The notes below the pieces were generated by a model. The model ran no database searches. It was given only the letters and a program-made list of their open reading frames with translations, and had not been told where the DNA came from. Of a stretch of 64,000 nt of DNA, positions 1-64,000 are shown one piece after another. This DNA comes from Styela clava. Lineage: Eukaryota. Position numbers and translations under genes: made by a program. The stretch is from NCBI RefSeq assembly GCF_964204865.1, contig NC_135252.1, forward strand, positions 11,842,001-11,906,000, in the 5' to 3' direction. How positions within the stretch are numbered: the first letter of the stretch is position 1; each line of letters starts with the position of its first letter.

Positions 1-3000
1 TATGGAAAAATCATACCCGTGAGAAAATACAATGCAACACTGGCCTCGCAGATGGCGGCAAAGGGAAAGCTAAATCAAATTAACGATATTTTGAATAACA
101 AAAAAGCTCAAAAAAATGTACCAATGGTGTATTTGAAAAGGCCTTCTAAAGAAATTGTGTTTGCAAACAATTCAAATCCACAGCCGAGTGGGAAAATTGT
201 TCAAATAACGCCGGTACCCCCAGCAGGTGTATTGAGTAATTTACAGCAATCCGATGCGCAAGTGGTGTTTCAAAATATTCCCATCGTTTCTTCAAACACG
301 TCTATTACTCGAAACGAATCTGTTGTATCTCAAATGAGGAATCGAACGCTCGATGGTGAAGTAAAACTCGACAAAGAAGCAACAACTGCGGATGTCAACG
401 GAATGATGGTGAAGCATGAAAAATTAGATTCGGAAATTTCTTCTTTCCCGCAAGAAAGCAATTGCAATGGGTGAGTGAACTAAAAAATATTGGCTTATGT
501 TGGCTAGTATAGTATTCTAAATCGGTGGATGTACCGTAGTTGTTTTTCGAGCGTAAGATCGAGATAAATATTTTTCACCGTTGCTATATCAGGACTTTTT
601 CGGGCACTGCTTAAAGTATAGCATTTGAATCAGAGTTTCTGCTAACTTTCAGCCATTTTTAATAATGTAATACCCTTAAAACTATTTTTCAGACATTCAG
701 AAATGAAAACACTAGAGTGCAATACGGATCAAGCATTTGGGGACGAAGAATTCAACTTCAAAGACTTGAATGAGTTCATGGACCAGTTGCCATCGCCGGG
801 AGAGGGAAATGATGATATAGGATCCCTATGCCACGATGATATTTTAGACGATATGATCCGAGAAGCTGGCGACCCAGAACGCGATTACAATAATTTGCCG
901 ATATCAGCAAATAATAATGCGTTACCAGGCTTTGTTGATGTCACCGAAACAACCAGAGTTTCAACTGAATCTAATTGTGGCGTCGCTAAAGAAAGTCAAC
1001 CAACGCTTCGAGGTGGTTCTCGAGTTCATTCAACAGCTTTATCGTATACTCTTCCGGCAATATCCGCTGTTCACCCTGTTCTACAAGAAGTTGAAAACAT
1101 GATAAAGAGACGAAATGCGTCAAACGAAAACAGAAAAAGAAAAGCGCTATCATCGATTGATTACAATGCAAGGTTTGCGCTATTTTTTCAATAATACAAT
1201 GTCCAGTTTCCTCATCTGCATAATCAGTTGATCTCAGAAATACCAATGACCAACAGCACGATTTCGCCGCATAACGAGTCGATTAATTTCATTTAAACTG
1301 AAATTAATCGCTCAAAATTGCGTCGAATGGGCTACATCAAACATCAAAATGTAGCCTACCATTTTCACACAGCCGTAGAACGATAAAATATTTTGCATTT
1401 AGAAAAATATATTAGCACTGTTAATGGATTCAACTTTTTGTCATATTTATATAAACAAAGACAGATTATATTCAATTATCGCTGCATCTAACATCACTTA
1501 AACCTTCTTTGGTTTTAGAGGTGACAATCCCATTGAAATTCCTAAACCAAAAAGGAAATATACCAAACGCATGGAAGTGAAAGAAGGTGCAGACGAGAAA
1601 TCTTCAGTAATGATTCTAGGACCAACAGCAGCAGCGGCCGCCAAGAATCCATATCATAAACCTCCACTGCCGTACAACATCCTAATCTACCTCGCATTTA
1701 AAGATGCAAAATTTCGATGTTTAACTGTGAAGCAAATTTATAATTTTGTCTTAAAAACTTTCCCGTACTTTACGGAAGCTCATCAGACTTGGCAGGTAAA
1801 CTCGTAATTTATGATTTTGTGTATTTTTTTTTTATATAGAGAGGGATCGTTTTGTTACGTTGTTGTTGCTCTTCTTCGTCATCAAAATTAAAAATTACGC
1901 ACTTTGTGGCGGTTCCGCGTTCGCGGTAGTCTGCTGTGACAGATTCCATACCCGTGCTAGTTCGCTTTGGCCTTCGTGTACATATATTTGAGTACCGCTC
2001 TCTTTTTTGAACTGTCATCAACTGAATGAGTTCATCGCCGAATTCTGAATATTCCGTAATACTCTGTTTCTTGTTTTACAGAATGCAATCAGGCATCAGC
2101 TATGCTGTTGCAAAATTTACGTGAAAGTTCCCCTAGTGGAAACTGAAAATGGGGTTGAGAAGTTGACCGCAAGATCTGCGTGGAAAATTTCAAATGACGA
2201 AAGTATTTCAAAATTAGAGGATGACGCAGTATCGACTATAATGAAGAAAGATACCATGGAAAAGTTGAAACTATCCCTGTTCGATCCTGGTACACATATA
2301 TATATACGGATTTTTATTATACATACTTGTTATTGCAAATTAGAATTACAGAATGGGGTGCCAGAACTGATTACAGGCTTATTTCGGATTTAAACTTTTT
2401 TCGTAGTTTTTCGCATAATTTCATTTCCATATCAATATATATACATGAATGACAAGTAACTGTTTCCTTCAACGTGAAAGTTGCTGAAAAATCAATGAAG
2501 CTTTATGAATTATCAATGCAGCTATGCAAAACGACTCTTCACCATTTAGTCCAAAGCACTTACTATAAAACAACAACAGTCTAATATAGGTTTATGCGAT
2601 TTATTTAATTCAATTGGTTTTATTTTCAGGACAATTTTCAGTATTATTTGGAGACGTTCTCGCCTCTGCTGACGAACAAAGCTTCAGAATAAGCGAAAAT
2701 GCTCGGAACGTTCAATCGTATTGGCAAAATAACTCGGAATTTTGCAGCAACAGTCGTGTGTCGTCTAAAAGCAACAATATGCCGTCGAAGACGAAACGCG
2801 ATCATTCAAAAGTTCAAAAAATGAATAAATCAGAGTCCCAATATTTGAATAACGTTGAAATATCACCCCCTATTTTGTACGATTCCTCTACAGCTGATGA
2901 TGACGACTTGTCTTCGTACCAGGATTTTCCTCTTTTTGAAAGTTTATCGGATTCACCACATAGTTCACCTTTTTTCGATATCTCGCCTAAAACTGTGGAA

Positions 3001-3024
3001 AAGAGTTCAATTTATAATTTTTGA
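1..3024 (+). CDS. Forkhead-box transcription factor, divergent FoxN1/4- or FoxR-like (5' truncated by window edge)
   Basis: Phase-consistent GT-AG exons <1-470, 693-1172, 1519-1795, 2082-2289, 2630-3024. Spliced domain KPPLPYNILIYLAFKDAKFRCLTVKQIYNFVLKTFPYFTEAHQTWQ|NAIRHQLCCCKIYVKV...SAWKI. The intron at WQ|N and the post-domain KLEDD..KKD..LKLSLFDP segment are as in FoxN/FoxR. Acidic Ser-rich tail; AATAAA near 3453. Confidence 0.88.
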
Positions 3025-4724
3025 TATCGCAAAATTCAATTTTCTGATTGTTTTACAACACTAGTGCAATGAATTAAGAATGTGATATCATTCACCAACT
3101 GTATGTATAGTAACATGTTGCTTTTTCTTTTAATTTATTGTCAAAATATAATCATCTATGGCCAAGTATAATTTAGAATGAGTTCAAGGCCAAATCAGGG
3201 CCATAGTTCATATCAGATTTTTATTTATTCCACACCATACTAATATTATTATTGTCATATACAAGAGTCTTTGTAGGCAGCTCTCTTTCAAGTACTCGAC
3301 TTTCGTTTTTTTTTATTCTCTTGTGATTTAATTATGTGCAACAGGTATGACTTGTCATTATTTCTTTTTATTGTACGCTATTTATTACACTTCCTAATAA
3401 TTCATTTTGTCGTGTTTTATACATATATATTATATACGTTTTGTACTTGTCTAATAAAATCCTAAATGATGCTCAATCTAGGGCGTTTCTATTTTTGTAA
3501 AAAAAACTCTCGCTTGCCAGTAAACATTACTGTCTCGCAATGCACCTGTTTATTGTCTGCCATATATACCACAGATCACGTACAAAATAGACCAGATATA
3601 AACCTGGTCAACCAGTTTTCGTGTCAAAAAAATATGGAAAACGTTCAAGTGAATGGTGGATTCATCAAATTCCAGAATTAAATCAGCCTAATAAATTCTA
3701 CGTTTTAAAATCAGTGCCCTGCATTTGCATTAGCGGGTCTCCGTAATACCGAAATGCTATTGATATCCGTGTGAACATTTTATAACGCACGCAAGGTATG
3801 GATTATATAAAGTGAACAAACATGTTTAGGCCGGTTTTACAACTTTTTAACAGCTGATAAATATTTTTTTAAACTTATTTCTAATACTGATGGAACTATT
3901 AAAATTGATAATTCTCGAATTAGTGCAATAATTCTTAAGAATTTATCTTATCAAAGTTTTTACTTAGCTGGCTTATTGCGTCCGGTGTTTCTTAGTTTTA
4001 AAGCTGTTTAACATTTATTATGCCTCCAGGGAGTAACTAATTCGATCAATTTTACTGATAACACGACAATATTGAGGCGTGGCTTCATATAAGTTTTTGT
4101 TTGATTTTCGGGTAGATATTTATATTTTTATGCAAAAAATTACTGAAAGAAAGTTTAGTAGCCCTTATTGAAATGTCGATATTATACTGATAGAAGAATT
4201 GCAAGCTTGATAGAACACCAAAATATATCAATTAACGTAGCACTTTAAGTTCTTACTGCCAGAGAACAGGTAGATTCATGAAGTCGAAAACTTTCTGCAA
4301 TGTTGGAAATAGAGCGAGCTGGTAAACATCAGATACAAGAGACCTCTATCCGAGAATTGAGAATGTAAAACTAACTTTTTTTTTATTCGATTCTATAGTA
4401 TTGCTGCATAATAACACAAATTTATAATCTTCTCCTTCATCGTTATTTTTGCTACAGCATCCTTGTGCAATACGGATCCACTCACGCATAGGCATAGTGC
4501 AAGGGAAGGAAGTTATTCTGATACTTCTGATACTGAACTTTTTTCGTTTATTCTTGTTATATTTTCATTGCACAAACGCGCAATTATATACCGCATTTGT
4601 ATATGTAAGGTTCAACAATTTATTTTATTGAACTTTGACTCTCTTTTTTCGATTTGAATATCCTTGTAATTGCTTTCTTATTGTAGTATCAAGGATTTGT
4701 CATTTAGTATAGGAGTAATCGACA

Positions 4725-7700
4725 ATGCCTACTGTTGAAGAAGACAGCGCATTTGAACATGAATTATGCCACAAAAACGAACTTGTAATAGGTGAAATGA
4801 AAGAGTTCAGTATTAGCAAAGACGATGAAGACACAAAATTACTGTTGGTGAGAAATGAAGACGGTGATTATTGTGCGTTCGGCAATAAATGCACGCACTA
4901 TGGAGCTCCGTTGATACAAGGTGTCATGAAAAATGGTAGAATACGCTGCTCCAGACATGGAGCTTGTTTCAGTTCAAAAACTGGGGATATCGAAGACTAT
5001 CCGGGTTTAGACAGTTTGCCAAAACATAATGTTTATATCAACAAACATGATAAAGTTGTTGTTCATACTACGAAAACGGCATTGAAAACAGAAAAGCGAA
5101 TAAAAACAATGAAAACAGCCATGAAAAATGGTTAGTAGGATTTCTATATATATAATCATTTACCTGGATAATGATATGAAATCTTGGCTTTGTAGCCTCT
5201 GTAGTGTGTGTACCAATGAGTATTCAAAATTGCATTAGATTCTGAAATGTTGTTATTTGCCCACAACTCATAAAATAAATATTATATGCTTTCTTTTCGT
5301 GCACCTCTTGATCAAGCAATTGGCGTTAGACCCAATAATGATTGTGAATATTCAAACTGATAAAAAATCAATTAAGTTATTATTGTGGAGCCGGAGGCCA
5401 ATTGCAGGTGATAAACTAGCCATGGGCATTCTGCCACCTCCCAAACTCCGGAATCCATTGGCATTTGATTATATTTTCTGTTAATTTTTGATTGGGAATT
5501 TTAATACATTCATTCCATTCAACTCTAATTGGATGTTTCCCAGACCCTTGAAACCCGGAAAATTCTTTCTATACTTTACCATTGCAAATTTTTTGGTGCC
5601 TACTTCAAAAGTGGTTTCTCGAGTTCGCATCTATAAACTAGTTTATATGTTTTAAATTTAAACTATCATTTTGATTTGAAACATTTAACAACCTGTCATT
5701 TGAAGTACCGGTAGAAAAGTTTAACCCAGTTTACCACAGCTATGTTAGCCTAATTTTTGATTACAGCAATTACACTAAAACTTCTAAAAAGACAAAATGA
5801 TCACTATTCATTTGATTCTTAATCGAATTTTGGAAACGCAACTAAAAAATAACAAATAGCATGCAAAAACGCGAAAAAGAGATAGTGTTTACAACCATTA
5901 CTGGAAAATCGTTTCAGTGACAAAAGTGTCTGCGCGGCTTCTGAAACGTTTATTGTTACGTCACATTTTTGCTTCTCGCTGGTTGACCAATGTTATGGGA
6001 GTAAACAAGGAAGTCGATGCTAGGGAAAACATTCATTGAATATTTTATATGAAAAGCAAAAATATCAAGCAATTTACTTTAGATGTTAAAGTCGTCATCA
6101 TTGGTGGAGGAGCGTCGGCACTCACGTGTTCAGAAAGTTTAAGACAGCAAGGATTTTGTGGACAAATCATTGTAGTGAATAAGAGTAATTTACTGCCATA
6201 TGACAGGTAATTTCATCTATCAAGTTTTAATTGTAAATTATATGAAACGGGATAAAATATGTATATATAATAGGAATAGTGTATGATAGATATAATGTGT
6301 CTTGTACCCTAAATCAACATTACATTTTTCAAACTTTACGTAGACCAATCATGACAAAAGACTTGAGTGCAAAAATCGATGATATTCTAATGCGGAGCAA
6401 AGATTTTTACAACAATTTTGGGATCGTGTTAAAGCTTGGAACGGAGGTCGTTAATATCAACGCGCATGAAAAGATCATTGAATGCAAAAATAAAGATGAA
6501 ATATCATACGACAAACTATTGATATCTACAGGTGAGCTGAATGAAGGTAGTGAGATGATAATCGCAAAGCGATTTTATTCCAAAGCTTAAGAATTATATC
6601 GGTTAATGCAGCTATCTGATCAATTGGTTATGATGATACAATGCGATTCCTCAATAAGTTAGTTATAGATGGAAATATCCCATTTTCACGCAGTAATGGA
6701 GTAAAGTGCACAGTATGGCCATATTGGCCTATCGCCAATTGCATCTAATTGTTTTGCGAGACTTGTTTGGTCACGTATAGTTTGCCAAAATTGTATCGAT
6801 GATCTCTATATTTGAGTTAGCTAATTGGGGTGTCAGATTCAAGTAGTCCGTGTGTATATATGCATATATATAATACAATAGAATATTGCGCGGTGAAGAC
6901 GATGGAACTCTTGAGAATCATTTCATCCTATAATTCTTAATAACAATTTTTAGGTTTGACAGTTCGAAAACTCGACATTCCCGGTAGTAATCTGAAAAAC
7001 GTGTTTGTAATTGGGACACCCTCTGACTGCAATATTGCCGCAGAACGGGTAAATGTTTAATGATTTATGGATTCATTCAAGCTATTCTACGATGCTGCGT
7101 GCAAATGTTTTGTGTTTCATTATGTGATTAACATTTCAGGCAAGAGGCAAACGAGTTCTCGTTATAGGAGCATCATTTACGGGTATGGAAGTCGTATGCT
7201 TTTTGCGACAAGTATGTAAAGAAATTACTGTTTGTTGCAGAAAAAGTGTTCCATTTGAGCAGGCATTTGGAAAAGAGGTGAGCTGAGTGTATGAATCTAT
7301 CTAAATGCTTTTTACGACCTGTAAAAAGCAATGGAAAACATTTATTCAAATGTCTATCAATGAAATGTCGTAACTGAATCGATTGGATATTCGAGATTCA
7401 TCACCGCAAAGTGGTAATGTACCCGGCAAATTCAAAGAAATTTGAAATTTAAATTTTTTTAATTGTCTTCAAACAAATATTCACCTTCAAGTTCAGTCTT
7501 CTATTATCCCCAATAATACGCACTACAAAATAAAATAATATATAAATTTAAGGAGTTATGGTCATTTAGAATCTTATTTTTATTTTCAACATCCTTCAGT
7601 CAGAATACTGTTGGGATAAAAATGAGATTTTTGATCAAGTGAAAACTTATGCCGATTAATTTCGAAGTAGGTAGGAATGACGTGGTGCAATTTATATGTA

Positions 7701-9348
7701 TAATCTTCTATTATTTTTCTTTAGGTCGGAGCTGGACTTCAGAAACTACATGAAAATCGTGGAGTTAAATTTCATACTAAAAATGGCGTCGTAAAAATTG
7801 TTGGCAAAGACGTAGTAGAAGGAGTTATATTGGAGAATGGTTTGTTGGTTGAAGTGCGCATTTGATTCATATATCCCATATAAAATAAAGTTTACGCCTG
7901 AAATGTACCGTTATTTGTACCTTTATCTGCGACGTACATAATTTAATTTAGAAATGGACAGTAATAAACTGTCGAATTGTTCATTATGAAATTATGAAAA
8001 TCTATGAAGTTGATGATACGACATTTCCTAACTCATCTGCATAAGAATGGTATTTTAATTACTACCAGACAAATGAATACAGTTTTAAAAAACGTTTTGT
8101 TCGCATTTATGCAGGTGGATGTTGTTGTTGCGGGAGTTGGTGCAACGTTGAATACCGGATTTTTAAAATCTTCGAGTCTTCAAATTGACAGAGAGGGCTT
8201 TATCGTAGTCAATAAATATCTTCAAACAAATCTACCAGACGTCTATGCTGCTGGTGCGGCCGTTCGATTTCCACTACGGTATACTTTATGGCTTTATGCT
8301 ATTCAAAATTGAACATCACAAAAATAGTAAAAACGATTGCGTTCTATTAAATGTATTTCTTAAAACCGGCACATTCCGATTTATTATTTCAATCAAGAAT
8401 TTCTTCGCAAGTATATTACTGAAAAATTGACAAAATCCATTATGAAGAAAACACCTCCGTTAAATTTAAGATATGTTTCTAAATATGAATTAATTGGCCA
8501 ATCTGGAACCTTGTTTACTATTTAGATATTACGGTGGAAAGCTTGTAAACGTGGAGCATTGGCAAATGGCCCATTATCATGGGAAAATAGCAGGTTTAAA
8601 CATGTCAGCATCAGTGCAAGAACCTGAAACGAATTTTCAAAACTTTCATTTAGTCGATTCAATTCCGTTTTTCTATACTGAACAATACGGAATGGAAATA
8701 CAATATGCTGGTAAGCTAATGATGGTGGTCTTCCTTTTAGTTTATTACATCTCATTAAAAAGCCTAACGTTATACGAATAAAAATATAGACAAACACATC
8801 CCCTTACTGGTTTAGCGTTCTTGCGAAGTAGTCCTACCTTCCATAAGAAAGTTCATCTTCTGGTAAAATGCCTGACTTGAAATTATGTTGGACGACAAAT
8901 CCCCCCTTTTACTCATTGTCACGCTGTCAAGATATGGCCTCTGCTTATACAGTCTGCCACTGATGCAAATAATTTCATTAATTTAGAATTTACTTCGGTT
9001 TACCAGTTCAGATTGTGTAGATTCTACGCTCGCGTTACTTTGCCCCTTTCGCTTTAATTCGTTACTTCAAGCAAACTTATAAATTTCAGTATGGATAGTA
9101 AGTAACGTCAATCTTATTACGAACTAACTGAGAATTTATTATTACAGGATATGGAGAAGACCACGATGAAGTAATGATTCATGGTGACATCGCCAATGGA
9201 AAATTTTCCGCATTTTTATTTCAAGGAAAATAAATTAGTTGCAGTCGCGGCAATGCAGAACGCAAACATCGCGGCCATAGTAGCCGAAAAACTACTGGCC
9301 GGGGAAAACATTGAAAGGTGGAATTTGTCGCAGTTACCATTTGAATAG
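4725..9348 (+). CDS. AIFM3: AIFM3-like Rieske 2Fe-2S + FAD/NAD(P)H oxidoreductase (1-bp frameshift in last exon as assembled)
   Basis: Exons 4725-5130, 6083-6206, 6344-6531, 6954-7048, 7140-7277, 7725-7853, 8115-8278, 8526-8710, 9148-~9348. Motifs: Rieske CTHYGAPL...CSRHGACF, VVIIGGGASA, PYDRP, GASFTGME, VEHWQMA, IPFFYTEQYG. An extra T in the 9213-9217 run gives a stop at 9231-9233. The 3' end is uncertain. Confidence 0.9.
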
Positions 9349-10013
9349 TATGAAAATATATATGTAATCCAGGTAATGTTTCCAAAATCGAAGGAGAACT
9401 CGTCATAAGATCACCAAAGAAAGTGACATTGGCAGGCTTTTATCAAGAACGTGCATGCGAAATAATACTAAACATTGCGCTACTAATGGTGGCGGTCTAA
9501 TAGCCTATAAGCCCTTTATTACAAATCACCACAGTATTTTAGCTTTCGATTGTCATCATTCTTATGATTAAATCAAAACAATTTGCATCATCAGTCAACT
9601 GAAATACGTCAAAAAACTTTATAATTTTTTGAACATATTAGCATGATATTTGATAGATAAATGGGTTTCTTTTCTAAATGACTTTGTTCATATGAATTTT
9701 TAATCACGAAGATGATTAAGATTGAGCTTGAACAGCTAAATCTTTTCACAATAATGATAAAATGTGTTTCGATCAATATTCTGTATTTAATTTTTTTTTA
9801 ATAATAACCTGAGTTGTGACAAAGAAAAGGAATATGTAAGTATCTAACGTAATAACTGAAACATGTATATATGTAAAGAAAAAAGTTAATAATATCAATA
9901 GTCCAAAAGTAAGCTCCATTGTTACTAAAGATATGAACATGCTCTTGGGTTCGCTGATGCCCGTATAGAAATTAGAAACATTTTTCTACCAAGCGAGTCA
10001 TCTTAGTCCAACT

Positions 10014-13000
10014 TTAGCAATGATTTTCATCCCGGTATATTTGAAGAACATTCTCATATGCATCCATGTATTCCTGATATATCATTTGGTTACGATGCCA
10101 TGCGGCATGGAGCTGGTCGTAAGCTGAAAGAAGTGAAGAAGAAGTTTGAGTTTTATTATATTATGACTTTTAAACACGGCACCAATGGAACCAATTTAGA
10201 AGATTGACCCAGACCGGTACTTTATAAACGCAAAACACAAATAAATGCCGTGTATCGGCAACATCATGAATAAATAATTGTCACAAATTTGCATCTTATT
10301 TTACTATCTGTGACCTGCTACACACCTGTTTCCTAAATGATGTCTTACAAAGTTTTATTTCAGCAAAAAAGATAATGGAGTGTATTTTCTAAATCTAGGC
10401 TAACTTAATCATCAAATATTATATTTTGCTATTGTCACTAGAAAGATATTACTTTTAGTTTATTTCAAAATTTCTGTGGGCTCGATGTCATTCATTTTTT
10501 ATGTACGATGACGTCATCAAATTAAAAATTGCGCACTAGAGGTGGTTCTGCGTTTGCGTACGCCTAGTCACTTTGGCGTACGCGAACGTTGCTATCGGGT
10601 GGTCAGCTGAAGTTGCGAAGACTGCAGTACCGCCCGCGTGTATATTTGAGCACTGCTTTCTTGTTATTAACCCTTATACTATTATCTATAATATTTACCT
10701 GATGAAGCATATCATTGGGTGAGGTAATATAAATGGGCAGGTGAAATGAAAGAAAGACAAAATCCTTTATTGACTTACCTGCATATCTTCCATCAGTACA
10801 TATACAAGAGTTGCAGCCGAGAACGTCTATTTCACATTCAAGTGCTGTTGAATTTTGGCAAGTTATTTCTAAGTGAGGACATTTCATTTTGAACATGGGA
10901 TTATCCCAAAAAGTAGTTGATGATCCATTTGTTGAGCACCCGCTGTCATGCCTGAAAAAAGCTTATATTCAAAACCTATATTCATGAAATTTAAACTATA
11001 ATAGAGAATATAGAAAAATACGTACCACCACTTGTCCATCAGCATCTTCCAACGGTATGTTTTGCACTTCCAATTATTTAATGAGCATGACCACGCCTCT
11101 GACACGTCGCATCTTCTATTTATGTGTAATGGAGGACATTTCCGCGTGCAAAATGAGAAGTCTGAAAATGACGTTATAGTTGTTTATGATCACATGATTG
11201 CCTCTAGAGCAGTGGTTCCCAAACCTTTTAAAAAAAATTCCATGACGGATCCCTCGCAATTTTTTTAATGATTCGCGGCCTTGTGCACTAAAATGAAACG
11301 TTAGAAGATCACAACAAAAAATCAGTGCGCGTATGGTATAGTGAAAAACACCTCTTTCCCACCTGCTCTCGCCAACAAACGGGCCAAAAGGCAGCTTCAG
11401 CTATACCTCTGCAGTTTGTCGGCTTGTAATGGCATCAATTGAACTCACTCTGTGATATCACAGGCCCACAGCTCTGTGACATCACAATGGGGCATCGGGT
11501 TCGAAACAGAAAGTGGGGAATCAGTGTCCCCAGCAGTGGTTGCTAAGAGGACAAAGCACTCAATATTTCTATTATCGAACTATGTGCCATATAACAGATT
11601 TTTTTCGCGGACCCTCCGAAAGTGCTTCACGGACCCCAAAAGGTCCGCGGACCCCAGTTTGGGAACCACTGCTCTAGAGCGTTACGAGAAAAATACTCAT
11701 CCCGTCAAAATTAGTTAAATATACTTGTTTTTGAGTCATTGCCGATCCATGCCCAGCGATGTCAAAATATATCTACAGTGGTGGCAATCCGTGCTTTTGC
11801 GGAATAGGTTCAAAAACCACAGATCTGAAATACTATTTTTATGATATATACTAACAGCCTTACAATTTCAGTGATAACGCTATTGTGCTGCGAGTGGATA
11901 ATGCCCTCTTTTTCACATTATTAAGCTTTTCTCGGAAAGTCCACCTCAGAAATCAATTTCCCTTTTCCTTCGGCCTTTGTAAGACATAATTACTTCTATA
12001 TCAAAACGTGATTCGCGCAGATACATGCGTAATTTGGGAAGCTAGTTTACAGAGTTTTTAAATCGGCGACCGTGAATCCGTTTCGTGCGGCTGCTAGAAA
12101 TCCTTGGAGTCCGTGAATTAAGTATATACATTCTCTTTATAACAGACGGCCTTACGAATTTGAATAGAACGTGAAAACCGTCGGCAGACTTCAAACACTC
12201 CCTGACATAATATGATGAGCACTTAGTTGGGCATTTTAGTTCCAAAATACCAAATAAGCCATCGAATACCAGTCACAAAACGCAGGAAATTATACCGGAT
12301 CCCGGATAGATGAATTATTTGTTTGATATATTTTTGGTGAACAACATTTGAATAAGATTATACGGCAACTTGAATAATTTTACACCAACAGCTCTTTTTC
12401 TATCAGCAACATTGCATCATTTGTCGTTGTGGATACGTATCATATATGCATAGATTTTTAATAGAGTAATTTTCAGCTCAAACTATCCAGTAAATAAGAT
12501 CTAACGACACGTGCACAGGAAAACAAACAAAATTTCCGAAACGCCAATTTGAAAATATAATGCAACATTATTGCATTCATAGACTTGTGAGAACAAAGTT
12601 CTGTCCAGTTGATCAAGTAAGGTGCATTAATGGCAAGAATACCTCAACATAATTCATTCAAAAATTAATAATCAAGGTAAATACCTTCACATTCATGCCG
12701 GAGTATACATCTATCATCGTCTATGCTTTTTAATACATAACCTTCCGGACACACGCATGGATCATCACTGCAATTTGTTGTGTTGCATTTTGGGAATGGG
12801 TCAATGCAAGTCGGCGGACAAGAAGGAGCACACTGACTTACTACTTTCGAATCGTTGCACGTTTTTGAACCTGCAATGACAATACTTTTAATTGTGGTAA
12901 AACCGCTCATACGAGTTTTAATCCTGAGACCAACAAGCTCAGTGCAACTGCAATTAAAAGGGATGTATTCCTTCACTTACAGTACTATATTCACCTAATT

Positions 13001-16000
13001 TCAAATAAGATATTTTGTACAAGCAACACTAACATTCTCTCTTCAGTTTTTGATTTTGTAAAGTCCACCAAGAGAGGACTAAACGCATATAAAAAGTTTG
13101 ATTTAAATTGTTGAAAGCGCTATATACTTCCATACTACACACACACACACACACGATGTGTGTTACAATAAAATAAGGTGCTGAACATTGAAAACACAGA
13201 TCAATTAAGTGCATTCATGGAAAATGTTTAGATCGAAAGAAATATATTGAACAATACCAAACATGGAAATTGTCGGCGACGAGAAATACTTACATTCGTT
13301 TTTCAATACACATGTACTATTCTTGTCGCTTTTCCTGATGTATCCTTCAGCACATACGCATGGATCGGAAACACATTGCAGTGTACAAATTTCGGGCATT
13401 GGTTTATCACATGTTGGTTGACATGCACTTGCGCAATCAGAAAATTCAGTTGGAAATGTGCACATTTTTGCAGTATCTAGAAAATTTAGAGTTTGGATAA
13501 AATTACATTCTATTAATTTATTTAAGCAGGATTCGCGACAAGCGTGGTAAATATTGATTATATCGTATTGAACGAGAAAAATATTTCGTCTGGTGGGGCG
13601 ATATTGATAAAAGAATGGGAAAATGTAATGCAGCGTTGACCTATATATATTTGCTTGCACAAGAATAGCATAATCGCATGCACTGCAAATGCATATCCAA
13701 AAGTTTATTCAGGACGAAGCCAGAAATCAATATTTATATCTGTAATATATTTTTTGCCGTTTTTCAGTTTTCATTTTCTCGCAACCAATATAAAACAATA
13801 TTCATTGCAAGACAAGTTGCTGCATATGGCATGATTAAGATGCCCGTAGTACTGTGTTTCCCCGAAAATAGGACCTAACCCGAAAATAGGACCAAGCCTG
13901 AATTTTAAAAATGATTTTAATATAAGCCATCTCCTTGCAAAATAAAAATAAGACCTATTCGATAGCGCGAACTTTTTTGATTTAGTCGATATGAATCTAG
14001 TGACTTGTAAGACATTTCAGAGGATGATAATACGGTCATTTTTGAATAATCTATGTTTAGCATTTTTTTTTTAAATAAGAACGTGTTATTTATAAGTAAT
14101 TAGATATCGGTTTCATATTTATATATTTAAAAATCTCGTAATTCTGTACTTTGTAATTTTGTTTTTATTAAATTAAAATAAAAGACATTCCCCAAAAATA
14201 GGCCCCAGTGTTATTTTTCGAAATAAAACAAGAGCGATTTATATACGGATTCAATGCTAAAGGCGACTACTGCCGCCAATTGAAGTATATTCTCTGTTTT
14301 CATATTAACACATTGGTTTTCGCAAATTTAGACGACGATTTACCTTTTTTTAAATTGTGTTAGGCCTATGGAGACTCGTGAACTATGTTTTATGATTTTA
14401 TCGTCTTATTCACTCAAAGCGTATCTCGGACATCTCGAAAAATCAATGCTGTTAATATCATATGATTTTAAAGTAGGTATTTTCTTTTTTACATTTGTAT
14501 TGTGTTACAATCGTGCGCGACTGCCGAAATGGCGATACAAAGGGTATTTCATTAAAATAAGTTCTTATATAGTAAATTAAACAAATTTTGTTTACGTACC
14601 GTCGGCAATATGACTTGCCGTTGGTTCTGCTGTCAAATTAGTTGTTGGGGGAGTAAAAGAAGATGGTCCTGTTTTCATTTCAGTGGTTGGGAATGTAGAA
14701 AGAGTTGGTCCTGTTGTCATTTCAGTGGTTGGGAATGTAGAAAGAGTTGGTCCTGTTGTCGTTTCAGTGGTTGGGAATGTAGAAAGAGTTGGTCCTGTTG
14801 TCGTTTTAGTGGTTGGGAATGTAGAAAGAGTTGGTCCTGTTGTCATTTCAGTGGTTGGGAATGTAGAAAGAGTTGGTTCTGTTGTCATTTCGGTGGTTGG
14901 GGATGTAGAAAGAGTTGGTTCTGTTGTCATTTCAGTGGTTGGGAAGGTAGAAAGAGTTGGTTCTGTTGTCATTTCGGTGGTTGGGAATGTAGAAAGAGTT
15001 GGTCCTATTGTCATTTCAGTGGTTGGGAATGTAGATAAAGTTGGTCTTGTTGTCGTTTCAGTAGTTGGAAATGTAGAAAAAGTCGATTCCGTAGGTTCGA
15101 GTGGAGAGGGGGTTGGTGCTTCTGTCGGTTCCGTAGGTTCGATTGAAGACGGGGTTTGTGCTTCTGTCGATTCCGTAGGTTCGAGTGGAGGAAGGGTTGC
15201 TGCTTCTGTCGATTCCGTAGGTTCGAGTGGAAGAGGGGTCGGTGCTTCTGTCGATTCCGTGGATTCGACTGGAGGAGGGGTTGGTGCTTCTGTCGATCCC
15301 GTAGGTTCGAGTGGAGGAGGGGTTGATGCTTCGGTCGATTCCGTAGATTCGAGTGGGGGAGAGATTGTTGCTTCTGTCGATTCCGTAGGTACGAGTGGAG
15401 GAGGGGTTGGTGCTTCTGTCGATTCCGTAGGTTCGAGTGGAGGAGGGGTTGTTGCTTTTGTCGATTCCGTAGATTCAAGTTGAGGAGACGTTGGTGCTTG
15501 TGTCGATTCCGTAGATTCGAGTGGAGGAAACGTTGGTGTTTGTGTCGATTCCGTAGATTCGAGTGGAGGCGGGGTTGGTGCTTCTGTCGATTCCGTAGGT
15601 TCGAGTGGAGGAGTGGTTGGTGCTTCTGTCAAATCCGTAGATTCGATTGGGCGAGGTGTTGTTGCTTCGCTCGATTCCGTAGGTTCGAGTGCAGGAGGGG
15701 TTGATGCTTCGGTCAATTCCGTAGATTCGATTGGGGGAGGGGTTGGTGCTTCGGTCAATTCCGTAGGTTCGATTGGAGGAGGTGTTGTTGCTTCGGTCAA
15801 TTCCGTGGATTCCATTGGGGGAGGGGTTGATGCTTCGGTCAATTCCGTAGATTCGATTGGAGGAGGGGTTGATGCTTCGGTCAATTCCGTAGATTCGATT
15901 GGGGGAGGTGTTGTTGCTTCGGTCGATTCCGTAGGTTCGAGTGGAGGAGGGGTTGATGCTTCTGTCGATTCCGTAGGTTCGAGTGGAGGAGGGGTTGATG

Positions 16001-18265
16001 CTTCTGTCGATTCCGTAGGTTCGAGTGGAGGAGGTGTTGTTGCTTCGGTCAATTCCGTAGATTCGATTGGGGGAGGGGTTGGTGCTTTGGTCAATTCCGT
16101 AGGTTCGATTGGAGGAGGTGTTGTTGCTTCGGTCAATTCCGTAGATTCGATTGGGGGAGGGGTTGATGCTTCGGTCAATTCCGTAGATTCGATTGGAGGA
16201 GGGCTTGATGCTTCGGTCAATTCCGTAGATTCGATTGGGGGAGGTGTTGTTGCTTCGGTCGATTCCGTAGGTTCGAGTAGAGGAAGGGTTGATGCTTCGG
16301 TCAATTCCGTAGATCCGATTGGGGGAGGGGTTGTTGCTTCTGTCGATTCCGTAGGTTCGAGTGGAGGAGGGGTTGGTGCTTCGGTCAATTCCGTAGATTC
16401 GATTGGGGGAGGGGTTGATGCTTCGGTCAATTCTGTAGATTCGATTGGAGGAGGGCTTGATGCTTCGGTCAATTCCGTAGATTCGATTGGGGGAGGTGTT
16501 GTTGCTTCGGTCGATTCCGTAGGTTCGAGTAGAGGAGGGGTTGATGCTTCGGTCAATTCCGTAGATTCGATTGGCGGAAGGGTTGGTGCTTCTGTCGATT
16601 CCGTAGGTTCGAGTGGAGGAGGGGTTGGTGCTTCCGTCGATTCCGTAGGTTCGAGTGGAGGAGACGTTGGTGCTTGTGTCGATTCCGTAGATTCGAGTGG
16701 AGGAGGGGCTGGTGCTTCTGTCGATCTCGTGGGTTCGAGTGGAGGAGGAGTTGATGCTTTGGTCGATTCCGTAGATTCGAGTGGAGGAGGGGTTGTTGCT
16801 TCTGTCGATTCCGTAGGTTCGAGTGGAGGAGGGGTTGGTGCTTCTGTCGATTCCGTAGATTCGAGTGGAGGAGGGGTTGTTGCTTCCGTCGATTCCGTAG
16901 GTTCGAGTGGAGGAGTCGTTGGTGCTTGTGTTGATTCCGTAGATTCGAGTGAAGGAAGGGTTGGTGCTTCTGTCGATTCCGTAGGTTCGAGTGGAGAAGG
17001 GGTTGGTGCTTCTGTCGATCCCGTAGATTCAATTGGAGAAGGGGTTGGTGCTTCTGTCGATTCCGTAGGTTCGAGTGGAGGAGAGGTTGGTGCTTCTGTC
17101 GATTCCGTAGGTTTGAGTGGAGGAGTGGTTGGTGCTTCTGTCGATTCCATAGGTTCGAGTGGAGGAGGAGTTGGTGCTTCTGTCGATTCCGTAGGTTCGA
17201 GTGGAGGAGGGGTTGGTGCTTCTGTCGATTTCGTAGGTTCGAGTGGAGGAGTGGTTGGTGCTTCTGTCGAATCCATAGGTTCGAGTGGAGAAGAGGTTGG
17301 TGCTTCTGTCGATTCCGTAGGTTCGAGTGGAGAAGGGGTTGGTGCTTCTGTCAATTTCGTAGATTCGAGGGGAGGAGGGATAAGTGCTTCTGTCAATCCC
17401 GTGGGTTCGAGTGGAGGAGGGCTTGGTGCTTCTGTCGATTCCGTAGATTCCAGTGATGGAGGGGTTGGTGCTTCTGTCGATTCGAAAACTTAGGTTAAGT
17501 ATGAACAAAGTAAACACTAGCAATGATTTGTTATTTGTCAATAATTTTTCGTAAATCCGTGATTGTTTGTTTCTCGTGGTAATAATATTTATTTGTATAT
17601 ACGTCTGTTGCTGATATAACATAATATATATATATATATATGTCAAAACTGCAGCCCTGCTGTCCTGCCTCAAACAACTGATGTTTCTGTACCCCCGAAG
17701 TATGTGAACCAAGATGGCAGACACCGGAACGTAGTATGTGTACCAGGTTAGGGTTAGGCCACAATTGTTTTACAATTTTCCTTATTTTAGTTCTATTATG
17801 AGTTTCGAGGACTAATGAAGTGACTCTCGTAGTATTTTTACCTGGAATTATGGTCTAACCCCAGCTTGGTACACATACTACGTTCCAATGTCCGTCATCT
17901 TGTTTCAAATACTTCGGGAGTACCAAAACATCAGTGGTTTGAGGCAGGATAGCAGGGCGGCAAAACTATCTGGAATTGTTTTCGCTCCATTTGAAATTGT
18001 AGGCCTAGCCTACTGTATTTTGCTTTTCTGGAAACCTACCGTGAAAATATCCAGTTACGACTAGGTAGAAAGCAGATTTTTAAACGTTTTGTTTCTTGTA
18101 CATGATTATTATTCGATTTTTTCATTGCTGACTTTTCTCGATCTTATATCTTATATCTTATGTATATCTCGTCAATAATTCATTTTGAAAAATAAACTTA
18201 CCACTCAATCCAATTACATCAACATGAAGTTGTAAAAAAAGTGTCAATATGAAGATAAACAGCAT
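10014..18265 (-). CDS. Secreted mucin-like protein (~1246 aa): signal peptide, PTS repeat domain, 2 TIL domains, Cys/Trp-rich and antistasin-like C-terminus
   Basis: Exons 18265-18202 (MLFIFILTLFLQLHVDVIGLS), 17488-14600 (repeats), 13476-13294 (TIL1, EICTLQC), 12870-12685 (TIL2), 11161-11026, 10951-10779 (CPHLEITC..C..DVLGCNSCIC), 10123-10014. All GT-AG and in frame (3741 nt). Confidence 0.85.
11210..11671. mobile_element. hAT (Charlie-like) MITE in mucin intron
   Basis: TIRs CAGTGGTTCCCAAAC...GTTTGGGAACCACTG; perfect 8-bp TSD CTCTAGAG at 11202-11209 and 11672-11679 (NTCTAGAN is the Charlie-type target). Confidence 0.93.
13850..14250. mobile_element. Tc1/mariner (Tc2/pogo-like) MITE, decayed right end
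   Basis: Left end ta-ctgtgtttccccgaaaataggacc; homologous throughout to the copy at 40173-40502. Confidence 0.7.
14662..15082 (-). repeat. Second 42-bp coding minisatellite, ~10 copies (TFPTTEMTTGPTLS)
   Basis: Repeats of gggaatgtagaaagagttggtcctgttgtcatttcagtggtt directly abutting the first array. Confidence 0.96.
15083..17488 (-). repeat. 42-bp coding minisatellite, ~57 copies (PPPLEPTESTEAPT-like)
   Basis: Direct 42-nt periodicity, e.g. gattccgtaggttcgagtggaggaggggttggtgcttctgtc. Confidence 0.97.
17651..17961. mobile_element. Foldback MITE containing the CCCGAAGTAT/CAAGATGG family core
   Basis: ~110-bp inverted arms (gcagccctgctgtcctgcctcaaac... / ...gtttgaggcaggatagcagggcggc) flanked by direct repeat AAAACT; the core is homologous to 30165-30400. 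Confidence 0.8.
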
Positions 18266-18931
18266 TTTAACTTCACAAATATGTTACAATAATAACTGCA
18301 TTGATTAGAAATTGGCAAATTCAATCAGTAATTTCAACGTAATCCAATTTTAAACAATATTCTGCATCAGGGTAGTGAGTCGAGTCGGAAAACGTTCGAC
18401 TTTTCTTGAAATTTTAAAACATTTTTCAAGTCTCAAATCTTAAATAACTGAGTTTACAAGTTATCAAAAATGATTACCCGTGTTATTTGATTGTGTTTTT
18501 TTATTCAGTTTTGAGGCCTACTCTAAAATTGAAAGCAATTGGATTATAAATTTTGGCCTGATTCTATCTCAAATAAGTGAGCGTGCTTACGACACCCTCA
18601 TATATTTTATTACTCATAGTTTAATCCTACTCATTCTTAATTTATATGATTGGGACTAGAAATACGCATACGGATGATAAATTGTTATCGTTCTTTCTGT
18701 TGCAGTTTTTTAATGATTCACTTCTCGGATCTTAAAAAATAAAAATTTATCTCAAGAATTCTCTTTGTCACATGCTCATAGTTTTGCCAAGAACGACTAT
18801 TTCAAATCGCGCAAATATCCTTGTACGTCGTTTTGACTTCCTAAATATTAACAACTATATTAATAATTACACATTACTTCTCAAACTCAGTCTAAAATAT
18901 TCTAGTCAATATTTATCAAATACAACAAAAT

Positions 18932-19227
18932 ATTCAAAAACACGAGTCCGTGTATATGTAATAACCAAGTGAAACAAGTAGGCTACATATCAAAAACCAT
19001 ATCACGAAAAACACAAAAAATTGTGGTAATACTGTGTAATGAACTGTTACATTTATATAATTATATCAAACGATGATCATTCAAAAACACGAGTCCGTGT
19101 ATATGTAATAACCAAGTGAAACAAGTAGGCTACATATCAAAAACTATACCACGAAAAACACAAAAAATTGTGGTAATACTGTGTAATGAACTGTTACATT
19201 TATATAATTATATCAAACGATGATCAT
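18932..19227. repeat. 147-bp tandem duplication upstream of the mucin gene
   Basis: attcaaaaacacgagtccgtg...aaacgatgatc occurs at 18932 and 19079, nearly identical. Confidence 0.95.
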
Positions 19228-19577
19228 GTATGTAGCGTGCAAGCACTATTTGAAAATGTTAAACTAGTCTACATGAAATAACTGCAAAAAAGAATTTGAA
19301 ATTAATATATGCTTTCTTCATGACGCACTATTGTTTCATTATATGATACGTGGTAAGTTGGCGCCGCAAACATGATAACAAATAAAACTAATTTTGACAT
19401 AGAGCAACAGGATTCAAAAATATATATTAAACGTCAACCTATCTGATCAAATGACAAAGAAATATGGAATGATTGGAAAATTTCTTTAAAAAGACCGTTA
19501 GAGTTCAAGTAGGACCGGCAAAATATAAGTTGGCTGATGCTTCTCTGTATCAATCTTTCTAATATGACACCCGGTTG

Positions 19578-19913
19578 GGTAATTACTTATCGATTTTAAT
19601 CGGTAATTACTTATCGATTTTAATCGGTAAGTATGTTGATAGGTATTTGTCTGTCTGTATGTATGTCTGTATGTCTGTTAGATGCACGCGATATCTCAAG
19701 AAAGCGAGATTGAATCTGCTCCAAATTTTGCATGTGCATTCATCTTATCTCGGACCAGAAGCCTATTGATTTTAGGCGAATTATGTCGTATAACTAGCGA
19801 GTAATTAATTAGTGATGGGACACAAGGTGTCACTATGGAGTAAAAGCGCTGTTTTGGGGGATCCCCTAACTTTCGATCGATAAGTCTTCGGTTTCTGACC
19901 GATATTCTCGTTT
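19578..19913 (+). mobile_element. Helentron-associated (DINE-1/HINE-like) non-autonomous element
   Basis: Subterminal inverted repeat ACTTATCGA (duplicated 24-bp 5' unit) / TCGATAAGT, internal (TGTC/TGTA)n microsatellite, 3' hairpin TCGGTTTCTGACCGA, ends at TT. Confidence 0.7.
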
Positions 19914-20978
19914 ACCTGTTGTTGCATTTGTATGGACCAACGTTGGGTCGACCATAGTTTTATCGTGCCAGGCACTTGGAGCATATATGTCATCACACAG
20001 CTCAGTTTTCATTTCGTCTTTAAGATGTTTCGTGATTGGGTTGGTAACGTGCTATACATATACAGCCCCAAATGATGCATATACAGCCAACTCAAATACA
20101 TATACAGCTGTATGAATGGCTGTATATTAATATGACATTGAATATGTATGTACATAACTTGAATGGCTGAAGCTTATATGTATCATGCGTTGGTTATATA
20201 TATGTAAATCGCTTGAGTGGCTGTATATGTACATTGATGTTACGGCATATGCATATGACAATTGCTGGATATGAATTTCTTTTTCATTCCGACTGCGTGC
20301 TCATATGTATGATATATACAACATTAAATAATATAGTTGCCGCATTTTACGAATGCATAACGGATTGGGTTATTGATAATCAAAGTTAATTAGCTTGGTG
20401 GTCTAACAAGTATATCTGAGTCAATCATTTTTTGTGCCATTCTTATCTCAAATTTTCCATCTATTTACTCCCTGAGTTACTTCTCATTTGTTTGGCATTT
20501 GTATTTTTTTTTTGGTACCGTCAAACAGGCACTCAATTAGTTTTCAGCTGATATGAATCCAAAATAAAATCAATTAAATTAACTGACGTCTTCTCGAACT
20601 CCTTGATATTACTCGTTGTGCCACTAATGTAAAGTAAAAACAAAACATCACAAAAAGGTTGATCGAAAGCAGAAGAGAATGTTAATATTTTACAATGTAA
20701 TTCAGTTTCCTGACTCTTTCGTTTACAATGTAGCTACACACTTAACTTGAAGCTGAGATTGAAGCTAGATGTGGACTATCTTATTTCTCTACTGGAGCTA
20801 AATTTGAGGCACTGCATAAACATCTCCTTTTAAACACAATCTTGTTATTAAACTACGACTGTCCGGGTTGCAACAAATTTAATGGTTTATTGAAGCAGGA
20901 TATATATATTCAAGAAGTTGGAAGCCAGCAATAGTACAGATCTATAGGGTGCTGCTTGCATATATCGGAAAAACGGAA

Positions 20979-23919
20979 TTACGTAAAAATCAAATAAAAC
21001 AGAATCTGTACAGACAAATAAAATGCAATAGAACTTTGTATGGATATTCTGTTAGCTGCACACTTCACATCAGTGTCACAACAACCAATCTTGCAGTCAC
21101 TGATAATAAAGAATTAAATGCTTATAAAATAGAATATAGACTATAGAGAATTGTCATGCAAATCCTCATGTTCTCTCGTGGAACATTTTTTATTATTTTA
21201 TAGTTATTTAATTATACGAATAATTGACTATTTTAAATCAAATTCCTTACAGATAATCTATAACATTGTCACATACATAAAGCCAATGGCATGGATCTTT
21301 TCTTTGTCGTAACACCAATATTGTAATAGCGCCATAAAATAACAAAATGTTTTTATTAATTGTTTTCTGTATCAGACAAAATTACAGTATTTTCTACACC
21401 AATATCCTATCGACTGATTTTAAAATAAAATCCAAAATGCTGCCACGGAACTTCTAATTATGACGTGACAAAAATGGAGAAAACAAATACAAATTCATTT
21501 CTTGTTTGAATATTGTTATCATGGTCGAAACAAAATTATGATTAAGTCAAGCTTTTTTACAGTGTCAAACAAAAGATGGATTCTATGTATTGGAAGGAAC
21601 ACTTATTTAAAGTCATCTAGTATCTTATATGAAATATGTAAATAACAAACAAAAATTTCTAAATTCATTATAAAATTATTCTCAATTTGAAGAAGATCAA
21701 CATCTATTTTTGACCCGACTAATTTCTTCACAGTGGGATTGTATGATTCGCAAGTTGATTCCGTGCAGTTTATTCTGCTTTTGCATTCCCCAATGATGGC
21801 ATCTCCAGTGACTGTCACTAAATAATTTATAATGATATTACATAATGTTATACAGTATATCTGGCTACAAATATTCTATCCAAAAGTTTCTACTATATAT
21901 ACCTACTTTCGCACGTAAGAATATGTGGCCTAATAGAATGAATGAAACGATATCGTGTTAGTATAATAGCATTTCACTTATGAACTACAACCATAAGTCA
22001 ACCAAAACATTACTTTTTTGCTATTCGTAAGCAAACAATTTTTAGTGAATTACAAATAATATTAAATCAATGATTGAAAATGCTCAATAGAGTGCTTTTT
22101 AGTGTTATACCCTAACGAACCCGCACGGTTACGCAACAAAGACGATGGCATTGATTCCTACTTATCACTCATCGCCATTATGCAGCCATATTGAACCATT
22201 ATTCACCAGTTTACTGCCGTGGACACTATTTTGCTTCTATAATGAATCTCCGCTCTAGAAGACCCTTATTCCCAGTCCCAGTCGTTCTGTCTGTGTATCT
22301 GTGTGTCGAAGCTGTAGCGTCTTTATTTGAAATTTCCCATATTTTTTCGCGTTTCGTCGATAATTAGGATTGCTATTTCCGTTTCTATGGCAGCGACGCA
22401 ATAACGCGTCGATCGTTAGTAAATTTTCAATTTTCTCACAAGTTTTCACCATTTTCGAAAATTCGTATTCCAAGAACGCTACCCTCCGCAGGAGAAAATA
22501 CTCTTTTTAACAAGACATTTTTTATCTCAATACTCCATAAACTGGAGAAGCCTTGGGAATTTTTATGAAAATGATTAATCGTTAGCCACAGTATGCCGCT
22601 CACTCAAGGATACCTATGAGACGCACAGCGCTCAAAACGAATTGGCAGTGTCGGTAACGCGCTCAATGTTATATAGGCTCTGTCCATCCTGGGTAGGCTT
22701 ACCATACGTCCCGCTTTAGGCGGGACAGTCCCGCCTTTTTAGTGTCTTGTCCCGCCGTCCTGACAAGTCAGCTAAATGTCCTGCTTTTGCGTTCAGCCAT
22801 CCAGCATAATACACGAACATGTTCTCGTTACTGTTGTTGCTGTGTAGCGCAACGCTAGCCTACTTACTGAAGGTGAATGCGTTATTTTGTTTGTTTCGTT
22901 GTTTCCCGCTAACATTGTTAGCGAAGTATCACATGTAAAATCAATTCTCATTGGTCCTTTCCGGACGTTCACGTGAATGTAACATTGAGCAACGTCTTTT
23001 TGAAGGTTGTTATCTACAGAAAAGCATGCTTGGGTGAATAAGTAAATTCTCAATGCTTGGGAACGGCAGACTATCTCATTATTCTTTATTCCTTTTGGCT
23101 TTTGCTGTACAAAAAAATCTAAATTCCGATCCTTTGTATCGTTAGCGTCTATTCCTTTATATTTTTCGAATCGAACCCGATATTTAGACAGAGAATATGC
23201 GCATTAACTCTCGATGACAATATGGTCAATGAAGACAGCCGGGATGGCTTTAAATGTAGGTCTGTGTAGTAAAATCGGAAACTGTAAAGTTACAGGATTA
23301 CAGCTAAGGGGTCGTGTCCTTGGAGGCGTCCCGCTTTGAAGTCAAAAAAATATGGTAACCCTAATCTTTGGTACATACCGTCTTGTTATTGCATTGTGTT
23401 TTTCACGAAACAGCACGTTGACGCCATCATGAGAACATAAATCAATTTCAATTCCATTTTAGTAATATAGCGGACATGGACTCCATTTTATTTTATATCT
23501 ATTGGTAGTGAACTTACATAGAGCATAACAAACAATCTTTTTCATACATGTTAACTTAGACACTCTTCATTGGTCTTCTACAGTCTTAGACGAGCAAATG
23601 TGCGAGTATCTTTGGGAATTCCACAATATGAATGACATTTAAGTTATCAACAACAGCGTTTGTAAACCAAATTAGATTATTTTAAAAACAAATACTCACT
23701 CAAGTTCCCTAATGGATAAGACAGAGATGCTTCTACTTGAAGACATACAGCATCCAATCCTAAAGCGGGACAGCACGTTTTCGTTGAGATTTCATCCAAG
23801 TTGAATAAACCCATAGCATCGACCCTGTACCCATGTTGACATCGTCTGGATTCCACGCTAACCACGCAATATACTAGTATGCTTGAAAGATGAAAAATTA
23901 TTCTAAATCCCATAACCAT
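20979..23919 (-). CDS. Three-finger (Ly6/uPAR-like) GPI-type protein A (~159 aa); exon-2 donor defective as assembled, possibly a pseudogene
   Basis: Exons 23919-23700, 21817-21679, 21099-20979. Signal peptide; RRCQHGY..KTCC..AVC..GECKSRINCTESTC..DCKIGCCDTDVKC; hydrophobic C-terminus (IAFYLSVQILFYLIFT*). Confidence 0.75.
22694..23363. mobile_element. hAT (Blackjack-like) non-autonomous element in intron 1 of gene A
   Basis: Ends TAGGCTTACCATA / TATGGTAACCCTA with GTCCCG subterminal motifs; imperfect 8-bp TSD atcctggg/atctttgg. Confidence 0.75.
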
Positions 23920-26662
23920 AATGTTGTTCTATAAGAATACAATTGCTGTTTATGGCATACAGTATTGGTTGGTTCTAAATTATTACCAACTTGTCACGCT
24001 ATTCAATTTAAGACATAGGTAACCTGGGACGCTAAATTGCGGCTTCTGTCCTAAAATTAAAACCCATTATCCAAATTGCAGCCCTATAGCCATTTATGGT
24101 GGCCATCCAAATAGTGATTTTGACCATATATCATATATATATATACCCATCCCCGATACTGAAGTTTACTAAAATGATAAATAGGCTGGGTAGGTAAAAA
24201 TGTGTACCCACAAATCGCTGAATTCAGATTAGTATGCCTTTCTTTTCTTTTGCACTTTGGTTGGTGACAATAATACGTAATACAACATTCAAACTAAACT
24301 GACAACCAGACGAGAGACCCCATATTTTTCCCTATGGGCTATGAACCGCCATTATACGTTTACATGGAATAAATATGGAAATCCTTATACGAGTCGCCAT
24401 TTTGAACAGGTAATTTTACCAGTTGTATAAGGAATTTTATCCGCGATCAGTTCAACCAGAATCCCCTTGTAGATCATATATAGTTCGGAATATCAACCAC
24501 ATTAAGTCTAAATATTACTTAACGGTTTATTATTAAGTTCACAATGAATTTCCCTCTTCTGGCAAAGGTCTGGTGATAATAACAAAAGCAGTCATGTTCA
24601 TGCCAAATATATGATCAGTTTTAGCGCAAGCGTATATAGTGCTTCTATGCGATGCGCCCCGCAACAACAAGTCTGTGAACGACGTGGCTACATATTTGAA
24701 TGGTCAGCCTCGCGCAAATTACCTCCGCATCAGACTGCAATTAACTGGAGCAGGAATTAACTGCAGACTGGAATTCGTCATCTTTTCTCATTCATTTATA
24801 TTACTATCGCTTGGAACATTCAATTGCAATCAGACTAAAACCCATTATACAGCTATGAGAACTTGGGAAAGGGCCTGTGATAATTTTCATCCAGAATAAA
24901 AATGTTTTTGCTTTGGGTGCTACACATCTGCTTTCCACGTTTGTGAGATAAGAAACTGAACTGAAGTTATTAGGAATATTTTGATTTAGAGCAGCGGTTA
25001 CTGAAGTGAGTGAGTTAATGAGATGGCTACGGATGTAGAAGATCGTTTGTTAGTCAAAAACTCGTCCAAGGAAACGCTGCTGGAATTTTTTTTTTAGGAA
25101 ACACTGATTTAGTGTATATATACTGATTTACTCAAACAGGTTTTACAGCTTCAAAATGGAGACGAAATCTGGATATTAAGCAAACTTGAACACTGATTAA
25201 ATAGTATGTTTTTTAGAAATTGGGGATATTAAGCTTCGACCTAAATATTATATTGTTTTGTCTTTGTCGGTCTTAAAATATAAATCGGCAACGATGAGAG
25301 TATCAAAAAGGATAATCCGATACAATTGTTATATTCAGCCAGCAGATAAACTGTACAAGTATAAAATTATGACCTGTCTGTTGTGCAAAACTGTCGGAGT
25401 CCAATAGAAACAGTGTAGGCAGTCGCGATCGCGCTCATATTTTGAATAATTTGAATAATTTGGAGATAGGAAACCGGACATGCAATGATTGCTTTGGTTG
25501 AAGACGCACATTTATAGAATACGTGCAATTAATATGTCTTATGTTTTTAATCAATTTCAGTAAGTCGATGACTCTCATCTTCGAGGATTGACCAAAACAA
25601 ACTTTCTATACATTGTACACAAATCGGCTGCATATTAGTGCTACATTGGTACTTTTTCTGGTTTGTCTTGTTAAATATAGTTCAATATTTGAAGTTCAAT
25701 ATTTGGGTTGCTACTTCAGCGCGAATCATCTATAACGCATCGTCGTAGTCATAGTCATAGTCAAGTTTATTTTTTCCAACCAGTAAAATAATGAATGATG
25801 CAAAAAATAAGCAAAAATTCAAGAACATGATTTTACTGGGGAAGGGAAGCCGTGGGGAACCAAAGTTGGTTATCTAGCAGCGGCACCCAATATTCAACTA
25901 TCTAATTAACATATAATTTTAGTAGATCAATATAGCATAGTATAGTTTAGCCGTAAATATATACTAATACGGTTTAACGAGAAATCGTCATGACACTAGG
26001 GTGTATCTGAGAGCCACGCAATACATCAGATAGTAATTTGGGGTATTCCCCGTTTCGTAGCTTACAGGCAGTGAATAAAAGCGTGTTATGGCGAAATATT
26101 CGGGAATTTGTAGTGGCTCAGTTATCACAACCAAATTATGATAATCATCAGTTGTAGTGGACTGGACAACGGGAGACAATGAAGAAAGAACAGGTATAAA
26201 TGACATAAATCTATTGAAGCAGATGTTTAACATGCCGCACAGTACCGTACCGGTACCGGTAACGTGATGAATAATATTCTATCGTCTGTACAGACGCACT
26301 GGACTGCACAATATAAGTAACAAATAAGTAACAAACAAAGTAACAAATTGTCTATTTATAAGTTATCGCTTCAATAGCCAATATCTGCATTTAATTCTGA
26401 CACTTTTAAAAAATGCGTATGCTGAAACTTATGTCTCGACAACAATTCAGAATTAGTAATAGTTTCGTTTGTGTAACCAAAACATAAATGATTCAACCCC
26501 GTCCAGTTCCTTTGAAATTATTCAACGGCTTGATGCATATACACATTGATTTCGGTTATTTTCATCCGTTAAAAGACATTTTCTAAAGAGTTTATTAAAA
26601 TTATCAACTCAAATATCAAGAAAATTAATCCATTGATAGATTTAATGACATTTTGTTAATGC

Positions 26663-28794
26663 TTAATCAAATTTGAATTCCATATACACTGACAACATTA
26701 TAGCAATGAATATTGCAAATGACGGTGCAATTATTTTCGTCCCAGAAGTTGTAAGGTCAGGAGATTCTGCAATAAACAAATAATATCTTAAAAAGTCGCA
26801 GGAAAAATGCAAATAGAATTTAAAAATCTCCTCCTATTCAATTATCTTTTTAGGAAGAATAGCCCTGCGTCTACTTTTTTTTAATTCACAAAGCAGTTCA
26901 GGGGGGATATACGGTTATTTACATTCCACTCCTTTTTGTTTGTTAACACTGTGTTGGACACGTACCGCGAGGATAAGTAAATGAAACAAGAAAAAATGAA
27001 CGAGTAAAATCACAAATATGTTTTACAAAATATAGCTTTCGTCAAAGATAGAATTTTTATCAATTTTTTCATGTCGTTAAAAAGCAGTGAAGTGCCAGGA
27101 TTACCACATGGGAAGTCGACCCAAATATTATAAATAAAATTCATAGAAATAAACATCTGAGACTGGAAGGTTTGTTTTTAGAATCCACACCATCTGCTTG
27201 ATTGAATACACGCAAGAAAATTAAATTGATCCTTTGATCCTTAAAACGAATTTCAACTCCAAAAATTCATATATACTAATAATTCACTTTTTCACTGATT
27301 TATTATTTACGTATTATTTACGATTTATGTATTATTTACCTGATGCCGTTACGACCGTGGTTTCCGGGCTATCATTCATAATAACGCCATTGCAGCTGTT
27401 AGTGTCGCAGCATCGAACCTCGCACGATCTAAATTAAATCATGTATATTGTAACTCATTGCATCTATAGTTCAAAAATGCGCTTCTAACCAGACATAAAA
27501 TGCTTTCGATTAACTCGTACCACGCCAATAGTGTTGAGGGTATATGTGCATGAATTGTCAATCGGGTCAGATTTTTTACATTGACACGGGATAAATAATT
27601 TGGGACTTGGATTGGGTGAACCTTTTACACATCTGGTTGAGACATATATATACTTGAATTGTACCGTACTCGATCGGTGCTCAATTTATGAATAACACTT
27701 GTATGAGTAAATTATTTTTTAAATGCAGCGGGATAATTTAGTAAGTAGGCCTGTGCACCCCAGTTTGATGTTTTCATGTCGAGTTGATTATTACCCTATA
27801 CTGAATAAAAAAAACCAAAATACTTGATTGAATTTTGTATATATCATATGGAATCTACAATAAATATCAAAAGAGGCGCGTTAAAGTCTATATTACCGTT
27901 GGAGTAGTCCGCGAGTAAGAAACTTTGGCTTCCGAATCTGTTCAAGAATTTAGGGCAAAACGTTTTTTTTTTTTTCAGGTAAGGCGGAGCATCCTATGCA
28001 ATACAATGTAACAATTCATCTAATATTGTGTGGTTTGTAAGACGAACTGGAATACAGCTTTGAATTAGTTACAAATGTTGAGATCTTACTTTATCAGTAC
28101 TTCATCTGCTTGGATACCTGATGCGTAGTTGAGTAGCGTGTCTTTGTAATCATCGCATGTTATTTCAGTGCAATTGCTACGAGGATGGCAATTCATATAC
28201 ACACCCTGTGCATCTTATAAAGAACACAATAAATATATATACAAGATCAGAAACAATTCAAATGTTCTGGTTTATTATTTACACCATTTGCCCAAAAATA
28301 TAAAAAAGAAAGTTTGACTCGTATTAAAGATAGAAAGCAATAGAAAATCACAATCTATATATATCCATTAATAACAGGTATAGTTACTTGTTTATTATCA
28401 CATAATAAGTTAATAATTTGTTAATCAGAAAATAGCACTTTGATCTTGAATAACAGTGGAGCATTTTCATTTTTGAACTGAATTCCATCAGTCCTTCAAA
28501 GTTATGCTAGGTCGCAATGTTAAATATATGATAATTTTCAGAGGGGCGTTTTCGCTATCAATTCGCTTTATGGAACTTACCTTTTATTACGTTCAATGAT
28601 ATCACTACCTCCATTCGGAAACATACAGGATCTAGCGTCATCCATGTCGTGCAATTTTCGACGACTGTACTTCTGTTTTCTGATATGTCCGGAATTGTTA
28701 GTTCATAACCCAGTTCACATTCAATACCTTGTACAGGATTGAAATCGGGACAGCTAACAAACATATACAATATTAGGAGATCAAGTCGAGGCAT
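26663..28794 (-). CDS. Three-finger GPI-type protein B (~176 aa)
   Basis: Exons 28794-28581, 28213-28090, 27428-27340, 26766-26663, in frame. IECELGY..ENC..PVCFR..MNCHPRSNCTEITC..SCEVRCCDTNSCN; short S/T stalk; hydrophobic tail. Confidence 0.88.
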
Positions 28795-29452
28795 TGCAAG
28801 TCAGGATTCTATACTTTATAAAGCTATTTTCATTGACAATATTACCATAAAATTACTGAGGATATATATGAAGTCACTCTGAAAAAAGTGAAGACAGAGT
28901 ATTTGATGTTAAATTCTTCTTTATTTTGAACTAATCCTCTACTCAACAGTGTAGGAAATTCCCTTTTTAGATAAAATATTATGTAGATCTACTCATCTAA
29001 AAATTATATAAAAAAAGAATAAAAATAAAGGGAGAAAATCAGAGAACGATGCCCAAATATGTAGACACGAAGACTAAAACAAAGTTGTACGGGTATGCTA
29101 TCTGTCACCGTAGACTATCTGTAATACCTGACCACCGAATTGCTACGCGAAGGCGATACAACGTTCGCAATTTTTTATTTTAATGACGTCAACGCTCACA
29201 AACAAACGAATTTCTTAGAGCCCATGGGAACTTTTGGAATCAATAGAAATAATAGACTTCCAGCGAAAGTGCAATCGTACTTTATAGGGCAGAATTTAAC
29301 TGATGAAAATTACGGTAAAGTGGTGTATTCCCTACTCAAACTTATCTCGCCAAGTTCCATACTACTGACAATCAATAAAATCCCAATCATCTTTGAATGA
29401 TCAAAACCTAAGATGATATTTTGCAGACGGAATTATACAAGATACAAAAAAC

Positions 29453-29562
29453 GGACCTCCAGAAGTATGTCCACCAAGATGGCGCACAACCTAAACATAG
29501 TAGATGTTCCCGGTTAGGGTTCAGGTTGTGCGCCATCTTGGTGCACATACTTCGGGAGCGCC
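29453..29562. mobile_element. Merlin-like MITE (short form)
   Basis: Palindromic, GG...CC termini, flanks caaaaaac/caaaaaat; absent at the paralogous site ~36125. Confidence 0.8.
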
Positions 29563-30164
29563 CAAAAAATTATGATATGAGCGATTCGACAACAAAGATA
29601 AATGTAAAATGCAGACATTATTTGTGTACAAACCACCATCGTTCAACAAGAATTTCCTTTAATAATCCTGGAATGCCTCATTCTGCGCTATCTTACTCAT
29701 TCTTCGGGTTATGTACATTTTCCGTCTTGTGAAAGCCATTAAATGATTTTTATCTGTTTGTTTAATTTTTATATCGTACTGAATCACCTAATAATCAATT
29801 TCCTTCCGGAGTATGGGTTTCAAAGAGTGTGCTTTACCGTTTAAACAAAGAGCAATTCAGTGTTGTTAATTTTGACTATCGGTTGTTGCCGTGGTGTTGC
29901 TGGGTAAACAGAACATCTTTCGATTTCTGTCATTGTAGTATGATTGCTTTTTTCAAAAATAGATTTCTGAAAAGAATATAATGCATCATATTTCTTCATG
30001 TTAAAATACCCACGAACACACAATGAAACAAAATTCTTTGAACATATGTTGTTTATTCTGTTTATACGGGGCGTTTACCACAATGAAAAGTGCAAATACT
30101 GTCTTCCAGATCATTATTTAATCTAAAGTATTTGGTACCTTTTTGAATACAACAAGGTGGAGAG

Positions 30165-30400
30165 GGTGCTCCCGAAGTATGCGAACCAAGATGGCGGACA
30201 TCGGAACGTAACATGGGTAACAGGTTAGGGTTAGGCGATAAATTTTTTCCAATTTTCCTTATTTTAGTCCTTTAATCAGTTCGAAGACTAGCCAAGAGCC
30301 TCCCGTAGTATTTATACCTAAATTTATGGCCTAACCCTAACCTAGTACACATATTACATTCCGATGTCCGCCATCTTGGTTCGCATACTTCGGGAGCCCC
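30165..30400. mobile_element. Merlin-like MITE (long form)
   Basis: TIR GGTGCTCCCGAAGTATGCGAACCAAGATGGCGGAC; perfect 8-bp TSD GTGGAGAG; empty site at ~36730 in the duplicated segment. Confidence 0.9.
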
Positions 30401-30522
30401 GTGGAGAGACTTGTTTTTATTGCGGCAACGAACAAAAAACCCTGAATTACAAAGGATTTGTAAACGGAACAAGTTACGATCTCATTTATTAATACTTCAT
30501 GATACCATGTTCGGAATAAATT

Positions 30523-30618
30523 TCAAAAGATAACAATACAGACAACCACAAATATATCTTCGGGTAGCGCCAATGTATAAAGAACAAAGGAAGATGAAAT
30601 TATATCAAGTCGAGGCAT
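30523..30618 (-). pseudogene. Collapsed chimeric mini-ORF 1 (gene-B start fused to C/D-type tail), 31 aa
   Basis: MPRLD (as gene B, with B-like upstream DNA) joined to IISSSFVLYTLAL (as gene C last exon). Confidence 0.7.
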
Positions 30619-31269
30619 TGCAAGTCAGGATATTATGCCTTAGAAAACTGTATTCATTGACAATATTATTATAAAATTACTAAGTTTTTCATCGGTTTGT
30701 TCAAGTTTTATATCGTACTGAATCATTAATCATCAATTTCATTTCGTTTATGAGCATATGGAATGATGATGCATATGAGTATAACTTGAACAATAAAATA
30801 CAAATTTTGTGCCGATATCATTAAAAATGCGCCCACAAAGCCGAGTTTATTGATAGTGGTGAAATGTTTCGTATGTGTGTCCGCAGTTATCTGTGTGTTC
30901 AGTATCCATTCGTTTTTGTTTATGACCTCATTACCGATCAGTCAGTCGACCGCAAGCTATTTTGAAGATTTTAGTCGATCGCGGTCAAAGCAGGTTGGCC
31001 ACCCCTGATTTAGATCATACAATTCAGATTTGTGACCTGCCTAGTTTTTAGTCGTAAGTGTTGAAATTTCATCTTGCTAAGTGTTATCTAAACTGCAAAA
31101 AAATAAATATTCTCAAACCATGATTGTAAAATTTGAACAATAACCATTTGCTAGACTAAGTATGATCTGCAAATAGAATATGTCTTTCATAACTAAAGAT
31201 GTAGACGGGGTTTACACAATTATTCTCGCTCTTTGCATAAGTGAGATACGTCAATGAATGTTTCAAAAC

Positions 31270-33097
31270 TTAGCATATTAAGCAAAGTAGAGCCAATATA
31301 TAGAGAACAAAGGAAGATGAAATTATATCAGTGCCGGATGTTGTTTGTTCCTGTCCAGCCGTTGGTGTCGAAATCGGCGTTTCTGTAACAAATAACTTCG
31401 ATTATTTATAAGATACTGTTGTAAAATTTTCAATGACGAGAAACTTACTTGATGCATCCTCTATTACGCTAAAGGAACCTTCAGTAGAAAACTTTGCAGC
31501 GTCGGTTGTCTCTAAAGCTTTAGTTGTAAGTACCACAGGTCCGAGTAGATCCATCATGTTAATGTAATCTTCATTGCATTTGTTGGTGTTGCAGCATCCA
31601 ACAGAGCACGTTCTATCATCAGAAAATGCAAATCATTATGTAAAACCTGCGTAAAGCTATTTACATATTAGATATCTCGTCTATCAGAATCTCCCTCGTG
31701 TCTTCTGCCAACTGCGCCCTAGTTCGCTTATGCATTTTTACCTTGATTGCCACCTAGCTTCCGATATTTATCAGCTTTTACTCTTACAGTTTAATAGACT
31801 GTAGATTATTGACGCATTTCATGATAGTCGCTTAAATTGAGGGTAAATCATAAGTAAGTTTGATACATGCTCGATGCTCATCAGAGTTCACACATCAGAG
31901 CAATTTTATTTGGTAATAATAACCCTTGTATGAGAGAAAGAGATTTATTTTTTTTGTCAACCGAAATAAAATACCAGTCATCGTAATAATAATAAGTAAT
32001 AAATTAGTTTGGTATAGACAGGAGGGAGTGATACGACCAAACGGTCATCGAAGTCATCTTCCCCGTGGAAGCCGAAGGTACTTTATACTCATAACACTGT
32101 TAGATATAAGGTTATATGTTTATTATTGCGAAAAGGTTCTCACGTGATGTCAATGTCTGAAATACTACTGCCAAAGCTCGACGCTTGCAATTCTTGGAGT
32201 ATTAGTTTTTTATATTGGCCGCAAGTTTGTTCAGTGCAGTTGATACGAGGGTGACATCCACTATACATGGCCTCTCCACCTGAAAAAATATTAAGTACCT
32301 ATCATATTTTTAATAGGCGAGCGTGGGATTTGATTGTACAATAAAGTGAATGTATCATGAATATTCAAAGCGATTTTTGATTCATTCTTAAAAATATAGC
32401 TCAAACCAATATGTTTCTCTACTCAGTCCATAGTACAGGACACAACGGCAAGGAGTCAAATGGACCGCTATCAGCATATATATCATAGGTAATTTATTCA
32501 AACCAAACCGCTATTTTGCTATTGGGTAGATAAAACAGAAGCGACATTTAACATATAATGAGAACTATAAAGCAACAACACAAAATAGTAAATTGGTAAT
32601 GAGTAACGTCGAGTGAAAGCTGGATAAATGGGCTTCGACGGGAATACATGTAGGATGGTACATGATAAGCCAGTTTCGTGGAATGAGTTTGGTAAAAGTT
32701 CTGATTTTGTTGACACAGTCCTGTTGTAAGTGGACTTATGAATAACTACATAATAAAAAGAGCAATCAAGTTCCTCAGTACCACAGGTCCTCTATAGTCA
32801 TCTGTTATTACACGACTATGCTGCTCCAAGTGAAGCAACAACTGATTTTACTGAACAACTTAACTTACTGATTGTGAACCCGTGATATGAAATACTGGCG
32901 GTTGATTCAATCCGAAAACACACAGGATTCGAGGTTGTCCACTCTGTGCAGTTCCCTGTGGTTATACTCGTCAGACCACTTACAAGTGACGAAGTAGATG
33001 TTACTTCATATCCTTGTTGGCACTCTATACAATTGACCACGGTCATCTCAAAAAGCAATATCGATGCGAAAACCGACTTCCAGTATTGCCTCGACAT
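31270..33097 (-). CDS. Three-finger GPI-type protein C (~213 aa)
   Basis: Exons 33097-32869, 32279-32144, 31612-31449, 31382-31270, in frame. IECQQGY..GNC..PVCFR..SGCHPRINCTEQTC..TCSVGCCNTNKCN; S/T stalk; tail IISSSFVLYILALLCLIC*. Confidence 0.9.
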
Positions 33098-33599
33098 TTT
33101 AGTTATATATAACGAGTCTTACATGTAAAATAATCTGAAAACCTGGTTGTAAAGTAATTATTTGTAAAACTTCGTTAAAACTGATACCTGGATGGCTGCA
33201 TCCTGATAAACCATCTCATTCTTTCGATGTTTTTCATTTGCGTAAGTTAGTAAACATATTATTGATCAGAATTATTTCCCAGTGATTATCATACGACTTA
33301 AAATATATGTGAAGACATGGAGGAAGGCTGAGTTGACATTGTCAGATCTCATTAGTTATTGCATGTTTCCAATATACCAGTGGTGGCCAACCTGCTTCCA
33401 ACCGCGAGCGACCGAAATCTTCAAAATAGCTCGCGCTCGACTGATAGGTAATAACGTCATACACAAAAACGAGTGAGTACTGGATATGCGGTTAACTGCA
33501 CACAGGCATACAAAAAAATCCACCGCTACCAGAAAATTGCCACAAAATTTGTCCTTTTTTGTGTCCCATTTGATTTGTCAACTTGATTAAGTGTAAGTG

Positions 33600-34740
33600 T
33601 TTCATCATTTATTTAAGAATTATTTAGAATTTAGATCATACACTTCTGATCTGGGGCCTGCCTAATATTTAGTCGTAAGTGTTGAAAATTGATCAAAACA
33701 ACTTGCCAAATATTATCTACACAGCGGGAAATAAATATTCTCAATTCATAAATGTTCTGTACTAAATAACTGTTCAAACATTAGCATCTAATTTACAATT
33801 TCTTTCAAGTCCGATTCTTTACTCACTTGGAATTAGAATATTTACGCTACCGCTACCATTGCGAATAAAATAGAGTAAAACAAAAACTTCCGCATACTGC
33901 GAAAGTTATTGGAGGATCGTTTTTCAGTCAAGGCACACGATATTCGACACGTTGGTTTCTAAACCTTGGCAGTGAGAAACTTGCATTTGTTACATGCTGT
34001 TAGATTTGATCTCACACATTTCGCCACTTATATTTCTTTATTATCTTACCAATTCCAGACAAACAATGTTCTATCTTTATTATTTCATGTTTATAGTGAC
34101 TCATTATTGCGCCAAAGTGAAGATATAAAACGCAAGATAACGCGCTTCTGATTCTTTTTTCTATGCGATATACCAGGGGTGGCTGACACGTCGATCGTCA
34201 CTTCTCGAGCAGTCGATCGCGTCTGATGTTGAGTGAATTTTATTGAAATATCACCAAAAATTTCCTCGAACCAGTTGTGTGTTTTACAACAGAAAAAATA
34301 CAGTACTTTACATGCACAAAATACAATATACACATACAATATTTGAGTCTGGGCAATCCCGATAAAGAATATTATTACGTAACAAATGCAAGTTTTTTCC
34401 GCTGCCAAGGTTTAGAATGAAGTGCCGAATATCGCGTGTCTAGACTGACAAACAATCCTACAATAACTTCCACAGTATGTGAAAGTTATTGTCTCACTCT
34501 AAGAGTAGTGGGATAAATTTTATTCGCAATGGTAGCAGTGGCATCAAAATGCCCAATTTGTTCTAATTCTGAGCAAGTGAAGAATCGCGTTTAGAGGAAA
34601 TTGTATATTAGATACTGAAGTTTGCGCAGTCATGTAACATTCAAGGCAAGGTTTCTTGAAGAATTTTCAACACCACTGAAAATTAGGCACGTTCTTCATC
34701 TGAATTGTATGATTTAAATAAATCTTAAATAAATGATGTG
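33600..34740. repeat. Degenerate ~350-bp inverted repeat pair
   Basis: 33600-33993 is the diverged reverse complement of 34379-34740 (aaaccttggcagtgagaaacttgcatttgttac vs gtaacaaatgcaagttttttccgctgccaaggttt). Confidence 0.75.
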
Positions 34741-35306
34741 CTACTGAATACTACTGTACTACTGAATAAATGATACTAATGAGTGCTTGAGCATTCTTGA
34801 AAAGATAACTCGAACTACCGGATATGAGCAATAAGATTTCGGATGTAATGTTATTTATTTGCTACCCACAACAATCGGAGTTCACAAATGACTTCGATGA
34901 TTTCATTGTTTCATTGTGTTACCACACATACCATATTTTGATAATTGTAACGGAAAACTTTTCATCTATTAATAATTTAGGATACCATGTTCGGAATAAA
35001 TTATAAAAGGTAGCGATACTGACAACCACAAATATATCTCCGGGTAGCATGGATGAAATACGTTGCGTAGCCAATTGATATAATGGACTGAAGGTAGTCA
35101 TTATGGATTTTATAACTACACATTGTTGTTTTCATTATCGTTTAAATGACATGTAAAATTTGAACAATAACCATTTGCTTGAATAAGATGATCTGCAAAT
35201 AGAATATGTCTTTCATAACTCATGCTTAACAAAAGGTGTAGACGAGGTTTACACAATTAATCTCTTCCTTTGCCTGAGTGAGGTACATCAATGAATGTTT
35301 CAAAAC

Positions 35307-35378
35307 TCAGCATATTGAGCAAAGTAAAGCCAATATATAAATAACAAAGGTAGATGAAATTATATCAAGTCTAGGCAT
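35307..35378 (-). pseudogene. Collapsed chimeric mini-ORF 2, 23 aa (MPRLDIISSTFVIYILALLCSIC*)
   Basis: Gene-B-type upstream region and first codons fused in frame to a C/D-type terminal exon and its 3' UTR (~35150-35306). Confidence 0.75.
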
Positions 35379-38300
35379 TGCCAGTTCGGATATTATGCCT
35401 CATAAGGCACAACTATTTTCATTGACAATATTATCATAAAATTACCAAGTATATTTATGAAGTCACTCTGAAAAATGTTAAGACAGAGTATTTTCTATGA
35501 AATTCTTTCTCATTTTCAAACAATCATCGACTCATCAGTGTAAGAAAAGTCCTATTCTAAAGAAAATACCATGCAGATCTAATCAACTACAAATTATATA
35601 AGAAAAAATATGAGAGCGATGCTCAAATATAAAAAAATAAAAGTAATAGCCTTCTAGCGGGAAATACAATCTTAACCATTGAAATTTCGAAGCAATTGGT
35701 TCAGTATAGGTAATGAAAAAAGCGATTTTTTTTTCGTAACAACCAAAAAAAGAAAAGAAAATTCTAAAAACGACAAATATCAAAACGATCTTTATGTCAA
35801 TTTCGTGTCCGAAGATGACAACTGATTTTTCGTTACGTAGGCAGTAACGCTATGATCACACAGAACTGACATTCTCTAACAAAAGCTCTATTGTTCAATT
35901 TTAGTAGGTCTTTATAATATAACGAGGTACTGTGAGTTAATTAGTGCAATCGTAGTTCCGGATATGATTGATAAAAATAACAGAAAAGTAGTGTATATAT
36001 TTCATTTTTAAACTTTTCTCACCAAGCTTCCGTACTAATATATATGCTAAATCCCAATGCTAATATCAATAAAATTCCAATCATCTTTGAATGATATTTT
36101 GCCAGTAGAAATCATACAAGATACAGAAAATGATTGAAAATGAACGGTTTGACAATAGAAGTAATTGCAAAATGCAAGTAATATCTGTCAACAAACCACC
36201 ATCGTTAAACGAGAATTTCAATTAATTATCTTGAAATCCTTCATTCTTGGCAGCTTTCCTCATTCTTCGTGGTATGTACATTTTCACCTTGTGAAAACCA
36301 TTAAATGTTTTTCATTTGTTTGTTTGAATTTTATATCGTACTGAATCATTTTTATATTATTATTATATAATCAATTTTATTTCGTTTCTGTGCATATGTG
36401 TTTTGAAAAGTGTGCTTCATCGTTTTGAACAAAGAGCAATTCAGGGTTGTTGAATTTGACTATTTGATGTTACCGTAGTGTCGCACTTATAAGTAAAATG
36501 TATCTCTCTCGATTTCAGCCATTGTAGTATGATTGCTTTTCCAAAAATAGCTTTGTAAAAAGCTAAAAAATGAAGCATCAGATTTCCTAATGTGAAGATA
36601 CACAAGAACACACAATGAAACAGAATTTCCTAAAAAAATTTGTTGTTTATTACGTCCACAATCAATGATGTAAATATTCCAGATCATAATTTTACCCTCA
36701 CGTGTTTGGTACCTTTCTGAACACAACAAGGTGGATATAAATCTGTTTTATTAGGGCAACAAAGTTTAATGCTAAATTACAAGGACTTCGCCAACGGAAC
36801 TAGTTACGATCCCGTTCAATATTACTGTACTTTACAGTACCATGTTCGGAATAAATTTTAAAAAGTAGCGACACAGATAATCAGATATATATATATCTTT
36901 GAGTATCAATGATGTAATACGTTGCGTATAGTCTACTGATCTGATGAAGCTTTGATGTTAGATTGTTGGTTAGTCATAAAGGATTGCGCATCCACACATT
37001 GTCTTTATAAAAATTTGAATAGAATAATATGTCTTTCATAACTCATGCTTAACGAAAGATGTGGACGAGGTTTATACAATTAATCTCTTTCTTTACATGA
37101 GTGAGATACATCAATGAATGTTTCAAAACTTAGCATATTGAGCAAAGTAGAGCCAATATATAAGGAACGAAGGAAGATGAAATTATATAAGTGCCGGATG
37201 TTGTTTGTTCCTGTCCAGCCGTTGGTGTCGAAATCGGCGTTTCTGTAACAAATGACTTTGATTATTTATAAGATACTGTTGTAAAATTTTCAATGACGAG
37301 AGACTTACTTGATGCATCCTCTGCTACGCTGAAGGTACCTCCAGTAGAAAACTTTGAAGCGTCAGTTGTCTCTAAAGCTGTAGTTGTAAGTACCACAGGT
37401 CCGAGTAGATCCATCATGTTAATGTTGTCTTCATTGCATTTGTTGGTGTTGCAGCATCCAACAGAGCACGTTCTATTATCAGAAAATGCAATTTATTAGG
37501 TAAAACCTGCGTAAATTCATTTACATATTAGATATCTCGTCCATCAGAATCTCCATCGCGTCTTCTGCCAACTGCGCCCTAGTTCGCTCATGCATTTTTA
37601 CCTTGATTGCCACCTAGCTTCCGATATTTATTAGCATTTACTCTTACAGTTTAATAGACTGTAAATTATTGACGAATTTCATGATAGTCATATAAATTGA
37701 GGATTAATCATTAGTAAGTTTGATACATGCTCATAAGGGTTCACACATCAGAACAATTTTATTTGGTAATAATTACCCTTATATGAAGGGTACGATATAC
37801 TCATAACACTGTTAGATATAATGTTATATATATGTTTATTATTGCGAAAAGGTTCTCACGTGATGTCAATGTCTGAAATACTACTGCCAACGCTCGACGC
37901 TTGCAATTCTTGAAGTATTAGTTTTTTATATTGGCCGCAAGTTTGTTCAGTGCAGTTGATACGAGGGTGACATCCACTATACATGGCCTCTCCACCTGAA
38001 AAAATATTAAGTACCTATCATATTTTTAATAGGCGAGCGTAGGATTTGATTGTACAATAAAGTGAATGTATCATGAATATTCAAAGCGATTTTTGATTCA
38101 TTCTTAAAAATATAGCTCAAACCAATATGTTTCTCTACTCAGTCCATAGTAGCCTACAGGACACAACGGCAAGGAGTCAAATGGACCGCTATCAGCATAT
38201 ATATCATATGTAATTTATTCAAACCAACCCGCTATTTTGCTATTGGGTAGATAACACAGAAGCGACATTTAACATATAATGAGAACTATAAAGCAACAAC

Positions 38301-40040
38301 ACAAAATAGTAAACTGGTAATGAGTAACGTCGAGTGAAAGCTGGATAAATGGGCTTCAACGGGAATACATGTAGAATGGTACATGATAAGCCAGTTTCGT
38401 GGAATGAGTTTGGTAAGAGTTCTGATTTTGTTGACACAGTCCTGTTGTAAGTGGACTTATGAATAACTACATAATAAAAAGAGCAATCAAGTTCCTCAGT
38501 ACCACAGGTCCTCTATAGTCATCTGTTATTACACGACTATGCTGCTCCAAGTGAAGCAACAACTGATTTTACTGAACAACTTAACTTACTGATTGTGAAC
38601 CCGTTATATGAGATACTGGCAGTTGATTCAATCCGAAAACACACAGGATTCGAGGTTGTCCACTCTGTGCAGTTTCCTGTGGTTATACTTCTCAGACCAC
38701 TTACAAGTGACGAAGTAGTTGTTACTTCATATCCTTGTTGGCACTCTATACAATTGACCACGGTCATCTCAAAAAGCAATATAGATGCGAAAACCGATTT
38801 CCAGTATTGTCTCGCTATCATAGTTATATATATATATAACAAGTCTCACATGTAAAACAATCTAAAACCTAGTTGTAAGGTAATTATTTGTAAAATTTCG
38901 ATAAAACTGATACCTGGATGGCTGCACCCTAATAAACCACCGCATTCTTCAGATTTTTCCCATTTGCGAAAGCTATTAAACATATTATAAATCAGAATTA
39001 GTTTCTAGTGATCATCACACGACTTAGGAAAACATATCTGACGACATGAGGGAAGGCTGAGTCGATCTTGTCAGATATCATTAGTCATTGCACGTTTCCC
39101 ATATACCAAGGGTGGCCAACCCGCTTCCAACCGCGAACGACTGAAAAGTTCCGACTTATCAGTATTAACGTCATACACAGAAACGAATGAGTACTGAATA
39201 TGCAGTTAACTGCACAAACGCATACACAAAATTCCACCACCACCAATATACTCGGCATTCTTAATAAAATCGCCACAAAATTTGTATTTTTCATGCTCCA
39301 TTTTACATTGACAAAAAAATTTTTTTCCCGGCCCCAAATGTTCTATGACTGTTCAAACATCGGTATATAATTTACAATTTCCTTCAAGTCCGATTTTTTT
39401 ACTCGCCTGGAATTATATACGCTACCGCCACCGTTGCAAATAAAATAGAGTGTGACCAAAACATTCGCGTACCGCAGAAGTTATTGAAGGATCGCTTTTC
39501 AGTCAAGTCACACGATATTCGACACGTTGGTTTCTAAACCTTGCTAGCGTGAGAACTTGCATTTGTTAATTCTTACGTGATGTTCGATTTGCCCTCGCAC
39601 GCCTCATACATTTAGCCACTTATATTTCTCTATCATCTTACCAATCCCAGACAAATTATGTTCTATCTTCATTACTGTTTTATTTCATGTTTATAGTGAC
39701 TCATTATTGCGCCATAGTAAAGACTTAGGGAGTAAAACTTTTCGCCCTGGTTTTGAGATAACGTGCTTCTTATCCTTTTTTCTCTGCGATATACTATACT
39801 AGTATAGACTATTAGTTAATGAATTTTATTATCATTCTTTAATTCCATCTTTCTGCATAATTAAGGAGTACTTGAGCACTGTAGAAAATATACCTCGAAC
39901 AATCGGATATGAGCAATACGATTTCGGATGTGATGTTATGCGTTTGCTATACCCACAACAATCAGAGTTCACAAATGATCTCGATGTTGTTATTGTTACT
40001 CTCTGCGTTGTGACTTTACCACACATACCATATTTTGATA
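35370..40040. repeat. Segmental duplicate of ~28780-34940
   Basis: Collinear shared blocks (gaagtcactctgaaaaa, accaccatcgtt, ttgtagtatgattgctttt, whole C/D gene, cggatatgagcaata...accacacataccatattttgataa). Confidence 0.85.
37130..38821 (-). CDS. Three-finger GPI-type protein D (~214 aa), recent paralog of C
   Basis: Exons 38821-38590, 37995-37860, 37472-37309, 37242-37130, in frame; near-identical to C. Confidence 0.9.
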
Positions 40041-40172
40041 AGATTTAAGCTTCCAAGTAAATTTTGATGATCTCGTTGAACCTGTGATTCAACACCACCG
40101 TTAGCTGAAGCTTATCTTGACAAAGTAAGCAATATCACAGTAAGATCTAATTCGGTATTACATTGAAAAACA

Positions 40173-40502
40173 CCGCGTTTCCCCGAAAATAAATCCTAGC
40201 CTGAACATAAGACCGAGCACGAAGTTTAATAATGATTTTAATATAAGCCCTCCCCTTAAAATATAACCTAGTCGAAAGCGCGAATTTTTTTTTTCGTTAT
40301 TTCGACCTAGTCGATAGCGAGAAATCTCTCCTACATGTTTTAAAATTTAAATGATTTGTATATTTAAAAATCTCGTAATTCTTTCCTTTGTAATGCTGTT
40401 TTTGATGAATGAAAATGAAAGACATCCCCCAAAAAAAGCCCTAGTGTTATTTTTCGGAAGCAATTTGAAACAAAACCCTGTCTTATTTTCGGGGAAGCAC
40501 GG
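40173..40502. mobile_element. Tc1/mariner (Tc2/pogo-like) MITE
   Basis: TIRs CCGCGTTTCCCCGAAAATAA / TTATTTTCGGGGAAGCACGG followed by TA. Confidence 0.82.
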
Positions 40503-40513
40503 TATGATTATGG

Positions 40514-41040
40514 CAGCGGTTCCTAAAGTTGCTAAGTGCGCCGCGAAACTCACTAGAATTGTGTTGAGGGTATCTAAAATATAATTGAATATTTTAGATA
40601 CGGTGTTGCATTTATTATAAATGTTTTATTATTTTAAATGCTGTGTATATGAATCAATTAATTCATTTCATCTCTATATTTCGTTTACTTTCTGTTAAAG
40701 TAGTGTCTGCATTTATTGTTACTTAAAGATATACTCGTGTACACTACTGCAATTTCGTGAGCTGCAGTTTATTTATCTGCTGAACCGAATTCAGCGAACA
40801 TGAGTGATGTTTTCAGCATTTCAAAGGAAAATCAGGCAAATATATATCAGGAAGAAGAGTTGACCCCTAGCTTATTCCTTAGGCTTACCTGTTTACATAT
40901 CTTAAATTATATCAACTGAAGTACACATTAACGATCACAAAATTGAGCTTCCTTCTAAAGCAGCGTTTTTAGTGTAAGTGCGCCGTGAGTTTTTTCCCTC
41001 ATAATATGGCGCGCACGAACAAAAAGTTCGGGAACCGCTG
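40514..41040. mobile_element. hAT MITE
   Basis: TIRs CAGCGGTTCC / GGAACCGCTG; TSD GATTATGG/GACTATGG. Confidence 0.85.
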
Positions 41041-41827
41041 GACTATGGAATTAAATCGGGTTGAAGTTTTATAATATTTTTAATTTACGGTAGTTGTTTC
41101 ATCTAGATCAGAATCGTGAGTTGAATAAAAAGTTTCACCAATGATATGAAAGTCAAGAGTTGATTTGTATGGACGAATAGTTTAGAATTTTTAACAGGTC
41201 AAGTCAAATAAATATATCTTTTTGTATTTGGATTTTGTTACATTGTTAAGCATTCATTTGCAATATATGTCTAGATTGTTCATTCACGCATTTATCCAAA
41301 ATTCAATTTTATAACTCAATAATCAACCAAATAACGGAAGATTATGAATTTTCTGTGCTGGACCCGACGGCTTAAGTCTACGAATACTGTTATTAGGATT
41401 CGTGTTTTGCATAACAATGCTTTATGCATTCCTTTGCGGTCTCGCCTACCCGTTGGCCGTTACTCATATCCAAAATGTACTACTGAAAGGGATAAACTTA
41501 AAAACAAACAAAACCCAGTTAGGAGTCTTCCTGGTAACTATCCCTTTCCTTTTTTTACAATGATGTTTCTCGAATTGTTTCTCGTGTCTCGTGTAGTCCG
41601 CATTCTGCTGACTTGCATATATATATCATATTGGCCTATATATTTTCTTGGAAAATCTTTTGAATATCTATTTACTATAGATTATGATGCTGCGATGTTG
41701 TTTTTATCGAAAAATCGAAAAACTGTCGCTCAGCCGCCCTTTGCAATTGACTTAAGATTGTCTATTGATTTTCCAAATACCATATTCAAATATCAGTGAA
41801 TGCTAAAAAAAGACTGTCATTTATGCT

Positions 41828-43666
41828 TTACTTTTCAATATTATTCAATACAATCAGACGTAACAAATAATACGTAAGAATGTGTGCAAGCAGTCGAGTT
41901 TGCATAAACACTGAATGGCCATTAGATGTCGTTGCAATATCAGTGGGTGTTGTGGTCTGTTCATTAGTCATACTGGCAATTGTTGCATTGTTGCAGCTGT
42001 CCGTTGAACAACATTCATATTCGCAACTTCTAAAAATAAAAAAAACAGCAGAACCAAAATGAATGGGGTTATTTTGTTATTACTGTTTATGTTGATGTTT
42101 AGCATATAGTCAAAAATATGCATACACAGACAAGTCATTTACGTATAGTATAGAGCCAGGCAAATATACATGTACAATCAACTTAATATACATGTACAGC
42201 CATTTAAGTGATGTACATACACATAAAATGACATTCGCATATATATTTGATTTAATGTGATGTACAGTCATCCAAGTAATGAACGTATACACAGAAAATG
42301 TCATACGCACATAGAGCCAACTCAATAAACATATACATCCATTTAAATGGTGTACCGTGCACATATAAAATTCAATGTCATATACATGTACAACCAACTT
42401 AAAATGCATTAATGATGTGCATACAAACGATAACGTCATATGCACTTTTGTGTAAAAGTAGATTGCAACCTCCTTTACGTATTCATCTACAACGTTCGTC
42501 AAATTGGTATGCATCGTTATGCGCAACTACGTACAGACGTGCCACTGATGCTTGTTTCATAGCAATTTAGTACATCTACTTTACACTACACTTGGTATGA
42601 TAATTTCTAATATTTCGATCAAAAGCCGTTCTGGAGTTTCTGTGAACGTTTTAACGCACTCATTGCGACCGATCATCTGCAATGGGATGATATGACTTCT
42701 GAGATTACGACTTCCCATATATATCTATAAATCAGCTGCTACAAGCTGAATCATTATGAACATAACATGTAAATGCAAACGTTTTAATATACAATATACA
42801 TAGAGTGCATGCATATGACAGGTTGCCGGGGTTGGATGTATTTGTATATCACCTAAATGGCTGTATATGTAAATTTGGTTTGCTGTATATGCTAACTGTC
42901 TTAAAGATGGGAATGACAACAAGTGATATCGCATATTTCGTATGCATTCGACTATACATATAATAGTTTTTAAAAATTTGAATGTAATACTGCAAGATCT
43001 GGAAGAAACTTCAGTAAAATTGTATACAAATTGGGAATTTGGAGGAAATATTCGTTACGTTCAAATTTTTTTCTGTTTATAAATCCTTACTTGACTATAT
43101 AAGATCCAAGTAGGTTAGATCCAATTTGTTCAGTAATAACCTCAGGCGCATAAGATGTACAATTTACCGTGTCGCAGAAAGCTGTTGTAGAGCAATTTGC
43201 AAATGCTACCTTCAAGTCAGGAATCGAACTTACTGTGGAAATACCTAGAAGAATTATAAAACAGTGCACTAGCTGAAATCCAAAGATAAACCAGGTGAAT
43301 ATATCAGCTCGTCAAAATTAAAATTATACAAGAAAATTTAAAATAATCACGTTGGGTGAAATATATTGTGAAGGCAATGACAAATAGATGCCAGATAGAT
43401 TCCGCTACGGATAGATTTCTATATAATAACCGGATGCGTATCAGTGACTGCTTGATTGAAGACTTGTTCGGAATGAAAACGACTCACCAAAATAACAGTC
43501 GGTATAGTGCTTTACCTGCTACAGCCTCTATTCGTAAGCATGTTACATCATCTTCTTGTCCACAGTCAATTTCTAGTATAGTTGGAGAAGTAGATAAACA
43601 TTTCAACGAGTGAATTACGCGAAAGAAACATAAAATGACAATGAAAATAATTTTCCCAAATAGCAT
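41828..43666 (-). CDS. Three-finger GPI-type protein E (~168 aa)
   Basis: Exons 43666-43516, 43244-43091, 42029-41828, in frame. LKC..IDC..VTC..ANCSTTAFCDTVNC..SCEYECCSTDSCN; Thr-rich stalk; moderately hydrophobic tail. Confidence 0.87.
42110..42930. repeat. Degenerate CATATACAGCC-rich repeat element (related copy at ~20000-20330)
   Basis: Iterated catatacagcc/ggctgtatatg motifs in both orientations. Confidence 0.6.
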
Positions 43667-43899
43667 TTTGTAATATTGATATTTGGATGAAAGACTATCT
43701 AATCAGATTACAATATCGAGATTTTGACTAATTATACCGCCTTGCATAATCTGTAAGTAAAATCAGGGTATTTTTAAAATATGTAACATGAACGAGGCGT
43801 CCTATCAAATTGCGTTCTTTCTGTCTGTGTCACTAGTGAGGTATGTAAAAACAATAGTATTAGATTTATTGTACAGATGGCATTTGATCATCCACAAGA

Positions 43900-44080
43900 A
43901 TAATACATCAAATATGATTGACTCACAATTGGCGCCTAAACTGAAGACTCTTTCCCATCAACGAAATGTTGCGTCTCTGTGCTTATTTCAAAAACATTTT
44001 ACCAGAATTTATTTCGGTCGTATTCGCTTGATTGCGAGCTCTCACGCTCACTCTCAGTATACCCACCAGACAAACGAACT
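43900..44080 (+). mobile_element. CR1-like LINE ORF2 C-terminal remnant
   Basis: LKTLSHQRNVASLCLFQKHF resembles the LSHRRNVASLSLFYKY motif at the end of invertebrate CR1 reverse-transcriptase ORFs. Confidence 0.6.
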
Positions 44081-45725
44081 TTTATGCCGAAAAGTTTATC
44101 CAATAATACATTTTCAAACTGTCAATTGTCAGCTCAATCGGTATACTTACGCGTACCACCACCACAATTCCATACAGTTTAGATCGCTTTTCAATAGCCC
44201 CTAACCTCGCTTATAGATTATTATTCTTCACTTCTTGGTGAGTGCGGATGACCTTGCTTTGGGTAAATTTTCCGTAAACAAATATCTGATGTCATTTGAC
44301 GCATCATCAGATGATACGTTGTCAATTATTTGTATATGCATACGGCGAAATACAAGCGTTGTCAGATCATCAATTATTCGGAGACACAATTACCTTAATA
44401 TGTTTTGGCTGAAACATCCTTATTCATAAAAGGAATCACGGCAAACATTTACAACACTTTTTACTGCGTTACAGTTGGTCTTTTACATAGCATTATTACT
44501 TTCCAATAAAACGGTGTCCGGTCCTAGTAACTTTGCGATGAATCCATCAGGCCTCAATTTGCTATAAATATGCTACTATCTAAGTAACTGTGATATCTAT
44601 TCATTTGCACAGGTACTAGTCACGCACCGTGACTTCCCATTCGGAAATCGCGTAAATTGCGTCTTATTCTAAGAGCCTCCGGCCAGTAGCAATTTGCCAG
44701 TCACGCATGGGCTATTTAGGCATACCACAAATAAAATGACAACCTGCTCATTATTTCAAATTTCTTTGCAAATATCAGAGGTATTAAAAATCCTTTGCGC
44801 TTGATTGTTACACCATACTGATCAAATCAAAACAACCACGGGCACATATTCAAGATCAAATAAATATTGAAATAGTTATAATTGTGGGGCAATCCTATTG
44901 ACATGATATGAGCTATACATGTGAATCTACACTACCGTGGATAGGTCTGTTGATACCAATGATCATAAAACGCGAAGGTCAAGGTTGTTGTTTTTTAATC
45001 AGTAATTGTTTAGGTATTTTTATTTCATTTATTGCATCTGTGAGGGCCAAAACAATATATGGTATCGATAAATTGACTTTGCATTTGTAAGACTTTATGG
45101 GCATCCTATATATCACAAGGATAGTCGATAAGAATAAAAAAAAAAAAAAACGTTAAGCACATGCTGACAGTTTACCGCTTAGCATAATGATTTTCACAAA
45201 CCCAGTTGGGTAACCAGCATCGACATTGTAGTGTAGTGAACTCCGGAGTTTCAGAACTCCAGTCAGAAATAGTGACCAGAACGAATATAATATTGCTTGT
45301 GAAGGACATATTGAAATGGTATACATGAATATTTCAATTCAATAACTATGGAAACATTTCAAAAATGACCAATATCCTAAGCATTACCCCTTTCAAGATA
45401 TTCAAAGATCCAGAATATCAATCAAATATTTATTACCATTCATCCCTTTTTGTAAATAAAGTACATGGTAAATATATGGTTTATGAGACTGTGTTTGTTT
45501 GTTATATACTATGTTCAGAAATAGGTATTGATAATACAAGAGATAATGCAAGGCACAAAAATATGTATCCAATGGTCAATTTTATCATAAAAGCATCTTC
45601 GATTATGAAATTGAACTATCGATTCATATATATATATATTGTGAAACCCATAGTCTTTTTTCAAAATAATATACAATTTCTCGAACCATTCTCGGCTATG
45701 TCACTATTATAATCTAATATGTAAC

Positions 45726-46653
45726 CTACAGAACTAGCAACAACAAAATAGAGTACAGAGGGTAAAACAAGCTTGGTGACTTGAACATCGAACCGCTTCC
45801 TGACGTGGTGAGTTCTTCTCTTCCATCTGATGTGGTGAGTTCTTCTCCTTCATCTGATGTGGTGAGTTCTTCTCCTCCATTTGATGTGTTGAGTTCTTCT
45901 CCGTCATCTGGTGCGGTGAGTTCTTCTACTCCATCTGGTGTGGTGAGTTCTTCTACTCCATCTGATGTGGTAGGATTCGCGTTTTCAACAACAGGTTTAG
46001 TTTTGGTTTCATCTGTCACGTCACTGACCACAACAACTGTACCTGGAGTTGATTCAGAAATTGGTGTCGTACTTTCCATAGAAACGCTGTTGCAATTGTC
46101 TGTAGAGCAGCACGAAAATGTACAATTTCTAAAACAAAGAAAAATTTATTTGTAGTAGTAGTATATTGTAATAACAAATGTTCGTAAATAAGAGATTTGA
46201 TCTTACTCAATAACAACACCCGGAAATATTTTTGCAGATTGATCTTTTGCATATTCTTTGCATTTCATCTCGTCACACTGTGTTTTCGTAGAGCAAGAAT
46301 CAAACGTCCTATATTGTGTCCCACCCCCTTAAAAATAAAGTCTTCCGTTAGCACTTTTCAGCTTACAATTAAGTATCTTTGGAGTATTTAGACCAGCGCC
46401 TCTCTCAAACCTAATCATACCTTGTTTGGCAACTTTGTTGAAGAAAAACTTTTGAAGCAGCAAAAATAAGTAAAAAACCCTTACCTAATGAGATTACTAC
46501 GTCCATGTGTAAACAAGTTGTAGTGGTGCTCGAACAAAGGGTTTCTTGCGGGTTGCTCGTCAGAGAGGTAACAGCGCATTTCAGCGAACTGCCTTTCTCA
46601 GAAAGTATGAAGATCGCTAGCAAAGCAATTTGTCCACGCAGCATTTTAACCAT
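45726..46653 (-). CDS. Three-finger GPI-type protein F (~230 aa) with acidic 27-bp-repeat stalk
   Basis: Exons 46653-46485, 46327-46207, 46128-45726, in frame. LKC..TLC..TTC..DSCSTKTQCDEMKC..NCTFSCCSTDNCN; six DGxEELTTS repeats; tail LFYPLYSILLLLVL*. Confidence 0.88.
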
Positions 46654-48687
46654 ATTGTAGTGTTGAATTTCTGAAATAAGTAGAGACGCTATGAAAAAAG
46701 TTTGTATAAAAATACAAGATCTCGGTTTTGCCTAACAGCATTTGTAAACTCAAGTTTAACCATTCTTCATCTACAAAAAACATTTCTGGTCTTATTCTCT
46801 GTTGTTTTCCTAGACACATTGTAGCTCCCCTGTTTTATCGAGTAAGGAAATATTCATGGAAGCAATTTCACCGCTTTTTCAAATCGTGAGTTGCGTTATG
46901 TTTTTTAGATTTGACGCATGCGCCTGTGTGATGACCATAATATTAAAATGAGTTTACCAACATATTTACTCGGTGATATATGCCTGAAATACATGTAAAT
47001 TTCAAGCATATTGACAAATTTCCGGTTAGGGCCGAGTTTTTCGAGAAATACAATGACTCAACAGTTGTCGCTTCCTGTTATTCAGGGCAAAATGTTAATT
47101 GACCATGATATTATATTCTACAAATCTACAATAGCCAAAATCACTGATGAACATCTATTCTACACGATATAAAATAATTAGGTCAATTCTGGTAACAGAC
47201 ACCAAAATGCTATTTATCAAGACTAATGAAATGAGACACATTTGAGAAGTAGAACAATCTATTCGACCCATCCGCATTGAAGAATTATCCTATCAATTTT
47301 TCACATATTTATATTTACATAGATCATTAAAATTGTGCTCAAGCAAGTGCTGGAATAGTTTTGGCATAATTTCATTTTTATTCTGTATCCGATATAATAA
47401 TTCGTTCAAGAAGTGGCGTTATAGATATGTGTTGACGGTGTGTCTTTTCTAATATATATATATATCAAAGATTTACCCCCAACACATATTTTCGAAGCCA
47501 CATACATCAGAGTCGGAGTGAAGATGACTTAGGTTAGTAGCCAACAGTGAGATAAACTTTAGACGTTTATTTATCTTCAATGTCTCATCTAGTGGCAAGT
47601 CAGCGAGTGTGAAAGCTACCCCAAAAAACACCCCGCCACCATTAAAATAAAAATATAATAGTAATTATCCAGCAGTTAGGGTTAGGAAAACAAATTGCGC
47701 AGAAAATTTAAATTTCAAATCGTTTCTAACATGAACCCTAACTGAATAATTACAAATTTTCTATCTAATACGAGGCTGAAGTATTTTTCTCAAATGTCGC
47801 ATTTTTTTTAATATAGTGGCGTTGGCTTTCTACAAAAGATCCCAATTTTATTGTCTAATATGCAATAAACTTCGTGCGTATGGGATAAGTTTCTGTCTAG
47901 TGTGTGTTTCGTAGCAGTGAAATTTCTACATGAAACAAAATTTGTCCTTTTTACTTTTAAAGAGGCGTGCGCACCCTTGACTTGCCCGTTAATGTTCTTA
48001 CCAAATTTGAAAAATGAGCTGGTTGGCTGAACAAAATTCATACCACTGTGGCGTATATTTGCAAGTAAAATGTTATCACTATTGACATATGATGTATGCA
48101 TTAATTTATGAACAAGGAAGCGATAAACACGAAGTACGAAGTCACAGTAGACTACCTAAATCGCAGTCACCTGACCACTGACGGGAACACGGAACCGCCG
48201 GGGATTGCGCAATTTTGAATTTGATGACGTTCTTGCACAAAAAAATGAATCCACTAGATCCCACAGTATTTTTTAAAATTAATAACAGAAATAGTCTTCT
48301 AGCGAAAATGGAATTTTCAACCACTGCAACTTTGAAGTAATTGGTCCGGTAGCTAATGAGAAAAGCGATTTTTCCACAAAAAGACGATAAAATAATTACT
48401 TACAAGAACAACAACATATTACCAAAGCCATTCATGTGTACATTTTGTGTCCAATAATTCGACATAAACGTGACACCATAGAAATGTGATTAATACTGTA
48501 TTAAAAGAGACAGAGCGTGAAAGGAGACAATAATACATTAGGTATACAAAGTTTATATTTTAATAAACAAAACAAAAAAGTAAAAACGTTTTTTTTGGTC
48601 TGAGCAGTTAGAATAATTAATTCCAAAAATCCTTTATAACTTTTTTATTCATATGAACTGTGAGTATACAAGTAAGGTAAACGTAAT

Positions 48688-50511
48688 TTACGAGAAAACA
48701 TTTAGAATCAGCGAGATACAAAATAAAATTGGTATCCCAACATTTGACTGCACAATAAAAGTTGTAGAACCAGAAGATGTTGTTGACATTTTGTATTTAT
48801 CTGTAACTACGTTTTGAATTGAAAATTTGTTTGTGATACTTTCGCTCGAACTATCCGTTGAATTCGATGTTTCCATTGTTGTTATCAATATCGAAACCCT
48901 TGGCATATTTTCCGTAACTATGAAAGCATCATCAAATGGTGGAGAATCCCCGGAAGATTTTGACTTTTGATTTGCAGCCTTTGTGAACACGGGTGATTCA
49001 TATATAGTTTTGTCGGTTTGTACAGAAAGTGCAGAGATGGGTATTGAGGCGGTACTTAAAAACTCGTTTAAAGTAGTTTGAACATTTGTGATTGTAGAAT
49101 CAGTTGTGCGATTTACCTCGTCAGTATTGAAACTTTGACTCACAGTTAGATTACATGTCCCCGAGATTGTCAGTATCGGCAATGTTGATAGTGATGTCAC
49201 AGACGATTGTTTGGTCGGTTTCGTTACAGTTGTTGGGAGAATTTTCGGCTTCTCCGTTTTTGGTAAAACCGTAGTAGTTATAGGGAAGTTAGTTGAGTGG
49301 ATTCTATTTGAAAGAAAAGGCGTAGACGTCTTGGGGTTTTGTAGCTTACCCGTGCCCCTGGTAGAAGGTGTAGTTTGAATTGTTCGTGGTGGCCTGGTAG
49401 TTCTGGGTTTGAAGCTACCATTTTTTGTTCTTCCCTTTCCAGTGGCGCCATTTGAATTGCAATTATCTTCCTCGCAACATGCGATTTTGCAATTCCTGTT
49501 ATAAATGTAGTTCATACAACCAATAAAGATATTGTTTTTCCTGTTTATAAGAAAAGTTACATACTCCTACGCATCTACCTAGTATAAAAAAAATTATTTC
49601 GAGTTGACATAGATAGCAATGAATGTCTACACGAGTCTATAGCGCAAATGACTCATGCTTGAGCCTGTTGAAATTTTAGAAAGTTGATTTTCCACTTCAT
49701 TACTTAGCACGTTGCACCACGTTATATATTCGAGCCTGAACGTTAGGTAATTACCATTACATATTTCTTACTTTGAAGCACTCAAGACTTGAGGACTTGA
49801 GGCTCGGAATCTTGCTCCCATCGACGATTTTATGAATTCTTTAGATGTCGCACATGTCAATCTAGAACATCTTACTCGTGCAGAACACGCGTAATATATA
49901 GCTTTTCCGGAACCTACATTAAAACAAAGAATTAACAAGAAACGGATGCTCAAATATATGGACACGAAAGCCAAAACAAAGAAGTACGGGTATGCAATCT
50001 GTCACATGCAATCTGAGTAGACCACAGGCACCGCAATCTTCACGGATCACGACTAACGCGGACGCGTCACAAAGTGCGCAATTTTCGATGACGTCCTTGA
50101 ACAGCAAAACAGATTATATGGAGCCCACAGAATTTTTAAAATAAATAAAAGTAAAATCTTCTAGCGAAAAATACAATCTTCAACTAATGAAAAGTTCAAA
50201 GCAATTAGTCAGTAGTAGATGAGAAAAGCGATCAAATACAATACTATCGATTAAATACAATATCGATGATAAATTACCCACTTTCGCAGTTCAGATATTT
50301 TAACGAAATTATATAGAAACTCACCTTCAACCGTGGAGGTAATCTTCATACACGCAGGACGTGGTATTGATACGGGACATTTTTTCAATTTTTGCGTTTT
50401 TATTGTGACTGGTGAGTTACTGGATATCGACTCGTACCCCACCTGGCATTTTAGGCCGGCAGTCCACTTGACTGCAATGCACGCAAGCAGAATGCGATAC
50501 AGAAATTGCAT
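48688..50511 (-). CDS. Three-finger GPI-type protein G (~378 aa) with long mucin-like stalk
   Basis: Exons 50511-50325, 49913-49772, 49495-48688, in frame. LKCQVGY..KKC..PAC..YACSARVRCSRLTC..NCKIACCEEDNCN; ~240-aa S/T stalk; tail IPILFCISLILNVFS*. Confidence 0.9.
49960..50235. repeat. Dispersed repeat family member (related copies ~29070-29290, ~48130-48380, ~35640-35790; inverted at ~55730-56040 and ~10400-10560)
   Basis: Shared motifs gtacgggtatgc..cgcaattt..gatgacgtc..cttc[ct]agcgaaa..agcaattgg..gaaaaagcgat. Confidence 0.6.
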
Positions 50512-53120
50512 ATTAATATTATATATATACTGTAAATATATATTATTGAACCTACGAATATGATATAACTTTGTAAGAATGACTTGTACATATTTAAGAG
50601 TTTCATATGTCTCGAAACATTTTCCAAAATTTGGCAACTGCATTTTGTATTGCCAACACATTAGAAAAGCATGTTCATCTGCTTTTTGGTCGTTTCATAT
50701 AGGCCTATAGATAGCATATTACAAGATGGTTTCACTGGCTATCTAAAGCAAGATTTAAAGATTCTTGTATTTTCGTCGTTTTAAGCATCAAGCAGGGATT
50801 GCAACAAGACAAGATCTATATTGCCATAAAAAAAAAATTTCCCGATAAAAGCCAACTGCGACATTTCTACTTCATACTTTCTTTATCATACCAGAAACTA
50901 TCAGAAATATCTGTAGATGATAATTAAATTAGTGGGCAGAGGTACGGCATCTCAATAATGCCTAATACACGTGAACATTTCGTATTTAAATATTTAACGT
51001 CACGAGTGCATGGAGGAATAAATGAGAGGACGTCGGAACGTGATAGAAACTGCATACAATCCTACTTCCGGTATGAACGCAGTAATTATCGGTTGTTTTG
51101 AAAAAATTTGAAAAAAACAGTCACATCACCATTGTCAATTACGTGTAAGCTGTCAGTACCGCATTGTTGTACAGCTTTTGCAACGAATCACTGTGCGATT
51201 TAAAATTGTTTTGAAATTGCAAAAATGTTGGTATGACTAACTAGATAACGTTCCGCTAATTTTGTTGATCATTACTCTTGAAATGCATATTTTGAAGCCC
51301 TTTACTTGTTATATGTCAAGATTGCGTAGTTTTTATTATCAAGTTTTCCGTTTTCCAGATCAACTTGACATGCAGTCCTTTATTCAAATATCGTGTGAAG
51401 TTACTCGACAAATTAACACGTTCAAGGTGGATATTGTGTTCGTCTGCTATATTACGACGACCTACACAACATGCAATATTATTTAATTTAAAGCAGTATG
51501 CATCATGTCTGGTAAACTACGTGAAACGTATACCTAATAAGGAGAGTGAAGAAGGCAGTCATTGTGTATGGTGTATACGTTTGCCAAGAGCAGAGTGATG
51601 TCGTGCATTTTAGAGCACTATCGTAATACGTAACTTTACTGAACATCCACGTGCTATAGCAGTGGTTTCCAACCTTTTTCAATAAATTTCGTCCTCTGCT
51701 TATTTCGGATCCCTTCATTTCTCCCTCACTACGTATATAAATTCTTTTTCGTTATTTGTTCAATCTATCCTTAGCAAGTTCTACGCACAATTTGAACTCT
51801 GGCTTTTGCAGTGTTTGAATAGTTTATAACACATCCATAAATACGTTCTATGGTAATATTTTTAGAACTAAACAATATTTATGAAACTACACAAAATGCA
51901 AAGTGATATTTCCTTCTCAAGAACATCAAAATTTCTTCGTGAGGAAGAATTCCTTCCCGATGGGGAAACGTTGTACCATAGAGTCCGTGTAAAATAATTA
52001 AATAGTATGATTTTATATTATAAACCCACGATGTAGATAACTGTATACTCTGACTGCTGTTCTGAGTCCAGTAAGCAATGGAATATGTACGAGTAGCGAT
52101 CAAATTTTTTCTTCATTATATATTTAGAATGTGAAAAAGATAACATTTTCATGGCCCACCCTGTATATATAGGGCTGGATCATGCCTTTCGGGTGCCCTA
52201 AGCACTTGAGACTTTAGTGCCCTATATAGAAAAAAAATAGTAATAGGGAAACAATGTTCCATGTTATCTGAAATTGAATAAGTTTCAGTATGAATATTTC
52301 CCCTGGAACCGATTTCTTCGTTTATTTCGTAACAATGACCAATCAGCAATGACGTTGTGACAATTGAAATTTGTGTGACCCTTCAGCAGGGCCGGATTCA
52401 GACAATTAGAAGCCCTATGCTATGCAATTTACGAGGCCCTTCCTTAACAATGACGTAACAATAATCCATTATGGCTTCATAATAGACATTTCACGGTTAT
52501 GTAAAAGTGTGATATGACGTCATGAATAAAAATTTTAATTGCGTGAGATACAAAATTTTTACTACAGGTAAGAAGAGCACGCTAATCACCCAAGTAAATT
52601 AAATAGTAGGTTAAATATAAGAACATTTTAACAAACTCAAGCTGTAATAAAACTTCATGGCACCAGAAATCCAACGCCATAATACCCGTTTATAGTCGCG
52701 AGAGGTGGGAAGACACGGCTCAGAAATTTTGAACCGGTCTTATTATAAAACAAGCCTTTTCAGTTTTAAAACGATTTGGAAATGATTGATACTCCAAATT
52801 TAATGTCGAGGCCCCTAAGCTTGCCTATTGATAAATCCGTCACTCAGACATTTTATTCGCTCAGACCGATATCTAAGAATCATTGTGCGCATTGCTTCGT
52901 TTTAGTGGTTTTGCGTGTTATTTGTCAGTTTCAGTCAACTAACAGTTAGTACTTGCAAGTGGCACGCGGTCAGATAGTTTCAATAAAAATTAAACATGTA
53001 AACCAGTTCGCATTCGTAAGCGTCAACTCTCTCAAAATAAGTATCAAAATTATCGCAATAGTGAAATATAGGGAAAATTTTCCGGGGTCAAGGGTCGGGG
53101 AAAGTCAATTCAGTACTAAT

Positions 53121-55556
53121 AGACCTTATTCATTAAAAAACCCATCCTACGCGAAAAAAAATAAAAGTGATGTAAAAATTTTTTTTTAACATTAGCTCTT
53201 ATGGGAAATGTGATCACCAGAGCAGAAATTTGCATTTTTCGTAATTTTCTAGATATCTTTCATTGTATACGTGAGCAGTTTTGAGGATAGAATATTTTTT
53301 ACATCTTTTTTGATATTTTTATAATGATAAACATGGTCAAGATTTTTGATAATCGTTCATTAAAATTTTAATGAGCGCGGTGTTTCCAATGACGTCATTC
53401 TCACTAGACCATGAGATTCTGCCAACGCGCCGGGCTCTGTGGGATATGCGCTGCAAATGCGGCCCTAATGTCGCTTTGGGTCCGTGTCCGTCCGGTACTG
53501 GAAGCGTTTAACATTGACAATCTATAACCCGTACCATTTCTATCACGTTTGTTTACTGGTTTTACGCATTTATACCTGTACAGCTAGCAATCATTTACTA
53601 CCGGTACCGTACCAAGGCTGCAAGAGGTGAAAACTAAATTATTTAGTAAATACTGAAATAGGCCTACCAACAAAAATGTTGGCCATCTTGCCAATAGGCA
53701 GGACCCGTTGTACGGTACCTGTATACAAAAAAGATGAATATATCCAACCTATCATGGTACAATACCGGTCTCGTAACTAGGTTAAAAAGCATGACTGAAT
53801 ACGAGAGGGAGATTTATTTTGTCAACCAGAATACAAGCATTGAATCAATAAAAATCATATACAAAACACACAGTTATTCGGTATAGACTGGGGAGCGATA
53901 CGACCATCACAGTCAGCTCCCCCCTGCCCCCCATGTTTGCTATCAAGATTAACAGTTATTTAAGATGTTTTAACAAAAACTCCTCGGAGGAAGGGTTGAC
54001 TAAGTTACGGAATATTTTTGGATTCGGTTAAAAATGTAGTCCATTATTAAACACTGCTTTTTTTTGCAGATTTTCACTTAGTGGACACTTAGCAAGTACG
54101 ACAGTTAATTTATAAAAAAAATTGTAAATTAATAACAAATCAGTAGAAGTCAGCTCGGGTATTCAAACATGTGATGATTGAAGTGAGAAAAAAATTTGAA
54201 GTCACGTTTAGGATATTACATTAAACAACAATGGAAAAGGTACATTGGAATCAGTCAAGCTTCAAATGCTAATGGCATTAATGAAAAGAATATGCGAAAT
54301 GAAGACTGAAGTTTCCATCTGAGACATTGGAAGACGCTAAAACCTTATAGACTTGATAGTGTGGAAAGCCTTCTCACAATGCAGTAATAATGGGACATAT
54401 ATTTATATCATTATACAGGCTTCAAGTTGAACTATATGTTTAATTAAAATATCTATCTTTGCTAATAAATGCGGAAAACCATTTATTTCAATCTGCTGAG
54501 TGATTAGGGCTAGAAATTTGCTGTAGGGACCATCACCAGGGCTGGATTTACCAATAGGCTAGGCAGGCTGAAACCTAGAGCCTCGAAATTCGGTTTCAAA
54601 GTTTTTAATTCTTTTGAAAACTTGACAAGTTTAAACCCTACAAAAAGTATATATATATATCAAGCTTTTTAGAGTAGAAAATTCTGTATACAACAAGTTT
54701 CAACCACATTGTAAACAGCCATTATTGCGCCGTTTGCATCATAATAAGGGAAATTATTATTATGCGCATTCTGCTGGAAGTTTCTATGTTAAAGTATGGC
54801 TGTAGCGGTTGTTTGATCAAAGAAATTGAAAGCAAAACTGCCTCAAGTAAATTATCATTCTTTTAATTAAAAATTCACACCCATGAATGGGGAGAATGAA
54901 AAGTTTAATGCTTTCATATTTTTAAATTTTAAGCAATTAAATGTGGTGTTGTTTAGAGAGAAATTCTGAGCTCAAAAATATGAAGGGTCTCTCATGGTCT
55001 GAATCCAGCCCTGAACATCACCAATTTTGGGATAGGTACCGTACGTGGTAGGTACCGTCAACATATGAACTGAGTTAGGCCATTGGATTTTGAAAAGGTG
55101 TACCAGAAATGTACATGGAATTCATGAAATATATAACATCCAATTAAAACCAAAATAGGTCTTTCGTTGAACGCCAGTTGTGGTCCCGGTACCGGTATTC
55201 CAGTATTCTGTTATCACAAGCAGTTGGAGCACATATTCCACAGAGCACGGCGCGTTGGCAGAATCTCATGGTCTAGTGAGAATGACGTCATTGGAAACAC
55301 CGCGCTCATTAAAATTTCAATGAACGATTATTAAAAATCTTGACCATGTTTATCATAATGAAAATATCAAAAAAGATGTAAAAAATATTTTATCCTCAAA
55401 ACTGCTCACGTATACAATGAAAGATATCTATAAAATTACATAAAATGCAAATTTCTGCTCTGGTGATCACATTCCCCATAAGAGCTAATGTTAAAAAATA
55501 TTTTTTTACATCACTTTTTTTTTGCGCGTAGGATGGGTTTTTAATGAATAAGGTCT
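53121..55556. mobile_element. 2.4-kb non-autonomous DNA transposon with ~340-bp TIRs (ISL2EU/Harbinger-like, tentative)
   Basis: 53121-53460 is a near-perfect reverse complement of 55220-55556; termini AGACC...GGTCT flanked by AT on both sides; no internal ORF. Confidence 0.88.
54537..55013. mobile_element. hAT (Tip100-like) MITE nested in the long-TIR element
   Basis: TIRs CAGGGCTGGATT / AATCCAGCCCTG; TSD ACCATCAC/AACATCAC; related ends at ~52170 and ~52388. Confidence 0.82.
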
Positions 55557-56128
55557 ATTGAAGACCAAGTTAGAAATCTTCCACATATTTTTATCGCTTC
55601 CAAACATTTATAGAGAGGTTTAAGATGATACTTGAGAAAAACAATAAGCATACATTGATTTTAACATGTTTAAGGTCTGACCAACTCAAATTATTGGACA
55701 CGTAATGGGACCTATGGATCGCTTTGTTATTATGTTGTTCTTGTTCTTTGCGTTACTTCCTATCGTTATGAAAAAATCGCCTTTCTCTTCAACTATTGGA
55801 CCAATTGCTTTGAAATTTCTAGTGGTCAAAGATTGATTTATTTCAAATGTTTTTGTGAGCTGTATGAAATACGGTTTTTGTGTGCCATGACGTCATCAAA
55901 AATTGCCACCTTGTGGCTGTTACACGAACGTATATCAGCGGATCTTGTGCGCTGCGAAGTCGGTGGATCGCGTGCTTAGCGAAAGTGGAAGGTTTTCTAT
56001 GGGGAACAATGTACTGCGGTACCTGGTCTGGTAATACAGAAGTGACTCGGATCAGTTGGTATTTCAATTTACGTTTAAACTGAATCATAAAGCTATGACA
56101 GTTCCTGTACCGTCACCGGTATCCCGGG

Positions 56129-59100
56129 TAGGGATGGCGGAATCGACTCCGGATTCGAGTAGAATCGACTCCGGTGCATTGGAATCGATTCGTAGGGTTA
56201 AAATTTGAATTGCAAACAGTGTATAATGTTCTGTGACAAGTTCTTCACATATATGTATAAACTGATATGTGGAATTGCTATAACGGCGAAAACTTGACTA
56301 TATTTCTACAATGTCCTTCTCGCTCGTTTGCGCGGGTTGAGGGCACATGCCACATTAGGACCATTCCCGTATAATTTCTCCTATTTATTGCGTTCATTAC
56401 TCCTATTTACTTGGAGCAAGGGGTATCAAAAATAGGTAAAAAAATTCAGTTGCAGTTTGAGGTAAAAAATTTTCAGAGATGGAACAGTCTGCAGTCCAAT
56501 AGACCAAAATAGCAAATGAACTCTTCCATAGAAATAATTAAGCATGTATTGAAAATCTGATCAGTGATGGTATGGGTAGCTCTGAAGTGACTGGCGGTGA
56601 CATTGATGAATTGACCAGAGAGGTGGAGGCTTCAGCTGAGATATCGAAATATTTGAATGACAGAACTCTTGTCATATCTGCGACCCACAAAAAATGTTGC
56701 AATGTTGGCAACAAAACAAAAACGTATATATCCAAACATCGCAAGTTGGTATCCAAAACTACCTTTGTATCCCAGCAACATCCGCTGCATCAGAATGAGC
56801 ATTTAGATCAGAGGAGCTTTTTGTATCCGAATTCCGATCGAGCTTACAGGAAGACATGTGAACCAATTGAACTTTTTGCTATAGGCCGCGAGCCGAGGCC
56901 CTGAAAAACGCCTAGAAAGTGAGTTTCGTAGCGCACATCAGGTTACTACCTAAAAATGATTTCAAAATGTTCCTTAAAAATTTAGTAACAAATATTGCCT
57001 TGTTCCCACTTCCAAAAGTTGCACGTTTTACGGAAAAGACGCTTTTACTACAAGAAATATGTGCTACGATCTGTCCTATATTCTCTACATTTCCGGCAAT
57101 GAATAATGACTTCTGCATGACGTAACAATTGAATCGAATCAGCTGTTAGCGAGCGGATGAATCTTAGTTATTACTGCTCGATCTTGCGTTGAGTTGGGCA
57201 GCCTTTCCATAGCCCTCTTTAGTTATTATTAGTTAAGTTATGCTAAGACGTTGTTAAAATGTATAATTAGGTTATTAAACACTTGTAGATCCTTACCATG
57301 GATATGGGCCGTGAGACGAAGCCTTGAAAACGCCCAGAAAATGAGTTTCGTAGCGCACTTCTGAAAACTAAATAAATTCTTCAGTTTTGTGTGAAAATGA
57401 ACATACTGAACGCATTACAGCTTGTTCCACAATCCTGATGCGAAATTGAATATAACAGGTTCCCGGAAATTCAATAACCATAAGTTTACAACACATACAT
57501 AAGAACAATGCAATTCGAGAGCCCTACAGCACACTAACACAAATGTATTCCTGTAACGTTTTGTCTGACCAAAATCAGACTTCCTCAATCATAATTTATT
57601 AGGTAGATCACGAAAAATATGGCATACATGTAACCAACAACAAAATACTTTAATTGTGTGACAAGAGTCGCGAGTTACCTCGAAAGGTCGAATAAATTTT
57701 ATGTAATAACCACAAGAAGTTTACAACAAGAACAGCATAAAAATCTACATTCATTTATAGAAGCTATCAAACGTATTTATTTTTAAGCAATGAAGTCACA
57801 AATTAACATCGTGAGCACGAAAACACAAATAAGTCAGTTATTTCTCACTTAGAAATTTACCGGAAAAGTCACGAAAATTAAATGAATGTACAGTATGTAC
57901 ATAACATAGTGAACAAAAATATTACAATTAGTCTTTTTTTGGTTTATGTGGTTATGTATTTGAACAAAGGCAATATTATTTCTAGAAACAGGACTACGAC
58001 ACTAACAAATGTCCGAAAAAACAAACAAATAAATGATACTTATTAAATCAACTGCAATATCTAATTCACTTTCTTCTGAATTGTTTTCGAAATCCACTAT
58101 CTCGAAAATCGACTTTTCCTCTATAAGTGTACTGTGATTTTTGCAGTCAATACAAAAACAAAAATCTGTGCAATTTAAGTTGATTTTGCCACACTTGCAC
58201 AAATTATTTTGACTATTTTTCTTACACTTGCAGTTTGCCAACTTAAGAACTGATTTGAGGGCCACATGCTTCTTCAGTGAATCATTGTTGGGTGGAGAGT
58301 ATAATCCTTATGTTTGCCAGTGTTAAATAGACGTGCCCTGGTATCATTTACATTCTTCATATCCTCTTTATACAGTAAACAAACAAATCCTCAGCTTTAT
58401 TTATTAATTCCTCGTTAACCTCAACAGATCTTCATAGTTGAGAAAAAAATGAATTGAAAACCTCAATGAAGTCTCCAACATGAGTTTGAGGAGCAGTTCC
58501 AATTGCAGAAAAATGCTGAAGTATTTCAATATGAAAACCCCTCTAAGCTGTTTGCAACTATTATGATTCTCATTTACCTTTACGGTTCAAGACTTCTTGT
58601 TTAATCCATTTTATAGCACTGATACCAGCAGGGATTGAAGCCTGCGTTAGGTCGGATTGGTGGAACATTGCAGTTTTCTTTTGTAGTACAGTATCTAAAA
58701 TGAGGAAGAAAATCATATTTTGAACAGCATGAGTGTAAAAATACCACTAAATCGCTTCGATCTCTCAATCGCTTTCAATGCTACTTTCTTTCCACGGCAT
58801 AACTTATCATTGCTTCCCAGGTTCTTGTCAACCTTATGAATTCAGATTTAGACCAACCGACATTAGTAAAATTGATTATTTTCTTCTCTTTCACATAACC
58901 GTGCATTACAGAAACTAATAATAACTGAAAAAAACTATGGAAAGGCTACCCAACTCAACGCAAAAGCGAGCAGTAGTACATCTGATATTCATCCGACCAC
59001 GGGAGATCCACCTACAGCTGACTAATTTGATTGTTACGTCATGCAGAAGTCTGCGTTCATTGGCCCATGATACCGGAAAAGCAGAGAAAATAGGACAGAT

Positions 59101-59600
59101 GGTAACACATATTTATTGTAGTAAAAGCGTCTTTTCTGTAAAACGTGCAACTTTTGGAAATGGGAACAAGGCAATATTTGTTACTAAATTTCTAAGGAAC
59201 ATTTTAAAATCATTTTCAGGTAGTTACCTTATGTGCGCTACGAAACTGAAAGATAAATGGCCTCGGCCTACTATGACATAAATTATTTGACACAAAGTGG
59301 ATATTTGAATTGTTTTGTTATTATATTTTTCGTTAAAATTCATTTTTTTGTTCTTGGTATTAAAAAATATCTCTTATCATTATCTACTGCACCAATTGCT
59401 AGAAAAATTTTCAGTGGTTCTCAAACCCATACTATTTAGTTTGGGCTTTCGTGTCCATATATTTGAACATCGCTTACTTGTTTAATTTGTTAGTATTGTT
59501 TAAGTGCGTATGTTTTCTCGGTAAGTTATGTCAAGAAATCGAAAATTTAGGAATCGGATAAGAATCGAATACTTGTAAGTACTCATACTTAGCATCCTTA
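56129..59600 (+). mobile_element. Decayed hAT (Ac-like) transposon interrupted by an Academ element
   Basis: TIRs TAGGGATG / CATCCTTA, GAATCG subterminal repeats at both ends, TSD ATCCCGGG/ATCCTGGG; decayed dimerisation domain EISKYL...WQQNK...CIPATSAASE*AF at ~56640-56815. Confidence 0.82.
56881..59275 (-). mobile_element. Academ-like transposon remnant with ~330-bp TIRs
   Basis: Inverted repeats 56881-57213 / 58935-59275. Minus-strand fragments FVCLLY..VNDTRARLF..(L)PPT..SL..H and CKCKK..LCKCGKINLNCTDFCFCIDCKN (58002-58390), typical of the Academ transposase C-terminus. Confidence 0.8.
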
Positions 59601-59771
59601 ATCCTGGGTAGTCCCGTTATCTCTAGGATTTATCCGTTTAGTCGAGTTGCAGTGTGGTGTAGTCGAGTTGTTCGTCTTTCGACACGGCTACTGGTTAGGG
59701 TACCAAGGAAGAGGGGGCATCACAGAGAAATCTTTAATGGTGCCTCAGGGACGCGCTCTTTTCGCTTGATG

Positions 59772-60056
59772 CAGGGGTGGGCAATTACTTTTCCAAGTAG
59801 GCCAGTTACAGGTAATAGACTCGGTTACTGAGCCGGAGGCTTAAAACTCAATATGAAAAACTATGAATAAAAACAGTTTATTTACATCAGCTAGCCTAAC
59901 GTTTATATAAAACAAAGACGCGCAATGTAACAACCAGGGCCATTATGACGTTATTTTTAAAGAAAATTTATATCCATAAAAACTATAGTCGCGATTTCAG
60001 CAGACACAAGTGGGCCGGTTGAAACACTTCGACGGGTCGTAATTTGCTCACCCATG
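59772..60056. mobile_element. hAT (Charlie-like) MITE, degraded
   Basis: Ends CAGGGGTGGGCAA / TTGCTCACCCATG; weak TSD. Confidence 0.65.
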
Positions 60057-61024
60057 GCTTTTATGGGTTATCCAGATCTGTGTATATGTAAAGTGTAAAC
60101 TCAAACTCGATTTATCACTGCGCATCTTTCAAATTTCCCCAAATTACTTTTCATGACAGAAGCACTTTATCTTCCATCCAGTTGAAAAGGGAATCCCCCG
60201 TTCATCTGCGGTCTGATGGTTCTTATATACAATCTCTAATAATTATCTTATCTCCAGCAAGAAATTTTAGTTATATTATTAGGCAAAACCGTACGGTACT
60301 CACCAACAATAACAGTAGTTTCATAAGCAAAATTCCCGATCTTTAGTCATTAGTACTTTGAGTGTTGCTTCTCGATGACCAGCTTTGGTTCCCCGCGACT
60401 TCCCTTCTCCAGGATTATATTTATTTAATACCATATGCTCGATTTTACTGGTTGAAAAAATTGAACTTGACTCGAGCAGACACATTGATATACCAGGCAG
60501 GGACAATAATCTCTTCTTTATCCTACTATCCGTGACTAACTATGAACCTATGTTCTTGTCAGTGTTCGCTTCAAAAACATTACATGCTGCTATTCTTATC
60601 GACTGTTTAGGACAAAAAAGAAACTCAACCAACTCTATTGGAGTCTAAGCTTTTCTGAACTAGATCAGAGCGAGCCCACGTGAAACGAGTAGAATGCCAT
60701 GTTCATCCAATCCTACAAACGCGAAACATATCAATCTAGTACATTTCATTTAGTATCATTGCGAATAGCTCAAATTCTGATCAGGCTAAACATCAAACCA
60801 ACAACTTTAACATTTCATTTTCAGAACTTGAATATAAAATTACAAACAGTCGTGAATGAACAACGAACATAACACGCCGAGTTCCCTATAGTATCGCACG
60901 CATAATTCTCAGCATTATTAGACACTGTATAATTGTTATTGTGGACAAAGACAGCGATCAAAGAAATGATTAGGGGGGAGCTTTTTTTATTCCATTTCAA
61001 CCCAACGAATTATCAGAAAATATT

Positions 61025-63007
61025 TTAGTTTTCATCATATCTTGGGTGAGGTAATTCATTAAGAGGTAAAGCCTGATATTTCGGAAACCTTCTTTTAAAC
61101 TTGATACGAACGAAAATACCCACTGCCAAACCTATGACAAACAGAGATATACATAAAAGGACAAGAACCGCGGCTGTGGAATTTTTACCAGACGCCCAAG
61201 ATGGAGAATGTTCGCCAGGTGAAGTGCTATTGAGAGTAAACATTCCAGAATCAGTCGTAAAGTGACTAGGTGTGGAATTTTTACCAGGCGCCCAAAATGA
61301 GGAATGTTCGTCAAGTGAAGTGCTATTGAGAGTAAACATTTCAGAATCAGTCGTAAAGTGATTAGTGCGAACTCGTGTGATGTTGATACAAATTCGCCTT
61401 TCGTCGTCTGGGAAAATGTCTTTCAAATTCGGACATCTGCTACGGCATTTGTTTCCTACAAAAACATATATACCTCGACTCATATTACCGACTTTTGTAT
61501 GGTGTGCGAGACCGCATGATAAATAAAAAAAATCTGACGTGAGGGTGACCCAAAAAACAGATCCTATAAATTTCTTAATTATTTTTACAAAAATGAAGAA
61601 ATTTTATGTGACACTCGAACTTCGTTTGTGCACGATTGTACCCAAATGTTTCAGTAATCTGGGTCGCTTTGCAGAAAAGTCAAGTTTTCCCTGAAATATG
61701 TTCTAAATCTAAATGAATAATATGTTCCTGGGTTCTGTTTTTTTTTTTTTTTTTTGTGAGTATTTCTGTACATAATTGAATTTTACACAAAGGGTTCTAA
61801 TTCGAATATTCGTAACGTCCGAAACGCATCGGCTATAGACCTGGTCTTGGCGCTCCGGAAGTATTCGTACCAAGATGACGCACAGCCTGAACAACCTGGT
61901 ACACATACTATGTTCAGATTGTGCGCCATCTTAATACGAATACTTCGGGAGCACCCTGGTCTTACCAGCTGACACAAAGATAAGCTCTTTTTCTACCTAT
62001 TTCACTAATAGCAAACTCACCATATAAATAATATCCAATTCCACACTTTGTGCAAGCATTGACACCAAAACTAGTGCATGATTCACAAGTATGAAAGCAT
62101 GATCTACATTGATTTGTTCCGCGTTGAACATATGTCATATCAGGACACATTTCCAAGCAACTCCCAGCATACTCGAAGTATTCATCTATAACCAAAAACT
62201 TAATGTTATGTCCGCTAAAATAGACAACCCCTTAACTATCGATATAACGACAATATTGTAAAGCAACGGCCGTGAAAGAAAAAACGTTCCAGTCAAACAA
62301 TCCACCCGTTGCCCACAATCGAGAGAGACTACAATATTTAGTGAGGATAAAACAGCATATTTACATGCAGCTTAACCGGGTGATGCTGAAATACTAAATA
62401 ATTACGAAAGAGTCGTTAATGCTTACTACAGACTGACCGAGAAAATTGGATTGTTTTCTCTCTTATCATAAATTAAAATTCAGGTATCAGAATTCCCCGT
62501 TTGGTACATATTTTTACATAGTACACGTGGTGCAACTAGTCAAGAAAAATACTATAATACCTCCAATGAAGTTATGCTTTTACCACACTTAAAACGTTTT
62601 AACCGACATTTTTAGAACATGTTAATATGTCAAGATGTAAACACCTTCACACAGCAGACAATCGTCCATAGAATCGCAGTTTATGCAGGTTTCCCGGCAC
62701 TCTTCGCACGAGTTGGTAAGGTCAGAACTAAATTTTCCCAATCCACATTCGTTGTAATCGACGCAGGTCCCATTCATTAGATATTTACCAGGGATACATT
62801 TGGTGCAGATGTCGCTGTAACGATCACTTTGTTAGATATATGCGGGGATCTCAACATCAATTACTCAAAATGCAAGACTGTATATACTTAAACTTGAATT
62901 AAAAAAAATCTACTACCTTTGACATTTTTCACAAAATTGTGGGCAAACTGTGTTCCGCTTCCTCCGCTGGATTATGTCGTTCCATCGATCTAGTTTGTAG
63001 CGCCATC
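61025..63007 (-). CDS. Type I membrane protein with ~3 furin-like (FU) Cys-rich repeats; 5' exon(s) not resolved
   Basis: Phase-consistent exons 63007-62917, 62814-62645, 62185-62021, 61455-61025. RRKR then CPQFCEKC..CTKC..; CRETCINC..; CFHTCESC..CTKC; TM AVLVLLCISLFVIGLAVGIFV; basic stop-transfer; cytoplasmic YQAL. Confidence 0.82.
61175..61366 (-). repeat. 96-bp (32-aa) tandem duplication in the juxtamembrane stalk
   Basis: HFTTDSEMFTLNSTSLDEHSSFWAPGKNST / HFTTDSGMFTLNSTSPGEHSPSWASGKNST. Confidence 0.93.
61849..61955. mobile_element. Merlin-like MITE (short form)
   Basis: GGCGCTCCGGAAGTAT...ATACTTCGGGAGCACC with perfect 8-bp TSD CTGGTCTT. Confidence 0.9.
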
Positions 63008-64000
63008 CTGCGGGAGAAAGTAATTTCACAAGGACACGGACAAAGACACTAGAGAGCACATTTCCCAGGACAGCGAAACGAAGTGAAAACTGCGCCACGA
63101 CGGGATGGTAAGGAAGGCTAAGGTCGTCAGCAAATAACGAACATGATAGAGCACCGCGAGATTTGGCTTACCTATCCACACGTTACCGTAGATGACAACT
63201 CATGGAGAGAATCCAAAAATTGTGATCAAAAATGCTCTGGTCAACTTTCAACCGAAACTTCGAATACACCTTGGGCTCGAAATTATGGTGGCGGAATCCG
63301 GAATAAACACAAACCAGCCTTTATAATTTCTCACATAGAACAGAGAGAGACATCACATAGTGCTAGACTCGAAACTTTATTTATAAATGGTGTAATCTAT
63401 GTACAAAAATCTGACAAAACAGGCAGTAACAAAAATGGGGTTACTTAATATCCAAGTCAACAATAACAAAATAATTTTAATACCATTAGGCCTGATTATA
63501 TTGCAATATCCCCCCACTTTTAGAAGTTGCGGTAGGACGGTAAATTTTCCCACATAGTAACATTAATATAAGTACGATTTCGTTTCCAGGAATCGCAAAG
63601 TTAAAATTCGGATAATAATCAAGATATAAAAAGTCGCTTTCTTACATTCCCAGTAGAATCACTAAAAAAATTGGCGCTTAGGCACTGCTTTGTCAGAAAT
63701 ATAGTAAAAAAGGACACAAAAAATAGCAGTAAGGTGTAAAATCATAATTGTGCAACAATTCATACAAGCGTGTAGATAAAAAAAATAAGCAGAAAAATAT
63801 CGAGAACATGAGAGCAGCGAATAACATTCGAAAGTACTACATAAAAAGCGCTAATTTTGACGAGGCTGGCACATACACCAAAAGGTAGTATTACTGGTAT
63901 TGAAATTGGTGTGTGAATAAATCGAATAGGAAGGCGTTCACGACAAAGCACCATTAAAAGTTCACTTTTGACTCCATGGGAATCTTAAAATAAATCACAT

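Follow-up and report, generated by a model that had tools for sequence, protein, structure and literature searches.

Few extracellular binding modules of animals are as versatile as three-finger proteins, which help to control complement, modulate receptors, transport lipase, pattern limbs and bind sperm to egg, and lineage-specific clusters of Ly6-type genes are common in animals. Among living animals, tunicates are the nearest relatives of the vertebrates. Ly6/uPAR genes are small, contain few exons and occur in tandem clusters; the typical Ly6 gene carries the signal peptide alone in exon 1 and encodes the mature protein by its last two exons, and the finger-1 disulfide of CD59 links Cys6 to Cys13 (PMC4839075). 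A recent survey that covered LU proteins from invertebrates left out tunicates (PMC13719153). Here we describe a locus of Styela clava that very likely represents a tandem cluster of genes for single-domain three-finger (Ly6/uPAR-type, LU) surface proteins, which would carry GPI-type tails and bind through their fingers.

Seven co-oriented genes in tandem

Seven genes, all on the minus strand, were identified between positions 20979 and 50511 of the window (the whole 64-kb stretch of NC_135252.1 that was analyzed). These limits are exactly the stop codon of g7 and the start codon of g1, in agreement with an earlier sequence-only reading, in which g1 to g7 were lettered G to A. A six-frame scan of the whole 64 kb revealed exactly seven copies of C-x5-C-x4-C and exactly seven of C-x3-CC-x4/5-C[N/A], all on the minus strand and alternating along the gene order; one additional, unrelated chance match was noted in the same scan. 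GT-AG models gave uninterrupted reading frames of 147-378 aa for all seven genes, and together with the motif scan they bear out the co-oriented, split-exon genes that had been proposed. The proposed intron phases also held (intron 1 phase 1 and intron 2 phase 2 in 7/7 models). The two shared introns of the earlier gene structure thus stood, but a three-exon plan for every gene did not, as g4, g5 and g6 possess a third intron, of phase 1, and a separate fourth exon for the tail. Exon 1 encodes the predicted signal peptide and C1-C3, exon 2 C4-C6 and exon 3 C7-C10.

The encoded proteins share one plan: a predicted signal peptide leads into a ten-Cys domain, which is followed by a stalk rich in Ser/Thr (5-235 aa) and, at the C-terminus, by a hydrophobic tail. 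The stalk previously assigned to every gene was present in six, but in g7 it comprises only 5 aa. Signal peptide and GPI signal were predicted from hydrophobicity alone; this analysis revealed hydrophobic segments at both termini and S/T-rich stalks, as the earlier reading had described, and no cytoplasmic part, and small residues (TTSG, SGSGS, AAN) lie 7-12 aa ahead of the hydrophobic tail. The tails of g3 and g6 end in charged residues, which are less typical of GPI signals. From these sequence features the surface proteins are probably lipid-anchored.

The most upstream gene, g1 (G; 48688..50511, minus strand), encodes 378 aa in exons 50511-50325, 49913-49772 and 49495-48688 and has an S/T stalk of 235 aa. 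Its first 155 residues agree at every position with the older RefSeq model XP_039268564.1, and because this model and the paralogs use the exon-3 acceptor at 49495, it was favored over 49540, which was rejected and would give an eleventh Cys. Gene g2 (F; 45726..46653, minus strand; exons 46653-46485, 46327-46207 and 46128-45726) encodes 230 aa, is identical to RefSeq XP_039268564.2 and contains 27-bp acidic repeats in its stalk (tandem repeat at 45800-45971). Gene g3 (E; 41828..43666, minus strand) encodes 168 aa in exons 43666-43516, 43244-43091 and 42029-41828; no RefSeq protein was retrieved for it. Gene g4 (D; 37130..38821, minus strand; 214 aa; exons 38821-38590, 37995-37860, 37472-37309 and 37242-37130) is identical to XP_077966977.1, with the tail in exon 4; in its RefSeq isoform X1 (235 aa) a different exon-4 acceptor leads to loss of the hydrophobic tail. 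Gene g5 (C; 31270..33097, minus strand; 213 aa; exons 33097-32869, 32279-32144, 31612-31449 and 31382-31270) is identical to XP_077967105.1. The final models of g4 and g5 place the exon-1 donor 27 nt downstream of its initial placement. Gene g6 (B; 26663..28794, minus strand; exons 28794-28581, 28213-28090, 27428-27340 and 26766-26663) encodes 176 aa and matches XP_077966732.1 (166 aa) apart from the start, RefSeq beginning at the second Met. Finally, g7 (A; 20979..23919, minus strand) would encode 147 aa if spliced as exons 23919-23700, 21817-21715 and 21099-20979.

RefSeq therefore holds entries for at least five of the seven genes, named "uncharacterized protein": identity to our models is complete for g2, g4 and g5, complete except for the start codon for g6, and covers the g1 domain through the older model. 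The spliced models of g1, g3 and g7 were used for alignment, Cys spacing and dN/dS only. Splicing was also examined in RNA contigs, which reproduced the modelled joints of two genes exactly. Both g2 joints were present in contigs from four runs, and the g3 joints (42029/43091 and 43244/43516) in contigs from three runs of three studies, with a g3 transcript spanning 41818-43743. The g3 RNA was present in one run and absent in another run of the same study, so its expression varies between samples.

The cluster probably grew by tandem duplication and unequal crossing-over. Genes g4 and g5 are a tandem duplicate with about 92% DNA identity at a spacing of about 5.7 kb, and two collapsed remnants lie between the genes; duplication and remnants together support a tandem cluster history. 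The first remnant (30526..30624, minus strand) is a g6-type start (MPRLD) fused in frame to a g4/g5-type tail, and the second (35307..35378, minus strand), a 23-aa ORF of the same kind, belongs to the duplicated unit on the downstream side of g4. We put at somewhat below an even chance the reading that the locus is a birth-and-death array in which some copies are decaying pseudogenes and fewer than seven genes work. Besides the remnants, it draws on g7, where the exon-2 donor of the family is lost (GT to GA), the domain ends in CC-x5-CA and an unpaired eleventh Cys is present; no RefSeq protein was retrieved for g7 among the 8000 candidates scored, although with that number scored the missing entry is not evidence of absence. 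Against this, all g7 exons are open, its start, signal peptide and hydrophobic tail are kept, and a weak in-phase GT (GG|gtcaaa) remains upstream of the lost donor. From its sequence, g7 may be a pseudogene, and the cluster looks like seven genes, six apparently intact and one doubtful.

Cysteine framework and three-finger fold

The seven proteins share the framework C1..C2..C3..C4-x5-C5-x4-C6..C7-x3-CC-x4-CN, with spacings of [11-23, 6-9, 17-25, 5, 4, 13-28, 3, 0, 4] over the seven genes. Ten Cys occupy conserved positions in 7/7, in an order that fits the eight-Cys three-finger core. The common, non-canonical frame with a slight deviation in one gene was thus confirmed; the deviating gene is g7, with its extra Cys and its CC-x5-CA ending in place of the CC-x4-CN found in the other six. 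The N-terminal CxxC that follows the signal peptide in classic family members is missing, as had been noted (0/7 genes; the first Cys spacing is 11-23 residues). The eight core Cys would correspond to the core of Ly6 proteins and snake toxins. A fifth disulfide, which lies in finger 1 in CD59/Ly6, is here predicted to span the base of finger 3 and to join C6 to C7; finger 3 bears a predicted helix.

An AlphaFold2 model of g6 (XP_077966732.1) reached a mean pLDDT of 71.9, with 76-90 in the domain, from an alignment of 12 rows, 8 of them exon fragments. The elements follow in the order beta-hairpin, beta-hairpin, helix, strand. Comparison of this model with 48,161 chains using VIA-align, covering residues of about 13-120, returned three-finger proteins at all of ranks 1-30 (Z 4.4-7.1, all values below 8 being "middling" by the tool's scale). 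GPIHBP1 scored 7.1, Prod1 6.5, SLURP-2 6.4, CD59 6.3 and Lynx1 6.0; snake alpha-neurotoxins scored 5.2-5.6; and the TGF-beta-family receptors TbRII, ALK1, ActRIIB and ActRII scored 5.4, 5.1, 4.5 and 4.0, respectively. A Foldseek search of the model, which the earlier reading had suggested, returned nothing in the PDB at E <= 0.001. When run with no alignment, AlphaFold2 gave a poor model of the g2 protein (pLDDT 48.6), which was set aside. PDB sequence searches with the g2 protein, the family profile and the older g1 RefSeq model gave weak alpha-neurotoxin matches (E 0.5-8); matches to CPAP and malate synthase arise from the acidic stalk repeat and were set aside. The language-model clusters nearest to the proteins all belong to the three-finger clan, with scores under 0.9 that serve as leads only. 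Taken together, the model and its structural neighbors are in line with the three-finger assignment of the earlier reading, and the modelled domain adopts the three-finger (LU) fold.

Pfam was scored on the RefSeq proteins (the g1 domain through the older model, g2, g4, g5 and g6) and on single exons. No family exceeded its curated cut-off and single exons gave nothing useful. The expectation that annotation would miss the cluster accordingly held for domain recognition but not for the genes themselves, most of which RefSeq contains. Sub-threshold matches were CD59, Activin_recp and DUF7773; UPAR_LY6 and Toxin_TOLIP were absent from the matches at E <= 10. DUF7773 was found neither in the Styela clava genome nor in the literature searched.

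The CD59 match spans the whole domain (13.1 bits against a cut-off of 33.9, E 0.076), and CD59 also belongs to the best structural matches (Z 6.3 over 74 residues, rmsd 3.0), with a helix in finger 3 in both the model and CD59 (PMC4839075). CD59-like complement regulators, that is, GPI-anchored LU proteins that shield self cells against the pore-forming components of complement, are nevertheless a slim prospect: the score falls well short of the cut-off, the finger-1 disulfide of CD59 is missing, and a single conserved regulator would not be expected to occur as seven paralogs that diverge so strongly and have stalks of 5-235 aa.

Activin_recp (PF01064; cut-off 20.9 bits) was matched by the g1 domain (15.1 bits, E 0.048) and by g2 (9.1 bits, E 3.6), with no match for g4, g5 or g6. 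In the Styela clava genome, PF01064 matched one type I receptor and one unrelated locus, and no type II receptor. The ActRII ectodomain has the frame C-19-C-9-C-17-C-6-C-5-C-11-CCC-4-CN and an aromatic residue directly after C4. Activin/BMP type II ectodomains resemble the cluster in the three-finger fold, the number and order of the ten Cys, the CC-x4-CN ending and the presence of two Cys pairs across finger 3, and the Activin_recp and TbetaR2 ectodomains are the nearest named language-model clusters (0.81-0.83, again leads only). The proteins could on these grounds be kinase-less, GPI-anchored relatives of the type II ectodomains, acting as decoys or co-receptors for TGF-beta-family ligands, which we regard as quite improbable. 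The receptors scored Z 4.0-5.4, below the 6.0-7.1 of GPI-anchored LU proteins, and the Pfam scores lie below the cut-off. Furthermore, the cluster has C7-x3-CC where the receptors have CCC, its proteins (147-378 aa) end at the hydrophobic tail with neither a transmembrane helix nor a Ser/Thr kinase, and residues after C4 are H, S or K, with no counterpart to the ActRII aromatic. A true offshoot of the type II ectodomain, having in common with it the ten-Cys order and a double disulfide in finger 3, would tune TGF-beta-family signalling at the cell surface, with stalks of 5-235 aa setting different heights; this is given a slighter chance still.

Divergence and relatives

Outside the g4/g5 pair the paralogs are 14-40% identical, consistent with the strong divergence reported in the earlier reading, which had also called the family diversifying. 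This second description was not borne out. For g4 and g5, the youngest pair, the overall dN/dS was 0.33, and the domain gave 0.22. RNA contigs of g2 showed six coding SNVs, all nonsynonymous, of which four lie in finger 1, together with one in-frame 3-nt deletion; with nonsynonymous sites outnumbering synonymous ones by about 3.4 to 1, the 6:0 ratio is not significant (chance about 0.2) and is a hint only. The older RefSeq haplotype differs at six residues. These variants, the divergence outside the Cys frame and the difference in g3 expression between two runs of one study would suit polymorphic molecules for gamete or self/non-self recognition under diversifying or balancing selection. We consider this unlikely, given the domain dN/dS of g4/g5 and the non-significant g2 ratio; moreover, Styela clava is generally very heterozygous.

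Exon profile searches of the Styela clava genome revealed no additional copy, and searches at the protein level returned no close relative from another species, as expected for the lineage-specific family originally proposed. A phmmer search with g2 against 1.84 billion representatives gave 11 matches, one of them to the Cys domain; the other ten covered only the acidic repeat and were set aside as compositional. This search missed even the paralogs, so the lack of relatives by the g2 query is weak evidence. A word-indexed search with the g2 domain matched g2 itself and nothing else. The single match to the Cys domain (E 3.3e-6) was a 380-aa protein from the Logan transcript assemblies, with a frame like that of the cluster (C..C-x6-C..C-x5-C-x4-6-C..C-x3-CC-x4-CN). 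It differs from the cluster proteins in having three tandem domains and in lacking a hydrophobic tail. A search of the Styela clava genome did not find it, and its profile comparison with the cluster was modest (hhalign probability 47%, E 2e-4). By these searches the cluster appears so far to be known from Styela clava alone.

Comparison with known three-finger systems

The preferred reading, a cluster of GPI-type LU surface proteins, implies that each protein would enter the secretory pathway through its N-terminal signal peptide and exchange its hydrophobic tail for a GPI lipid anchor. The disulfide-rich domain would then stand atop a Ser/Thr-rich, probably O-glycosylated stalk of 5 to 235 aa. 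The partner of its exposed fingers would be a second extracellular protein, which could sit on the same cell, with the LU protein as its modulator or co-receptor, or on a different cell or a particle. By analogy with GPI-anchored LU proteins, this finger-binding mode of action is the most likely one; a surface-recognition function for the cluster is conjecture. The genes are candidates for surface-recognition studies, and a family profile built from them would improve tunicate genome annotation. Since lineage-specific Ly6-type clusters are common, the cluster leaves the understanding of the superfamily unchanged.

Snake three-finger toxins, the only PDB sequence matches and weak ones, share the eight-Cys core without a finger-1 disulfide. 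Unlike the cluster proteins they are secreted, have no stalk or anchor, and carry a fifth disulfide, if any, in finger 1 or 2. Salamander Prod1 and fish Bouncer are, like the cluster, taxon-restricted, with a single LU domain and a GPI-type anchor (predicted here), and they show that such proteins can have roles in gamete recognition or cell identity. In structure Prod1 ranks second among the matches (Z 6.5), but no sequence relationship to either was detected and the Cys frameworks differ. The GPI-anchored Ly6/uPAR proteins (CD59, Lynx1, PSCA and the LU domain of GPIHBP1) likewise have a signal peptide, one three-finger domain ending in CC-x4-CN and a hydrophobic GPI-type C-terminal signal, include the best structural matches (Z 6.0-7.1) and are encoded by small, few-exon genes in tandem clusters (PMC4839075). 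In contrast to these, the cluster lacks the N-terminal CxxC and finger-1 disulfide, has an extra Cys pair in finger 3 and long mucin-like stalks, matches no Pfam LU model over threshold, and places C1-C3 together with the signal peptide in exon 1, which differs from the typical Ly6 gene (PMC4839075). What the locus adds to these systems is a form of the module unrecognised by current domain libraries, with its own intron positions and a putative fifth disulfide in finger 3.

Gene models and transcripts

Scanning the AT-rich 64-kb window (bases 11842001-11906000 of contig C3 in the assembly, assigned to the sea squirt Styela clava by the NCBI names of matching proteins) in six frames revealed seven matches to C-x5-C-x4-C and seven to C-x3-CC-x4/5-C[N/A], present on the minus strand only and alternating along the DNA, with one unrelated chance match besides. 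GT-AG splice sites assemble these pieces into seven genes, g1 (high coordinates) to g7 (low), at window 20979-50511, exactly the interval given by the sequence-only reading, whose co-oriented genes (G to A in the order g1 to g7) with shared phase-1 and phase-2 introns were likewise recovered. Numbering the conserved cysteines C1 to C10, intron 1 (phase 1) lies between C3 and C4 and intron 2 (phase 2) immediately before C7 in every gene. The split-exon structure described earlier holds for these two introns but is incomplete for g4, g5 and g6, where a third intron (phase 1) places the stalk end and hydrophobic tail in a separate exon. Cysteine spacings across g1 to g7 are 11-23, 6-9, 17-25, 5, 4, 13-28, 3, 0 and 4, and the N-terminal CxxC of CD59-type proteins, already reported missing, was found in none of the seven.

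Comparison with RefSeq revealed a g2 model identical to XP_039268564.2. The g4 and g5 models are identical to XP_077966977.1 and XP_077967105.1, respectively, when the exon-1 donor is set at TCA|gtaagt, which is the better site and also the RefSeq choice. The g6 model differs from XP_077966732.1 only at the start, RefSeq beginning at the second Met. The first 155 residues of the g1 model also occur in XP_039268564.1, an older RefSeq model, and this decides between the possible acceptors for g1 exon 3. The genes had been expected to escape annotation; at least five are in RefSeq as "uncharacterized protein", and it is the domain that annotation overlooks, not the genes.

We also examined the splice joints using contigs from three studies, four public runs in all, placed on window 41700-47600. 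The RNA nature of these runs, initially a guess, follows from contigs that join exons without introns, with GT..AG ends. Both g2 joints were present in all four runs and both g3 joints in three, in each case as modelled. Contigs of g3 were missing in one run and present in another from the same study; expression therefore differs among samples.

Three further transcript features were observed. In one RNA contig of X3, one of these public runs, g2 is preceded by 29 nt from g1 exon 3, a read-through from an internal g1 exon-3 donor (CACGG|gtaagc) to a g2 5' UTR acceptor (window 46672 and 49345-49379, minus strand); XP_039268564.1, an isoform of 394 aa with two Ly6/uPAR-type (LU) domains, has the same g1-to-g2 join. 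A short multi-copy element at 44852-45245 drew RNA contigs from 4/4 runs at very high summed depth, many of them diverging into unlike sequence, and is probably a dispersed repeat in or beside the g2 3' UTR. RefSeq isoform X1 of g4 (235 aa) uses another last-exon acceptor (window 37130-37309, exons 3/4), which causes a frameshift and puts other sequence in place of the hydrophobic tail; if real, it would be a secreted form.

Predicted fold and surface anchoring

No Pfam model matched over its cut-off; matches below threshold were to DUF7773, CD59 and Activin_recp. AlphaFold gave a poor model from a single sequence. An alignment of four RefSeq paralogs and exon fragments of g1, g3 and g7, in which every Cys column is in register, yielded a g6 model with a mean pLDDT of 71.9 (76-90 in the domain), in which two beta-hairpins are followed by a helix beyond C6 and then by the last strand, bearing C7-C9. 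Foldseek with this model returned no significant match. When its structure was compared exhaustively with 48,161 representative chains, ranks 1-30 all went to three-finger proteins, led by GPIHBP1 (Z 7.1), Prod1 (6.5), CD177 (6.5) and SLURP-2 (6.4) and continuing with TEX101 (6.3), CD59 (6.3), Lynx1 (6.0) and toxins (5.2-5.6), every Z being middling by the tool's own caution. Because one fold fills the entire top of the list and covers the whole domain, the model provides good evidence for the predicted three-finger fold, as the sequence-only reading had proposed. The nearest language-model clusters agree with it, as do weak sequence matches to alpha-neurotoxins in the PDB. TGF-beta-family receptors scored 5.4 (TbRII), 5.1 (ALK1), 4.5 (ActRIIB) and 4.0 (ActRII). 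Roles as TGF-beta ligand decoys or as CD59-like complement regulators are suggested by resemblance only.

All seven proteins have an N-terminal hydrophobic segment and another at the extreme C-terminus, with small residues (TTSG, SGSGS, AAN) a few positions ahead of the tail and no cytoplasmic part. GPI-anchored proteins have this layout, from which we infer GPI anchoring. Stalks range from 5 (g7) to 235 residues, with 28-36% Ser+Thr in g1 to g6. The best-supported reading is that the cluster encodes three-finger surface proteins of GPI type, carried on mucin-like stalks and with fingers that would bind extracellular partners. In the g2 stalk (45800-45971), a 27-bp unit specifying acidic (D/E)G(x)EELTT residues is repeated 6.4 times; CPAP/SAS-4 G-box matches of g2 were spurious and caused by this repeat.

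Family extent, divergence and neighbouring features

Profiles built on exons 1 and 2 recovered the seven window copies from the whole 377-Mb assembly (E 1e-10 to 1e-30) and no further match better than E 0.001. A phmmer search of 1.84 billion cluster representatives with g2 gave one match to its Cys domain, P0006 (E 3.3e-6), an unnamed 380-aa product of a public transcript assembly with three tandem domains in the same Cys frame; it was not found in the S. clava genome, and the profile comparison was only modest. The g2 phmmer query missed even the paralogs, and word-indexed protein searches depend on shared 5-mers, so "species-restricted" here means not found with the queries used. A literature search turned up no paper on genes of this kind in Styela or any other tunicate, and tunicates were absent from a 2026 survey of LU proteins in invertebrates (PMC13719153).

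The sequence-only reading had proposed a diversifying family, which these data do not support. Genes g4 and g5 are tandem duplicates (~92% DNA identity, spacing ~5.7 kb) with dS 0.095 and dN 0.031; the dN/dS, 0.33 for the whole sequence and 0.22 for the domain, indicates purifying selection, though changes are few. In g2, all six coding differences in RNA contigs are nonsynonymous (T38S, L39P, T44N, T45A, T72A and T127A), an in-frame 3-nt deletion is also present, and six residues are different in the older RefSeq haplotype. This pattern is suggestive but not significant, and heterozygosity in the species is very high; a role as polymorphic recognition molecules is likewise a matter of resemblance only. 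Two collapsed gene remnants on the minus strand (30526-30624 and 35307-35378) fuse a g6-type start (MPRLD) in frame to a g4/g5-type hydrophobic tail, which points to unequal crossing-over.

The g7 copy has an eleventh Cys and ends in CC-x5-CA. Where its paralogs have an exon-2 donor (ATTGA|gtaaga in g2), g7 reads ATTGA|gaataa, with just a weak in-phase GT upstream. Having lost both this donor and the CN-motif Asn, and carrying an odd Cys, g7, which is known from a sequence-based model, may be a decaying copy.

Below g7, an intergenic 147-bp unit occurs in two copies 98% alike (18932-19227). Further along, a 934-aa open frame on the minus strand (14592-17396) holds ~68 copies of a 42-bp repeat encoding 14 Pro/Thr/Ser/Glu-rich residues and is mucin-like; two ORFs downstream of it (12665-13660) have Cys patterns resembling trypsin-inhibitor-like (TIL) domains. 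Together these are probably a separate secreted mucin-type gene adjoining the cluster.

Comparison with known three-finger proteins

By position, C1, C2, C3, C4, C5, C8, C9 and C10 correspond to the eight core cysteines of the three-finger fold, and the predicted disulfide framework would be C1-C3, C2-C4, C5-C8, C6-C7 and C9-C10. Activin type II receptor ectodomains appear to share the ten-Cys order, with two pairs across finger 3. Structural and Pfam evidence places the family closer to LU proteins with a GPI anchor than to the ectodomains of receptors, and g1 to g7 are without a kinase. CD59 has disulfides 3-26, 19-39, 45-63 and 64-69 and a fifth pair, 6-13, in finger 1 (PMC4839075). In contrast, g1 to g7 lack the finger-1 pair, and C6 and C7 instead flank a helix-bearing insert in finger 3. 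The gene structure of g1 to g7 is also unlike that of typical Ly6 genes, where the signal peptide is all that exon 1 encodes (PMC4839075).

What the first reader, a model, noticed from the sequence alone, without database searches (positions are those of the whole stretch)
26663..38821. Cys spacing mirrors activin/BMP type II receptor ectodomains: possible kinase-less GPI decoys or co-receptors
Seen: C/D read PVCFR...SGCHPRINCTEQTC...C-x3-CC-x4-CN. Recalled ACVR2A ectodomain: RHCFA...QGCWLDDINCYDRTDC...CCC-x4-CN, with 10 Cys, no N-terminal CxxC, and pairing 1-3, 2-4, 5-8, 6-7, 9-10. The same pairing fits here, and the Phe after C3 is kept in B/C/D, but the ligand-binding Trp after C4 is His/Lys/Ser. 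No TM-kinase exons follow. Inference: either membrane-tethered TGF-beta-family modulators or convergence within the three-finger fold.
Basis: inference. Interest (0 to 1): 0.7.

Follow-up and report, generated by a model that had tools for sequence, protein, structure and literature searches.

The report
Sea-squirt three-finger surface protein cluster
These are three of seven side-by-side sea-squirt genes for small three-finger (Ly6/uPAR-type) proteins predicted to be lipid-anchored on the cell surface; they have the same cysteine order as activin receptors but belong to a sea-squirt family of their own and are likely not receptor decoys.

Summary
Genes B, C and D are real spliced genes of Styela clava (RefSeq matches; contig joints), in a tandem array of seven. 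Each has a signal peptide, a 10-Cys domain, a Ser/Thr stalk and a hydrophobic tail with no cytoplasmic part. The proposed 5-8/6-7 pairing is supported: 9 of 42 related repeats lose C5 and C8 together. But 4 of the 6 spacings after C4 differ from ActRII, Trp follows C4 in 0 of 42 repeats, and Phe follows C3 in only 3. All 12 profile hits are tunicate proteins, including Ciona Not1 and CUB/kringle mosaics. The AlphaFold model ranks Ly6/uPAR proteins (Z 7.1-7.6) above ActRIIA (5.7) and BMPR2 (4.3). Styela's own ACVR2 keeps F/W/CCC, hits human ActRIIB at E 1.6e-16 and scores about 1 bit on the family profile. Verdict: an unnamed tunicate Ly6/uPAR subfamily that likely reached the type II cysteine order independently. 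Its binding partner is untested.

The parts
26663..28794 (-). Gene B, 176 aa; exons 28794-28581, 28213-28090, 27428-27340, 26766-26663. Signal peptide, 10-Cys three-finger domain, short Ser/Thr stalk, GPI-type tail
   Evidence: Model; RefSeq XP_077966732.1 is its C-terminal 166 aa; first two joints in one contig of run X1, with an allelic difference at the first
31270..33097 (-). Gene C, 213 aa; exons 33097-32869, 32279-32144, 31612-31449, 31382-31270
   Evidence: Identical to RefSeq XP_077967105.1; contig joints shared with D
37130..38821 (-). Gene D, 214 aa; exons 38821-38590, 37995-37860, 37472-37309, 37242-37130. Recent duplicate of C (131 of 138 identical over signal and domain)
   Evidence: Identical to RefSeq XP_077966977.1; CT..AC joints at all three introns; AlphaFold model pLDDT 85; pN/pS against C 0.32
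41828..43666 (-). Gene E, 168 aa, same family; exons 43666-43516, 43244-43091, 42029-41828
   Evidence: identical to RefSeq XP_039267909.2
45726..46653 (-). Gene F, 230 aa, same family, long acidic Ser/Thr stalk; exons 46653-46485, 46327-46207, 46128-45726
   Evidence: identical to RefSeq XP_039268564.2
48688..50511 (-). Gene G, 378 aa, same family, about 230-aa Ser/Thr stalk; exons 50511-50325, 49913-49772, 49495-48688
   Evidence: RefSeq XP_039268565.2 ends with this model and starts 50 aa earlier
20979..23913 (-). Gene A, divergent member or relic; exon 1 23913-23700, exon 2 from 21817 (donor unclear), last exon 21099-20979; ends C-x5-C-A, not CN
   Evidence: HMM hits, translation, boundary scan; no contig joint seen, no RefSeq match retrieved
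35152..35610 (-). Relic in which a B-like gene start abuts a C/D-like last exon; a second such relic lies at about 30564-30685
   Evidence: Self-BLAST: 35152-35367 matches 31125-31330 (86%) and 35364-35610 matches 28780-29021 (79%)

Best explanation
B, C and D are spliced members of a tandem array of seven Styela clava genes from a tunicate three-finger (Ly6/uPAR, LU) subfamily, predicted to be GPI-anchored surface proteins that likely bind a neighbouring membrane or extracellular protein, as other LU proteins do, and likely not TGF-beta-family ligands in the manner of a type II receptor. Shown: gene structure, splicing, cysteine pattern, family membership among tunicate proteins. Predicted: the fold (three beta-hairpin fingers, loop 3 carrying two helices). 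Inferred: the signal peptide sends the protein into the ER; the tail is swapped for a GPI anchor; the Ser/Thr stalk (25-230 aa across B-G) sets the height at which the domain is shown; the domain works as a non-catalytic binding module for adhesion, recognition or modulation of a partner in cis. The subfamily likely lost the 2-3 disulfide and gained a loop-3 disulfide (C6-C7) on its own, which gives the same cysteine order as ACVR2/BMPR2. The array likely grew by unequal crossing-over. The partner is not identified.
For: Profile search of 1.84 billion representatives gave 12 hits at E<=0.001, all tunicate by their names: 4 window genes plus Ciona Not1 (3 repeats and a tail), two C. savignyi proteins labelled UPAR/Ly6 by UniRef, two C. 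intestinalis proteins, and three mosaic proteins. A profile of the 36 non-window repeats scores B-G at 35-50 bits and three ACVR2 ectodomains at 0-4 bits. VIA-align over 48,161 chains: CD177 7.6 (rmsd 4.9, 87 aligned), TEX101, GPIHBP1 and CD59 7.4 (CD59 rmsd 2.8, 70), Prod1 7.3; ActRIIA 5.7 (rmsd 3.4, 63) at rank 22, BMPR2 4.3. Second look: uPAR 8.9 (rmsd 2.3, 72). C4-x5-C5 followed by helix in loop 3; a CD59-like trait, recalled. Phase-1 intron in loop 2 in all of B-G, and two-exon repeats with phase-1 introns in the stretch of the mosaic relative examined: the LU layout described in PMC6600238. That review calls loss of the 2-3 bond frequent, gain of extra bonds known (LYPD6, loop 3) and tandem clusters typical. 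C versus D: 13 synonymous and 14 non-synonymous changes, pN/pS 0.32.
Against: No member reaches a Pfam cut-off for an LU family: of 13 domains, 4 touch UPAR_LY6 (best E 0.022) and 3 touch Activin_recp (best E 0.037), a near tie; D has no hit. The best Activin_recp score in the family is 19.0 bits against a cut-off of 20.9, in a four-repeat protein, and true tunicate ACVR2 only just passes (21-23 bits). Foldseek gave no match at E<=0.001. The Z gap between LU and type II hits is about 2, with most values under 8. The cysteine order is exactly that of ACVR2/BMPR2 (PMC6600238). Styela's BMPR2-like gene also has a phase-1 intron between C3 and C4, though 1 rather than 8 residues before C4. A-G have no separate signal exon and have an extra phase-2 intron, unlike canonical LU genes. 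GPI anchoring rests on hydropathy alone, and nothing here identifies a partner.
Confidence: 0.85

Rival explanations
1. The domain descends from a duplicated ACVR2/BMPR2 ectodomain that lost the TM-kinase exons, gained a GPI tail and acts as a ligand trap or co-receptor.
For: Same cysteine number, order and inferred pairing (PMC6600238). Phe after C3 in B/C/D. Weak Activin_recp hits in 3 of 13 domains. Phase-1 intron between C3 and C4 also in the Styela BMPR2-like gene. Type II ectodomains appear among the structural matches (Z 4.3-5.7).
Against: Triad F/W/F (each needed for binding, PMC13701385) reads F/H/V in B/C/D, and Trp follows C4 in 0 of 42 repeats. No CCC; 4 of 6 spacings after C4 differ. 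C7 sits four places before C8 in a predicted strand, against one place in ACVR2, so the extra bond likely lies on the other face of the sheet (inference from strand periodicity). phmmer of D finds no receptor in the PDB at E<=10, while Styela ACVR2 finds 14 ActRII chains at E<=1e-14. Profile-profile match to three ACVR2 ectodomains: 4% probability. No intron shared with Styela ACVR2. The domain occurs as 22 repeats among CUB, kringle and VWA domains.
Confidence: 0.04
2. The proteins are LU-family by descent but modulate TGF-beta/BMP or another morphogen pathway through a different surface, as LYPD6 does for Wnt.
For: LYPD6, a GPI LU protein with an extra loop-3 bond, enhances Wnt signalling through Lrp6 (PMC6600238). 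LYPD6B-like clusters are ranks 2 and 4 of the Atlas feature search for a C/D allele (0.87 and 0.86, leads only). The relative Not1 is, by recollection, the Brachyury target Ci-Noto1, a notochord gene (expression passages in PMC3812116).
Against: No direct evidence for any pathway. LYPD6B is tied with or below other LU proteins in structure (Z 6.5). A recent, 18-37% identical tandem array with relics fits dosage or partner diversification better than a conserved patterning role (inference). The Not1 = Noto1 identity was not confirmed by any search.
Confidence: 0.1
3. The genes are non-functional relics or annotation artefacts.
For: Gene A lacks a clear exon-2 donor and the terminal CN. Two collapsed relics lie in the array.
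Against: B-G have open frames, canonical splice sites, matching intron phases and invariant cysteines. Spliced contigs exist for B and C/D. pN/pS is 0.32.
Confidence: 0.01

Closest known systems
GPI-anchored Ly6/uPAR (LU) proteins: CD59, GPIHBP1, Prod1, CD177, TEX101, uPAR
   Same: Predicted three-finger fold with the best Z scores; CC-x4-CN end; signal peptide and GPI-type tail; phase-1 intron in loop 2; tandem clustering
   Different: No C-x2-C/2-3 bond; an extra C6-C7 bond; a much longer helical loop 3 (19-28 aa); signal and first half in one exon plus an extra phase-2 intron; below the Pfam UPAR_LY6 cut-off
LYPD6/LYPD6B
   Same: GPI LU protein with an extra disulfide in loop 3, placed more distally than in ACVR2 (PMC6600238)
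   Different: LYPD6 keeps the 2-3 bond (12 Cys, C-x2-CC; recalled); here C-x3-CC; no UPAR_LY6_2 hit; Z 6.5 to LYPD6B
ACVR2A/B and BMPR2 ectodomains
   Same: Ten cysteines in the same order, 2-3 bond lost, nested 5-8/6-7 pairing; Phe after C3 in B/C/D
   Different: No CCC, no Trp after C4, no S-W motif after C3, different spacings, no TM or kinase, no sequence similarity by phmmer or HMM, lower Z
Ciona intestinalis Not1 (NP_001027601.1) and related tunicate proteins
   Same: Same 10-Cys domain and spacing (..5, 4, 21-27, 3, 0, 4), signal peptide, Thr-rich linkers, hydrophobic tail; groups loosely with the window genes in a tree (91/80, unstarred)
   Different: Three repeats instead of one; not shown to be an orthologue; no molecular function found in the papers searched

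Membership tests
Ly6/uPAR (LU) three-finger superfamily | Three-finger fold | tested here: met
   AlphaFold model of D, pLDDT 85, pTM 0.74; the top 21 VIA rows are LU proteins or three-finger toxins
Ly6/uPAR (LU) three-finger superfamily | Eight core cysteines with terminal CC-x4-CN | tested here: met
   Present in B-G; joint loss of C5 and C8 in 9 of 42 repeats supports that pair; bonds not measured
Ly6/uPAR (LU) three-finger superfamily | Phase-1 intron in loop 2 dividing the domain | tested here: met
   B-G and the mosaic relative on contig C5; feature from PMC6600238
Ly6/uPAR (LU) three-finger superfamily | Secreted or GPI-anchored: signal peptide, hydrophobic C-terminus without cytoplasmic tail | tested here: met
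   Hydropathy windows, 0-8 residues after the tail; sequence feature only, anchoring not measured
Canonical 10-Cys Ly6/CD59 subtype (Pfam UPAR_LY6, CD59) | N-terminal C-x2-C with the 2-3 disulfide | tested here: not met
   Absent in all 42 repeats; not filed under this subtype
Canonical 10-Cys Ly6/CD59 subtype (Pfam UPAR_LY6, CD59) | Pfam score over the curated cut-off | tested here: not met
   Best UPAR_LY6 E 0.022 (4 of 13 domains), CD59 E 0.076 in F; B/C/D none
ACVR2/BMPR2 ectodomain | 2-3 bond lost, extra loop-3 bond (order 1-3, 2-4, 5-8, 6-7, 9-10) | tested here: met
   receptor pattern from PMC6600238
ACVR2/BMPR2 ectodomain | CCC-x4-C box and receptor spacings | tested here: not met
   C-x3-CC here; CCC in human ActRIIB, three tunicate-type ACVR2 and the Styela BMPR2-like exon
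ACVR2/BMPR2 ectodomain | Aromatic ligand-binding triad (F42/W60/F83 of ActRII) | tested here: not met
   F/H/V in B/C/D; Trp after C4 in 0 of 42; Styela ACVR2 has F/W/Y; triad from PMC13701385; mapping of the numbers to motif positions is recalled
ACVR2/BMPR2 ectodomain | Sequence similarity to solved type II ectodomains | tested here: not met
   None at E<=10 for D or the family profiles; positive control Styela ACVR2 E 1.6e-16
ACVR2/BMPR2 ectodomain | Transmembrane helix and Ser/Thr kinase | tested here: not met
   Stop codon directly after the hydrophobic tail; RefSeq agrees
ACVR2/BMPR2 ectodomain | Shared intron positions with the genome's own receptors | tested here: inconclusive
   None shared with ACVR2 (phase 0 in loop 1, phase 2 between C5 and C6); the BMPR2-like gene has a phase-1 intron just before C4
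ACVR2/BMPR2 ectodomain | Binds TGF-beta-family ligands | not testable with these tools
   Needs a binding assay
LYPD6/LYPD6B | Keeps the 2-3 bond and adds a loop-3 bond; Pfam UPAR_LY6_2 | tested here: not met
   No 2-3 bond; no UPAR_LY6_2 hit in 13 domains
Quiver/Sleepless (QVR) | Pfam QVR score over cut-off | tested here: not met
   One of 13 domains at E 1.2

The most novel reading that the evidence does not exclude
Tunicates evolved a Ly6/uPAR module that converged on the type II receptor disulfide topology and acts as a family of GPI-tethered BMP/activin/Nodal traps or co-receptors through a triad-free surface, with the Ciona notochord gene Not1 as a three-domain member that shapes signalling at the notochord surface.
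Probability: 0.07. Interest if true: 0.7.

Novelty: new variant of a known kind. Interest (0 to 1): 0.3.

Why it matters
Modest. It defines a tunicate LU subfamily that Pfam misses and gives a fold to several 'uncharacterized' proteins, including Ciona Not1, probably the notochord marker Noto1. It is a clean case in which the type II receptor cysteine order appears without receptor ancestry, a warning for annotation by cysteine count. The same domain sits among CUB, kringle and VWA domains as phase-1 exon pairs, although PMC6600238 says LU is probably not a bona fide mobile module. If ligand binding were shown, it would add a new class of TGF-beta modulators in the vertebrate sister group.

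Tried and rejected
Complex prediction of the D domain with a Styela BMP2/4 dimer: verdict 'no answer', score 0.06 against a mark of 0.34, alignments not used; no evidence either way. Structural positive control: the Styela ACVR2 ectodomain folded from 3 sequences gave pLDDT 50, so no fold search was run on it and the control is at sequence level only. Pfam scans of single exons gave nothing over a cut-off. A word-based homologue search with the 13-domain alignment found only 2 known hits among 163 candidates. Foldseek gave no hit at E<=0.001 and no TGF-beta receptor among the rows shown; none is in the top 50 of the second look either; absence from a list excludes nothing. A tree of 30 of the 42 repeats (12 repeats of the giant protein left out) is mostly unresolved, with 4 of 27 branches starred; it shows neither one origin of A-G nor orthology. 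Positive selection between C and D was not seen. The five letter differences of a contig on C exon 1 give two amino-acid changes, both to D's residues, so they likely reflect cross-mapping, not alleles. No run is on record as RNA; runs X4 and X5 laid nothing on B; B's last joint and gene A's joints were not seen, which is no evidence. No family exon stood out in about 20 kb right and 10 kb left of the window by a pattern scan. Literature: searches found no paper describing this family or the Not1 protein; only CC-licensed PubMed Central and bioRxiv were searched. The supplements of PMC3812116 could not be read and may link Noto1 to an accession. Three look-ups of earlier findings returned nothing.
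Full report
What is there. The window is from Styela clava by the RefSeq names of its own proteins and lies at G000:C3:11842001-11906000. A six-frame scan and a profile of the first models show seven related genes on the minus strand, A to G, between about 20979 and 50511. The finding covers B, C and D. These have four exons with GT-AG introns of phase 1, 2, 1; E, F and G have three, with phases 1, 2. The models equal RefSeq proteins for C, D, E and F and differ only in the start for B and G. Contigs of runs guessed to be RNA join at the three C/D introns and at two of B's three. Each protein has a hydrophobic N-terminus, a 10-Cys domain, a stalk of 25-230 residues with 25-39% Ser+Thr, and a hydrophobic end followed by 0-8 residues. 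C and D are recent duplicates under purifying selection (pN/pS 0.32); other pairs are 18-37% identical.

The observation. The motifs, the ten cysteines, the Phe after C3, the His/Lys/Ser after C4 and the absence of TM-kinase exons are as described. The pairing has independent support. In a 4811-aa Styela relative, 9 of 22 repeats have eight cysteines: they lack the Cys five residues after C4 and have Phe in place of the first Cys of CC, while keeping C6 and C7. C5 and C8 are lost together, which fits a 5-8 bond and leaves 6-7.

Why this is likely not a receptor remnant. First, only number and order match. After C4 the spacings are 5, 4, 19-28, 3, 0, 4, against 6, 5, 11-13, 0, 0, 4 in ActRII. 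Second, ActRII needs F42, W60 and F83 for binding (PMC13701385, two passages); the matching positions read F, H, V. Across 42 repeats Trp never follows C4, and Phe follows C3 only in B, C and D. Third, the genome's own type II receptors were found. Styela ACVR2 keeps C-F-x-S-W, G-C-W and CCC, hits human ActRIIB at E 1.6e-16 and passes the Activin_recp cut-off, narrowly. D finds no receptor at E<=10. A profile of the 36 non-window repeats scores B-G at 35-50 bits and the three ACVR2 ectodomains at 0-4; an ACVR2 profile scores the best repeat at 6.7; the profile-profile probability is 4%. Fourth, no intron is shared with ACVR2. The BMPR2-like gene does have a phase-1 intron in the same inter-cysteine interval, so this test is not clean.

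What it groups with. The family profile found 12 proteins at E<=0.001 among 1.84 billion, all tunicate: single- and multi-domain proteins with hydrophobic tails in Ciona, among them Not1, and mosaic proteins with CUB, kringle, VWA or DUF7495 domains. In the stretch of the mosaic gene examined, repeats are exon pairs with phase-1 introns in loop 2 and between repeats, the LU layout of PMC6600238 (parts 1-2 of 9 and passages read). The AlphaFold model of D (pLDDT 85) ranks CD177, TEX101, GPIHBP1, CD59, Prod1 and C4.4A at Z 7.1-7.6, ActRIIA at 5.7 and 5.3, TGFBR2 at 5.6 and BMPR2 at 4.3; uPAR reaches 8.9 in the second look. The top LU hits are tied, and Z under 8 shows little more than the shared fold. 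Atlas searches with alleles of E and C/D return mostly Ly6/uPAR clusters, all below 0.9; one structural row of the 20 shown is a type I BMP receptor. Pfam does not decide: UPAR_LY6 in 4 of 13 domains (best E 0.022), Activin_recp in 3 of 13 (best E 0.037), none over a cut-off. The review states that ACVR2 and BMPR2 lost the 2-3 bond and gained a loop-3 bond, that LYPD6 has a similar bond more distally, and that loss of 2-3 is frequent. The pattern can therefore arise more than once.

How it likely works. Signal peptide, ER entry, GPI exchange and display on a glycosylated stalk are inferred from anatomy and from general knowledge of LU proteins. The domain has no catalytic feature and is reused as a repeat in extracellular mosaics, so a protein-binding role in adhesion, recognition or cis-modulation of a membrane partner is the best reading (0.85 for 'LU family, ordinary LU-type role'). 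Which partner is open. A morphogen-modulating role through another surface stays possible (0.10); receptor ancestry is unlikely (0.04). Not1 is, from memory, the Brachyury target Ci-Noto1; passages of PMC3812116 and PMC6147236 treat Noto1 as a notochord gene, but no call linked the name to the accession, and PMC3034685 (passages and four supplements) had nothing on it.

Novelty and score. Tandem GPI-type LU genes are ordinary in animals, and this genome has other LU loci (17 UPAR_LY6 matches at E<=10, 5 over the cut-off). The subfamily itself has no Pfam model and was not found described in the searches named under Tried and rejected. It is a new variant of a known kind. Interest 0.3.

Noticed in passing
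P0013 (XP_039268896.1); G000:C5:23.835-23.867 Mb, loci L046-L051: A 4811-aa Styela protein with CUB, 22 repeats of this domain, 7 kringles and a VWA. Nine repeats, alternating with full ones, lack the C5-C8 bond (the ancestral 7-8 bond, whose loss PMC6600238 calls very rare). Repeats are phase-1 exon pairs, so the LU domain looks like a shuffled module here.
   Followed up: partly
P0014 (Ciona intestinalis Not1, NP_001027601.1): Three repeats of the domain plus a GPI-type tail; probably the notochord marker Ci-Noto1 (recalled). Pfam gives it no family.
   Followed up: partly
window 35152-35610 and 30564-30685: Two relics in which a B-like gene start abuts a C/D-like last exon, suggesting deletions or unequal crossing-over in the array.
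   Followed up: partly
window 20979-23913: Gene A has an extra Cys beside C2, no good exon-2 donor at the expected place and ends C-x5-C-A; possibly decaying.
   Followed up: partly
P0007 and P0010: RefSeq lists an isoform of D whose last exon is read in another frame, without the usual tail, and an older model fusing the G domain to all of F.
   Followed up: no
L039 (G000:C13:11208033-11211197): A C-x2-C Ly6 exon over the UPAR_LY6 cut-off lies upstream of an exon ending C-x-CCC-x4-CN, so a receptor-like CCC box may also occur in a plain Ly6 gene; exon linkage not checked.
   Followed up: no
G000:C16:14.56-14.65 Mb, L040-L045: A long array of LU-like exon pairs ending C-x3-C-x4-CN, with EGF-like exons between them.
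   Followed up: no
P0029; G000:C3 about 19.01-19.03 Mb: Styela ACVR2 has 12 ectodomain cysteines, an extra pair in loop 1, shared with two unnamed relatives.
   Followed up: no
window 10600-17500, minus strand: Mucin-like gene: a 965-codon frame of 42-bp Pro/Thr/Glu/Ser repeats followed by TIL-domain exons.
   Followed up: no
window 646-3024 and 4719-8781, plus strand: A forkhead gene and a Rieske plus pyridine-nucleotide oxidoreductase gene (AIFM3-like, name recalled).
   Followed up: no
window 53118-55559 and 56922-59247: Two elements with long terminal inverted repeats (about 340 bp; 94% and 82% alike), likely non-autonomous DNA transposons; short hairpin repeats at 17694, 29457, 30165 and 61849.
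   Followed up: no
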